The notes beneath the pieces were generated by a model. It worked only from the letters and a program-made list of their open reading frames with translations, did no database searches and was not told the origin of the DNA. The translations under genes were made by a program, and so were the position numbers. A stretch of 45,430 nt of DNA from a virus (lineage: Duplodnaviria; Heunggongvirae; Uroviricota; Caudoviricetes), in the IMG/VR virus record IMGVR_UViG_2920292642_000002, positions 83,431-128,860 of that record. The stretch is one strand, 5' to 3'. Positions 1 through 45,430 of this stretch are shown here, piece after piece (the stretch's first letter is position 1; each line of letters opens with the position of its first letter).

Positions 1-94
1 CGCAATACCTTCTGGACCCGTCATAACAATGCATGTCATGGTGAATTGCCCGGCATGATTGTGCAAGCAATCGCAATGCATAGGGATAGCCTAC

Positions 95-117
95 GGACCG
101 CGCGCTAAGCGCGGTCC
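95..117. other. GC-rich hairpin
   Basis: GGACCGCGC (95-103) / GCGCGGTCC (109-117), a perfect 9-bp inverted repeat with a 5-nt loop. Confidence 0.7.
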
Positions 118-124
118 ACACTAC

Positions 125-156
125 AAAGGCCGAAAGCGAAAGCTTTCGGCCTTTTT
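125..156 (+). terminator. Rho-independent terminator
   Basis: AAAGGCCGAAAGC-GAAA-GCTTTCGGCCTTT: 13-bp perfect stem, GNRA loop, then a T run. The flanking A/T runs could make it bidirectional. Confidence 0.85.
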
Positions 157-195
157 GCTTGAATGTTTCGGAAAATTTTAGTCAACGTCGACGGA

Positions 196-310
196 GGGGA
201 CCCAAGGCCGTGGCCGGGGTGGGGTGGCCTACCGGCCCCTACTGTGTATGTAGTGGGTAACTAAAGTCGGAGGCGGACTTTAGCTCCGGGGACCCAAGGG
301 CCGGGGACCC
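196..310 (+). repeat. GGGGACCC direct repeats (x3)
   Basis: GGGGACCCAAGG at 196-207 and 288-299; GGGGACCC at 303-310. Confidence 0.7.
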
Positions 311-319
311 TTGCAGGGG

Positions 320-664
320 CTAGGCTTTATTGGCAGCCCTACGCACCTTGATGCGCTCGGCAAGCTCCTGTGGTGACCTCTTCGGCTTCGCCGGCTTGTA
401 GGGCCTCGCGATCGGCGTGAGTTCACCTTCAGCCGGCGCGACATCGGGCAGAGGTTCCCCTGCCCGCTTCAGACCGCAAAGTGCCTCCAGCGCCAGCGCG
501 AAGGTTTTGGGCACTGGGACCTTCACCGTCATGTAGCGGTAGATCAGCGACAGGTCGCAGCCTAGCAGGTCCGACATCGGTCCGCGCCATTGCGGACCGA
601 ACAGGAACTCGCCCTTTGCCTCCAGATCGGCTGGCGAGAGGAAGGATTCGACGCGCTTGCTCAT
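320..664 (-). CDS. putative HTH DNA-binding protein
   Basis: LFGPQWRGPMSDLLGCDLSLIYRY resembles small phage XRE/Cro-like HTH proteins; basic C-terminal tail; ATGA overlap with the upstream gene. Confidence 0.55.
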   Translation of the reverse strand: MSKRVESFLSPADLEAKGEFLFGPQWRGPMSDLLGCDLSLIYRYMTVKVPVPKTFALALEALCGLKRAGEPLPDVAPAEGELTPIARPYKPAKPKRSPQELAERIKVRRAANKA

Positions 665-1008
665 AGCTGATCCATCAGGCTCTTGTCGCCCCAGATGAAC
701 AGGACATCACCGACAAGCACGTCCAGATGTTGCCTTCTCGGATTGAACCCCTTCCCCTCAAGGCCGCGATACCAGCGCAGGGTCGCCTCGCGGTTTAGGT
801 CCTTCTGCTTCCGCTTTCCGTCCTCGTCGCAAAATGCCACGCACTTGTGGATCGTGCCGTCGTGCTCGACCAGATCGAGAAGCGGAACGACCTCGATGTA
901 GCCGCCCACGGCGGTTTGCATAAACTTCAGGTCAGGCGTCCGGTCGACCCAATCGCGAGTTTCGACCTCGCCAGTGGTCTTCACAGTCAGCGTTGTCAGT
1001 TTTGCCAT
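661..1008 (-). CDS. DUF3846-like phage protein
   Basis: LKFMQTAVGGYIEVV...FCDEDG...LNREAT...LVGDVLF pattern. Start moved to the ATG at 1008, which has a GAGGA SD upstream. Confidence 0.7.
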   Translation of the reverse strand: MAKLTTLTVKTTGEVETRDWVDRTPDLKFMQTAVGGYIEVVPLLDLVEHDGTIHKCVAFCDEDGKRKQKDLNREATLRWYRGLEGKGFNPRRQHLDVLVGDVLFIWGDKSLMDQL

Positions 1009-1094
1009 GTCTGGTCCTCGGTTGAGGCTCCAGTGATATTGCATCTTGCACGAATTGCAACAGAAATTTTCGCACTGGTGTTTGCAACTTTTGC

Positions 1095-1123
1095 TTGACA
1101 CCATGACAGCGTTTCTTTACCGC
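1095..1123 (+). promoter_or_regulatory. sigma70-type early promoter
   Basis: TTGACA(1095-1100)-N17-TACCGC; same architecture as the promoter at 4587-4615. Confidence 0.65.
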
Positions 1124-1169
1124 TTTGATCACTGGCGACCAAATCTCCTTATAGGGCCAGCGACAGAGG

Positions 1170-1210
1170 GCAGGCGCGGAGGAGTTCAGTTCCTTGTACT
1201 CCGCGTCTGC
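1170..1210 (+). other. 12-bp leader hairpin
   Basis: GCAGGCGCGGAG (1170-1181) pairs with CTCCGCGTCTGC (1199-1210), with one G-U pair. Confidence 0.6.
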
Positions 1211-1219
1211 ACTCAACCC
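1206..1219 (+). repeat. TCTGCACTCAACCC motif, copy 1
   Basis: Exact 14-mer also present at 2489, 5765 and 41014. Confidence 0.9.
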
Positions 1220-1241
1220 GCTCCCTTGAAGACTACCGCCA

Positions 1242-1305
1242 TGAAGTTTTGACGACTTGAAGTCGTGAAGTTTTGAAGACTTGAGGGCCTGACAACTAGA
1301 GGGCT
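1242..1305 (+). repeat. tandem array of 8 degenerate octamers (TGAAGNNT-like)
   Basis: TGAAGTTT TGACGACT TGAAGTCG TGAAGTTT TGAAGACT TGAGGGCC TGACAACT AGAGGGCT. Confidence 0.8.
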
Positions 1306-1331
1306 CCACAACATGAGGCTGACTGGGGACA

Positions 1332-2108
1332 ATGGCTGTAGGGGCAATCAGGATTTCGGAAGATGTGCTGCGCGTGTTGAGTGCAGCGGAGATCACTGGC
1401 AATGCACTGGCGCTGACCGGCCAGCTTGACCGCAAGCTCTACGAGCAGACCAACAAGGTGCTCGATGCCGCTGGCGGGAAGTGGAACAGGAAGGCCAAGG
1501 CGCATCTCTTCGACGGTGACGCGGCCGAGGCCATCGAGCCGATCATTCTGACTGGCGAGTACACCCGCACCAAGCAGGAGTTCGGCCAGTTCGACAGCCC
1601 GCCCGATGTCGTGCGCCGTGTGATCGAGCTTGCCGATATCCGGCCGGGCATGCTGGTTCTGGAGCCATCGGCCGGCGTCGGCAATCTGGCTCTCGCCGCC
1701 CACCACGAGGGTGGAATCGTCACGGCATGGGAGATCGATCCCAATCGTTTCGACAAGCTGAAGTCGCTCGACATCTGGAGCGAGACCGCCTGTCCCGTAC
1801 TTGTCGACGCCCTCCAGCAGGACCCATATTTTGAATACGCGGAGCGGTTCGACCGGGTCGTCATGAACCCGCCGTTCGCTCGGCAGGACGACATTCGACA
1901 CGTCATACATGCCGCCAATTTCCTGAAAGACGGCGGGAGACTGGTCGCGGTCATGTCCGCTAGCGTCCTGTTCCGCGACAATAAACTCACGACCGATTTC
2001 CGGGCCTTCGTCGAAGCGTGTGACGGAACGATCGAGCGCCTGCCGGAGGACTCCTTCAAGGAAAGCGGCACCTCCGTGAACACCTGCGTCGTGTCCTTCA
2101 ACGTCTGA
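1332..2108 (+). CDS. SAM-dependent amino (m6A/m4C) DNA methyltransferase
   Basis: Motif I-like LEPSAGVG, acidic WEID, and catalytic VVMNPPF. Confidence 0.85.
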   Translation: MAVGAIRISEDVLRVLSAAEITGNALALTGQLDRKLYEQTNKVLDAAGGKWNRKAKAHLFDGDAAEAIEPIILTGEYTRTKQEFGQFDSPPDVVRRVIELADIRPGMLVLEPSAGVGNLALAAHHEGGIVTAWEIDPNRFDKLKSLDIWSETACPVLVDALQQDPYFEYAERFDRVVMNPPFARQDDIRHVIHAANFLKDGGRLVAVMSASVLFRDNKLTTDFRAFVEACDGTIERLPEDSFKESGTSVNTCVVSFNV

Positions 2109-2115
2109 GGTCCCC

Positions 2116-2292
2116 GTGATCTTCGTCAAGCTCAAAAGCACGCTGACCTTGTGGGAGGAGACGGTCCAGCTACCGACTGTCCCACGCGTGGGCGAACGTC
2201 TCAAGCTCGTAGAGGATTCACACTTGAGGACGGTCACCGAGGTCGTGTGGGAGCCGAACGCTTCCCCGCGCGTCACCGTTTTCTATCGCTGA
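2116..2292 (+). CDS. 58-aa hypothetical protein (below the ORF-track cutoff), paralog of the next gene's N-terminus
   Basis: GTG start 5 nt after GAGG; translates as MIFVKLKSTLTLWEETVQLPTVPRVGERLKLVEDSHLRTVTEVVWEPNASPRVTVFYR. Confidence 0.7.
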   Translation: MIFVKLKSTLTLWEETVQLPTVPRVGERLKLVEDSHLRTVTEVVWEPNASPRVTVFYR

Positions 2293-2299
2293 GGTCCCC

Positions 2300-2758
2300 A
2301 TGCTCGTAATCATCGTAGAGCGCTTCCCCGAAAAAGGCGTCGCCAATTTCACGGGCATGAACCTGCCCGCCGTACCACGTGTCGGCGATCTGGTAGCGCT
2401 CAATGAGACCATGAAGATGGTCGAGAATGTGGCGTGGGGCGACGGCCTCGATCCTCAGGTCTATGTCAAGGACCAGCCGGCCGAGCCGTCTGCACTCAAC
2501 CCAGACGCCGCCCAGTTGACCGGTGCCAAGGTCCTCAATCTAAAAATGCCCGGCAACGACGCCGACGCCGAGACGATCAGGGACTACCTGAAAGCTCTGC
2601 TCAAAGCCTTGTGGGCTGAGGGCGAGGGTTTCAGTGGTAAGCGTCCGTTCGGCAATTCCGGCTGGGAGTACGATCTGTATCAAGTGCTCGAAAAGATCGG
2701 GTTCACTGATCGGGCCGTGCAGAACGCCTTCATCTTCGAAGCCATCAAGGCCCTGTGA
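2300..2758 (+). CDS. hypothetical protein, two-domain (PRVGD domain plus FSGKRPFGNSGWE domain)
   Basis: GAGG SD; fills the operon; typical codon usage. Confidence 0.75.
   Translation: MLVIIVERFPEKGVANFTGMNLPAVPRVGDLVALNETMKMVENVAWGDGLDPQVYVKDQPAEPSALNPDAAQLTGAKVLNLKMPGNDADAETIRDYLKALLKALWAEGEGFSGKRPFGNSGWEYDLYQVLEKIGFTDRAVQNAFIFEAIKAL
2489..2502 (+). repeat. TCTGCACTCAACCC motif, copy 2
   Basis: Exact copy inside a CDS, read as S-A-L-N-P. Confidence 0.9.
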
Positions 2759-2765
2759 GGTATCC

Positions 2766-3053
2766 ATGATCGTCGTCACCAAGGACACTGAACTGGAAAA
2801 CGATCTGGTCCTCAAAATGGGCCAGAATCTCGACCCTGCCGTCGTGCAGGCTGCTGGCTCCGTGTCGGCCGCGATCAGCCTGAAGCGCATCGCCGACGTG
2901 CTGGATGAGTTCAGACCGGCGTTGAAGATCGCCAACATGATGGTCAACCAGATGATGGAAGAGGCCATGAAGGAGGCGGCGGATGCCGCGCTGAATCGGA
3001 TGAGTGCAGAGATCACCAAGGGAGGAAAAGGTGAAAGCGTCCAAGCTGATTAA
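2766..3053 (+). CDS. hypothetical protein
   Basis: ATG at 2766 after TGAGGTATCC; helical protein MIVVTKDTELEND... Confidence 0.7.
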   Translation: MIVVTKDTELENDLVLKMGQNLDPAVVQAAGSVSAAISLKRIADVLDEFRPALKIANMMVNQMMEEAMKEAADAALNRMSAEITKGGKGESVQAD

Positions 3054-3210
3054 GCTCTTGGAGGAAGAGATCAAGCGCCACGGTGATCTGGAGATCGTCG
3101 GCGGATACATTTCCGACGATCGCCCGCCGCGTCGGATCGCTCCGGTCACTGACTTCGGCTACGAGCCCAAGCCCGGCGAGAAGGCGTCCGGCTTCTTTCT
3201 CGAAAGCTGA
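3031..3210 (+). CDS. hypothetical protein
   Basis: GTG start after the GGAGG SD; MKASKLIKLLEEEIKRHGDLEI... Confidence 0.65.
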   Translation: MKASKLIKLLEEEIKRHGDLEIVGGYISDDRPPRRIAPVTDFGYEPKPGEKASGFFLES

Positions 3211-3214
3211 GCCC

Positions 3215-3475
3215 ATGCAGAGCGTTCGAGAATGGTTGAAAATCGTCAACGTCTGCTACGGCAGCCTCGACGACTTCCCCGACGCACGAACCGTCCGCAT
3301 CATGCGCGGGCAGGCGCTCAACTACATCGCCACGCAAGATCGCGTCATGGGCGAGATCAAGGACGACATCGGCCGCGCCGAGTATTTCGAGACCTTCGCC
3401 GCCGACATCTCCGAGGCCAAGAACCAGCTTGAGAAGCTGGACGACTGGCTGGCCAAGCGCGGACTGACGCCGTGA
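3215..3475 (+). CDS. hypothetical protein
   Basis: ATG 4 nt after the previous stop; GTGA overlap with the next gene. Confidence 0.65.
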   Translation: MQSVREWLKIVNVCYGSLDDFPDARTVRIMRGQALNYIATQDRVMGEIKDDIGRAEYFETFAADISEAKNQLEKLDDWLAKRGLTP

Positions 3476-3987
3476 GTGACGCCGCTCCATACGCCAAAGG
3501 CGACCGCGTGAAATTCCTTTGCGACGGAAAACTGGCGACCGTCCGGCAATGCTGGAATGCGGTAGGTGGCTGGCGCGTCCTCGCTCAAGTCGATGACGAG
3601 CACCACACCCCGCATAAGGGTATGCGAGATTTCATGGCGACCGGCGTCGAACTCGCGCCGAACGTCACCTGCGACAACCATAGGAATCCTCCCATGAAGA
3701 CCGAACAGATCACCGTAGACCTCGGCAAGGCGCTTCAGCAGTTGCAGTCCGATCCGTCGCTTGCGGACAAGATCACTCAGATCGTCGCGCCGATGATCCC
3801 CGACCTGATGAAGAATGATGCTCTTCTTATCACTCAGCTTCAGACCGAGGTCGCCCAACTACATCAGCGCTTGAAGGAACTGACCGAAGACCGTGATCGC
3901 CTGATCAATAAATGCAATCACCTGACGGAGCAGGTCGAGCGTGACCTTGACCGCGTGCGCTGGGACGCCAACCCGAGGCCGCTGTGA
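3472..3987 (+). CDS. hypothetical protein (beta-barrel-like N-terminus, coiled-coil C-terminus)
   Basis: GTGA overlaps at both ends; heptad pattern in LQTEVAQLHQRLKELTEDRDRL. Confidence 0.7.
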   Translation: MSDAAPYAKGDRVKFLCDGKLATVRQCWNAVGGWRVLAQVDDEHHTPHKGMRDFMATGVELAPNVTCDNHRNPPMKTEQITVDLGKALQQLQSDPSLADKITQIVAPMIPDLMKNDALLITQLQTEVAQLHQRLKELTEDRDRLINKCNHLTEQVERDLDRVRWDANPRPL

Positions 3988-4244
3988 GTAGACTTAAAAC
4001 ACTGCTGAAGGAAGTCGTAGAGCGCATTAGCTTCAAGCTCGCTCTACCCGACTATCCGACGCTCCACAACGTCGAGGAGTGTGTCGGTATCTTCGCACGT
4101 GACTACTCGATGTTCACCGACTTCGTCCACGTGCGTCGAGTCCACTTGAAGCGCTTCAGCATCGTGCGCCGCGAAGAGTTTTTGATGACGCGTCAAGATT
4201 TTCTGACACTTTATGGCAACAGTCGCTGGAGAAAACTGTCGTGA
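3984..4244 (+). CDS. hypothetical protein
   Basis: Coupled by GTGA overlaps on both sides. Confidence 0.6.
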   Translation: MSRLKTLLKEVVERISFKLALPDYPTLHNVEECVGIFARDYSMFTDFVHVRRVHLKRFSIVRREEFLMTRQDFLTLYGNSRWRKLS

Positions 4245-4546
4245 GCACTCATCCAGTTGACCGCGTCCTCGACGGCTGGTTTGGTGAGAGCGTTGAAGAC
4301 GCCGAAGAGGGCCTTCGGCGTCTAAAATTTCTTTACCAGCCGTTGCGCGACATGTTCGACAAGAAGAGACCGGAGCAGCCGGTCAAGTATGAGTTCCGGG
4401 TCGAGATGCGCAGGCTGCCTCTCGATCTTCTTGCCGAGGCCCTGACCAAGGATTCCGCCGCAGGCTGGCAGACCGTCTCCGTCACCACCGATTGGACCGG
4501 CAAGTCTCTCGTGTCCGTCGTCACACAGCAGCGCCGCGCCGGCTGA
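4241..4546 (+). CDS. hypothetical protein
   Basis: GTGA overlap; last gene before the promoter at 4587. Confidence 0.65.
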   Translation: MSTHPVDRVLDGWFGESVEDAEEGLRRLKFLYQPLRDMFDKKRPEQPVKYEFRVEMRRLPLDLLAEALTKDSAAGWQTVSVTTDWTGKSLVSVVTQQRRAG

Positions 4547-4574
4547 CGGGCGTTCCTAACTTTTTGCGCCGTGA

Positions 4575-4615
4575 GTCCAGAAACGCTTGACAGGCAGTTA
4601 AGGCTTTCTTACCGT
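4575..4615 (+). promoter_or_regulatory. sigma70-type promoter overlapped by the hybrid palindrome GTCCAG-N5-CTTGAC
   Basis: GTCCAG(4575-80) AAACG CTTGAC(4586-91); TTGACA-N17-TACCGT. Confidence 0.7.
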
Positions 4616-4636
4616 CAGGCAAATTGTGAGGGTGAA

Positions 4637-4840
4637 ATGTTCGCTTTCCTGACCAGACACCAGTACGGCCTCGCACTCGCCGCAGCCATCGTCGCCTTCT
4701 TCGTATTCGCCACGCCAAGCTCGACGGTGACCGGCGTCCTGCTGTTCCTCCTGCTCTTGGCGGTCGCGATCTTCGCCCTGCTCAAGCGGGCCGGTGGTGA
4801 TGACGACTGGTGGACGCCGGGTGGCCCGAGCCCACTCTGA
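4637..4840 (+). CDS. small two-TM membrane protein
   Basis: Two hydrophobic stretches; GAGGGTG SD before the ATG at 4637. Confidence 0.7.
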   Translation: MFAFLTRHQYGLALAAAIVAFFVFATPSSTVTGVLLFLLLLAVAIFALLKRAGGDDDWWTPGGPSPL

Positions 4841-4854
4841 TTTCCGAGGACCCT

Positions 4855-5682
4855 ATGAGCAAAGAGCCAATGGCTCCAGCCTATCTGGAGCACATCAACC
4901 ACCTCACCCGCACGACCATGTTCATGGAGAACACCCGCGTCATGCTGCGGCGATCTGCCGAGTTGCTGGAGAGGTCGAAGATTGCCCTCCCCGATGACGG
5001 CCAGCTTCGGGCCGAGATCGAGGCGGAGCTTGCCGCCCTGCGCAAGACCGGCATGATCCCGCACCCGGCACCTGACTGGTCGAAGCTTGCTTCTGGTGGA
5101 CCCGTGTCGCCGCCGCTGCGAACGCCTAAAGAGCCGGCCGTTGTCTCGAAGCCAACGGCTGCTGAGATCGTCAGCGTCATGATTTTTCGACTGCGCAGCG
5201 ACAAGCGGATGCCACACATTCCCAGCAACGATGGTTGGGACGATCTCCTGCCGCTGCGCGAGCGTTTTGCGGAAATCCTTGAGGCCGAGAGGAACAAGGC
5301 CGAGCAGGCGGTCATCAAATACACCCTACGGACGTATTTTGTCGGCCGCGTCACGGCTTCGATCACGCCGTGGGAGCGCGACAACTCGTTCTCCCACATC
5401 AGCGCGGGCTCGATCCATGAACTGGTGAGGTGGACCTTCTCCTCGGTTGCCGACTCCACCCAGCCCTATCCGATCGACGGCGGGTTGAAGGAGCAGGTCC
5501 GCGTGCCCGAGGCGGCGCAGTCGGCGTTCGAGACAGTACGGCGCGAACTGGAAGAGAAGGCCAAGCAACATATTGCCGAGGCCCAGCGCCGCGAGATGGA
5601 GCGTCGCGAGACGCTGCCGTTCGATCCGAACGCCAAGGGCGAGCCCTACACCGAGGCTGAGATTCGCGAGATGACTTCGTGA
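4855..5682 (+). CDS. hypothetical protein
   Basis: GAGGA SD before the ATG at 4855; 275 aa. Confidence 0.7.
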   Translation: MSKEPMAPAYLEHINHLTRTTMFMENTRVMLRRSAELLERSKIALPDDGQLRAEIEAELAALRKTGMIPHPAPDWSKLASGGPVSPPLRTPKEPAVVSKPTAAEIVSVMIFRLRSDKRMPHIPSNDGWDDLLPLRERFAEILEAERNKAEQAVIKYTLRTYFVGRVTASITPWERDNSFSHISAGSIHELVRWTFSSVADSTQPYPIDGGLKEQVRVPEAAQSAFETVRRELEEKAKQHIAEAQRREMERRETLPFDPNAKGEPYTEAEIREMTS

Positions 5683-6101
5683 AGCTCTGCACCCACCATC
5701 ACTATGGCTGGCGCTCGCACAGCGCCGGCATGGAGCCCTTCGACGAAGCGGCGCTGATGTCGGCTCTGCACTCAACCCACACTTTCCTCAAGCACTACGA
5801 AGGAAAGTACCGGGCCGAGATCGTGAAGACCCCGCAGTGCAACTTCGACGGACAAGTCATCGTCTACTGGGATAGCGACGAGGTCAAGCAGCTTGTCGGC
5901 CGCTCGTTTCTGAGCAAGGGCGACCACTGGTTCAAGGCCTTCAACTTCAACTTCGTCGACGACTTCGCCTGCCGGTACTGCGGCGGGACCGGCGTCGACC
6001 ATTACAACCCATTAGTCTTCTGCTGGAACTGCGACGGGACCAAGAAACAGGTCCGCACGACTCGGCCGCGAGACTACGAGCCGATCAGGAGGCCAGTGTG
6101 A
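5679..6101 (+). CDS. hypothetical protein with C-terminal CxxCxGxG...CxxCxG zinc-finger-like motif
   Basis: CRYCGGTG...CWNCDGT; GTGA overlaps. Confidence 0.7.
   Translation: MKLCTHHHYGWRSHSAGMEPFDEAALMSALHSTHTFLKHYEGKYRAEIVKTPQCNFDGQVIVYWDSDEVKQLVGRSFLSKGDHWFKAFNFNFVDDFACRYCGGTGVDHYNPLVFCWNCDGTKKQVRTTRPRDYEPIRRPV
5765..5778 (+). repeat. TCTGCACTCAACCC motif, copy 3
   Basis: Exact copy inside a CDS in a different frame (A-L-H-S-T-H). Confidence 0.9.
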
Positions 6102-6448
6102 CCACGTCCTTCGTCAACATCGTATTCGGTCCACCGAAGGTTGAGAACGGCGTTGTCGTCGTACCCTTCCGGATCAACCTCACGGACGACATCGCAGAGG
6201 GTCCGGTCGACGAAGTAATCACCGCGTCCAACGGATTCGCCCTGACGCTCCAGACGATTGCGAAAGGTCGTGACGCCATCCGCGACTGCGTCGAGGAATG
6301 CTTCGAGGAGCGCCGACATGATTGGGGTGCGATCACATTCAACCGCTACCGCGACGCCATGGTCGAGCACCTTACCACACTCGATCTCAGCAGATTTGCG
6401 GCTCCGCAATGGGCCTCGGCCCATCCTCAGCATCCAAGAGTGCAATGA
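6098..6448 (+). CDS. hypothetical protein
   Basis: GGAGG SD; coupled overlaps. Confidence 0.65.
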   Translation: MTTSFVNIVFGPPKVENGVVVVPFRINLTDDIAEGPVDEVITASNGFALTLQTIAKGRDAIRDCVEECFEERRHDWGAITFNRYRDAMVEHLTTLDLSRFAAPQWASAHPQHPRVQ

Positions 6449-6597
6449 TGTACGACGAAGTAGACCTCGACGAAGACGCGCTGCCGATGGCTCCGCCCGA
6501 CATCTGCGGATGTTGCGGCGATCCCCTGCCGCTCGATTGCGAATCTCCTTTTTGCGAGGAGTGTGAAGAAAATCTGGACAAACTCGATGCACATTGA
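6445..6597 (+). CDS. 50-aa acidic zinc-ribbon-like protein
   Basis: MMYDEVDLDEDALPMAPPDICGCCGDPLPLDCESPFCEECEENLDKLDAH; ATGA overlap. Confidence 0.6.
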   Translation: MMYDEVDLDEDALPMAPPDICGCCGDPLPLDCESPFCEECEENLDKLDAH

Positions 6598-6712
6598 TGT
6601 CCTGACCCTCCTCGAAGCGGCCGTCGTGGTGATCAGCCTATCGGCGATCGGCGTCTGCGGAGCCGTGGCGCTTCGCGAGCAGATGCGACGGGTGAATATC
6701 AAATGGACCTGA
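6587..6712 (+). CDS. 41-aa single-TM protein
   Basis: MHIDVLTLLEAAVVVISLSAIGVCGAVALREQMRRVNIKWT, translated by hand; fills the gap with overlaps. Confidence 0.55.
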   Translation: MHIDVLTLLEAAVVVISLSAIGVCGAVALREQMRRVNIKWT

Positions 6713-6834
6713 CGCATTGGGCAGTCTTCCTCGCGGCCGTCGCTTGGGCCGTGTGGGTGCGCCGGCTTTGGTTCTCGAAACCAGCCAAGGATGACCCACC
6801 GCAGTGGTGGATGATCAAGGGGACAATCCGATGA
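6703..6834 (+). CDS. 43-aa single-TM, Trp-rich protein
   Basis: MDLTHWAVFLAAVAWAVWVRRLWFSKPAKDDPPQWWMIKGTIR; ATGA overlap with the next gene. Confidence 0.55.
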   Translation: MDLTHWAVFLAAVAWAVWVRRLWFSKPAKDDPPQWWMIKGTIR

Positions 6835-7043
6835 CGTTCACACTTTCTATCGACTGGTGGCTGCTGCCGCTGGCTGCCTCGGTGGCGGTCTGGATTTGGT
6901 TCTTCGTGGCGACCGCTGGAGAGAACATGAGAGGGTACGGCGGAGACATCGTCGGCCTGATCTGCGGCGGATTGGCCGTCGTCATCACCCTCACGGTCTG
7001 GCTGCTCTACTGCATCTATCTGATGGTGTCCGGCAGCCCGTAA
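6831..7043 (+). CDS. two-TM membrane protein
   Basis: MTFTLSIDWWLLPLAASVAVWIWFF...GLICGGLAVVITLTVWLLYCIYL. Confidence 0.7.
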   Translation: MTFTLSIDWWLLPLAASVAVWIWFFVATAGENMRGYGGDIVGLICGGLAVVITLTVWLLYCIYLMVSGSP

Positions 7044-7049
7044 TCACAG

Positions 7050-14677: not shown

Positions 14678-15419
14678 AGCTGACAAGGAAGCGAGACGCC
14701 CCAAGCCGTTGGAGGCGAGAAACCTTCGGCAGAAGGAACTCATTCAGCAGCTTAACGCATTCCCGGTCGTCATTGCCTTGGGGCCGGCCGGCTCGGGAAA
14801 GACTTACGTAGGGGCGCGTCACGCCCTCGATCGACTGCTCCGCAAGACGATCGACCGGATCATCATCGCGAGACCTTCTGTGTCGGCTGCGCGGCACAGA
14901 ATGGGCTTCCTCCCCGGCGACGGGGACAAGAAGATGAAGCCTTGGCTTGTCCCGATCGTCGACGCCTTCAAGGAGGGAACCTCCGGAGCCGAGGTCGACA
15001 GGTTGACAGCCACGAAGCAGATCGAGGTCCTACCGTTCGAGCATATGCGTGGACGCACCGTCAAAGACGGCGTCTTCCTCCTCGATGAGGCGCAGAACTG
15101 TACGCTGGCCGATCTGGAAATGTTCCTGACCAGAATCGGCGACAATGCGCAGGCGATCATCTGCGGCGATCCCGACCAGTCCGACATCGGTCGCGACAGC
15201 GGCTTGCGAACCATCGCCGAGATGGTTTCCCGACACGGTCTGAACGCAGGCATCACTTTTTTCCGAGAGGAAGATGTGGTGCGCTCCGCGACGGCCAAGG
15301 AGTGGGTCATGGCGTTCGCGGCAGAGCGTTCTCACCTGAGCCCCGGTCCTGATTTTTCGGGCGATTGGCGTCCAGCGTTTCTGGACAAGGGAGTGGAAAA
15401 TGGTCGACCTTGTGGTTGA
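14607..15419 (+). CDS. phoH: PhoH-family ATPase
   Basis: Walker A GPAGSGKT; IIIARP; GFLPG; EHMRGRT; LLDEAQN; TRIG; GDPDQSD. Confidence 0.93.
   Translation: MELSDVFEAESPPTSKPSKREQRKADKEARRPKPLEARNLRQKELIQQLNAFPVVIALGPAGSGKTYVGARHALDRLLRKTIDRIIIARPSVSAARHRMGFLPGDGDKKMKPWLVPIVDAFKEGTSGAEVDRLTATKQIEVLPFEHMRGRTVKDGVFLLDEAQNCTLADLEMFLTRIGDNAQAIICGDPDQSDIGRDSGLRTIAEMVSRHGLNAGITFFREEDVVRSATAKEWVMAFAAERSHLSPGPDFSGDWRPAFLDKGVENGRPCG
15370..15386. promoter_or_regulatory. palindrome GTCCAG-N5-CTGGAC abutting the SD of the head-tail adaptor gene
   Basis: GTCCAG CGTTT CTGGAC immediately followed by AAGGGAG and the ATG at 15400. Confidence 0.65.
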
Positions 15420-15912
15420 GGATGGCAGCATCGTAGCCGGCGCGAACACCTATGTGGATGTTCCGTGGGCTGATGCGTATCTCGCAATCGACCCTCATGC
15501 CGGCCCGATCTGGGCCGGCTTCGACGACGAGCGCAAGACCATGCTGCTCGCCTACGCGACGCGCTGGATCGACGAGAACGTCATCTGGTACGGCCGCAAG
15601 GTCGAGAAGGACCAGCCGCTCGCGTGGCCGCGCCACGGCATGCACGACGGCGAATATCCCGTCGCCTCCACCATCATCCCGGAAGCGCTCAAGCGCGCGG
15701 TGGCGCTCGCCGCCGTGTTCCTGCATCAGGAAAACCCGACCGAACTCGCCGAGGCGGTCGGCATCAAGCGCTTCCGCAACGATACGATCGAGATCGAGTT
15801 TCAGGACGGAGTCACCCAGAAGGCGACGCCGGACTGGTTGTCGCGCCTTCTGCGGGTCTTCGGCACCGGGCCGGGCGATCGCGGATTCAAGCCGATCACG
15901 CGGGTGCGCTGA
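15400..15912 (+). CDS. head-tail adaptor ('DnaT-like' phage family)
   Basis: LVVEDGS...ANTYV....ADAY...L..AT..ID...G.K....Q.LAWPR...IP..LK.A. Confidence 0.8.
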   Translation: MVDLVVEDGSIVAGANTYVDVPWADAYLAIDPHAGPIWAGFDDERKTMLLAYATRWIDENVIWYGRKVEKDQPLAWPRHGMHDGEYPVASTIIPEALKRAVALAAVFLHQENPTELAEAVGIKRFRNDTIEIEFQDGVTQKATPDWLSRLLRVFGTGPGDRGFKPITRVR

Positions 15913-16289
15913 TGAATCTCGGCAGCCTCGCAAAGGTCCTGATGCGAAAGACGGTGGCGCTCTCCGGCGATGCGGCCAAGGACGTGTCCTTGGTCCTCAT
16001 TACCGGGACAGCCTACGATGTCGCGACCGGCGAACCGGTCACCACTGTCGAGATCGTGCCCCTCGGCAAAGCGCTCTTCGGCGCGATCAGCGAGGCGGAG
16101 TCTGCCAAGTACAAGGTCGCCGCCACCAGCCACAAGGCCGTCATTCCCATGCTAAACTGGCAGGCGAGCGGCGCGCGCATGCTAGAGACCTCGGATCGTA
16201 TCCTTGTTGGTGCTGACGAATGGCTGGTCGAGAAGGCGGTCATGGACTCCGTCGAAGCCTCACTCATCGTCTTCATGTGCAGGCCCTGA
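15912..16289 (+). CDS. head closure/stopper protein
   Basis: Position in the module; AYDVATGE motif; TGATG coupling. Confidence 0.6.
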   Translation: MNLGSLAKVLMRKTVALSGDAAKDVSLVLITGTAYDVATGEPVTTVEIVPLGKALFGAISEAESAKYKVAATSHKAVIPMLNWQASGARMLETSDRILVGADEWLVEKAVMDSVEASLIVFMCRP

Positions 16290-16290
16290 C

Positions 16291-16728
16291 ATGTACACGT
16301 CCAACATCGACGAGATCATCGCACGCCTGTCCAACGTTCCGGCCGACATCGAGAAGCGTGTCTCCCGGATCGTTATGAAGGTGGTGCACGAGATCGACAT
16401 GCGCATCCATCCGAAGACGCCGGTCTGGTCTGGCGCGGCCGTGCGCAACATGATCTGGACGAGGGGCAAGCCAAACCAGACGGAGTTCGATCCGGTCGGC
16501 TCGGACGGAACCGGTGAGCAGAACCGCGCCGCGAACACCGCTGCCGCGCGACAGAGCTTGCATGCTTTGACATTCGACAAACCCTTCGCGGTCTACTATC
16601 TCACCAACAACGCCAAGCACATCCGTGGACTGGAGGCGGGCCTTCTGCCCTATCCGGGCAAGCATCCCGTCGATGGTATGTTCGGCATGACCTATGCAGA
16701 GGTCGTGGCAAAGCTCGGGAGCCTCTGA
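16291..16728 (+). CDS. neck/tail-completion protein (HK97 gp10-like)
   Basis: KTPVWSGAAVRNM...YLTNNAKHIRGLEAG...GMFG. Confidence 0.7.
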   Translation: MYTSNIDEIIARLSNVPADIEKRVSRIVMKVVHEIDMRIHPKTPVWSGAAVRNMIWTRGKPNQTEFDPVGSDGTGEQNRAANTAAARQSLHALTFDKPFAVYYLTNNAKHIRGLEAGLLPYPGKHPVDGMFGMTYAEVVAKLGSL

Positions 16729-17174
16729 TGAACGTCGACATCCTTGATCACGACCACTTCCGCCAGCTTGTCGAGGACAAGGTTCTCGGTGCCGTGCAAC
16801 AGCATGCGTCGGAATATCCTGTCCAGATCAGCAACAACCCGTTCAAGCAGCCGAAGGACAGTAAGTGGGTCTCGCTGGTGATCAAGAGTGGTGAGAGCGT
16901 GACGCGCTCGCTCGGCAAGAAGTTCATCGAGCGCACGCCGGGCTTCGTCCAGATCGACATCATGCACCCGGCCGAGACCGGCCACGCCGCGCCGAAGAAG
17001 CTCGCTCACAAGCTCGCCGCGTCGCTCTACCCGAACAAGTTCGCCTACGCCACGGTCACACAGGCGAATTTCTGGAAGAAGCTGGTCGACGAAGCTCCGA
17101 CCACTGGTTCCTACTTCCGGATCATGGCGCGGGTGTTCTTCTGGTACGATGGATTTGTCGAACGCCAGTCTTGA
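16728..17174 (+). CDS. tail terminator protein
   Basis: Immediately upstream of the tail tube; NNPFKQP...WV....R..GFVQIDI pattern. Confidence 0.7.
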   Translation: MNVDILDHDHFRQLVEDKVLGAVQQHASEYPVQISNNPFKQPKDSKWVSLVIKSGESVTRSLGKKFIERTPGFVQIDIMHPAETGHAAPKKLAHKLAASLYPNKFAYATVTQANFWKKLVDEAPTTGSYFRIMARVFFWYDGFVERQS

Positions 17175-17199
17175 GGCGCTGCAATGTTTTGAGCCGTTT

Positions 17200-17240
17200 G
17201 TCAAGAATTTCTTGACGCCTTAGCCTGCTTTATCTATCAT
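17200..17240 (+). promoter_or_regulatory. palindrome plus sigma70-type promoter for the tail tube gene
   Basis: GTCAAG AATTT CTTGAC; TTGACG-N17-TATCAT. Confidence 0.8.
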
Positions 17241-17303
17241 TCGCCTACACAGGATGAGTGGGACTCGTCCTTACCAATCCCATTCGTTCTGTAGGAGAAT
17301 GCC

Positions 17304-19139
17304 ATGGCGGGCACTTTCGCCGATTCCAATCGCGCGTCCCTTCGTTACATCGCTGAAGACTCTGCTGCATGGGGCGTGACGCCGGCCAACGGATCGCCGC
17401 GCGAAATGCGCATCACCGGGTCGCAGCTTGCACCGCAGAAGGAGACGCGGACTTCCGACGAGCTTCGTTCGGACCGCATGGTGCCGTCGATCGCCGAGGT
17501 CGGCGCGAGCGCCGAAGGCGAGATCAACTTCGAACTGTCGGCCGGCGCTATCGACGACTTCCTCGCGGCCTTCGTGTACGGCCTGTGGAGCCGTCCGATG
17601 ACCTTCGACATGTTCAAGGGCAAGGCGGTCTCGATCAAGGCAGCCGACCAGATCACCATCGGGGGCGATGTTCAGCCCTACCTCACGGTTGGCCGGACCA
17701 TCAAGACCGAAGGCTTCCTCAACCCTGCCAACAACACCTACGCGTCCATCTCGGCCGTGGCCTACGCTGGCGGCGTCACCACCATCACCGTGACCAGCGC
17801 TGCCTTCGTCGCGGAGGCCGGAAACGACTTCTGCCGCGTCCTCGACGCCAATGACGTTCTGGTCCTCAAGGATACGAACATTCGTTTCGGCACGGACGGC
17901 GCGTCGACGATCGATTCCAACGCCAACAACGCCTTTGCTGCCGCGATTGCAGCGGGCCAGTTGAAGATCGGTCAGAAGATTCACGTCGACGGCCTCGGCT
18001 TCGAGACCGGCTCGGTCACCATCACCGGGGTTCCGGGTGCCGGCACCAACGTCGTCGTCTCGGACGGTGTCAATCAGAAGACCTTCCAGTGGGGCGGTGT
18101 CGTCCCGGCCGGTGTGGTCGCCATGGCTGCCGGCGCTGATGCTACCGAGGCCGGCGACAACCTCGTCGCGGCCATCATGGATCAGGTCTCGCGCGGCAAT
18201 CTTGCGCTCAAGGCAGTGAACGCGGTCGGTGTCGTCACGATTACCAACCTCGAAGAGACTTCCGGTGGCGCGATCGTCAAGGGCGCTGACCCGTCCAATG
18301 CTGTCGCCGTCGCCAACTTCGCAGGCGCGGTCAACTCGATCCGTGGAATCTTCACCATCACGTCGGTTTCCGACGACGTGCTTGGCGTCAGCCCGGCTCC
18401 GGCGACCAACGACAACGTCGGCGGCGCGACCATCACCGTCAAGGGCTCGATGCTGCGCAACCCGTCGAACGTCAACGACTTCATTCGCCAGTCCTTCACT
18501 GTCGAAACTTCGTTCGAGGACGTGAATCAGCACTTCGTCGCGACCGGCCTGCGCGTCGGCACCTTCGAACTGAGCATGGAATCCGGCGAAATCTCGACCG
18601 GCTCGATCTCGATGATGGGTCGTGCCATGGAACGTCGCAAGACGCAGACCTCGCTTCTGCGCAATGCGCCGTACACGCCGAAGGACGCGCCGGCCCACGA
18701 TGTCATGAACGCGACCTCGAACGTCGGCAATCTGGCGATTGACGGCGTGGCGGGTGCTGCCTTCCTCCAGTCGATCTCGATTTCCGGCGACGCTTCGCTG
18801 CGTGAGCAGCGCGCGGTCGGCAACAAGTACGCCGTTGGTATCGGCGTCGGTCGCTTCCAGTTGACCGGCTCGTTCTCGGCCTACTTCGAGACCGGTGAAC
18901 TGTTCGACAAGTTCGTCGATCACGACACGATCAGCCTGTCGTTCTTCTACCACGACAACCAGCGCAACCGCTACGACTTCACGATCCCTGCGATCAAGCT
19001 GACGGCGGACCCGGTTGCTCCGGAAGGCATCGATCAGGACGTGATCGAGGCGATCGAGTGGGAAGCTCAGCGCGACCCGGCGACCGCCTGCATGATCCAG
19101 ATCGACCGCTTCTCGTCGACCATGCCAGCAATGGCTTGA
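17304..19139 (+). CDS. major tail tube protein with inserted domains
   Basis: SNRASLRYIAE...WGVTP...MRITG..L......SDELRSDR...G.INFELS; C-terminal GRFQLTG..SAYF; 611 aa; GGAG SD. Confidence 0.85.
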   Translation: MAGTFADSNRASLRYIAEDSAAWGVTPANGSPREMRITGSQLAPQKETRTSDELRSDRMVPSIAEVGASAEGEINFELSAGAIDDFLAAFVYGLWSRPMTFDMFKGKAVSIKAADQITIGGDVQPYLTVGRTIKTEGFLNPANNTYASISAVAYAGGVTTITVTSAAFVAEAGNDFCRVLDANDVLVLKDTNIRFGTDGASTIDSNANNAFAAAIAAGQLKIGQKIHVDGLGFETGSVTITGVPGAGTNVVVSDGVNQKTFQWGGVVPAGVVAMAAGADATEAGDNLVAAIMDQVSRGNLALKAVNAVGVVTITNLEETSGGAIVKGADPSNAVAVANFAGAVNSIRGIFTITSVSDDVLGVSPAPATNDNVGGATITVKGSMLRNPSNVNDFIRQSFTVETSFEDVNQHFVATGLRVGTFELSMESGEISTGSISMMGRAMERRKTQTSLLRNAPYTPKDAPAHDVMNATSNVGNLAIDGVAGAAFLQSISISGDASLREQRAVGNKYAVGIGVGRFQLTGSFSAYFETGELFDKFVDHDTISLSFFYHDNQRNRYDFTIPAIKLTADPVAPEGIDQDVIEAIEWEAQRDPATACMIQIDRFSSTMPAMA

Positions 19140-19146
19140 TCTGGTT

Positions 19147-19163
19147 GTCCAGATTTTCTGGAC
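19147..19163. promoter_or_regulatory. palindrome GTCCAG-N5-CTGGAC after the tail tube gene
   Basis: TGTCCAG ATTTT CTGGACATCC; matches 11551-11572 at 20 of 22 nt. Confidence 0.7.
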
Positions 19164-19176
19164 ATCCAGTACATAA

Positions 19177-19268
19177 AGGAGCCCGACATACTCCTGCGCT
19201 TTTGCGCGCGCGAAACGGGGCCGGACTTTGTCGGGAGGTCCGGCCCCACCCCATCCCGAACCCCGACA
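19177..19268 (+). ncRNA. candidate cis-acting structured RNA (kissing loop/pseudoknot)
   Basis: Hairpin loop CCCGACA (19182-88) is complementary to hairpin loop TGTCGGG (19229-35); a second CCCGACA sits at 19262-68. Confidence 0.5.
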
Positions 19269-19276
19269 GGTGAAAT

Positions 19277-19711
19277 ATGGCACGTTTTTCTGACAACTAT
19301 TCCCACGACAAGACCGCAGCGGAAGAGGGCACTTGGGCTCCGATCGGCGGCGGCATCGAAGTCAAGGTCCGCTCGTTCGAGTCCGCTCACACCCGCGCCC
19401 TCCGCAAGAAGCTGAATGAGCCCTATGCGGCGCTGCTGCGCCTCGGCAAGGACATTCCCGAGGACGACCAGAACGAAATCTTCATCAAGCTGATTTCGCA
19501 CTCCTCGATGATCGACTGGAACCTCACCGAGGGGACCGGCGAGAAGGATGCCAACGGCAAGGAGATCGAGCGTCCGATCCCGTTCTCGGCCGAGATCGCC
19601 GAGAAGTACCTGCGCGACGAGCCGCAGTTCCTTCGTGACGTGATCACGGTCCTGACCTCCACCGAGACGTTCAAGAAGCGCGCTCGGGAACTCGACGCAA
19701 AAAACTTCTAA
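19277..19711 (+). CDS. tail assembly chaperone (gpG-like)
   Basis: Between the tail tube and tape measure genes; EEGTW..IGGG...KVRS. Confidence 0.8.
   Translation: MARFSDNYSHDKTAAEEGTWAPIGGGIEVKVRSFESAHTRALRKKLNEPYAALLRLGKDIPEDDQNEIFIKLISHSSMIDWNLTEGTGEKDANGKEIERPIPFSAEIAEKYLRDEPQFLRDVITVLTSTETFKKRARELDAKNF
19699..19705 (+). other. -1 programmed frameshift slippery heptamer A AAA AAC
   Basis: X XXY YYZ in the last codons of the chaperone; -1 frame open to 20130; stem ACTGGCT/AGCCAGT begins 7 nt downstream. Confidence 0.8.
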
Positions 19712-20130
19712 ACTGGCTGGCTCGGAGTTTCCACCAGCCGGAAGCCAGTAAAAAGGCTAAGAACCGGAAGTGGATCAACGAGCTACGCCAGAAACAAGGC
19801 AAGCCCCCACTTCCCTCTAATGAGCCGGAACAGGTGGATGAGCAGGAGTTTCTTCCTGCTCATCTGCACCCGATTTGGACCGCATTTACGGTCCTGTCCC
19901 GAAGTCGAAACGTCAACCAGATCGGCCCGCAGCCGATCCAGATTGGCGAGGTCCGCCACTACTGCGACCTCGACGGCGTGATCGACGAAGAAGACCGCCG
20001 CGAACTCCTCTTCCACGTCATGGAACTCGATGCCGAGTGGATGACCCGGAAGTACGCCGAGATCGAGACGGAGCGGGACAAACTCAAAAAGCAAGCTGAG
20101 AAGAACGGTACGAGGGGCCGTCGTCGATGA
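19705..20130 (+). CDS. frameshift extension of the tail chaperone (gpGT-like, about 284 aa in total)
   Basis: The -1 frame from CTT at 19705 runs without a stop into ORF 19834-20130 (IWTAF..LSRSR...GPQPI...EV..Y..LDG). Confidence 0.75.
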   Translation, partial: LLNWLARSFHQPEASKKAKNRKWINELRQKQGKPPLPSNEPEQVDEQEFLPAHLHPIWTAFTVLSRSRNVNQIGPQPIQIGEVRHYCDLDGVIDEEDRRELLFHVMELDAEWMTRKYAEIETERDKLKKQAEKNGTRGRRR

Positions 20131-23100
20131 GCGACAACTACAACATCAAGATTGGCGTCGACTCGCGCTCCGGCGCGCGCGGTGTCAAGCAATTCTCGTC
20201 GGCCCTCGGCGAAGCACTCCGTACGCTGCGCGAGTTCGACAAGCGCTCGCGCAGCGCCTTCGACGGTCTGAAGAAGCTCGCCTCCGTCAACATCCCAGAC
20301 ATCGCCAAGAAGACGAAAGCCGTCCAGAAGGCGATCGAGACGCTGAATCGCGTCCAGATCAATCGCCGGATGATCAACGATCTCCAGCGCCTCCAGAACG
20401 CGCTCGCCGGCTTCCGCTTCAACGCCAAGGCGATCTCGAAGGTGCCTGAGGCCCTGCGCGGACTGTCGAACCTGAAGATCGACACGTCCTTCGTCTCCAC
20501 TCTCAACCAGATCAAGGCAGCACTCAAGGGCTTCCGTGGCCCTCCGAAGGCGCTTGCGCAGTGGGCTGGCGCGTTCACTCCGTTCGCCAAGGTCAAGATC
20601 GATTCGACGCTCGCGCCGCGTCTGACCGCACTCAAGGCGGCGCTCAAGGGCTTCCCCGGCCTTCCCAAGGGGCTTGTAAACCTCCCGACATTCCTCCGTG
20701 GCATTTCCCGCAACCGAATCCCGCCTTCGGTGGCGCAGGGCATCGCGTCCCTGAAGACAGCACTCGCCGGCTTTGCCGGGCCGTCCGCTGCCGCAACCCG
20801 TAATCTGTCCGCCCTCGTCGCCGCTTTGGCTCGGGTCAGCCCCGGTCATCTCGCGCAGGTGGCGGCGGCGCTCGCGCGCCTCAACGGCCTGAACATCAAT
20901 GTCCGTGGCCTCGGCTCGATGAACAACGCCGCGCAGCGCGGCGCGGGCATCTGGACCAACATGGGCAATTCGATCCGGAACACGACCAACGCGTTCCGTG
21001 GTCTCAACAATCAAATCTCGCTGACCCATCACGCGTCGACGCTGCTCGCGACCGCGCTCGGATCAGTGTCGCTCGGCACCTTCGTCAACAGCGTCTACGA
21101 GGCCGGTAGCGCCCTCATCAACCTGAAGCGCACGATGGGTGCGATCGCCGGGACGCCGACCGAGGTCAACGACCATCTTTCCTTCCTGAAGGACCTCACC
21201 AACGAGCTTCCCGTCTCGCTGGACGCTGTCGCTCGCTCGTACGGTAAGTTTGCTGTCGCCGCGCGCCTGTCCGGTACGTCGGTCGCGGATACCCAGAAGG
21301 TCTACAAGGGCTTTGCGACCGCGCTGTCGGCCATGGGTGTCTCCGCCGACAACCAGAAGTACGCCTTCCTCGCCTTGGAGCAGATGTTCTCCAAGGGAAC
21401 CATCCAGATGGAAGAACTCCGCGTTCAGTTGGGTGACCACATCCCCGGCGTGGTGCCGATGCTGGCCGAGGCTCTGGATGTCTCGACCTCGAAGCTCCTG
21501 AAGATGATCGAGGCCGGTGAAGTTGGTTCGGACGCACTGATCAAGCTCGCCGAAGTCATGCAGAGCCGGTTCGGTCCGGCCGTTGCGGCGGCAATGAACA
21601 CGTCCGCAGCCCAGATCACATCGCTCCAGAACGCGTGGACCGAGTTCAAGCGTATCCTCTTCGACAGCGGCTTCAACGCTGGCCTCGGCGCGATGGCGCG
21701 TCAGTTCGCGGAAATTCTCCGATCGGATGACTTCAAGAAGTTCGCGGCCGACCTCGGCCGGGCGATGGGCGAGGCATTCAAGCTGATCGGCGCGCTCGGC
21801 AAGGTCCTTGCCGACAACCGCGACAAGGTCATCACGTTCGCCAAGGCGCTCGCAGGCGTCATGGTCGCCTATTCGATCGTCGGTGTTCTCCGTCTGTTGG
21901 TGGCCCCGCTGTCGGTGGTCGGCGGACTGTTCTCGTTTGCCGCGACCGCCGTGCGCCTGTTTGGCGGCGCACTCGCCCTGCTCGCGGGTGGTAAGGCGGT
22001 TGCCGCCGTTGCCAACATCGCCAAGTCGATCGGCGTCCTGACCGGTAAGGTCATGGCAGCGGTCGCCGCCTTTGGCTTGCTGGCGATCCTGTCCAACGAA
22101 ATCCTTGGCGACGGTAAGTTGGCCGCAAGCTTCGGCAACATGCTCGACGCCTTTGGCAAGCGCGTCGGCAAGATGATCGGCGAGATGACGGGCGGCGTCA
22201 CGGAGATGTTCGATCTCTCCGGCGTCGACGGCTTCAGCGAGTACATGAAGGAGGCGGACGAATACGCCAAGAAGATTCAGGACGCCAACCAGATCAACGC
22301 GGAAAGCATCGAGAAGAATGCCGAGCGTTACGCCAAGCTCGAAGAGCAGAAGAAGCGCGCACTTACCACCGAACAGCAGAAGCTGTGGGACGAAATCAAC
22401 GCGATCGGTAAGGCGAACGAGGAATATCAGAAGCAGTTGCTGCTCATCGACGAGATCGCGAAGAAGCGTGGTTTCGACCCGAAGAGTGCCGAGGTTGATC
22501 GGTGGCGCAAGATGCTCGCCGAGAACACGCTGGACGACCGCAACCCGGCCGGCGCGATGGCGCGCGACTACCGGCAGGAACTGGCCATGATGAAGGCCAA
22601 GACCGCCGAGCAGAAGGCCTTGGCGTCGGCGCAGGAGGATTACAACGAACTCCTGAAGAAGGGCCAGGATGTCGGCAAGGAGGGGCTGGAGGCCCTTCGC
22701 CAGTACCATGAGGGTATCGCCCGCATGAACGGTGAGATCGGCAACGGCGTCGAGCGCTGGGCCGCGTCCGTTGGCGACTTCAACGATCAGGTTCAGGAAG
22801 CAATCAAGGACGGCATCAGCAGCCTTTCCGACGAGATCACCAACTTCGTCACCGGAGCCGAGGCGGATTTCGCCAGCCTCGGCCGCTCGATCCTGAAGAC
22901 CTTCGTCAAGATCAGTCTCGACTCGATGCTGAAGGACATCGCTGGCTGGATGGGTATGGACGGCGAGAAGAAGGGCGCGTCCATGGCCGAGAAGGCGATG
23001 GAAAAGCTCGCCGGCATTGGTGAGAACATCACCACGGCGATGACCAACGTCTACACCAACGGTCTGACCATAAATGGCGAGCCGGTGACCGGCGCTGGTG

Positions 23101-24878
23101 GTGGCCCGAATGCCGGCATGTCGCTTGCCGAACAGTATGCGTCCTATGGCGCGGGCAAGGCCCAGTCGAATGCCGCGAAGCAGGCGGGCATCACTCGTGC
23201 GCCGCTGCCTGACATTCCGGGCACCAATGTCGCGCCGGCCGGACCGTCCACAAACGATCGTTTCGCGACCGAGCCGGGCTTCGTCAAGCCGATGAAGACG
23301 CTCAACGACGGCGTGCGGGAATTGGATCGCAGCCTCAAGTCCATGCCTGATGGATGGGGACCGGGCGGCATCATCGGCGCGAACACCACGGCGAAGACCA
23401 ACCGTGTCGGCTTTGTTGACCCCGAGCGCTTCGCGCCGGGCGTGAACCCCAACGCAAACCTCGGTCTGCGTGGCGCGATCGATCCTATCACCACGTCGGC
23501 ACTGCCGGCTGGTGGTGGCGTGTCGCCAACCATCAACGGCTTCACCTTCTCGAAGTTCTCGGAGGCGTCGTACCAGCAGATTTCCAACCAACTGATGGAC
23601 CGGTTGAAGCAGGACTTCAACCTGACCGACAATCAGGCTGGTGGCATCGTCGCGAACCTCGCGCACGAGTCCGTAGGCTTCCGCAAGTTGCAGGAAATGA
23701 AGCCGCTGGTTCCGGGCTCGCGTGGTGGTTATGGCATCGCGCAGTGGACCGGTCCGCGTCGTCGCGAGTATGAGGCTTTCGCAGCGCAGGGCGGCTGGAC
23801 GACCGATTCTCCCGAGGCTCAGTACCAGTTCCTCAAGCACGAGTTGATGGGCAAGGAGTCCCGTTCTCTGTCGCACCTGCGTCAGCAGTCCGGCTTGGGC
23901 GAGTCTGTCGTGTCGTTTCAGGACAAGTTCGAGCGGCCGGGCATCCCGCACACGGCAAGCCGTATGACGCACGCCGACCGGATCATGAACGGCTATCAGC
24001 CCGGCACAGGGTTGCAGCCGGGAGTTGACCCGACCGCGACGGCCGGCATCGATCAGATGAAGGCGAAGGTGACTGAGGTTGGACAGGCTGCGCAGCAGGC
24101 CACGCCGGCTATGGACCAGATGAAGTCCAAGCTGAGCGAGACCGGCACGTCGGCGCAGACCGGTGCGTCCCAGACGCAGATGGCCAACCAGATGAAGACC
24201 CAGTCCGAGTTGCAGATGGGCTTGACCGCTCAGCAGACCGGTATTCAGGTCCAGTCGGCGGGCACCATGGCGGCGTCGGCCGGTCCGCAGTTCCAGCAGG
24301 CAGGTACAGCGATCCAGCAGGCCGGTACGCAGGCGCAGATGGGCGCGCAGCAGGCACAGTCCGCAACGCCGGGCCTCGGCCAGTTCGGTCAGGGCATCTC
24401 GCAGCTTCTCGGCCCGCTGTCGTCGGTCATCCCCGGCCTCGGCCAGTTTGGCAGCATGATCTTGCAGCTTCTCCAGCAGTTGATGACTGGTGGTATGGGC
24501 GGCATGGGTGCTGGCCTCTTCTCCGAGGGTGGATACTCCGACTCGCCGGTCACTCGCGCCCGCGTCAGCGCGGCTCCGTTCATGGGTGCTCCGCATTACT
24601 CCGAGGGCACGCCGAACACGAGTGGTGGCATGCCAGCGATCCTGCACGACAATGAGGCGGTGATCCCTCTGACCCGTGGCCGCAAGGTCCCCGTCGAGAT
24701 GAACGAAGGCGATTCTTCGCGAGCCGGTCGTCAAGATTATCTTGACAGAAGTGGTCCACCGAATCTAACGTTCCACCTGCACGGTGTGAAGGACGCCGAC
24801 AGCTTCAAGAGATCGAAGAGCCAGATCGGCAACGCCATGACGACGGTGCAGCAGCGCTCGCGTATCCGCGACGGATAG
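20127..24878 (+). CDS. tape measure protein with phage tail lysozyme domain
   Basis: 1583 aa, Ala/Gly-rich. Tape-measure core (LEQMFSKGTIQMEELRVQLGDHIPG); lysozyme-like GIVANLAHES...GYGIAQWTGPRR...KFERPG (about 23620-23995); C-terminal GEVPAILH-like EAVIPL. Confidence 0.93.
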   Translation: MSDNYNIKIGVDSRSGARGVKQFSSALGEALRTLREFDKRSRSAFDGLKKLASVNIPDIAKKTKAVQKAIETLNRVQINRRMINDLQRLQNALAGFRFNAKAISKVPEALRGLSNLKIDTSFVSTLNQIKAALKGFRGPPKALAQWAGAFTPFAKVKIDSTLAPRLTALKAALKGFPGLPKGLVNLPTFLRGISRNRIPPSVAQGIASLKTALAGFAGPSAAATRNLSALVAALARVSPGHLAQVAAALARLNGLNINVRGLGSMNNAAQRGAGIWTNMGNSIRNTTNAFRGLNNQISLTHHASTLLATALGSVSLGTFVNSVYEAGSALINLKRTMGAIAGTPTEVNDHLSFLKDLTNELPVSLDAVARSYGKFAVAARLSGTSVADTQKVYKGFATALSAMGVSADNQKYAFLALEQMFSKGTIQMEELRVQLGDHIPGVVPMLAEALDVSTSKLLKMIEAGEVGSDALIKLAEVMQSRFGPAVAAAMNTSAAQITSLQNAWTEFKRILFDSGFNAGLGAMARQFAEILRSDDFKKFAADLGRAMGEAFKLIGALGKVLADNRDKVITFAKALAGVMVAYSIVGVLRLLVAPLSVVGGLFSFAATAVRLFGGALALLAGGKAVAAVANIAKSIGVLTGKVMAAVAAFGLLAILSNEILGDGKLAASFGNMLDAFGKRVGKMIGEMTGGVTEMFDLSGVDGFSEYMKEADEYAKKIQDANQINAESIEKNAERYAKLEEQKKRALTTEQQKLWDEINAIGKANEEYQKQLLLIDEIAKKRGFDPKSAEVDRWRKMLAENTLDDRNPAGAMARDYRQELAMMKAKTAEQKALASAQEDYNELLKKGQDVGKEGLEALRQYHEGIARMNGEIGNGVERWAASVGDFNDQVQEAIKDGISSLSDEITNFVTGAEADFASLGRSILKTFVKISLDSMLKDIAGWMGMDGEKKGASMAEKAMEKLAGIGENITTAMTNVYTNGLTINGEPVTGAGGGPNAGMSLAEQYASYGAGKAQSNAAKQAGITRAPLPDIPGTNVAPAGPSTNDRFATEPGFVKPMKTLNDGVRELDRSLKSMPDGWGPGGIIGANTTAKTNRVGFVDPERFAPGVNPNANLGLRGAIDPITTSALPAGGGVSPTINGFTFSKFSEASYQQISNQLMDRLKQDFNLTDNQAGGIVANLAHESVGFRKLQEMKPLVPGSRGGYGIAQWTGPRRREYEAFAAQGGWTTDSPEAQYQFLKHELMGKESRSLSHLRQQSGLGESVVSFQDKFERPGIPHTASRMTHADRIMNGYQPGTGLQPGVDPTATAGIDQMKAKVTEVGQAAQQATPAMDQMKSKLSETGTSAQTGASQTQMANQMKTQSELQMGLTAQQTGIQVQSAGTMAASAGPQFQQAGTAIQQAGTQAQMGAQQAQSATPGLGQFGQGISQLLGPLSSVIPGLGQFGSMILQLLQQLMTGGMGGMGAGLFSEGGYSDSPVTRARVSAAPFMGAPHYSEGTPNTSGGMPAILHDNEAVIPLTRGRKVPVEMNEGDSSRAGRQDYLDRSGPPNLTFHLHGVKDADSFKRSKSQIGNAMTTVQQRSRIRDG
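24730..24771 (+). promoter_or_regulatory. internal palindrome plus promoter inside the 3' end of the TMP gene
   Basis: GTCAAG ATTAT CTTGAC; TTGACA-N18-TAACGT, about 110 nt upstream of the distal tail gene. Confidence 0.65.
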
Positions 24879-24881
24879 TAA

Positions 24882-25487
24882 ATGTTTCACGACGTTAGAT
24901 TCCCAGAAGACATCAGCTATGGATCGAAGGGAGGACCCAAATTCTCCACTTCGGTCATTACGCTCGCCTCCGGCAAGGAGCGCCGCAACATCAACTGGCG
25001 GCTCGCCCGCGCCGAATACGATGTCTCGCACGGCATCAAGGATGAGGCGCAGATGGATGACCTGCGCGACTTCTTCTATGCGCGCGTCGGCATGGCCTAT
25101 TCGTTCCGGTTCAAGGACTGGGGCGACTACAGCGCGATCTCGCAGGAGATCGGCAAGGGAGATGGCACCAAGAAAGAGTTCTTTCTGTCCAAGGGATACC
25201 AGTCCGGCAATTGGAAGTACGTGCGGCCGATCACCAAGCCCGTGGTTGAAACGGTCACTCAGGTTCTGGTCGGTGGATTGCCGGCCGCAGAGTTCACCGT
25301 CGATGGTGCGACCGGAAAGATCACACTTCCCGAGGCTCCGGTCGCGAACGCGAAGGTCGTGGTTCCGTACTTCGAGTTCGATGTTCACGCCCGCTTCGAC
25401 ATCGACCACTTCGACCCGGTTCACGAGTTCTGGCTGACTCAGACTTGGCAGTCGATCCCCGTCATTGAGATCAAGGACGAGGATTGA
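24882..25487 (+). CDS. distal tail protein (DUF2460, RcGTA-like)
   Basis: MFHDVRFPEDISYGSKGGPKFSTSV..LASGKERRNINW...RAEYDV...FRFKDWGDY...FEFDVHARFD. Confidence 0.92.
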   Translation: MFHDVRFPEDISYGSKGGPKFSTSVITLASGKERRNINWRLARAEYDVSHGIKDEAQMDDLRDFFYARVGMAYSFRFKDWGDYSAISQEIGKGDGTKKEFFLSKGYQSGNWKYVRPITKPVVETVTQVLVGGLPAAEFTVDGATGKITLPEAPVANAKVVVPYFEFDVHARFDIDHFDPVHEFWLTQTWQSIPVIEIKDED

Positions 25488-27157
25488 TGCCCAAGAACAT
25501 CACTCCGGCGATGAAGACGCATCTGGCGCAGGACGTGACCACGCTCACGACCTGTTGGAAGATCACACGCACGGACGGCAAGGTCTTCGCCTACACCGAA
25601 CTGGACAAATCACTCACCTACAAAGGCGTGAGGTATTCGTCGATCGGCGGCTTCAACAAGTCGGCGATCCAGTCGACCGCGACCTTCTCCGTTGACAACA
25701 TGGAAGTCTCCGGATTCCTCTCCGACGACACCATCCCCGACGAGGAGATGCGTAACGGAGCCTTCGACTACGCCGAGGTCGAGGTCTTCATGGTCAACTA
25801 CATGGACCTCTCGGCGAACATGGGCGACATCAAGCTGCGCTACGGAAAGTTCGGGGAAGTGAAGCGCGCACCATCCGGCGCGTTTCTGGTCGAGCTTCGC
25901 GGCCTGATCCAGCTTCTCAGTCAGAAGGTCGGCCAGATTTTCCAGCCCGAGTGCCGGGCCGACTTTGGCGACCACCGCTGCAAGATCAACCTGTTCTATC
26001 CGATCCGCAAGAGCGGTTTCTTCTACAAGAAAGGGGAGCGGGTTCGCGTTGCCGACATCTCTTTCGGATACCGGCCGGAGACCAGCATCGGCATCCTGAA
26101 TGACAATTTTCAGGAGGGCGACGTTAAGTGGACCCGCAATTATGGAACCGCAGTCAGCGAGGGAACGCTTCAACTCGACCCTCCGGATGATCAGAAAAAC
26201 TTCATCCGCATCACCGGCATTGAAGCTGGAGGCGGAAACACCACTGGTCTCTGGCAGACGCGCACATTGTTGAGTGACGGAGTCAGTGTAGACGACATCT
26301 CGACGGGTGAATTGAAGCTCAGGGTCGCCGTCACCGCCGCACAACTACAGTACGGCTCCGGATGGCGAGTGGACCTCACCTATTACAGGCTCGACTCGCG
26401 GGGCGGACTTCTCGTGACCACGACGCGTCGGTGGATTCCTCCGCGCGCCATCGTCCTCAATGAGTGGGACGTGTACACCCACGATTTCGATCTGCCACCT
26501 GACACGCGTTCGGTGCAGGTCCGAATCAACACTCACCAGCGCGATGAAGGACAGGCAATCGACTTTGGCATCGCCAAGGTAAAGGGCTCGATCGTCTTTC
26601 CGAACTCGACCAAGACCGAGGTTGAAGACTACGTCTTCTTTGGTGGAGTCGAATACGTCGCTTTGAATGACGGCGTCACGGCAACCGGTCAGCCTGAGTT
26701 TTCCCGGACCCCCGGTGACGAGGTCGTCGACGGGGAAGTCACGTGGCAGTGTGCCGACCCGGTCTATGTCTACATGGACGCAGCGGCCGTCGACGCGACG
26801 CGCTCGGCGACGATCACGGCGGCGACGCTCGATAAGCCGGACGACTATTTCAAGTATGGTGTGATGACCTTCCTCGAAGGGGAGAACATCGGACGGCGTG
26901 TCGAAATCCTTGGATGGAACAACCTCACCAAGGAGTTCAAGCTGGCTCTGCCGATGCCACGCAAGACGCTGGCAGGCGAGCGTTTCCAGATCGCCAGAGG
27001 CTGCGCCAAGACACGACAGGCATGTCGGGCGCACGGCAACATCATCAACATGCGAGCGGAGCCGGACATCCCCGGTATGGGACAGTATTTCCGCGTCGCC
27101 GGAACGGGCACAGGAAGTCCGAAGACGTGGAGAGACGACAGTGACGAAGCCGAGTAG
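25487..27157 (+). CDS. tail hub protein (DUF2163, RcGTA-like) with inserted domain
   Basis: HLAQDVTTLTTCWKITRTDG...CRADFGDHRCKINL...GCAKT...C..HGN..N.R.EPDIPG; 556 aa. Confidence 0.88.
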   Translation: MPKNITPAMKTHLAQDVTTLTTCWKITRTDGKVFAYTELDKSLTYKGVRYSSIGGFNKSAIQSTATFSVDNMEVSGFLSDDTIPDEEMRNGAFDYAEVEVFMVNYMDLSANMGDIKLRYGKFGEVKRAPSGAFLVELRGLIQLLSQKVGQIFQPECRADFGDHRCKINLFYPIRKSGFFYKKGERVRVADISFGYRPETSIGILNDNFQEGDVKWTRNYGTAVSEGTLQLDPPDDQKNFIRITGIEAGGGNTTGLWQTRTLLSDGVSVDDISTGELKLRVAVTAAQLQYGSGWRVDLTYYRLDSRGGLLVTTTRRWIPPRAIVLNEWDVYTHDFDLPPDTRSVQVRINTHQRDEGQAIDFGIAKVKGSIVFPNSTKTEVEDYVFFGGVEYVALNDGVTATGQPEFSRTPGDEVVDGEVTWQCADPVYVYMDAAAVDATRSATITAATLDKPDDYFKYGVMTFLEGENIGRRVEILGWNNLTKEFKLALPMPRKTLAGERFQIARGCAKTRQACRAHGNIINMRAEPDIPGMGQYFRVAGTGTGSPKTWRDDSDEAE

Positions 27158-27566
27158 AGACGAGATAGTCGCGGCGGCGCGTGAATATTTGGGCGTTCCC
27201 TTCAAGAAGGCAGGTCGCGACAAGTTCGGCCTCGATTGCGTCGGCCTGATCATCTTGGCCGGCCGCAATTGCGGTCTCGAAATTTACGACACCACCAAGT
27301 ACACGATGGGTCCTCACCCGGAGTTGCTGCACGAATTTCTATACCCGCAGACCGAGCGACTTCCCGGCAACCGCCTCGTCCACGGCTCGATCGCAATCCT
27401 GCGGGATTCGATCTTCCCGATGCACACCGGGATCATCACCACGGACGGCAGCGAGCCGATGATCATCAATGCGAGCGCCAAGGCGCGTCGCGTGGTCGAG
27501 GAACCCTACAAAATCCACTGGGCAGCCAATCTGGTTGGCATGCGTGACTATAAAGGCATGATCTGA
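27141..27566 (+). CDS. NlpC/P60 tail-associated peptidase
   Basis: IVAAAREYLGVPF...GRDKFGLDCVGL (catalytic Cys); PMHTGI (His); GTG start at 27141. Confidence 0.9.
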   Translation: MTKPSRDEIVAAAREYLGVPFKKAGRDKFGLDCVGLIILAGRNCGLEIYDTTKYTMGPHPELLHEFLYPQTERLPGNRLVHGSIAILRDSIFPMHTGIITTDGSEPMIINASAKARRVVEEPYKIHWAANLVGMRDYKGMI

Positions 27567-30500
27567 ATGCAGCTTGGAGTTCTCTTCGGCGGTCAGCTTC
27601 TTGGCAGCGCGTTTGCCGGCAAGATGCTCATGTTTGGAGCATCGGTCGGCGCTTCGCTGCTGATGCGCCGCAAACAGGAGCCGCAGGGTAAGCTCAACGA
27701 AGTGCGTGTGTCGTCGTCCTCTTACGGACGCACGATCCCGAAGTGCTACGGAACCATCAAGGTCACCGGCAACCTGTTCTGGGCCACCGACTTCGAGGAG
27801 AAGAAGCGCTACATCGGCAAGAAGCAAAGCAGCAAGGGCGCGAGCAAGGGCAAGGCCGTCGAGGTCTACGACTACTACGCCAACTTTGCCATGGCACTGT
27901 GTGAGGGGCCAGTTGGACAGGTCCTGCGCGTCTGGGCCGACAACAACCTCATCTATGACAGGATGAACCCACTCAACCCGGACATTGTCGGTCAGGGTTT
28001 CACCAACCGAGGCCAGCGCGATCAAAAGGCGCAGGGCGGCAAGAAGGGTGGTGGAGAGTCCCACGGCCGCTTCGTTTTCCAATTCTACAACGGCTCTGAG
28101 AACCAGAAGCCAAACGGGTTCATGGTCTCCAAGCAGGGTGCCCAGAACGTTCCGGCGTTTCGGGGCTTGGCCTACCTCTGGTTCATGAAGTTCAAGCTCG
28201 GGGATTTCGGTAATCGCATTCCGACCATCACAGCCGAAATTTCCGTCCGTCCGGAAGTGACCCCGCATCTGCGCATCTTCCAGAACATGGAACCAAAGGC
28301 AAAGACCTCGTTCCGGACGATTTACAACAGGATCGGTTCTGGGCGGGTTGTGGCCGATCCCTTCTACGACCCTGTACGCAAGATGTTCTATCACGAGGCG
28401 ATCGACTCGACGGGACGGTATGTCATCCGAGGATTCAACGTCGACAAGGTCAAAGAGACCGTTCGCTTCTCCTATCAGAAGCCCGACGACAAGCCGTGGC
28501 TCCCGCAGGAGCAGTTGTCGATGTACGGTGATGCGATCACCCGCAACCGATTCAACTACGAGAATATCTGGCAATACTGTGGTGTTGCTGGAAACGGGAA
28601 CCTCGTCTTCACCACCAATCTAGGCCCGTATCCAAATCATAAGGCGATGATCTTCGTCAATCCGAGGTCGAAGGCCATCGAAGGTGTCTATGGCGGGACG
28701 ATCAGTACGCTGTTTCCACCGTACGGCGGTGGTGCGCGATTCCCCGTCTACCATGTTTCCAGTCAGCTAACGAGCCACGAAAACGTTCGAGCCAACAGCA
28801 CGTTCATCGCGGATCAGGAAGGCGTCATCCATGTCATGGATGCTCACGGAACGGGCTTCAACGTAGCCCTTCCGGCTGGATTCAACGCACCAAACTCCGT
28901 CCAGAAAGTGTCTGCCGGCGTTCCGGGGACCAATTACGGGATCATCATCCGCGAGAAGGGACTCTACACCCAGCGCGGACGCGTCTCGACGCTACTGCCC
29001 CGCATGATGACGGTAGGCAGCAAGTCGGATGATGCCACTCCGGACCTCCCCGAGGATCAGAAGGAGTACCCAGTGCAGGAGCCGGCTCGATTCCTGTTCG
29101 AGCTTCCCGGCTGGACCTCCAAGCGAGTCGATAGCGTCCTGTTTGCCGGCTACTGCGCTGCGGCCGATGCCATTGCCGTCCTCGCTACCACGACGGGTAA
29201 TGCGAATCTGGAAAAAGGCCTCTATGCCGCACTGGTACACGCCGATCAGGGTGCAGCGGCAGTCGATGGCACTGAAAACATAATCTATCTCAAGAAGATC
29301 ACTGACAACCAATTTCATTATCCGGAGGGTAACACCCATATGCCGGATTACCTCAGTGGCCCGGTGTACAGATGGATCGTTCCGAATAGTCGAACAGTAT
29401 ATTCGTGGGACTTTGTCGAGGGACGAGGAGACGTATATTCATATGGCACCAAGATGCCATTTTACGGCGATGATATTACGTACCAGTATTACTGGTCCGA
29501 ATATGACGCTGTCCTCTACTTTTCTGAGCAGTACGAGGAAGGTCGTTGGATTCTCGGGCAGTTCCAGAAGTACAACCAGACGGGCATCTCGCTCGCCGAC
29601 ATCGTCGAGGATGTCTGCCTGTCGGTGAACATCCCGAAGTCGCGACTCGATGTCGAACCACTGCGCAGCCAAGGCGTGCGCGGCTACATGATCGAATCCA
29701 CCCTGCAAGCAAGTCAGGTTCTGGAGGAACTTAGCTCGGTCTACATGTTCGACGTTGTCGAGAGCGACAACATCCTCAAATTCAAGTGGCGCGACACCCC
29801 GAGCGTCGTCACCATCCCGCAGTCGAAGCTTGGTGTTGTCGAGACCGACTTCGGCGGCGAGAACGAATACTACCAGATCACCCGCACTCAGGAGATTGAA
29901 CTGCCTGAACGCTGCGTGGTTCAGTACATGAACTCCAAGGAGGACTACGAGGCCGGCTCCGAGCACGCCAAGCGACCACTCCGGCCGCTGCCGGTTATGA
30001 ACTCTCGGGAATCACTCGATCTCACCCTGAACATGGCGCTTGAGCCTAAGGAGGCCAAGACCATGGCCCAGCGCATCCTCTATGCTGCGTGGGCGGAGCG
30101 TGGGCTGGGCGAGTTCGCCCTACCGCGTGACTATTTGTGGCTCGATCCGTCTGACGTGATCACCATCCATCTCGATAATGGTGAAGCCCTCTCCGAACGC
30201 ATCACCGACATCGAGATTGGTGCCAACCTGCAAATGGAGATCAAGACGGTCTCGCAGATCGAGGCTGTGTATTCGACGGTCGCGGATGTTGAACGACGCG
30301 GCGGCATCATCCCCTCCGAGAATACCGTTGCCCCGAACTGCGTGCCCGGCATCTTCAATCTGCCTTATTTGTTCGACGGTGATGCCAACTACGAGGACGG
30401 CACATTCGGGTACTATTGGGCGGCTCTGCCTTACGAAGCCGGATTCCGCGAAGGCATCCTCGTGGCGCGTAATCGCGACTCCTCCGAGGTCGAAGGCACT

Positions 30501-31346
30501 GCCTATGTGGAAGCTCTTTGGGGCTCGATCACCGGAATGGTGCCACCGCCTCCCGTGAGCACTGATGTCACCGACACACAAACCCAGATTACGTTGAAGC
30601 CGACCTATGAGTGGAATGAGCCCGACGTGATCTACACGTGGGACTCTATCCCTGACGACGAATGGCCGAACGACTCCAACATGGTGATCATCGGAGGCGA
30701 GGTCATCCTGTTCAAGAATGTCGTCGAACATGATGACGGATCGGCGACGATCTCGCACCTGATCCGAGGATATCGCGGGACGACCAATGCAGCCTACACG
30801 CATAGGCCGGGCGAGAATTTCGTGCTGGTTACTGCGGACGCGATGCGCATCGCTGATGAGCCGGTCGCCAAGGTTGGGGAAGTTCGCAATTACTCGGTCC
30901 TGTCGTCGGCTCAGATGACGATCGAGACGCCGGCAAACCTGAACGCCGCGTCTCGTCGACCGTGGCCGGTTGGTGGCGTAAAGCGCACCAACAACGTAGT
31001 CGACGACACGATCACAGTGACGTGGAAGCGTTCGACCCGCTTCGGCGGCACGCTGATGAACAGCACAGGCGCAGTCCCTCTCAATGAACAGGAAGAAGAA
31101 TACGAAGTCTTCCTTCTGAAGGCTCCGTTCGACCCGAACACCTTCAACCCTGAAAATGCAGCCATGTATTGGCACGCATCCGGACCCATCTCGACTCAGT
31201 CGTACACCTTTACAAAGGCTGCGTTGGCGGCTGCGGGACTTACGCACAAGTCCGATGTGCACGTCGTAATTTATCAGAACTCTCAGGCAGTCGGACGCGG
31301 CTTCGCACGCGGACTGTCACTCCGGTACTCGATGTTTGGAATTTGA
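27567..31346 (+). CDS. central tail fibre/baseplate hub (RcGTA gp15-like, Phage-tail_3)
   Basis: SSYGRTIPKCYGT..VTGNLFWA; PAFRGLAY...FGNRIP; VFDVVESD; ELPE.C.VQY; YLWLDPSDV; HLIRGYRGT; WKRSTR. Confidence 0.88.
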   Translation: MQLGVLFGGQLLGSAFAGKMLMFGASVGASLLMRRKQEPQGKLNEVRVSSSSYGRTIPKCYGTIKVTGNLFWATDFEEKKRYIGKKQSSKGASKGKAVEVYDYYANFAMALCEGPVGQVLRVWADNNLIYDRMNPLNPDIVGQGFTNRGQRDQKAQGGKKGGGESHGRFVFQFYNGSENQKPNGFMVSKQGAQNVPAFRGLAYLWFMKFKLGDFGNRIPTITAEISVRPEVTPHLRIFQNMEPKAKTSFRTIYNRIGSGRVVADPFYDPVRKMFYHEAIDSTGRYVIRGFNVDKVKETVRFSYQKPDDKPWLPQEQLSMYGDAITRNRFNYENIWQYCGVAGNGNLVFTTNLGPYPNHKAMIFVNPRSKAIEGVYGGTISTLFPPYGGGARFPVYHVSSQLTSHENVRANSTFIADQEGVIHVMDAHGTGFNVALPAGFNAPNSVQKVSAGVPGTNYGIIIREKGLYTQRGRVSTLLPRMMTVGSKSDDATPDLPEDQKEYPVQEPARFLFELPGWTSKRVDSVLFAGYCAAADAIAVLATTTGNANLEKGLYAALVHADQGAAAVDGTENIIYLKKITDNQFHYPEGNTHMPDYLSGPVYRWIVPNSRTVYSWDFVEGRGDVYSYGTKMPFYGDDITYQYYWSEYDAVLYFSEQYEEGRWILGQFQKYNQTGISLADIVEDVCLSVNIPKSRLDVEPLRSQGVRGYMIESTLQASQVLEELSSVYMFDVVESDNILKFKWRDTPSVVTIPQSKLGVVETDFGGENEYYQITRTQEIELPERCVVQYMNSKEDYEAGSEHAKRPLRPLPVMNSRESLDLTLNMALEPKEAKTMAQRILYAAWAERGLGEFALPRDYLWLDPSDVITIHLDNGEALSERITDIEIGANLQMEIKTVSQIEAVYSTVADVERRGGIIPSENTVAPNCVPGIFNLPYLFDGDANYEDGTFGYYWAALPYEAGFREGILVARNRDSSEVEGTAYVEALWGSITGMVPPPPVSTDVTDTQTQITLKPTYEWNEPDVIYTWDSIPDDEWPNDSNMVIIGGEVILFKNVVEHDDGSATISHLIRGYRGTTNAAYTHRPGENFVLVTADAMRIADEPVAKVGEVRNYSVLSSAQMTIETPANLNAASRRPWPVGGVKRTNNVVDDTITVTWKRSTRFGGTLMNSTGAVPLNEQEEEYEVFLLKAPFDPNTFNPENAAMYWHASGPISTQSYTFTKAALAAAGLTHKSDVHVVIYQNSQAVGRGFARGLSLRYSMFGI

Positions 31347-31348
31347 TC

Positions 31349-32977
31349 ATGGCGCTATCTCCTATCCTCGCGATCCCACTTTTGTCGGCCAACCAGTCGG
31401 CCAAGGAAGCTACCATCAATGACGCTATCAGCTTCCTTGAGCAGGCGAGTAACAGGGCGCGCGATCTCGACTTCGCGGCGGGCGACGTTGTGCTGCCGGT
31501 TCTGGACCTCCAGCGCTACTTCATGTTCCGGTGCAAGAACGTCACCGGTCTCCGCGCGCTGACGATCCCGGCGACATCGAGGGTTTTCGTCGTCGACAAT
31601 TCGACCGGGACCAACATGGTCAACGTCGTGCGCGGCGCGGCGACGCTACCGCTACCGACCGGAACGACGGCCGTGTTCTACGTCGACGGAAATTACCTCA
31701 TCTACCTCTACTTCTCAGACAATGGCGGCACGATTCCTTTCACGAGCCTGTCGGACACGCCGGTCAACTACTCCGGCATGAAGGGCCGCTTCATGCGGGT
31801 CAAAGACACTGAGGACGGGGTCGAGTTCGCGCCGGCCGGCGCGTCGATCTCGAATTTCACTGACCTTTCCGACACGCCCGTCGACTATACCGGAAGCGCC
31901 GGCATGGCGGTTCGCGTCAACGCGGCGGGGACAGCCCTGACGTTCACCAATGAGAGCGGAAGTCTCCGCGACCTCAACGACGTGCCGGATTCTTACGCAG
32001 GGGCAGCACACCAATACCTCCGGATCAAGGCGGATGAGACCGGGATCGAATTTGTGCCGTCCGGCGATCTGATCTCCATGTTCAGAGACCTCACCGACAC
32101 GCCAGTGACCTATGAAGGTTATGGTGGCTTTGTCGTGCGCGTGCGCGAAGATGAATCCGGTCTGGAGTTCGTGGCGGGCGGTGGAGGCATCACCGAGTTC
32201 ACGGAACTGACAGACGCTCCGAACAGCTTCACCGGCTTTGAGGGGGCGTACCTGCGGGTCAAGAATGACGGAACTGGGATCGAGTTTGTCTACTCCGGCG
32301 ACTCTCTGGAAGACTTCACCGATCTCGCGGACACGCCGGACACTTTGTCTGGGGCTGGCGGTATGGTCGTTCGGGTCAAGGAGGATGAATCCGGTCTGGA
32401 GTTTTACGGTCTGCCGACTGGAGGCGGAGGCGGCGCGGGGACCTTCCTCGAATTGGCCGACACGCCTGACAATTTCACAGACGCTGGTGGAAAGTCGGTC
32501 CGCGTCAAGGCGGATGCAACCGGTCTGGAGTTCTTTGACCAGCCGGCCAGCGGCGCGAAAACCTTCCTCGGACTGACCGACACGCCGGCAGACTACAGCG
32601 GTCAGGCTGGCAAGACGGTCCGGGTCAACAGCGCAGCCGATGGTCTCGAATTTTATAATCCATCGGGTCTGACGGTAACCACCAAGACGGCCAACTACAC
32701 CCTCGCGCTGCCCGACGCCTCTGGATACGTCCGCATGAACGTGGTCGCGACAAACACCCTGACCGTGCCGCCGAACTCGGTAGTAGCATTTCCAATCGGT
32801 ACGGCGATCCCGATCCGCCAGATCGGAGCAGGCCAGACCACGGTCGTGGCTGGGACCGGCGTCGTCGTTAATACGTCCGAGACCCTGAAGCTGCGCAAGC
32901 AGCATTCCGGCGCGACCCTCATCAAGGTCGCTACTGATGTGTGGGACTTGGTTGGTGATGTGGAGTTGCTGCCGTGA
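31349..32977 (+). CDS. side tail fibre: DUF2793-like N-terminus, 8 x ~38-aa repeats, C-terminal beta domain
   Basis: LAIPLLSANQSAKEATINDAISFLE; repeat F.xLxDTPxxYxGxxGxxxRVxxDxxGxEF; ATG at 31349. Confidence 0.85.
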   Translation: MALSPILAIPLLSANQSAKEATINDAISFLEQASNRARDLDFAAGDVVLPVLDLQRYFMFRCKNVTGLRALTIPATSRVFVVDNSTGTNMVNVVRGAATLPLPTGTTAVFYVDGNYLIYLYFSDNGGTIPFTSLSDTPVNYSGMKGRFMRVKDTEDGVEFAPAGASISNFTDLSDTPVDYTGSAGMAVRVNAAGTALTFTNESGSLRDLNDVPDSYAGAAHQYLRIKADETGIEFVPSGDLISMFRDLTDTPVTYEGYGGFVVRVREDESGLEFVAGGGGITEFTELTDAPNSFTGFEGAYLRVKNDGTGIEFVYSGDSLEDFTDLADTPDTLSGAGGMVVRVKEDESGLEFYGLPTGGGGGAGTFLELADTPDNFTDAGGKSVRVKADATGLEFFDQPASGAKTFLGLTDTPADYSGQAGKTVRVNSAADGLEFYNPSGLTVTTKTANYTLALPDASGYVRMNVVATNTLTVPPNSVVAFPIGTAIPIRQIGAGQTTVVAGTGVVVNTSETLKLRKQHSGATLIKVATDVWDLVGDVELLP

Positions 32978-34356
32978 TCCCTTATCCGATTCTGATGGGA
33001 GCCAGCGCGGCGGCAATCCTAGCCGCTGTCGCCGGCAAGGAAGCACCACCTGCTGGCGGGCCGCTGGGCATCTACGACCAGACCAGCGCAGTTTCTGACG
33101 TTGATGCTTCGACCATTGCCGTAGCGCGGCCGGAGCGCGTGGTGGCCGGTACGTTGATGGTGGCCTTTGTCGCCACTGGAGCGAGTATTTCCTCCGTCAC
33201 CCCGCCATCCGGTTGGGAGGTAGTTGTCAACCGGAAGGACGGGCGCTCCTACGGCGGGTGCTTTTATCGATACGCCACTGGTTCTGAGCCGAACTACTAC
33301 ACTTTTACATGTACCGGAGCGGCACAAATTAATGCCGTAGTTTTTGCCATCGGCGGCGCTGCGCTGACTTCGCCGATCAACGCGTTCGGAACTAATGGGG
33401 CTCCAGCCAATAATCCTACTCACGTCGTCCCGAGCCTTACTACCACTGTTGACGGCTGTCTCGTTCTCAGCGCAGCGATCGCAGGCTGGTCCGGCGTAAC
33501 CTACACCGATCCGGGCGGCGTCACGCGAATATTCTACCAGCGCCCTACTGGACCATCCGGTGGGCAGTCCAACGCTCTCGTGATATGCAAAGAGGAAAAG
33601 ACGACAGCAGGCGCGACTGGTACGCGGACGTACACCCCTAGCGAAGCCACCGAGTTTACGGCCTTTGGCATTGCAATTGCCCCCGGTAATTCTCCCATCG
33701 GCCCGGCGAAGTCGTTTCTCACGCCAGTCGTCGGCGCGATTTCAACGCTCAATCAGAATACGACCGGGACTACTGGCACCATCAATAAACCTGCTGGTGC
33801 TCAGGAAGGCGACCTTCTCGTGGCTCACATTAGCCTCGGGGTTTCCGCGACCGCTCTGGCTACGCCGTCCGGCTGGACATTGATAGATCAAGGCATCTAC
33901 GGTAGCGCGCGGTCGTTCCTTCTGTACAAGGTAGTGACGGCCTCGGAGCCGTCCAGCTATACATTCACGTGGACTGGCACGACGCGGTGCTGCGCGGCCA
34001 TCATGCAGGTGCTGAACGCCAACCCAAATAGGCCGATCCTACAGCACTCGCGCTATGGCGGACCAACGAACTCTAACCCTTTCATAGTCGGCGTTGGCGC
34101 GATCAATGGTGACAACAGACTGGTCCTCGCGATGGTTGATGGAGGTTGGGGAGGGCAGTCCATCACCACCGGGCCGTCTGGGTACACGAAGCTGTACGAC
34201 TTCGCGACGGCAACTGCAGGTGGTGACGGCGTGACGGCAGCCGCCTTTTCGCGTGTGTATAACAGCCCCGGTTTCGTCAACTCCCTGTCGATAGTACCTG
34301 TCACAGGACTCAACTACGCCGCCTTCAGTTTGGTCATTAACCCGAGAACGGAGTAG
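32974..34356 (+). CDS. putative receptor-binding/fibre-associated protein with duplicated domain
   Basis: Two copies of G.L.VA....  TPSGW..... Y......SEP..YTFT; GTGA-coupled to the fibre gene. Confidence 0.7.
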   Translation: MIPYPILMGASAAAILAAVAGKEAPPAGGPLGIYDQTSAVSDVDASTIAVARPERVVAGTLMVAFVATGASISSVTPPSGWEVVVNRKDGRSYGGCFYRYATGSEPNYYTFTCTGAAQINAVVFAIGGAALTSPINAFGTNGAPANNPTHVVPSLTTTVDGCLVLSAAIAGWSGVTYTDPGGVTRIFYQRPTGPSGGQSNALVICKEEKTTAGATGTRTYTPSEATEFTAFGIAIAPGNSPIGPAKSFLTPVVGAISTLNQNTTGTTGTINKPAGAQEGDLLVAHISLGVSATALATPSGWTLIDQGIYGSARSFLLYKVVTASEPSSYTFTWTGTTRCCAAIMQVLNANPNRPILQHSRYGGPTNSNPFIVGVGAINGDNRLVLAMVDGGWGGQSITTGPSGYTKLYDFATATAGGDGVTAAAFSRVYNSPGFVNSLSIVPVTGLNYAAFSLVINPRTE

Positions 34357-34414
34357 CCAGCACTTTATCGGGGTGAGCCACTGAGGATTTTTCGGGACTT
34401 TTCAGGCGATATGT

Positions 34415-34456
34415 GTCAAGATTTGCTTGACATATATCGACTGATTTTCTTTACAC
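34415..34456 (+). promoter_or_regulatory. palindrome plus promoter upstream of the endolysin gene
   Basis: TGTCAAG ATTTG CTTGACA; downstream TTTCTTTACAC resembles the TTTCTTTACCG -10 context at 1112-1122. Confidence 0.7.
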
Positions 34457-34468
34457 GAAGATTCCGCC

Positions 34469-35275
34469 ATGAACATCACTGGTCACAAACTCAGCGGGGT
34501 GCCGTACATCCCGGCACGCACGATCGGACGTGTGATCAATCCGACCTTCCTCGTCATGCACTACACGGCAGGATACACGGCCGCGTCGGCGATCGGCACC
34601 TTCCGGAGCACGGAGATCGCCGCCCATCTGGTGATCGATCGTGACGGCAAGGTGACGCAGATGGTGCCATTCAACTGTCGCGCCAACCACGCAGGGCCGT
34701 CCAAATGGGCCGGCGTCGAGATGCTGAACAACCACTCGATCGGATTCGAGTTCGTCAACATCGGATGGGCCAAGATGCGGGCGGATGGGCGTCTGGTGGA
34801 TGCCTACGGAAAGGTTGTGCCTGAGGATCAGGCCAAAGAGTACATCGAGGCCCCGAACGAGCGCGTAGGTCCCGGCCGCATCTTCTGGTGCCCATACACG
34901 CCAGCCCAGATCGAGATCGGGATCGAGATCACCAAGGCGCTCCTCGATCGTTATCTGATCCGCGACATCGTCTCCCACGAGGAGATCGATACCCGTGGAT
35001 GGAAGACGGACCCCGGCCCGGCATTCCCGATGAACCGCTTCACCGCGCTGATGCGCGGCGTATCCGACCCGATCAAGTCGCCGACGCCTAACGTCGTTGT
35101 AGTCGACACCGATGTTCTGAACGTCCGCTCCGGCCCCGGAACCGCTTACCCGATCGTGGGGCAGACGAAGCGCGGCTCCAGACTCGGTGTGATCTCAGTT
35201 CAGGACGACTGGACGAACGTCCATACCCTCAACGGAAACGCGTGGGTTTCCTCTCGCCTCGTGAAAGCTGCCTGA
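34469..35275 (+). CDS. endolysin: N-acetylmuramoyl-L-alanine amidase (Amidase_2) plus SH3b
   Basis: VMHYTAG; AHLVIDRDG; NHAG; SIGFEFVN; SHEEI...KTDPG; LNVRSGPGT.YPIV...GWVSS-like tail. Confidence 0.92.
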   Translation: MNITGHKLSGVPYIPARTIGRVINPTFLVMHYTAGYTAASAIGTFRSTEIAAHLVIDRDGKVTQMVPFNCRANHAGPSKWAGVEMLNNHSIGFEFVNIGWAKMRADGRLVDAYGKVVPEDQAKEYIEAPNERVGPGRIFWCPYTPAQIEIGIEITKALLDRYLIRDIVSHEEIDTRGWKTDPGPAFPMNRFTALMRGVSDPIKSPTPNVVVVDTDVLNVRSGPGTAYPIVGQTKRGSRLGVISVQDDWTNVHTLNGNAWVSSRLVKAA

Positions 35276-35568
35276 TGGAAAACGACCCTAAGGACATCGT
35301 GAATCGCACCCGGCGAGCCCTATTCGTGTTCATCACGGTCGCATTCTGCCTGACCGTGGTGACGGTTATGGGCTTCAATCCGGAACTGACTGGCAAGGTC
35401 AGCGAGGTCGTCGCGGACGGCCTGCTCTCGCTCGCAATGTTCCTGTCGATCTCCTACGTCGCCGGCTCGACAATCGATTACTCGGGCGTACTCGCCCGCT
35501 TCGCCCAGCCACGCAGAATGGCGCTTCCCACTTCTGAACCGGAAGAGTTCAAGGGAGGTGTGGGCTGA
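35275..35568 (+). CDS. putative holin (2 TM)
   Basis: TGATG-coupled to the endolysin; two hydrophobic helices; charged termini. Confidence 0.65.
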   Translation: MENDPKDIVNRTRRALFVFITVAFCLTVVTVMGFNPELTGKVSEVVADGLLSLAMFLSISYVAGSTIDYSGVLARFAQPRRMALPTSEPEEFKGGVG

Positions 35569-37760
35569 TGGTCTCGTTTATGAACCCGATCGGCATTTCC
35601 CCGGTCTCGATCGCCCTTCCCAATCGCAGGAACTCGTCGGCCCCGCCGATCGTCATCGAGCCCACTGCTCCGATCAACACAGGCAAGCCGATGATCTCCG
35701 GCGAGCCACGCGAAGGCGTCACCCTCGTGGCGACGCGCGGCGTGTGGAGCACTGGAGGCGTAGGTATTTCGAGTTACGAGTATCAGTGGTTGCGCGAGGG
35801 AGAGCCGATCCAAGACGCAACCAGTGAGACCTACACACTCACAGCCGACGACAATTACAACGCACTCTCCGTCGAAGTAATCGCTCGAAATGCCCTCGGC
35901 TTGGGCATCGCCGAGAGCGATCCAACAGGCCGTGTAGCGCCGGCTCCGCATGCGCCAGTCAATACTGAACTGCCCACGATCACAGGTATCGCTCGATCTC
36001 AGGAAGTGCTTGCGGCGAACTCCAACGGTCAGTGGACAGGTAACGGAGACGAGCTACTGGATTTCAATTACCAGTGGCTCACCGATGGCGTCGCTATGCC
36101 GGGCAAAACCGGAACCACGATTCTCCTCACCGACAACGAGGTCGGAAAGCGTATCAGCCTGCGCGTCACCGCAATCAACTCGGTCGGCGCTACAGTCGTG
36201 GAAAGTCTCCAGACTGCGGCCGTGATCGCAGCGCAGTTCCAGCCAGCCATCGTAAGCCGACCGACGATCACAGGCGTCGCGCGCTCCTCCTACACGCTGA
36301 CCGTATCGACCGGTACATGGAATAATGGTGGGTCTCCGATCCACACCTACACCTATCAGTGGTTCGCTGACGACGTAGCGATCGCTGGGGCGACCACCAA
36401 CACGTTCACGATCACGGACGCTGAGCTTGGAAAGAGAATCCGAGCCGAAGTGACGGCAATCAACGCGGTCGGCAGCATCACGGCTACAACGGTGCCAACA
36501 GCGGTTGTCGCTGAAGCCGTCTTGCCTCCGTCTGTCATCACGGCTCCGAGGATCACCGGCACCGCGCGTCAGTACGAGACGCTGACCGTTTCTGATGGCG
36601 AGTGGAACGCGAACGATGGGACGATCTCCGGATACACTTACGAGTGGAAGCGCTCGGGAGTGGTGATCCCCGGTGAGACCGGCAACACCTACACCCTCAC
36701 GGCGGACGATGTTGGCAAACGCATTCAGGCCTTCGTGACGGCCACGAACGAAGCGGGCTCGACGACGCGTGCAACGTCACAGACATCGACTGTTACGCTG
36801 CCTCTGAAGCCCGTCGCCATTACCAAGCCCGTCGTCTCGGGAACGGTGGCCGTGGGCGAAGTCCTTACCACCACGGATGGTGTGTGGAACGACAACGGCA
36901 ACCCAATTACGGCTATCATCTATCAGTGGCGTGCCGGTAGTACGAACATCGCCGGAGCGACCAACAACACATACACGGTTCAGTCTTCGGACATTGGTAA
37001 GCGCCTCAGCGCCACTGTCACAGCGATCAACGAAGGTGGAGGGACTTCCTCCATAACGGATCAGACGATCATCGTCCCCGTGCCTCCGGAAGCGCCAACG
37101 GTCATCACCAATCCCGTCATCACCGGACTGGCTAAGGGTGGGGTACTGTTGACGGCTTCCACCGGCACGTGGAATGTAAATGGCTCCCCGATCACGGAAT
37201 ACCTCTTCCAGTGGTACGCGGGCGGTCTGGAGATCGCAGGGGCTACGGCGGCAAACTTCACACCAGACGACAACCACGCCGGATCGGTCATCACAGTCGG
37301 CGTCCGGGCGATCAATGCCTTGGGAACTTCCGAGGAAGCGCGCAGCGCCGGCACTGCCCCGGTACGTCCGACCGTTGAACCTCCTACGAACAGGACACTG
37401 CCATTTATCACCCCGACCAACGCGTCTCCGGACAGCCTGCTTGATGCAGATTCTGGAAATTGGGACGGCAATGGTGAAGACCCTGTCTTCTCCTATCAGT
37501 GGTGGAAGGACGGTGTCGAAATCCCCGGTGCGAGCGCGATAACGCATCAGCTTACCGAGGACGACATCGGAGCGTTCTTCCACGTCGTGGTGACGGCAAC
37601 CAACTCGGCAGGCTCCAAGTCGGCAAACTCCAGTCAGATCGGTCCGGTCACGTCGTCGATCTCGTCGAATCTGGTGCTCGACTACCGAGTTTATGATCTC
37701 GCCGGGATGCCCAAGGTGAACGTGTCCCTTCCACTGGATTACGAAATTCTCGCAGTTTGA
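35568..37760 (+). CDS. protein of 7 tandem Ig-like domains
   Basis: Seven ~92-aa repeats P.I.G......L....G.W......Y.YQW...G..I.GAT..TYT....D.G..I...VTA.N..G. Confidence 0.85.
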   Translation: MVSFMNPIGISPVSIALPNRRNSSAPPIVIEPTAPINTGKPMISGEPREGVTLVATRGVWSTGGVGISSYEYQWLREGEPIQDATSETYTLTADDNYNALSVEVIARNALGLGIAESDPTGRVAPAPHAPVNTELPTITGIARSQEVLAANSNGQWTGNGDELLDFNYQWLTDGVAMPGKTGTTILLTDNEVGKRISLRVTAINSVGATVVESLQTAAVIAAQFQPAIVSRPTITGVARSSYTLTVSTGTWNNGGSPIHTYTYQWFADDVAIAGATTNTFTITDAELGKRIRAEVTAINAVGSITATTVPTAVVAEAVLPPSVITAPRITGTARQYETLTVSDGEWNANDGTISGYTYEWKRSGVVIPGETGNTYTLTADDVGKRIQAFVTATNEAGSTTRATSQTSTVTLPLKPVAITKPVVSGTVAVGEVLTTTDGVWNDNGNPITAIIYQWRAGSTNIAGATNNTYTVQSSDIGKRLSATVTAINEGGGTSSITDQTIIVPVPPEAPTVITNPVITGLAKGGVLLTASTGTWNVNGSPITEYLFQWYAGGLEIAGATAANFTPDDNHAGSVITVGVRAINALGTSEEARSAGTAPVRPTVEPPTNRTLPFITPTNASPDSLLDADSGNWDGNGEDPVFSYQWWKDGVEIPGASAITHQLTEDDIGAFFHVVVTATNSAGSKSANSSQIGPVTSSISSNLVLDYRVYDLAGMPKVNVSLPLDYEILAV

Positions 37761-37771
37761 CAGGTATATCA

Positions 37772-39202
37772 ATGGTAGCAGCAGCAGATGTGAAATGGCG
37801 GTTGTCGGGAGGGGTGGCTAACAACAACCCCCACGCCTCTTTGGGCGGCGAGATGTCCGCCGTCGATGTCACACCCGGAGTCCTGAACAACCTGTTCGAC
37901 CCAGTTTCCTCTCCGGAAGCGCAAAACGGGAAGACGGAGTACCGCTGCGTCTATGTCCTGAACAATCACGCGTCGGACACTTTGATCGACGTTCGCGCGT
38001 ATATCCAAGCGCAGACACCGAATACCGGGACGACGATCGACATCGCACTTGCCCCTACCAGCGGCGCTGCTCCAACAGGAAGCGAAAACAGAACCCCGGC
38101 CGATCCTTCGGCAGGATTGCAGGCGACCGCAGGAAATCTCCAGAGCAATATGGTCTGGTACTGCGTCGATTATGCACCGGAGCTTGGACTGTTCGTCGCC
38201 CTTTCACTCGGTGGCGGTACTTCCTCAGACGTGCGTGCGGCGACTTCTCCAGACGGACTGAACTGGACCGCCGCAGGCGCGACCGCCGACATCACGAAAA
38301 ACTGTAACTGGCGCGACATCTCTTGGTCGCCAAAACTTAAACTGTTTGCTGGTGTTGCGGACTCTGGAACCACCCGTATTGCCATCAGCGCAGACGGCGT
38401 CTCTTGGGGCCAGCGCGTGACCAACTACATAGTCAAGGGCGTCAAATGGTTCCCGGAACTCGATGCCTTCCTCTACGTCCGCCTTGCCACAAACCATTTT
38501 GTCGGCGTTTCGCATGACGGCATGGACTGGTCCGTTGGTGTACAGTCCCCGGTCGCCTTGGGAGACAAAATTGGATTTGCCTATTCTCCGCCCCTCGGCC
38601 GCACCGTGATCTGCGGAGGAACCAGCATCATCCACTCGACCACTCCACTGGAAGGAGGGTGGGTGGCGGGCATCACCGTCCCCAGTGCAAATTTTAGCGG
38701 CGTTGCGTGGTCACCAAAGCTCGGAATGTTCATCGCATCAAATAGTGGGTCGGGAGGCAGCAAACTCTACAAGAGTGTGGACGGGATTAATTGGACACCA
38801 TTGATTACATACGCTTTCCCTCCTGTACTCTACCACGCTAACTGGTCGGAAGGTCTAAGTGCATTTGTCGTCTGCGGGCTGAGCTTTGCTGCTATGTCTT
38901 TCGATGGTGTTGTTTGGACGGAGATCACCGTACCCGCATCCACAGGCTACCAGAGACTTCTTCCGGTCGGCACCAAGACCTATACGGTTGGTAACACAGG
39001 CACTGCCCGCAACTACGTCCTAGAGGCTCCGGAACTGGTTTTCAGTTCCCCGGCAGATGCCGAGAACGGTCTGGAGATCGGTGATCTCGGACCGGGGCAG
39101 CGGCGCGCCGTCTGGGTCCGGCGCACGGTTTCGCCCGGCGCGCCTGCGGTAGCCAACGACCCATTCACCCTCGCAATTCGCGGCTTCCCGCCGCTGGCCT
39201 AA
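37772..39202 (+). CDS. virion-type beta-sandwich protein with inserted BNR/Asp-box propeller
   Basis: N-terminal LSGG.ANN.P.ASLGG...LNNLFD.VS..EA..G..EYRC.Y; five S.DG..W boxes; C-terminal IGDL.PG...AVW.RR.V. Confidence 0.7.
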   Translation: MVAAADVKWRLSGGVANNNPHASLGGEMSAVDVTPGVLNNLFDPVSSPEAQNGKTEYRCVYVLNNHASDTLIDVRAYIQAQTPNTGTTIDIALAPTSGAAPTGSENRTPADPSAGLQATAGNLQSNMVWYCVDYAPELGLFVALSLGGGTSSDVRAATSPDGLNWTAAGATADITKNCNWRDISWSPKLKLFAGVADSGTTRIAISADGVSWGQRVTNYIVKGVKWFPELDAFLYVRLATNHFVGVSHDGMDWSVGVQSPVALGDKIGFAYSPPLGRTVICGGTSIIHSTTPLEGGWVAGITVPSANFSGVAWSPKLGMFIASNSGSGGSKLYKSVDGINWTPLITYAFPPVLYHANWSEGLSAFVVCGLSFAAMSFDGVVWTEITVPASTGYQRLLPVGTKTYTVGNTGTARNYVLEAPELVFSSPADAENGLEIGDLGPGQRRAVWVRRTVSPGAPAVANDPFTLAIRGFPPLA

Positions 39203-39220
39203 TCCAAAGGAGAACCATCC

Positions 39221-39535
39221 ATGGCCTTCAAAACACGTCTTGAGTTCTGGAGACTGTCGACGACCGATGACGGCGTGAAGACCGTCGTCCTCGACGAGCC
39301 GATTGCCGACTCGATCGAAATCGACGCCAACATGGCTGACCCCATCGAGCTACCTGTCCTCGTCAACCGCGAGGCTTATGGCGTGTCGATCTACGGCGTC
39401 GCCGGCAATGCTACCGTGGAGATCACGGAGACGCCGACGAAGAGCCCTCTGCGCGGCCGACTGATCGTCGAAGGGTCGCAGCACTGGATCATCGCCAAGG
39501 GCGGCAAGTCGGTCTTCATCACCGAATACGTCTGA
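39221..39535 (+). CDS. hypothetical protein
   Basis: AAGGAG SD; TGATG-coupled to the spanin gene. Confidence 0.7.
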   Translation: MAFKTRLEFWRLSTTDDGVKTVVLDEPIADSIEIDANMADPIELPVLVNREAYGVSIYGVAGNATVEITETPTKSPLRGRLIVEGSQHWIIAKGGKSVFITEYV

Positions 39536-39909
39536 TGTTCAACCCGCTCAGCCTCTTCTCCACCTTGAAGTCCGGAGTGATCACGGTCGCCGTGGTCGCC
39601 GGACTGACCCTTGTTGGGTCCTTGTGGGTCCAGAAAAACTTGGCAGAGAAGAGGATTGAATCCTTACAGATTGAGAAGGTCAACCTCCAAAACACTGTTA
39701 TCGCTCGTGAGGTCGAGGTCAAGGGCCTGAAGATCGCCATCGAGTCCTTGGAGGATACCTTCCGCAGGATCGACGAACACAGAGGGGTCGAGGAAGAAAT
39801 AAGCAGGGAAATCGAGAATGCGCCAAGTGAAAACGATGGTCCTGTCGCTCCTGTACTGCGTGATGCTATCCGCAGCGTTGAGCGGCTGTACAACCCCAAC
39901 AAAAACTGA
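39535..39909 (+). CDS. inner-membrane spanin (Rz-like)
   Basis: N-terminal TM, coiled coil, C-terminal DGPVAPVLRDAI. Confidence 0.8.
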   Translation: MFNPLSLFSTLKSGVITVAVVAGLTLVGSLWVQKNLAEKRIESLQIEKVNLQNTVIAREVEVKGLKIAIESLEDTFRRIDEHRGVEEEISREIENAPSENDGPVAPVLRDAIRSVERLYNPNKN

Positions 39910-40132
39910 CGTTTTCGTCGCATCTCCGACGATCCCAGATAGTCTGCGCACGTGCAGGAACGCGCCCGGCGCACCGAGGGAGCCCTACACCCAGAAGGAC
40001 GTTGCGCGCTTTATCAATGGGTTGGCCGGAGCCCATCTTGACTGCCGGGAAAAGTTGTCCGGCGTTGTCAGAATCGTCGACCAGACAGAAAAATCATCTA
40101 AAAACGTTCCTAACTCCAATAGAGTTCCCTAA
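39836..40132 (+). CDS. outer-membrane spanin lipoprotein (Rz1-like)
   Basis: Overlaps the Rz 3' end in another frame; lipobox LSG-C; Pro-rich, with two further Cys. Confidence 0.8.
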   Translation: MVLSLLYCVMLSAALSGCTTPTKTDVFVASPTIPDSLRTCRNAPGAPREPYTQKDVARFINGLAGAHLDCREKLSGVVRIVDQTEKSSKNVPNSNRVP

Positions 40133-40218
40133 GCCGAAAGAGGTACACTTGATTCGGTTTCGCTTAAACGAATCCTTACCTTGTCAAGAGCCAAAGGATT
40201 CTTTTCTGACAGAAAGCC

Positions 40219-40247
40219 TTGACAGCCTCGTAAAGCCGTTCTAACTG
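40219..40247 (+). promoter_or_regulatory. sigma70-type promoter for the repressor-like gene
   Basis: TTGACA-N17-TAACTG in AT-rich intergenic DNA. Confidence 0.65.
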
Positions 40248-40292
40248 TTTCGCATCGCACAAAAGTGCGGGGACAACGGGACAGGGAAACCA

Positions 40293-40955
40293 ATGGAAGG
40301 TGCTGTAAAAAGAACTACAAAACCAACTCTGGACAGAGAAGGGTGCATCGCGTTTGGCAGACGACTAAGTCATGCCAGAGAAGCAGCGGCACTCACTCAA
40401 GCAGAATTGGCGCGCCGTCTCGGGTTTTCTCGATCTGCAATTGGTCAGTGGGAACTCGGGAACACCTACCCATCCATCGACAACGTCAAAAGCCTTGCGG
40501 ATGCTGTCCGCTCGACTCCGGAATTTCTTCTCTTCGGCGTCGAGAATAGCAATCCCGAAAGAATGGCGAATGCTATCCCTTTGATCGACAAGATCGACGG
40601 CAAGGAGCGTGTCGTCACGTCTATCGTCCTGCCGAGGGACGCTCTCCAGCGCATCGGTTTGACCGGCGAGGAGAAGCTGCGGGCCGTCACCGTATTCTAC
40701 GACGACGAGATCGAAGGCATGAAGGCCGGCGACATCGTCGTGGTCAATACGGAAGACAAGGACATCCGAGGCAAGGGGACCTTCGTTCTGGACAACCACG
40801 ACCGCACGGCCATTGGTGAAGTCCAAGCGGTGCCGGGCTCCCATGACAAGATGATGCTCGTCAAGATCGGCGGCAACGACTTCGAGGTGCCGGTCGGCAG
40901 ACTGCCGATCGTCGGCCGTGTGGTCAGTAGCGTACTCGTCGGCCGGCCACACTAA
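40293..40955 (+). CDS. XRE/CI-like HTH regulator with degenerate S24-like C-terminal domain
   Basis: RLSHAREAAALTQAELARRLGFSRSAIGQWELGNTYPS...LADAV....FLLFG; C-terminal GDIVVV...IVGRVV. Confidence 0.85.
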   Translation: MEGAVKRTTKPTLDREGCIAFGRRLSHAREAAALTQAELARRLGFSRSAIGQWELGNTYPSIDNVKSLADAVRSTPEFLLFGVENSNPERMANAIPLIDKIDGKERVVTSIVLPRDALQRIGLTGEEKLRAVTVFYDDEIEGMKAGDIVVVNTEDKDIRGKGTFVLDNHDRTAIGEVQAVPGSHDKMMLVKIGGNDFEVPVGRLPIVGRVVSSVLVGRPH

Positions 40956-40956
40956 G

Positions 40957-41205
40957 TCAGGACTTGGGTACATCGATTACGCTCTGGCCGGGGTCACTCC
41001 CGGCCTTTTCGTTTCTGCACTCAACCCGCCATTCCCCCTCCTCAAGGTCGATTTCCTTGCGGGCTGCTTGGATGACAGGGTCAGACGAATCCTTGACGAC
41101 AAGGCCGCAGTACCACTTGATGGGAAGCGGACCGGTCGTCTCTTTGTCGGGGATGAGTTCAGAGGTAACCGTGCCGGCGTCCAGATCGATCGTGGTCAGT
41201 CTCAT
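40957..41205 (-). CDS. hypothetical protein
   Basis: TGATG overlap at 41203-41207 gives the start at 41205. Confidence 0.5.
   Translation of the reverse strand: MRLTTIDLDAGTVTSELIPDKETTGPLPIKWYCGLVVKDSSDPVIQAARKEIDLEEGEWRVECRNEKAGSDPGQSVIDVPKS
40986..41013 (+). terminator. Rho-independent terminator after the repressor-like gene
   Basis: GGCCGGGG-TCAC-TCCCGGCC followed by TTTTCGTT. Confidence 0.75.
41014..41027 (+). repeat. TCTGCACTCAACCC motif, copy 4
   Basis: Exact copy, antisense to the local minus-strand ORF, directly after the terminator. Confidence 0.9.
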
Positions 41206-41528
41206 CAGACGAACATCCAGAGCCCGTCTTCGTCCTCGGAGGCGAAGACACCACACGCTTCCAATTCCTCGATCTGCTCCTTGGTGATGACCTCGGCCAA
41301 CTTCCTCACGTCGACCTCAAGCCAAATTTTGTCGTGCTCGGCCGCAGTCACCATGTCCATGACGTGACCATTTTCGTTCACCTGCTCGGGCAGGATCGAC
41401 TCCAGCAGCATGAAGGCGTGCAGGTCGTTGCGCTTGGTGCCGAAGCGACCGTCGCAGGCGAAGTTGACGCCTGTGTTTGGCCGGTTGCTTGCTGCCTCGA
41501 AGGCCTCGATCATCTCGTCGACGGTCAT
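41205..41528 (-). CDS. hypothetical protein
   Basis: ATGA overlap at 41525-28; MTVDEMIEAFEAA...DMVTAAEHDKIWL. Confidence 0.7.
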   Translation of the reverse strand: MTVDEMIEAFEAASNRPNTGVNFACDGRFGTKRNDLHAFMLLESILPEQVNENGHVMDMVTAAEHDKIWLEVDVRKLAEVITKEQIEELEACGVFASEDEDGLWMFV

Positions 41529-41800
41529 ATCAACCACTCTCCAGTTTGCCAGTCGATCCGACCTTCGCGGACTTCTCTCTGCGTGTGCATGGCGTCCACC
41601 AATCGATTCCAAATCAGACGCCAATCATCCCGGATAAAAATCCGATGCAGGGACTCTAAATGATACGTAGTTGCCATTTCCCCGAACCGCACCCTGTCCC
41701 AGTTACGGGCGTCGTAGATATGCGCCACTGTCAACACGTCGCCATAATCGGCGTCGAACTCTCGCGCGATGCGCAGGAATGGGTAGCTCTCCGGCTTCAC
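41525..41800 (-). CDS. hypothetical protein
   Basis: GTGA overlap at 41797-41800; MKPESYPFLRIAREFDADYGDVL. Confidence 0.65.
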   Translation of the reverse strand: MKPESYPFLRIAREFDADYGDVLTVAHIYDARNWDRVRFGEMATTYHLESLHRIFIRDDWRLIWNRLVDAMHTQREVREGRIDWQTGEWLI

Positions 41801-42027
41801 GTCGCCACCCTCAGCCACTTCTTGCCGCTGTAGACGATCACGCCGGCCTTGCGCCACTTCTGCAACAGCCTGTCGGCCACGCGATCGGCGATCCAGTCCA
41901 TGCGGGGCACGCCAAGCTTGACCAGCACGGCACTCAGTTCGCTTGCTCTGAACGAGCGACCGACCGGAAACCATGCCGCGACCGTGTCGATCGTCGCCTG
42001 CGGGACCTCGAATCCGTTGACCTTCAT
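41797..42027 (-). CDS. small winged-helix-like hypothetical protein
   Basis: RVADRLLQKWRKAGVIVYSGKKW; coupled overlaps. Confidence 0.65.
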   Translation of the reverse strand: MKVNGFEVPQATIDTVAAWFPVGRSFRASELSAVLVKLGVPRMDWIADRVADRLLQKWRKAGVIVYSGKKWLRVAT

Positions 42028-42323
42028 AGAACCCTCTCAGACTGAACCATCTCCCAGACGCTCTCTAGGATCGCGTGCGACACCTGATCCGGGAATTTCG
42101 GATCGTCGATGATGCCTTTTTCGTTGGGTGCAGCGCTCGCATTCGTGTGCGGGTTGTCAGCGTCCCAGAACCGGTAGCGGTTGCGGATGAACATGCCGAC
42201 CGTCGAGTGGAACCGGACCATACCAGCGGCGCTCTCGACCTTGGCGATAACCTCCTTCTCCTCATCTCGAAGCTCGGAGAACAGATGCTTCGCGATCTCG
42301 TCAGGCGATGGATATTGGGTCAC
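42024..42323 (-). CDS. hypothetical protein (DUF6794-like pattern)
   Basis: H.TVGMFIRNRYRFW...PDQVSHAIL; GTG start after the AGGAG SD. Confidence 0.55.
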   Translation of the reverse strand: MTQYPSPDEIAKHLFSELRDEEKEVIAKVESAAGMVRFHSTVGMFIRNRYRFWDADNPHTNASAAPNEKGIIDDPKFPDQVSHAILESVWEMVQSERVL

Positions 42324-42481
42324 GTCGCACTCCTGTAAACACACCAACCGATGATCCCGCTGCCGATCGCCGCGAAGCATTCTCCGGCCGTTGTCGGCGG
42401 CAGGCCGGCAAGAGACACGGCGACGCTGAATAGGCACGTGCCGAAGATCGCCGAGCCCGCCACCACCTGCACCGTCGTCAC
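42320..42481 (-). CDS. 53-aa two-TM protein (not in the ORF track)
   Basis: MTTVQVVAGSAIFGTCLFSVAVSLAGLPPTTAGECFAAIGSGIIGWCVYRSAT; GTGA overlaps at both ends; GGAGG SD. Confidence 0.6.
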   Translation of the reverse strand: MTTVQVVAGSAIFGTCLFSVAVSLAGLPPTTAGECFAAIGSGIIGWCVYRSAT

Positions 42482-42771
42482 CACAAATCCTCCGAAAACA
42501 GATCAGTCATGTTGTAGTCGCGACTGCTCGTCTGCCCAGCCAGTGAGGCTATGGCGCGCGCCTCGCGCCGGCCGACGAAGCGCCCATGCGACGTGACGAA
42601 TCCCTGCTCCTCGGGGAGGATCACGAACTCAGGATTACCCTTCTGGTAGAGCGAATTGACCAGCCGGATCACTTCGCCGTGGCGCGCCGGAGGTAGGAGG
42701 GAATAAGTGCAGTTGTCGCGCTCCAGACGGACGGCTGCGGCGACGATGCACTCTTCTTCGTTCTTGTTCAT
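42478..42771 (-). CDS. hypothetical protein
   Basis: IVAAAVR...PPARH...EQGFVTSHGRFVGRREA..IA..AGQ...LFSEDLW, a common phage hypothetical pattern. Confidence 0.7.
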   Translation of the reverse strand: MNKNEEECIVAAAVRLERDNCTYSLLPPARHGEVIRLVNSLYQKGNPEFVILPEEQGFVTSHGRFVGRREARAIASLAGQTSSRDYNMTDLFSEDLW

Positions 42772-42998
42772 GTGAACTCCACCTTGTCGACGCCGGACCT
42801 GTACGCGGTGCCGCTTTTCAGGTTGATGTAGACCCGCTCACCGTCGAAGTGCATGTAACAGCCGGTGAAGGTCACGCTCGTCCCGGTATCGTCGTCTACG
42901 ACATCAACTGTGTAGGTCGCGGTAGGGTTGAACTCGTCATTGACTTGAATGAGTGCAGAGATGGTCAGTTGGGTCTCTTTGGTGACGGTGATGTTCAT
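42768..42998 (-). CDS. hypothetical protein
   Basis: ATGA overlaps; GGAG SD. Confidence 0.6.
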   Translation of the reverse strand: MNITVTKETQLTISALIQVNDEFNPTATYTVDVVDDDTGTSVTFTGCYMHFDGERVYINLKSGTAYRSGVDKVEFT

Positions 42999-43567
42999 GT
43001 GTCCGTCTCCAGATCGAAGAGCCACCTGCCATGCACAGAGTTCCTGTAGACCAAGCTGAGATCGCTCCAGCAGTAGCGGCGCAGCCTCTCCGAATGATCG
43101 ACCGGCTTGTAGAAGAGGCCCTTCAGCTTCTCCATGGTCAGAGGCTCCGGCTCTGCACTCATCTGGTTCGTTGTCGTGCCATAAAGAGCAAGCAGACTGT
43201 TTTCGAGGTACTGGAGGATGCGCTGTTCGATCGCGCTGTAGTCGATCCCAACGCCGTTTCCGTGGCGGTTGATCTCAATCGCTTCGTCGAGGTCTTGGGT
43301 GACGCGGCAGCGCCCGCCGTAGAACTCCTTGTAGACAGAGATCGCAGCCTCGTGGCGATCCCGCTTGAGTTCGTGCATCTCGAACCCGTCCATGGGTACA
43401 AGGCGTCCAGTCGGCGTCGTCTTGAACTCGATCATGGTGCCGTCGTCGAGCATCGCATCAGGTATGGGGCAGAGGTCCCAGTCGGGCCAATAAACCGGCA
43501 CGTCTAGGAAATCACACAGCGCCGAGGCCGAGACGGTTGAGAGCAGAGCATTGGTAGGGAGAGCCAT
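42995..43567 (-). CDS. hypothetical protein
   Basis: 190-aa ORF in the coupled minus-strand operon. Confidence 0.6.
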   Translation of the reverse strand: MALPTNALLSTVSASALCDFLDVPVYWPDWDLCPIPDAMLDDGTMIEFKTTPTGRLVPMDGFEMHELKRDRHEAAISVYKEFYGGRCRVTQDLDEAIEINRHGNGVGIDYSAIEQRILQYLENSLLALYGTTTNQMSAEPEPLTMEKLKGLFYKPVDHSERLRRYCWSDLSLVYRNSVHGRWLFDLETDT

Positions 43568-43571
43568 CAGA

Positions 43572-43637
43572 TCACCAGCGCAGAAGGAGGATCACGGCAA
43601 TAATCACCACGAGGGAGGGGAGGAGAATCGGGTCCAT
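43572..43637 (-). CDS. 21-aa single-TM micropeptide
   Basis: MDPILLPSLVVIIAVILLLRW; GGGGG SD; exactly fills a 73-nt gap. Confidence 0.5.
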   Translation of the reverse strand: MDPILLPSLVVIIAVILLLRW

Positions 43638-43640
43638 CAG

Positions 43641-43874
43641 TCACACCCCCTGCCACGAGATGACGACGAGGAAGACCGCCCCGTAGATGAGGTAGGCGAT
43701 GCTTGTGACCTTGAGACCGGCCCACTGAGCGTGCCCGAGGGCGAGACCCTGACTCTCCTTCTTCTCCGAGACGAGGTGGCCGAGGTAGAAGGGGAAGAAG
43801 AAGACGCAGAGAGCACCTACACCTGCGACGAGTCCTAGCGTGTTACGACCTAGTGCGAAGAGGAAATCAGACAT
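43641..43874 (-). CDS. two-TM membrane protein
   Basis: LGLVAGVGALCVFFFPFYL and VTSIAYLIYGAVFLVVISW; start at the ATG 43874. Confidence 0.65.
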   Translation of the reverse strand: MSDFLFALGRNTLGLVAGVGALCVFFFPFYLGHLVSEKKESQGLALGHAQWAGLKVTSIAYLIYGAVFLVVISWQGV

Positions 43875-44619
43875 AAGTCCAGTCCATCTGCTTCGCGAGT
43901 TCGCGGGCATGCTCGATCGAGTCCGCGACGACAGGTCGCCAGTTCTTGGACCACGATGCCGACAAACCACCTTGCTGGATAAAGAAGGCCGCATCCTTGA
44001 CGAAGGGGCCTCCACCTGTACTCGTGACGAGCACGTAGTGGGTCGGGCTATCCGCCTTGCGAAGAGGCTCTCCGACAGGGCGTACCTGACTCATGTCGAT
44101 CGTCTTGGAATCCGAGCGTATGTCGGCGTTGCGGGTGCCTCGTCTCTCCGCCTTCACGACGGCAGCGGCCAGTTCATCAAGAATCGCAGGTTCGCCTTCA
44201 TCGTGACTGCGATCCAAGCTGTCGTAGTAGGCAAGCGTCGCTTTTGCGGCAGCCAGTAGTTCAGGATCGGCGGTGCTGCTGCTGCTGCTGCTGCGTGGAT
44301 GACCGAAGTCCTTCAGCGCGAAGTCGCGGAACGCCTTCTTGTCGTGATCCCATGCGCGGAGCAGCCACTGCGACTCCGGGTGCCACTCAGTCGAGCCCCA
44401 GTAGATATGGTCCGGCGTGATCGTGCGCTCGGCCGTCTCACCCTTCCAGTTGGTGTAGGTGAGCTTGATGGAGTGCTCGACGGACATGCTGAAGGCTTTG
44501 GGAGGCTCGTGAGGGCAGCGCTGGCCAAGTCGCCGATCACACGCATTGCAGCCGCTGCGCGGGTACGACTTACCTTCAGCCTGAAGGCGGTTGCGGCAGT
44601 TGTGCGGACGGTTATCCAT
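43867..44619 (-). CDS. multidomain protein with WYL-like domain
   Basis: IKLTYTNWKGETAERTITP..IYWGSTEWHPESQWLLRAWDHDKKAFRDFALKD; N-terminal Cys cluster; poly-Ser linker. Confidence 0.7.
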   Translation of the reverse strand: MDNRPHNCRNRLQAEGKSYPRSGCNACDRRLGQRCPHEPPKAFSMSVEHSIKLTYTNWKGETAERTITPDHIYWGSTEWHPESQWLLRAWDHDKKAFRDFALKDFGHPRSSSSSSTADPELLAAAKATLAYYDSLDRSHDEGEPAILDELAAAVVKAERRGTRNADIRSDSKTIDMSQVRPVGEPLRKADSPTHYVLVTSTGGGPFVKDAAFFIQQGGLSASWSKNWRPVVADSIEHARELAKQMDWTYV

Positions 44620-44621
44620 GA

Positions 44622-44903
44622 TCAGCCCCACACCATCCAAGAGGAATAGAAGAACCAGTAGACCGGCCAGAAGATCGCCGAGATCAGCGCGGGGAAGGCA
44701 ACAGCGCGCAGAGCGAGAGCGGAGTAGACCTCCAAGGCGTGGGCGAAGGTGAGCCACGCGCCGATCATATAGGCGACGGCGAAGTAGCGACCGTCGTTGA
44801 AGATGTGCCAGAAAAGGCCCTTGGCGGTCTTCCAGATTGAGATGCGCATGCGCTGGTCCTTCTTGGCGAGCCCGAAATAGCGGGAGTATTCGTCGGCGTT
44901 CAT
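44622..44903 (-). CDS. membrane protein
   Basis: YFAVAYMIGAWLTF and AVAFPALISAIFWPVYWF. Confidence 0.65.
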   Translation of the reverse strand: MNADEYSRYFGLAKKDQRMRISIWKTAKGLFWHIFNDGRYFAVAYMIGAWLTFAHALEVYSALALRAVAFPALISAIFWPVYWFFYSSWMVWG

Positions 44904-44911
44904 GGGGAGCC

Positions 44912-45430
44912 CTAGTTGGTGATCGCGACCCAGCGGCCGGCGTGAGACGCGTCCTGCCGCTTGAGGAAGGTGTAGTTGCTTTCCGACCAGCGCTTGATCT
45001 CGTTGGTCAGGTTGTCGAGGATGAGATCGCCTTCACTGGTCCGCATCGTCAGCACGGCATGACCTTCGCCATCCGGCTTGCGCACGACCGTGATCAGGAG
45101 ATTGGAGAGCGGGACGAGTCGCGACAGCGCCTTGCGCTTCTCCAGCACGATGTCCTCGCAGTCGCCGACGTTCTGGACGGGATAGGTCCAGAACTCTTCC
45201 TGTCCGTAGGTCTCGTGGTCGGTCCTCGGGCTGACCCGCAGATTGACGCCGATGTTGATCTGCTCGATCCGCTGGAACAGCTTCTTCGTCAGGTCGATCG
45301 GTGCGGCCGGCTGCATGGGACCACACTCGGCCGGCACGCGCCGGCAGAAGTCGTAGTGACCGTACGGGATCGAGGTCTGCCCGCCGATCGACATCGCGTA
45401 GAGAGCTATGGCCGCGAGCGCCGATTCCAT
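44912..45430 (-). CDS. BTLCP transglutaminase-like cysteine peptidase (Peptidase_C93, LapG-like)
   Basis: PYGHYDFC...EC; D...YG.EEFWTYP; GDCED (Cys), GHAVL (His), ILDN (Asp). Start lies at the window edge. Confidence 0.9.
   Translation of the reverse strand: MESALAAIALYAMSIGGQTSIPYGHYDFCRRVPAECGPMQPAAPIDLTKKLFQRIEQINIGVNLRVSPRTDHETYGQEEFWTYPVQNVGDCEDIVLEKRKALSRLVPLSNLLITVVRKPDGEGHAVLTMRTSEGDLILDNLTNEIKRWSESNYTFLKRQDASHAGRWVAITN

Follow-up and report, generated by a model that had tools for sequence, protein, structure and literature searches.

A conserved asymmetric 13–14-nt DNA word in Cp1R7A-A1-like phages and integrative islands is associated with a primase-helicase family and with replication origins

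Why does one short, asymmetric word recur, letter for letter, at unrelated positions of a phage genome? The word, with the core TCTGNNCTCAACC and the usual form TCTGCACTCAACCC, is 13–14 nt long, is not self-complementary and forms no hairpin. In the window, by which we mean the whole 45,430-nt stretch of DNA analysed, TCTGCACTCAACCC was present in four exact copies, all on the plus strand (1206, 2489, 5765 and 41014), as the first-pass annotation had reported, and 0/100 shuffles matched this count. When up to two mismatches to the 14-mer were allowed, there were eight matches against 0.32 expected, a number also reached by 0/100 shuffles. The 10-base core was found at the three additional sites named earlier, 43152 (plus strand), 3001 and 42950 (both minus strand), and a near-copy noted in the right arm carries two mismatches to the 14-mer. 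The features discussed below are as follows.

1206..1219, plus strand: exact copy, in the gap that separates a DUF3846 gene (661-1008, minus strand) from an orphan N6-adenine methyltransferase gene (1365-2108, plus strand)
1242-1289: short TGAAGT-type repeats, downstream of the exact copy at 1206..1219
1374..1387, minus strand: two-mismatch variant GCTGCACTCAACAC, at the methyltransferase gene start
2489..2502, plus strand: exact copy within ORF 2300-2758, sense strand, reading S-A-L-N-P
2997..3010, minus strand: two-mismatch variant TCTGCACTCATCCG, close to the 3′ end of a small plus-strand ORF
5765..5778, plus strand: exact copy within ORF 5679-6101, sense strand, in a frame that differs from that of the 2489 copy (A-L-H-S-T-H)
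40293..40955, plus strand: gene for a 220-aa HTH regulator of the XRE type, orthologous to gene 198 of Cp1R7A-A1
40986..41005, plus strand: terminator-like hairpin of 8 pairs (7 G-C) behind the HTH regulator gene, its T-tail extending into the 41014 copy
41014..41027, plus strand: exact copy, intergenic, 58 nt past the stop codon of the HTH regulator
41150..41163, minus strand: two-mismatch variant TCTGAACTCATCCC
43534..43547, minus strand: two-mismatch variant TCTGCTCTCAACCG, intergenic, right arm
C34:125923-129672, outside the window: g50, 1249 aa, AEP-primase/Rep-helicase

The two copies within ORFs were read in the frames that had been claimed for them, and the view that the word is not a protein-level repeat holds, as it is selected at the DNA level. 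The 41014 copy had been described as antisense to a minus-strand ORF; no credible gene was found there, and the copy begins in the T-tail of the hairpin. It is kept at the same position in Cp1R7A-A1 (95774, one mismatch), where the flanks are just 37% identical. The IMG/VR relative G402 has a counterpart of the 1206 copy with similar repeats downstream. The earlier proposal would have been refuted by absence of the word from relatives, and the outcome was the opposite: every Cp1R7A-A1-like relative examined carried the word.

The window covers no more than the right-hand third of a prophage of ~128 kb that resembles Cp1R7A-A1. Genome-wide, all 18 exact copies were inside this prophage (C34:98.8-224.6 kb), which holds 40 copies at up to two mismatches; the remaining 5.98 Mb gave 19 matches, and the word was about 100-fold denser in the prophage than in the host. 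It was the top 14-mer in the prophage and in Cp1R7A-A1 alike. The single orientation that had been noted is true of the window and breaks down over the whole prophage, where 8 exact copies are on the plus and 10 on the minus strand. This bears on the suggestion that virion DNA carries programmed nicks in one strand at the copies, as known from T5 and phiKMV-like phages. An asymmetric, phage-specific word with all exact window copies on one strand fits such sites, but the one-strand rule is broken genome-wide, inverted blocks of copies lie beside the island origins described below, and no nickase candidate was found. We consider nicking the least credible of the explanations.

At 10 orthologous positions compared between the prophage and Cp1R7A-A1, the word was identical at 136 of 140 bases (97%), against 51% for the flanks and only 22-40% for intergenic flanks. 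Purifying selection thus acts strongly on the word whatever its coding context, and the word is selected as DNA. Over 27 copies, no position within 30 nt on either side reached 60% conservation. Because there is no flanking homology between copies, they are not duplication scars, an origin that had been held open. Exact copies were depleted inside genes (4/18 versus 79% expected, p about 4e-7); intergenic spaces and the boundaries of genes were enriched in them. In 7 of the 18 the TGA of the motif is a real stop codon (p about 1e-6). At junctions the reverse complement supplies the stop TGA, six bases and the start ATG, and the prophage shares with Cp1R7A-A1 the recurrent register GGGT-TGA-GTGCAG-ATG. 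About one third of copies were flush with start or stop codons, the rest being intergenic, internal or in the opposite orientation. Since the genes are tightly packed, copies persist mainly where the reverse complement doubles as a stop-start junction.

These junctions could mean that the word is a module-boundary sequence, a portable stop-spacer-start junction that gives short homology for cassette swaps and needs no dedicated protein reader. Homology between the prophage and Cp1R7A-A1 broke exactly at the word edges after RtcB and after g41 (few junctions were examined), unrelated small genes were found between conserved copies, and copies in islands bracket recombinase genes and the replication module. 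However, many copies lie off junctions, inside RtcB, thymidylate synthase and the g50 5′ region or in long intergenic gaps, and blocks of 4-8 adjoin origins. In either orientation the full 13-14 bases are preserved, a constraint beyond the needs of a translational junction, and the polarity described below is left unexplained. The known counterparts, Cluster K start-associated sequences and T4-type PeSL cassettes, are without exception co-oriented with the gene, and they include either a ribosome-binding site or a promoter together with a stem-loop. The word resembles both in abutting start codons where swappable small genes meet their neighbours, and PeSL boundaries also in the homology breakpoints at its edges. 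It differs in that only about a third of its copies are flush with a start codon, with half elsewhere or in the other orientation, in having no conserved flank, and in that no sigma-70-like sites were found near the window copies. A pure boundary role is improbable in our estimate.

The copies had been assigned to accessory arms and to early-entering or accessory DNA. Copies do lie in those arms, but what they represent is the margins of a non-structural region that makes up two thirds of the prophage, and the assignment was too narrow. None of the 40 copies was in the 34-kb structural module, and the 15-kb early array was likewise free of the word; its territory is everything except the structural module and this CtrA-controlled array. 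The territory is complementary to those of two other regulatory word classes, the CtrA/early-leader words and a late palindrome. Six copies were clustered beside a low-GC patch in a divergent gap upstream of the terminase operon, likely an origin or control region, and the conserved word is the only repeated word there. The prophage and Cp1R7A-A1 have the cluster at a conserved position, just upstream of the RuvC-TerS-TerL operon, and in both of them there are three direct copies 105-260 nt upstream of the operon, and Mwe-JY26 has a cluster of variant words at the corresponding position. The dispersed copies are directed away from the cluster, with 10/11 on the minus strand in the left arm and 5/5 on the plus strand in the right arm. 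This outward polarity spans regions transcribed in both directions; copies sense and antisense to transcription were about equally frequent, and orientation tracked position relative to the cluster.

Such a distribution could also be that of an operator or stoperator-like site of a putative phage-encoded transcription regulator, with the terminase-upstream cluster as a switch region and the junction copies blocking or tuning a middle class of DNA-metabolism, tRNA and small genes. Islands with the word would then be satellites that carry these sites to follow a helper phage, or would have a small regulator in common that has diverged beyond detection. Cluster A mycobacteriophage stoperators (L5 gp71 sites) are bound by the immunity repressor in a single orientation relative to transcription. 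The analogy, drawn in the first-pass annotation, stands for the asymmetry of a word of about 13 bp, for the copy number, with dozens of copies scattered mainly over short intergenic gaps or across stop/start codons, and for the temperate lifestyle: the prophage carries an integrase and an XRE regulator, whose gene is followed by a conserved copy and whose product is a candidate alternative reader. The three direct copies upstream of the terminase operon and the complementary territories also favour an operator. The analogy fails for orientation, which is not locked to transcription and so breaks the defining stoperator rule, and the word avoids the structural module completely. Furthermore, the word is invariant over phages and unrelated islands from several host genera, whereas immunity operators normally diverge, and island copies hug the replication origin. 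An all-against-all ORF comparison found no regulator common to the carriers, and the MucR gene that lies close to the cluster in Cp1R7A-A1 is not matched by any such gene close to the cluster in the prophage. We regard an operator as the strongest of the rival explanations, possible though unlikely.

The conserved position of the cluster raised a packaging signal as another explanation, in which a cos/pac-like array of terminase small-subunit sites was copied by satellite islands for helper packaging. Besides the cluster itself and its variant in Mwe-JY26, one copy lies just past TerL and another at the distal end of the early array, the counterpart of the phiCbK-type terminal repeat (PMC3556154). 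However, the phiCbK repeat boundary is inside or just after terL and not upstream of terS (PMC3556154), G402 has no word copy after TerL, and 30 or more dispersed copies would harm a packaging signal. Island copies go with origins, and genes for packaging were not found in the islands. This makes packaging very improbable.

The one protein that phages and word-bearing islands were found to share, in an all-against-all ORF BLAST, is the g50 family. In g50 an archaeo-eukaryotic-type (RepB′-like) primase is fused with a zinc module and with a self-loading helicase that resembles SaPI-Rep/Cch. The DxD, YTTHSH and Asp motifs of the primase were invariant in 40 homologs, a Cys/His cluster was also found, and the AF2 model had a pLDDT of 86. 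A structural search with the model gave AEP primases as seven of the first eight matches. It aligned with the S-2L PrimPol over 146 residues (Z 8.2, rmsd 3.7), the N-half matched RepB′ at Z 6.4-6.5, with 6.5 for RepB′ bound to initiator DNA, and the zinc region matched the start of a T4 primosome chain (Z 4.2). The C-half was matched by DUF927 and the Cch helicase. Independent loci were chosen by protein similarity from the 1061-member family. The word adjoined a g50-family gene at 12-13 of 15 loci, where the family members were 32-68% identical; these include islands L300, L301, L307, L309 and L311 and the distant phages L302 and L304. A reversed-word control, run on L307, L309, L310 and L311, gave no matches at any of these four loci. 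The word was not present at L310, from another helicase branch, or at G128, whose g50 homologue lacks the N-half. Across this range of g50 identity the word stayed constant in phages and islands, as would be expected of a conserved enzyme domain and not of an immunity repressor, whose operators would be expected to diverge. The link between g50 and the word is an association, which could also arise from physical linkage if a g50-ori module travels with flanking copies. In both complete phages g50 is 31 kb away from the word cluster, and nothing origin-like follows it there.

In the small integrative islands that encode the g50 family, the gene is directly followed by element-specific iterons around an AT-rich core, a SaPI-type origin. 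This layout was seen in G018, G056, G128, G388, Aquibium, L300 and L301. The iterons are other words (ATTTCTGGA, GTCCGCACT, GGTCCGGGAGG, CAGATGGAC and ACGGGGAGAC); the conserved word lies outside them and does not occupy the SaPI/P4-type iteron position. It occurs in blocks of 2-8, with inverted copies beside the origins. The order in L300 is a word facing left, iterons, the AT-rich core, inverted iterons and a word facing right. An outward-facing copy past the distal iterons was also found in L301, L307, G018, Aquibium and G388, and one on the gene side in L300 and G056. Copies beside the core mostly face outward, on opposite strands, and in 11 of 13 cases the nearest copy is outward-facing; G056 and L309 have one inward-facing copy each. 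Within the phage cluster, unlike in the islands, most copies face inward.

From the selection on the word, its distribution and polarity, its association with the g50 family, the island origins and the primase fold, we infer that g50 binds the word and starts primers there. The earlier suggestion of a binding or priming site is supported by the purifying selection together with the tie to the element's own primase-helicase and origins. As the best explanation, with the balance of probability about even, the word may be a recognition or priming site of g50, like the ssi sites of RSF1010. The helicase would load at the iterons and unwind outward, the displaced strand would expose the word, and the attached primase, via its zinc module, would start a primer at it. 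The Cp1R7A-A1-like lineage would have multiplied the word to about 30-40 copies across the non-structural half, where the dispersed copies may be repeated priming or re-loading sites or, alternatively, secondary initiator binding sites that also affect expression of the middle gene half. Besides the distance between g50 and the phage cluster, the inward-facing copies and the lack of a hairpin, further points count against a site of the primase-helicase: a territory that avoids the structural module and the early array is more what a gene-class regulator would have than what a replication signal would, and copies flush with start and stop codons hint at a role at the level of expression.

Known initiation systems resemble the word in part. 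DnaA boxes are asymmetric initiator words in both orientations at the origin, and are also scattered, in regulation or titration. The word is similarly clustered at a putative origin and scattered around the genome, but it is longer, has outward polarity and lies flush with junctions, and its candidate reader is an AEP-primase/Rep-helicase and not the AAA+ DnaA. A related module to that of the SaPIs is the alpha protein of phage P4 with ori/crr. The SaPI pri-rep/ori has a self-loading Rep-type helicase and an origin directly 3′ of the gene, with 6-12 iterons split by an AT-rich centre (PMC9371898). The islands share this layout, and the primase-helicase fusion resembles PriRep5. The conserved word comes on top of this layout, as an element of its own beside the element-specific iterons, and we know of no second conserved element described beside SaPI iterons. 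In the IncQ plasmid RSF1010, ssiA and ssiB are the initiation sites of the primase RepB′; they are 40-nt hairpins, present once each, beside iterons and an AT-rich core, on complementary strands and inverted (PMC8567376). Both kinds of element encode their own AEP-type primase, and the island word is likewise beside iterons and an AT-rich core, inverted on complementary strands (L300, L301, L307, G018, G056, G388 and Aquibium), the phage cluster being less regular. In contrast to ssi, the word is only 13-14 nt, without hairpin or conserved flank, is found in blocks and, in phages, in 30-40 copies over ~90 kb, and its presumed priming would be by a primase fused to a helicase.

A stronger form of the priming-site explanation is that the AEP primase, joined to its self-loading helicase, is sequence-specific and has the fixed 13-base word as its obligatory start site. 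Two outward copies would launch both leading strands in small islands, and the polar copies across the non-structural half of Cp1R7A-A1-like phages would be programmed lagging-strand or restart priming sites. We hold this version to be doubtful. If it is true, a dispersed sequence code would fix how a genome of 128 kb is replicated, and would also shape at which places genes can be joined.

The connection of the word to a replication gene and to origins is new, and the g50-type primase-helicase family is widespread, with more than 1000 representatives. Should an operator prove the right answer, an orientation-independent, stoperator-like network common to phages and islands would also be unusual. 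If the word is a start or recognition site, it would be a simple marker for origins of many alphaproteobacterial phages and integrative islands, would offer a testable case of a sequence-specific primase beyond a tiny plasmid origin, and would explain a lineage-wide ‘junction word’ of stoperator-like appearance. A replication signal may in this way constrain gene order and become a seam for the exchange of accessory genes.

The asymmetric 14-mer TCTGCACTCAACCC, referred to here as the word, was present in four exact copies in the window, at 1206, 2489, 5765 and 41014, all on the + strand. When up to two mismatches were allowed, eight matches were found (expected, 0.32), and this count was not reached in any of 100 dinucleotide-preserving shuffles. 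A re-check confirmed both the shorter core copies and the reading frames given in the first-pass annotation. The copies had nothing in common outside the word itself, and this missing flank homology rules out duplication scars. Copy 41014 had been described as antisense to a minus-strand ORF, but there is no real gene at this position. Instead, the copy follows two features:

window 40293-40955: XRE-type regulator gene, upstream of copy 41014
window 40986-41005: terminator-like hairpin, behind the XRE-type regulator gene

The copy begins in the T-tail of the hairpin and is therefore intergenic. No sigma-70-like promoters were found beside the window copies, and the resemblance to sigma-54 or ECF promoters was unconvincing in a comparison made only by eye. 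Short TGAAGT(C/T)-type tandem repeats (window 1242-1289) lie immediately 3′ of copy 1206, and in G402, a relative from IMG/VR, the equivalent copy has a similar run behind it. An orphan N6-adenine DNA methyltransferase gene (window 1365-2108, + strand; N6_Mtase/Eco57I-like, 247 aa) is located after copy 1206, and MmeI/Eco57I-like genes are found among the cargo of two word-bearing islands, G056 and L307. The word was rejected as a methyltransferase target: asymmetric targets of this length (14 bases) are implausible, and no ortholog of the gene is present in the related Mesorhizobium phage Cp1R7A-A1.

The window (G000:C34:181040-226469) holds the structural module, with a flank on each side, of a ~128-kb prophage integrated beside tRNA-Arg (C34:98.2-227 kb, or about -82800 to 46000 in window coordinates). 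The prophage encodes an integrase, ribonucleotide reductase, a family-A DNA polymerase, an SNF2 helicase, a 26-tRNA array and an intein-bearing large terminase. The terminase gene (C34:163605-166418, ~15 kb upstream of the window) has a LAGLIDADG-type endonuclease domain in its intein and is preceded in its operon by genes for a RuvC-like resolvase and the small terminase. A WYL-domain protein is encoded in the right arm (window 43867-44487, - strand) and a Hint-domain protein just past the right end of the prophage (L014:9257-9868, - strand). In the 6.1-Mb assembly there were 18 exact copies of the word, all at C34:99.6-222 kb and none outside the prophage, and a host-wide signal such as Chi, KOPS, an uptake sequence or the regulon of a host transcription factor was rejected. 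With up to two mismatches, 40 copies were found in the prophage stretch compared to 19 in the other 5.98 Mb, a density ratio of ~100-fold. In the host family only 3 of 400 genomes had an exact copy, and the one- and two-mismatch counts elsewhere were at the level of the reversed-word control. Exact-word scans of viral and genome contig collections gave mostly lone, chance-level matches, and no mention of the word was found in the published literature searched.

Cp1R7A-A1 is collinear with the prophage from end to end (118 protein matches at 40-92% identity). Their DNA is barely alignable, and the two integrases share only 32% identity. This phiCbK/Lacusarx-like group is presumed virulent in the literature (PMC9437464). 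The word is the commonest 14-mer in both the prophage and Cp1R7A-A1, where it occurs in 9 exact copies, 29 with at most one mismatch and 39 with at most two, compared to none for the reversed word. At ten orthologous positions the word was identical at 136 of 140 nucleotides, whereas the flanks were 51% identical (ungapped, 45 nt on each side), falling to 22-40% for the four intergenic pairs. Among these positions, RtcB accounts for three, either internal or at its end, and thymidylate synthase for one; TerL and the XRE regulator are each followed by one (the latter being window 41014), and two more are gene junctions. The expectation that the word would be found in orthologous genes of close relatives was borne out, and two more distant metagenomic Cp1R7A-A1-like phages kept exact copies, also at the RtcB positions. 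G402 has copies in the counterpart of the left arm of the window, and all four Cp1R7A-A1-like phages carry the word. It was absent from phiCbK and from the Microcystis phage Mwe-JY26, which has a related word, TTGGACTC, in seven copies. Six of these are in the gap preceding the terminase operon, arranged around an AT-rich stretch rather than dispersed. This ‘Microcystis’ phage has the build of an alphaproteobacterial relative of Cp1R7A-A1, and it also has a 29-bp tandem array (L268, 61018-61185 and 62102-62318) with units containing GGAGAGCCTGGAGA and AGACCAGGGGCGCA, close to a gene annotated as an immunity repressor.

According to the gene calls made in this analysis, only 4 of the 18 exact prophage copies are wholly inside genes, compared to 79% expected (p ~4e-7). 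The reverse complement of the word reads GGGT-TGA-GTGCAG-A, and in seven of the 18 its TGA serves as the upstream gene's stop codon (background for TGA triplets, 3.3%; p ~1e-6); at these copies the ATG of the next gene overlaps or abuts the end of the word. The same stop/start register was found at ~7 junctions in the independent GenBank annotation of Cp1R7A-A1. On the replication reading set out below, this placement would follow from gene packing: with next to no spacer DNA available, a 14-base signal has the best chance of persisting where its reverse complement doubles as a stop codon, spacer and start codon. The copies would then, as a by-product, become seams for gene exchange, and the ends of the word do match homology breakpoints. 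A role purely as a cassette boundary is improbable.

The word was associated with one type of protein. A ~16-kb island in Aquibium pacificus contains ten copies, eight of them within 340 bp, and the only protein it shares with the prophage is homologous to g50, the 1249-aa primase-helicase encoded outside the window. Loci for an association test were then picked by protein similarity alone from the host family and public assemblies. The word, or a variant in its central dinucleotide, was found beside the g50-type gene in Aquibium, G388, G056, L300, L301, L307, L309 and L311, and was seen weakly in G018. No copy was present in L310, a member of a different helicase branch, or in G128, which is without the g50-type N-half. 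The reversed word gave no matches in the four loci where this control was run (L307, L309, L310 and L311). The word remained constant while protein identity dropped to 32%, and in an all-against-all BLAST of ORFs no protein other than the g50 type was common to word carriers. In Mwe-JY26, the g50 homolog immediately precedes the gap in front of the terminase operon. Among other candidates, the small serine recombinases beside the island copies were rejected because the one in G056 is unrelated to those in Aquibium and G388 and because they are missing from the phages; the Ros/MucR regulator next to a cluster of copies in Cp1R7A-A1 has no counterpart near the corresponding prophage cluster; and g104, the gene divergent from that cluster, belongs to no family, has no solved relative and is poorly modelled in the Atlas. 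The islands recur as 10-17-kb integrative elements (L258/L259 from Aquibium, L292, L293/L297, L300, L301 and L307) with a g50-type primase-helicase, a SaPI-type origin, a small serine recombinase, cargo (a Macro-domain protein and an MmeI-like enzyme) and a tyrosine integrase.

By itself g50 had no Pfam match, and a related-locus search with g50 as the query found nothing. It was matched by PHROG primase families, its Atlas neighbours carry RepB_primase, DUF5906 or PriCT, its relatives carry DUF927, and a profile of the family reaches the SCCmec Cch helicase. When the N-half was used for a deep search, 1061 representatives were found, and a 40-member alignment showed invariant DxD, YTTHSH and Asp motifs together with an invariant Cys/His cluster. 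In a wide structural search, the AlphaFold model (pLDDT 86) matched AEP primases above all, namely the S-2L PrimPol (Z 8.2) and RepB′ with initiator DNA (Z 6.5), followed by Prim-PolC and then archaeal and eukaryotic primases; with Foldseek against the PDB alone the AEP match was weak. The Cys/His region matched the start of a T4 primosome chain (Z 4.2). Together, the family matches, invariant motifs and structural matches identify g50 as a zinc-module AEP primase joined in one protein to a helicase similar to SaPI Rep and Cch. No segment of g50 was found to track the word, and two phages with an identical word have C-terminal tails of only 22-30% identity. In the distant Cp1R7A-A1-like phages L302 (10309/10566) and L304 (10174/10527), the first 570 nt of the g50 gene contain a + and then a - copy of the word; there is none in the prophage g50 gene.

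Directly 3′ of the g50-type gene, the islands G018, G056, G128, G388, Aquibium, L300 and L301 have element-specific repeats split around an AT-rich core, for example 12 copies of ATTTCTGGA inside 350 bp in G018 and a core with a GC content of 0.17 in G388. The SaPI origin has the same layout, in which iterons are read by the winged-helix domain of Rep and the helicase travels 3′ to 5′ (PMC9371898). The word is a separate element immediately outside the island iterons. The arrangement is clearest in L300, where the order is a left-facing word, three iterons, the AT-rich core, three inverted iterons and a right-facing word, which overlaps the last iteron. Across all islands, the nearest copy on either side was outward-facing in 11 of 13 cases, with one exception each in G056 and L309. 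The RSF1010 origin has a matching design: besides iterons and an AT-rich region, it contains two separate sites, ssiA and ssiB, which are start sites on complementary strands for the sequence-specific AEP primase RepB′ (PMC8567376). The most economical reading, and one we regard as evenly poised, makes the g50-type primase-helicase the reader of the word.

In the prophage, six copies in both orientations form a cluster in a 760-bp divergent gap (C34:160.88-161.63 kb) upstream of the RuvC-TerS-TerL operon, adjoining a patch of 35-38% GC, and the corresponding gap of Cp1R7A-A1 contains a matching cluster. To the left (130-160.9 kb), 10 of 11 copies with at most one mismatch are on the - strand, though both directions of transcription occur there, and to the right (161.6-227 kb) all five are on the + strand. 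The single orientation noted in the first-pass annotation thus held for the exact window copies, which belong to the right-arm half of a polar pattern, and did not extend to the left arm. Sense and antisense copies were about equally frequent, so that orientation tracks position and not transcription. The structural span, 26% of the prophage, has none of the 40 copies (p ~5e-6), and the territory of the word is complementary to those of two other word classes: CtrA-type palindromes and an early-promoter leader are confined to 163-182 kb, and a late palindrome marks the structural module. As different words with different territories, these were rejected as the identity of the word. The late palindrome, TGTC(A/C)AG-N5-CT(T/G)GACA, is located at window 8496-8516, 11546-11572, 19143-19181 and 24730-24750 and at C34:161575-161600. 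These sites lie ahead of the portal and capsid genes, behind those for tail tube and tape measure, and adjoining the word cluster.

Absence from the structural module and early array, together with the complementary territory, would suit a stoperator-like operator for transcription control, with the islands listening to a helper phage. So would three further observations: the terminase operon has three direct copies upstream of it, copies inside the phage cluster mostly face inward, and g50 is 31 kb away from the cluster. These same five points keep our confidence in the g50 reading near the midpoint. However, such an operator fits poorly with copies that show no orientation dependence, a word that does not vary and carriers that have no regulator in common, and we consider it doubtful. 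Weaker still, along with the cassette-boundary role, are a packaging signal, which is very improbable, and nick sites, the least probable reading of all.

Reading by the g50-type enzyme would account for four observations: the word is associated with g50, lies close to origins, points outward in both islands and phages, and stays constant over wide protein divergence. As the helicase unwound outward from the origin, the word would be present 5′ to 3′ on the displaced strand. Priming at an origin-proximal copy would give rise to the leading strand of the opposite fork, and a primer made at a distal phage copy would serve for lagging-strand synthesis or restart. DnaA is an initiator that also does a regulatory job, and by analogy the initiator of these phages and islands could serve both replication and transcription control.

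Follow-up and report, generated by a model that had tools for sequence, protein, structure and literature searches.

A phage-specific 17-bp dyad merged with promoter hexamers in a rhizobial prophage, a probable operator of a CI-type repressor

Results

A 17-bp dyad, GTCMAG-(A/T-rich N5)-CTKGAC, is phage-specific and is found throughout a 128.8-kb rhizobial prophage, where it marks some 50 promoters and junctions between genes. It probably serves as the operator for a dimeric helix-turn-helix repressor encoded by the phage, most likely the protein encoded at positions 40293-40955 of the 45,430-nucleotide stretch of prophage DNA analysed here (the window). This interpretation is favoured because of the variable placement of the sites, the near-consensus core promoters with which they are associated, and a published reporter assay.

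Distribution of the dyad

The prophage is integrated at tRNA-Arg, and the 46-bp att repeats in tRNA-Arg that flank the element establish it as a true prophage. Its portal-to-capsid DNA is 82% identical to that of Mesorhizobium phage Cp1R7A-A1. An earlier note on the window had listed eight exact copies of the motif, all of which were found (Table 1), compared with 0.03 expected from shuffled sequences. The gene neighbours it described agree with the gene map, the Cp1R7A-A1 annotation and Pfam matches. Its three one-mismatch copies (6563, 8500 and 39628) are likewise present, but a fourth at 35198 had been omitted; this copy lies within a gene, its spacer is GC-rich, and it is probably a chance match.

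Exact copies number 16 in the prophage and four in the remaining ~6 Mb. When the motif is relaxed, the counts are 53 for the prophage, 47 for Cp1R7A-A1 and 32 for 5.98 Mb of host DNA. This enrichment in the prophage and rarity in the host agree with the previous proposal of a phage-wide regulon site; most probably, it acts at promoters as an operator in the DNA. The description of the motif as a mark of the late module did not hold, since the majority of copies lie outside the window, 5' of early, replication, lysis and integrase genes. Of the exact sites, 12 of 16 in the prophage (18% expected, p = 1e-6) and 21 of 22 in Cp1R7A-A1 (15% expected, p = 1e-16) lie between genes. Relaxed sites are nearly all intergenic and precede early, replication, late, lysis and integrase genes alike. 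GTCMAG-N5 is found 5' of only 3 of 2404 host CTTGAC boxes, which indicates that the left half is dispensable for host RNA polymerase, while it precedes 13 of 44 intergenic CTTGAC boxes of the prophage and 21 of 50 such boxes of Cp1R7A-A1.

The spacers of the sites are 84-89% A/T in a genome of 60% GC. In alignments with Cp1R7A-A1 the half-sites form conserved islands, whereas the A/T-rich spacer and the flanks drift. The C/G site 5' of the MCP gene is missing in three further relatives.

Table 1. Dyad sites, promoters and the candidate binder in the window (-10 elements assigned by consensus).
Feature	Position	Strand	Sequence	Context	Counterpart in Cp1R7A-A1
Exact site, mixed C/T	4575..4591	+	GTCCAGAAACGCTTGAC	Right half is a -35-like CTTGAC; 45 nt 5' of small gene at 4637	
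Degenerate second site	4597..4613	+	GTTAAGGCTTTCTTACC	5 nt past -35 of 4575 promoter; spacer/-10 register, weaker	
One-mismatch site	6563..6579	+	GTGAAGAAAATCTGGAC	In gap separating small genes; core promoter not evident	
One-mismatch site	8500..8516	+	GTCAAGAATATCTTTAC	Spacer and -10 of portal promoter (TGGACT 8490-8495, 18 nt, TACAAT 8514-8519); 35 nt 5' of portal gene	GTCCAGAATACCTAACA
Late promoter, scaffold-position gene	10634..10663	+	Upstream element TTTTTGAGCCGTT, then exact A/T site GTCAAGAAAAACTTGAC (start 10647)	Right half is -35, then 18 nt, TAACAT 10683-10688; site 98 nt 5' of gene	
Exact C/G site	11552..11568	+	GTCCAGAATTACTGGAC	16 nt 3' of scaffold stop codon, 159 nt 5' of MCP; no -10 downstream	Half-sites kept, spacer inverted
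Exact C/G site	15370..15386	+	GTCCAGCGTTTCTGGAC	Flush with AAGGGAG; ATG at 15400; 13 nt 5' of DnaT_2-family head-completion gene, too little room for a separate promoter	Mixed site at 121180, 86 nt from its own gene
Late promoter, tail tube gene	17187..17240	+	TTTTGAGCCGTTT, then exact A/T site GTCAAGAATTTCTTGAC (start 17200)	TTGACG at 17212, 17 nt, TATCAT 17235-17240; 10/12 consensus matches; site 87 nt 5' of gene	
Exact C/G site	19147..19163	+	GTCCAGATTTTCTGGAC	7 nt past tail-tube stop codon, 113 nt 5' of chaperone gene; no -10 downstream	Kept as C/G site
Exact A/T site	24730..24746	+	GTCAAGATTATCTTGAC	Within tape-measure gene 3' end; TTGACA, 18 nt, TAACGT; 135 nt 5' of DUF2460 distal-tail gene	At the tape-measure/DUF2460 junction, placed elsewhere, 12 nt 5' of ATG
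Exact A/T site	34415..34431	+	GTCAAGATTTGCTTGAC	37 nt 5' of endolysin gene (Amidase_2 + SH3)	GTCAAGATTTGCTGGAC; one side changed only
One-mismatch copy	39628..39644	+	GTCCAGAAAAACTTGGC	Within gene 39535-39909; membership doubtful	
Repressor-gene promoter	40218..40246	+	CTTGAC, 17 nt, CTAACT		
Candidate binder, 220-aa CI-type repressor	40293..40955	+		N-terminal XRE helix-turn-helix, C-terminal LexA/S24-like beta domain	

Promoter registers

The sites are polar with respect to transcription, with the better half upstream in 29 cases versus 9 (p = 0.002), and the downstream half is at the same time a promoter hexamer, in either of two registers that are 23 bp apart. In one, this half provides the -35 box, CTTGAC, at late promoters such as those with sites at 10647, 17200, 24730 and 34415. 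In the second, the site takes up the spacer and ends in the first bases of the -10 (CTTTAC, CTGTAC, CTTAAC or CTAACA), as at the portal promoter (8500), many early promoters and, of relevance to lysogeny, the integrase promoter. Early promoters with a GTCAACGCAACGGAG leader are paralogous; the site ends ~30 nt 5' of this leader with a CTATGG -10 between them, and in other early promoters with the same leader it ends 8-11 nt 5' of the leader with CTTGCA 3 nt 5' of the site. A register difference of 23 bp fits a repressor rather than an activator of fixed geometry.

An independent scan reproduced the earlier finding that the right half of A/T sites serves as a -35 with a spaced -10, yielding TTGACG-17-TATCAT at 17212 and TTGACG-18-TAACAT at 10659, although -10 elements were assigned by consensus only and TA at the right spacing is fairly frequent by chance. 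Together with TGGACT-18-TACAAT at the portal promoter, these cores are close to consensus, which suggests that negative control, rather than activation, is needed.

Late promoters share an additional conserved upstream element, TTTTGAGCCGTT, and favour GTCAAG over GTCCAG: by hand tally, the variable letter of the left half-site is A in 7 and C in 3 late sites, versus 4 A and 12 C elsewhere. The promoter at 10634-10663 is a conserved island in Cp1R7A-A1 and in three other relatives (L020, L005 and L006). The upstream element and the GTCAAG preference suggest that a further factor, or a function specific to this class, may be involved, and count against a simple operator role.

Half-site symmetry and folding

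Seven of the eight exact copies in the window had been noted to keep perfect symmetry. This count is right, but it is not significant for the window (Fisher p = 0.14), and the supposed compensatory co-variation disappears when the oriented exact sites of the prophage and Cp1R7A-A1 are pooled (n = 37; 11 A/T, 6 C/G and 20 mixed; Fisher p = 1). A conserved hairpin is therefore not supported. We consider it highly improbable that the site, or at least its C/G class, works as a nucleic-acid structure, whether as an RNA hairpin at gene junctions (for processing, stability or translation control) or as a DNA cruciform. Perfect copies do fold as RNA at -7 to -12 kcal/mol, those at 11552 and 19147 directly follow the stop codons of highly expressed genes, the copy at 15370 is immediately 5' of a ribosome-binding site, and the 11552 spacer is the exact reverse complement of that in its Cp1R7A-A1 ortholog, a relation reminiscent of hairpin-loop inversion. 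However, the mixed sites are mismatched at the centre and reach folding energies of only -2 to -5 kcal/mol, yet they occupy the same junction types, so that the hairpin or cruciform mode suggested earlier is not supported. Moreover, orthologs show one-sided changes (T to G at 34415; 15370 compared with 121180), the copy upstream of MCP is absent at the same position in L005 and L006 even though genuine conserved leader hairpins are kept there, and the sites have neither a U-tract nor an Rfam match.

A candidate repressor

Of the two binders named in the earlier note, the CI-like protein at 40293-40955 stands as a good candidate, being the only HTH_3 (XRE-type) protein in the prophage, whereas for the protein at 320-664 the only match, to HTH_31, falls below threshold. 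No sigma factor was found in the prophage. The DNA-binding domain of the candidate is closest to that of P22 c2 (E = 5e-7; structural match rmsd 1.0 A), and its C-terminal domain is closest to that of 186 CI and lacks the conserved Ser-Lys dyad. An AlphaFold model (pLDDT 88.8) gives 186 CI, lambda CI and LexA as the top structural matches. We infer that this protein binds the sites and represses through binding.

The Cp1R7A-A1 ortholog is 64% identical overall and retains the recognition helix SRSA(I/V)GQWELGN. A contig with a 40% identical homolog carries GTNNAG-N5-NTTGAC 5' of four of its own intergenic promoters, and two complete related genomes with distant homologs (29-31% identity) are without the motif, indicating that presence of the family does not predict the site. 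The spacer of the repressor gene's own promoter holds only a degenerate site, GTAAAG-CCGTT-CTAACT, and weak or no self-repression is therefore expected. The gene follows the lysis genes, outside any classical divergent immunity region; this location, and the fact that Cp1R7A-A1 was previously called probably virulent (PMC9437464), count against an operator function.

Alternative roles at promoters

At least in the late class, TTTTGAGCCGTT-GTCAAG-N5-CTTGAC-N17-TAYCATTC, the dyad might instead be the site at which a phage class II-type activator (like CRP/FNR at -41.5, Mu Mor/C or P1 Lpa) recruits host RNA polymerase, although we regard this as unlikely. The late promoters of P1 (Lpa) and the Mor/C-dependent promoters of Mu likewise include a dyad, but there it occupies a fixed place, a good -35 is lacking and the promoters depend on an activator, whereas near-consensus cores and more than one register are observed here. 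Sites in the -35 register are centred near -39 to -41, as in class II; the late class is a defined 55-bp module, including the left half and the extra upstream element, that is kept in five phages and prefers GTCAAG; and lambda CI is itself an activator at PRM, from about -42. Against activation, the same site also occurs 23 bp away in the second register and flush with ribosome-binding sites, near-consensus -35 and -10 elements make an activator unnecessary, and one set of six bases is both half-site and -35 hexamer. Furthermore, a site-bearing promoter functions in Caulobacter without phage proteins: a 123-bp Cp1R7AA1_019 promoter fragment gave measurable lacZ activity (level relative to empty vector not stated for this construct), which was ~2-fold lower in a ctrA mutant (PMC9437464). 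Primers in the supplement map the fragment to 5835-5957 of Cp1R7A-A1, with the site at 5868-5884 inside.

Less probable still is that no dedicated factor exists and that the 17-mer is an extended, phage-optimised sigma-70 promoter, with back-to-back -35 boxes and an A/T-rich UP-like spacer, spread by module duplication. The right half does match the alphaproteobacterial -35 consensus CTTGAC, the spacer resembles a proximal UP subsite, the sites are polar, and the early promoters are clearly paralogous modules. These features do not account for a left half that host promoters lack, or for a left half and spacer that are equally conserved within the -35/-10 spacer, where RNA polymerase does not read them. 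Nor do they account for fully symmetric copies without a -10 at 11552, 19147 and 15370, or for orthologous sites that retain both half-sites while the flanks drift.

Discussion

Phage P1 offers a precedent for a large temperate phage silenced by one repressor, C1, at many scattered operators that overlap promoters. The system proposed here is alike in these respects, but the 17-mer operators of P1 are asymmetric, whereas the site here is a dyad, and C1 is not known to be of the XRE/S24 type. The operators of lambdoid phages number about six and form two clusters next to the repressor gene, compared with ~50 single sites at all gene classes here; a further difference is that the C-terminal domain of the candidate lacks the Ser-Lys cleavage dyad, as does that of 186 CI. 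The P22 c2 operator, ATTTAAG-ATAT-CTTAAAT, has an uncontacted A/T-rich centre (PMC5175364; PDB 2r1j, 3jxb). It is an 18-bp dyad comparable to the 17-bp GT(C/T)AAG-N5-CTT(G/A)AC; both have xxAAG half-sites one helical turn apart, overlap a -35 or -10 and are paired with homologous DNA-binding domains, although the P22 spacer is 4 bp rather than 5 bp.

In Cluster A mycobacteriophages (L5 gp71 and relatives), one immunity repressor acts at dozens of genome-wide operators or stoperators, which also lie mostly in short intergenic gaps, are oriented with transcription and are found both at promoters and inside operons (PMC9283540, PMC6550527). Those sites are asymmetric and 13-14 bp long, and the repressor binds them as a monomer that has two DNA-binding domains (PMC9283540, PMC6550527), in contrast to the 17-bp dyad and the candidate dimeric CI-type protein of XRE plus S24-like fold described here; a block to elongation, as at stoperators, is only a possibility for the present sites. 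Cluster O mycobacteriophages, which also have prolate heads, carry more than 30 copies per genome of a 17-bp dyad, TGTTCGG-N3-CCGAACA, between genes or near gene 5' ends, but with invariant half-sites, no polarity, no merging with promoter hexamers, and a different sequence and host (PMC4351075). Dispersed-operator repressors are already known (P1 C1, L5 stoperators), and the system proposed here would be a further one.

We propose that the ~50 sites distributed over the prophage, where almost every recognisable phage promoter has one, would serve as operators. The upstream half-site (GTCCAG or GTCAAG) would be free of other constraints, and because the downstream half is merged with the promoter hexamer, a bound repressor and sigma-70 would compete for these bases, and the promoter would be shut off. 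Fully symmetric GTCCAG..CTGGAC copies that lack a -10 (11552 and 19147) or lie flush with a ribosome-binding site (15370) would be operators only, situated within operons, and may serve as roadblocks or anchor cooperative binding. By this mechanism, the prophage would be kept silent by the phage's own CI-type repressor.

Prophage setting

Two 46-bp direct repeats bound a 128.8-kb element in the 6.1-Mb rhizobial genome that carries the window. The GC content drops at the repeats, the left one of which is the 3' end of a tRNA-Arg(TCG) gene, and an integrase gene lies at the right end of the element. Because these repeats, with the left one in tRNA-Arg, bound lower-GC DNA, the element is an integrated prophage, and the phage is temperate. 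Over the portal-to-capsid stretch compared, the prophage has ~82% DNA identity to Mesorhizobium phage Cp1R7A-A1, a phage placed in one group with Lacusarx and the phiCbK-like phages and considered probably virulent (PMC9437464).

A palindrome distributed across the phage genome

All eight exact copies of the 17-bp palindrome GTCMAG-N5-CTKGAC (M, A or C; K, G or T) listed in an earlier note were recovered in the window, where dinucleotide-preserving shuffles yield 0.03 expected copies. When up to one mismatch is allowed, 12 copies are found against 0.49 expected; these include the three near-copies already listed and a further one at 35198. Gene identities, assigned from our own gene map, the Cp1R7A-A1 annotation and Pfam, agree that window sites lie just upstream of genes for the portal, scaffold-position protein, major capsid protein (MCP), head-completion protein (DnaT_2 family), tail tube, chaperone, DUF2460 distal-tail protein and endolysin.

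The earlier note took these sites to mark late genes, but they are phage-wide, also preceding early-array genes, the module for replication and nucleotide metabolism and the integrase gene, in addition to structural and lysis genes. There are 16 exact copies in the prophage and 22 in Cp1R7A-A1, versus four in the remaining ~6 Mb of the genome. A relaxed motif (GT[C/A/T]MAG, an A/T-rich N5 and CT[G/T][G/T/A]AC, with at most one mismatch) yields 53 sites in the 128.8-kb prophage, 47 in Cp1R7A-A1 (131.4 kb) and 32 in 5.98 Mb of host DNA, or 0.7 per 129 kb. Exact sites are concentrated between genes, both in the prophage (12/16, versus 18% of bases intergenic; p=1e-6) and in Cp1R7A-A1 (21/22, versus 15%; p=1e-16), and GTCCAGAA ranks with the most enriched intergenic 8-mers of each. 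The left half-site is not a host promoter feature; GTCMAG-N5 lies upstream of only 3/2404 host CTTGAC boxes, versus 13/44 intergenic CTTGAC boxes in the prophage and 21/50 in Cp1R7A-A1. The motif is not described in the Lacusarx or CtrA papers, and may have been described earlier in the Cp1R7A-A1 genome paper (Gunathilake 2021).

Features of the prophage and of phage Cp1R7A-A1 (window positions unless contig C34 or Cp1R7A-A1 is named)
Feature	Position	Description
Window	C34:181040-226469	
Prophage	C34:98194-227002	lower GC
46-bp direct repeats	C34:98194; C34:226957	
Exact palindromes	4575, 10647, 11552, 15370, 17200, 19147, 24730, 34415	
One-mismatch palindromes	6563, 8500, 35198, 39628	
Register 1 promoters	17212; 10659	TTGACG-17-TATCAT; TTGACG-18-TAACAT
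Further register 1 sites	24730, 34415, 4575	
Portal promoter, register 2	8490-8519	TGGACT-18-TACAAT
Register 3 site	15370	
Promoter-less sites	11552, 15370, 19147	within operons
Early promoter array	C34:167257-177318	just left of window; about 11 promoters, 0.6-1.3 kb spacing
(T)TTTGAGCCGTT	8466-8478, 10634-10646, 17187-17199	also in Cp1R7A-A1, L020, L005, L006, L093
GTTCCTAAC	4552-4560, 40106-40114; C34:116296, 122292, 122306, 150600	
Candidate repressor gene	40293-40955 (+)	sole HTH_3 protein of prophage
Candidate repressor promoter	40218-40246	CTTGAC-17-CTAACT; degenerate site only
Small protein gene	320-664	HTH_31 match sub-threshold only
GapR-like protein gene	7256-7516	PF10073, E=8e-34
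WYL-domain protein gene	43867-44487 (-)	among small leftward genes between repressor and integrase
MCP 5' leader	11569-11727	two hairpins
Orthologous sites before MCP	11552-11568; Cp1R7A-A1 125028-125044	spacers AATTA; TAATT
Cp1R7AA1_042	Cp1R7A-A1 21527-21976	annotated "transcriptional regulator"
Reporter fragment	Cp1R7A-A1 5835-5957	123 bp; register 2 site at 5868-5884

Three registers of the site

Site spacers are 84-89% A/T in a 60% GC genome. The site is polar: where flanking genes are co-directional, the better half-site more often lies upstream (29 cases) than downstream (nine; p=0.002), and the downstream half drifts toward promoter hexamers. In register 1, the right half serves as the -35 box and is followed by a -10 at 16-18 nt. 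An independent consensus scan found the promoters at 17212 and 10659, in line with what the earlier note had proposed for the class with A and T at the variable positions, and six early promoters with CTTTAC-N16/17-CTATGG are of the same kind. In register 2, the site starts 3-6 nt past the -35 box and its final bases open the -10, usually as CTTGAC-N6-GTCCAG-N5-CTAACA or CTTGCA-N3-GTCCAG-N5-CTT-TACATT; the portal and integrase promoters and many promoters of early and replication genes have this form. In register 3, represented by 15370 and about ten others, the site is 11-14 nt from the ATG and flush with the ribosome-binding site, leaving no space for a separate promoter. A search for public sequencing runs, RNA included, covering window positions 34001-44000 returned none.

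The late version of register 1 is a 55-bp module, TTTTGAGCCGTT-GTCAAG-N5-CTTGAC-N17-TAYCATTC, that forms a conserved island in Cp1R7A-A1 and three metagenomic relatives (76-79% MCP identity). Because the module is conserved in these genomes, so is its left half-site, whose loss in related phages was one of the three findings that, according to the earlier note, would reduce such sites to ordinary back-to-back -35 boxes. Late sites favour GTCAAG and the other classes GTCCAG; this late preference, together with the extra TTTTGAGCCGTT element, could reflect graded affinity or a second factor. Among paralogous early promoters with a common GTCAACGCAACGGAG leader, some have the site in register 1 and others in register 2; measured from a single transcript start, its two positions thus differ by 23 bp.

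Several other elements accompany the sites. Each promoter of the early array just left of the window combines paired GTTAAC (CtrA-type) boxes, a palindrome site and the GTCAACGCAACGGAG leader, and in this array the one leader follows sites of either register. Many sites, in all late promoters and some others, are preceded at 0-2 nt by the element (T)TTTGAGCCGTT, which could be an UP-like element, an overlapping -35 or the site of a second factor. We rejected the idea that TTTTGAGCCGTT forms a terminator's 3' half, as this fits the Cp1R7A-A1 copy before the portal gene and no other copy. A second phage-specific word, GTTCCTAAC, has six copies in the prophage versus five in 6 Mb of host sequence; downstream of it there is usually a T-run and then a CTTGAC -35 box. 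The candidate repressor gene has two copies upstream, and the word may be the site of another regulator.

A candidate binding protein

The CI-like protein named as a possible binder in the earlier note remains the candidate. This 220-amino-acid protein has two domains, an N-terminal XRE helix-turn-helix, which matches Pfam HTH_3 and HTH_31, and a LexA/S24-like C-terminal domain for oligomerisation, as do CI and c2 repressors. The best PDB sequence match of the DNA-binding domain is P22 c2 (E=5e-7). An AlphaFold model (pLDDT 88.8) has full-length 186 CI, lambda CI and LexA as its top Foldseek matches, with the N-terminal domain nearest P22 c2 and the C-terminal domain nearest 186 CI. The prophage site, GT(C/T)AAG-N5-CTT(G/A)AC, resembles the P22 c2 operator, ATTTAAG-ATAT-CTTAAAT, in which TTAAG half-sites lie one helical turn apart around an uncontacted A/T-rich centre (PMC5175364). 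The protein is a putative binder of these sites and a putative repressor.

Relatives of the candidate were recovered only through an exhaustive profile search, which yielded a family of roughly 220-amino-acid proteins; a single-sequence pattern search of IMG/VR found none, and a word-indexed protein search returned the Cp1R7A-A1 ortholog and one fragment only. An alignment of 27 family sequences conserves SRSA..QWE.G. RecA-stimulated self-cleavage, which uses a Ser-Lys dyad and an Ala-Gly site, is not supported, as no conserved Ser or Lys was found at the expected positions in this alignment. 186 CI, with the closest C-terminal domain, is non-cleaving, and any induction would require an antirepressor. 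The recognition helix is retained in the Cp1R7A-A1 ortholog (64% identity), and a contig with a 40% identical homolog carries GTNNAG-N5-NTTGAC at four intergenic promoters. Presence or absence of the CI-like family is uninformative as a predictor of the motif, as distant homologs occur in G001 and Lacusarx, two complete related genomes that lack it; a de novo search of both for a substitute palindrome found no recurrent one.

The other protein that the earlier note proposed as a binder, encoded at 320-664, has only a sub-threshold HTH_31 match. No phage sigma factor with Sigma70_r2 was detected in the prophage, a search that very divergent sigma-like proteins could escape. Cp1R7AA1_042, by eye a MucR/Ros-type zinc-finger protein, was rejected as the binder because the prophage carries the motif but no copy of this gene; a register 2 site lies 34 nt upstream of it. 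The window also encodes a homolog of GapR, which in Caulobacter is a nucleoid protein with affinity for overtwisted A/T-rich DNA. Since many defence and SOS-like circuits use WYL domains as ligand-sensing regulators, the WYL-domain protein is a possible induction-side partner.

Pairing between half-sites

The earlier note further held that the half-sites are compensatory and that some copies act as a hairpin or cruciform at gene junctions. Exact sites of the prophage and Cp1R7A-A1, oriented by the downstream gene, comprise 11 A/T, 6 C/G, 15 C/T and 5 A/G combinations, and in this pooled set the two variable positions lack association (Fisher p=1.0); the window's own split (A/T, C/G, C/T and A/G, 4/3/1/0) is not significant (p=0.14). 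Perfect copies fold as RNA at -7 to -12 kcal/mol, versus only -2 to -5 kcal/mol for the 20 mixed copies. Orthologous sites also change on one side: the right half of 34415 is CTTGAC in the prophage and CTGGAC in Cp1R7A-A1, and C/G site 15370 has a mixed counterpart there. The C/G copy before the MCP gene is kept in Cp1R7A-A1, absent in two further relatives (L005 and L006) and displaced in a third (L020). An Rfam scan of the window at the gathering threshold gave zero matches. Pairing is thus not kept by compensatory change, as it would be in a structured RNA or terminator, and these findings together leave the hairpin or cruciform mode unsupported.

Two different hairpins, GCCCGC..GCGGGC around CACCACGGGGTGGAGC and CTCCGG-N9-CCGGAG, lie in the MCP leader. 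Both are strongly conserved in five phages (including Cp1R7A-A1, L020, L005 and L006) while their flanks drift, and they form a candidate RNA element, without an Rfam match, for MCP expression. The spacers of the orthologous sites before MCP are exact reverse complements, the outcome that would be expected of a small loop inversion between inverted arms.

Repressor operator, activator site or promoter

We think a repressor operator more likely than an activator site or a plain promoter element because the half-sites are conserved around a free A/T-rich centre, are phage-specific, vary in register and merge with near-consensus -35 or -10 hexamers. At the P1 Lpa and Mu C late promoters, the -35 is poor or absent and a phage activator is required. 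In contrast, the prophage late promoters have a consensus CTTGAC with TAYCAT 17-18 nt downstream, and a Cp1R7A-A1 promoter that carries the site works in the absence of phage proteins. Primers from a published supplement (PMC9437464) map to a 123-bp, site-bearing Cp1R7A-A1 fragment, which gave measurable lacZ activity in Caulobacter crescentus without phage protein, with a drop of only about 2-fold when ctrA was mutated (PMC9437464). This promoter, therefore, needs no phage activator. CI/c2-type operators are dyads of 14-18 bp that lie across core promoter elements, and the 17-bp palindrome does the same, covering the -35 at 17212 and 10659 and the spacer plus -10 at 8490-8519.

Repressor sites are scattered genome-wide in P1, and at Cluster A mycobacteriophage stoperators bound repressor halts elongating RNA polymerase. 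The 53 prophage sites are similarly numerous, dispersed, mostly intergenic and oriented with transcription. Stoperators, however, are asymmetric 13-14 bp sites for a monomeric repressor, whereas the prophage has a 17-bp dyad and a dimeric CI-type candidate. Genome-wide scatter is documented for Cluster A (PMC9283540, PMC6550527), and Cluster O mycobacteriophages carry >30 repeats of a 17-bp dyad of unknown function (PMC4351075). The prophage is distinctive in combining ~50 sites, a CI/P22-type dimeric candidate and two promoter registers in a 129-kb phiCbK-related temperate rhizobial phage.

The promoter-less perfect palindromes are possibly roadblocks, cooperative anchors or weak internal promoters. 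A broader scheme, which we think rather unlikely, is that a dimeric CI-type repressor acts at ~50 operators across the whole 129-kb phage through both promoter occlusion and stoperator-like roadblocks. Under this scheme, roadblocks would form at the promoter-less palindromes, which directly follow the scaffold and tail-tube genes or precede ribosome-binding sites. Binding strength would depend on whether the half-site has A or C, and would in turn fix the order of release of the gene classes.

To our knowledge, the group including phiCbK, Lacusarx and Cp1R7A-A1 has been treated as probably virulent, with gene control known via host CtrA sites only. The sites map likely promoters in a 129-kb genome where most genes are of unknown function, and with the protein could be used as a repressible promoter set in rhizobia. 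They also offer natural variation in which one putative operator is merged with the -35 or with the -10 hexamer. A group regarded as probably virulent now has one integrated-prophage member, with a proposed, testable silencing circuit of one CI-type protein, one 17-bp site and ~50 promoters.
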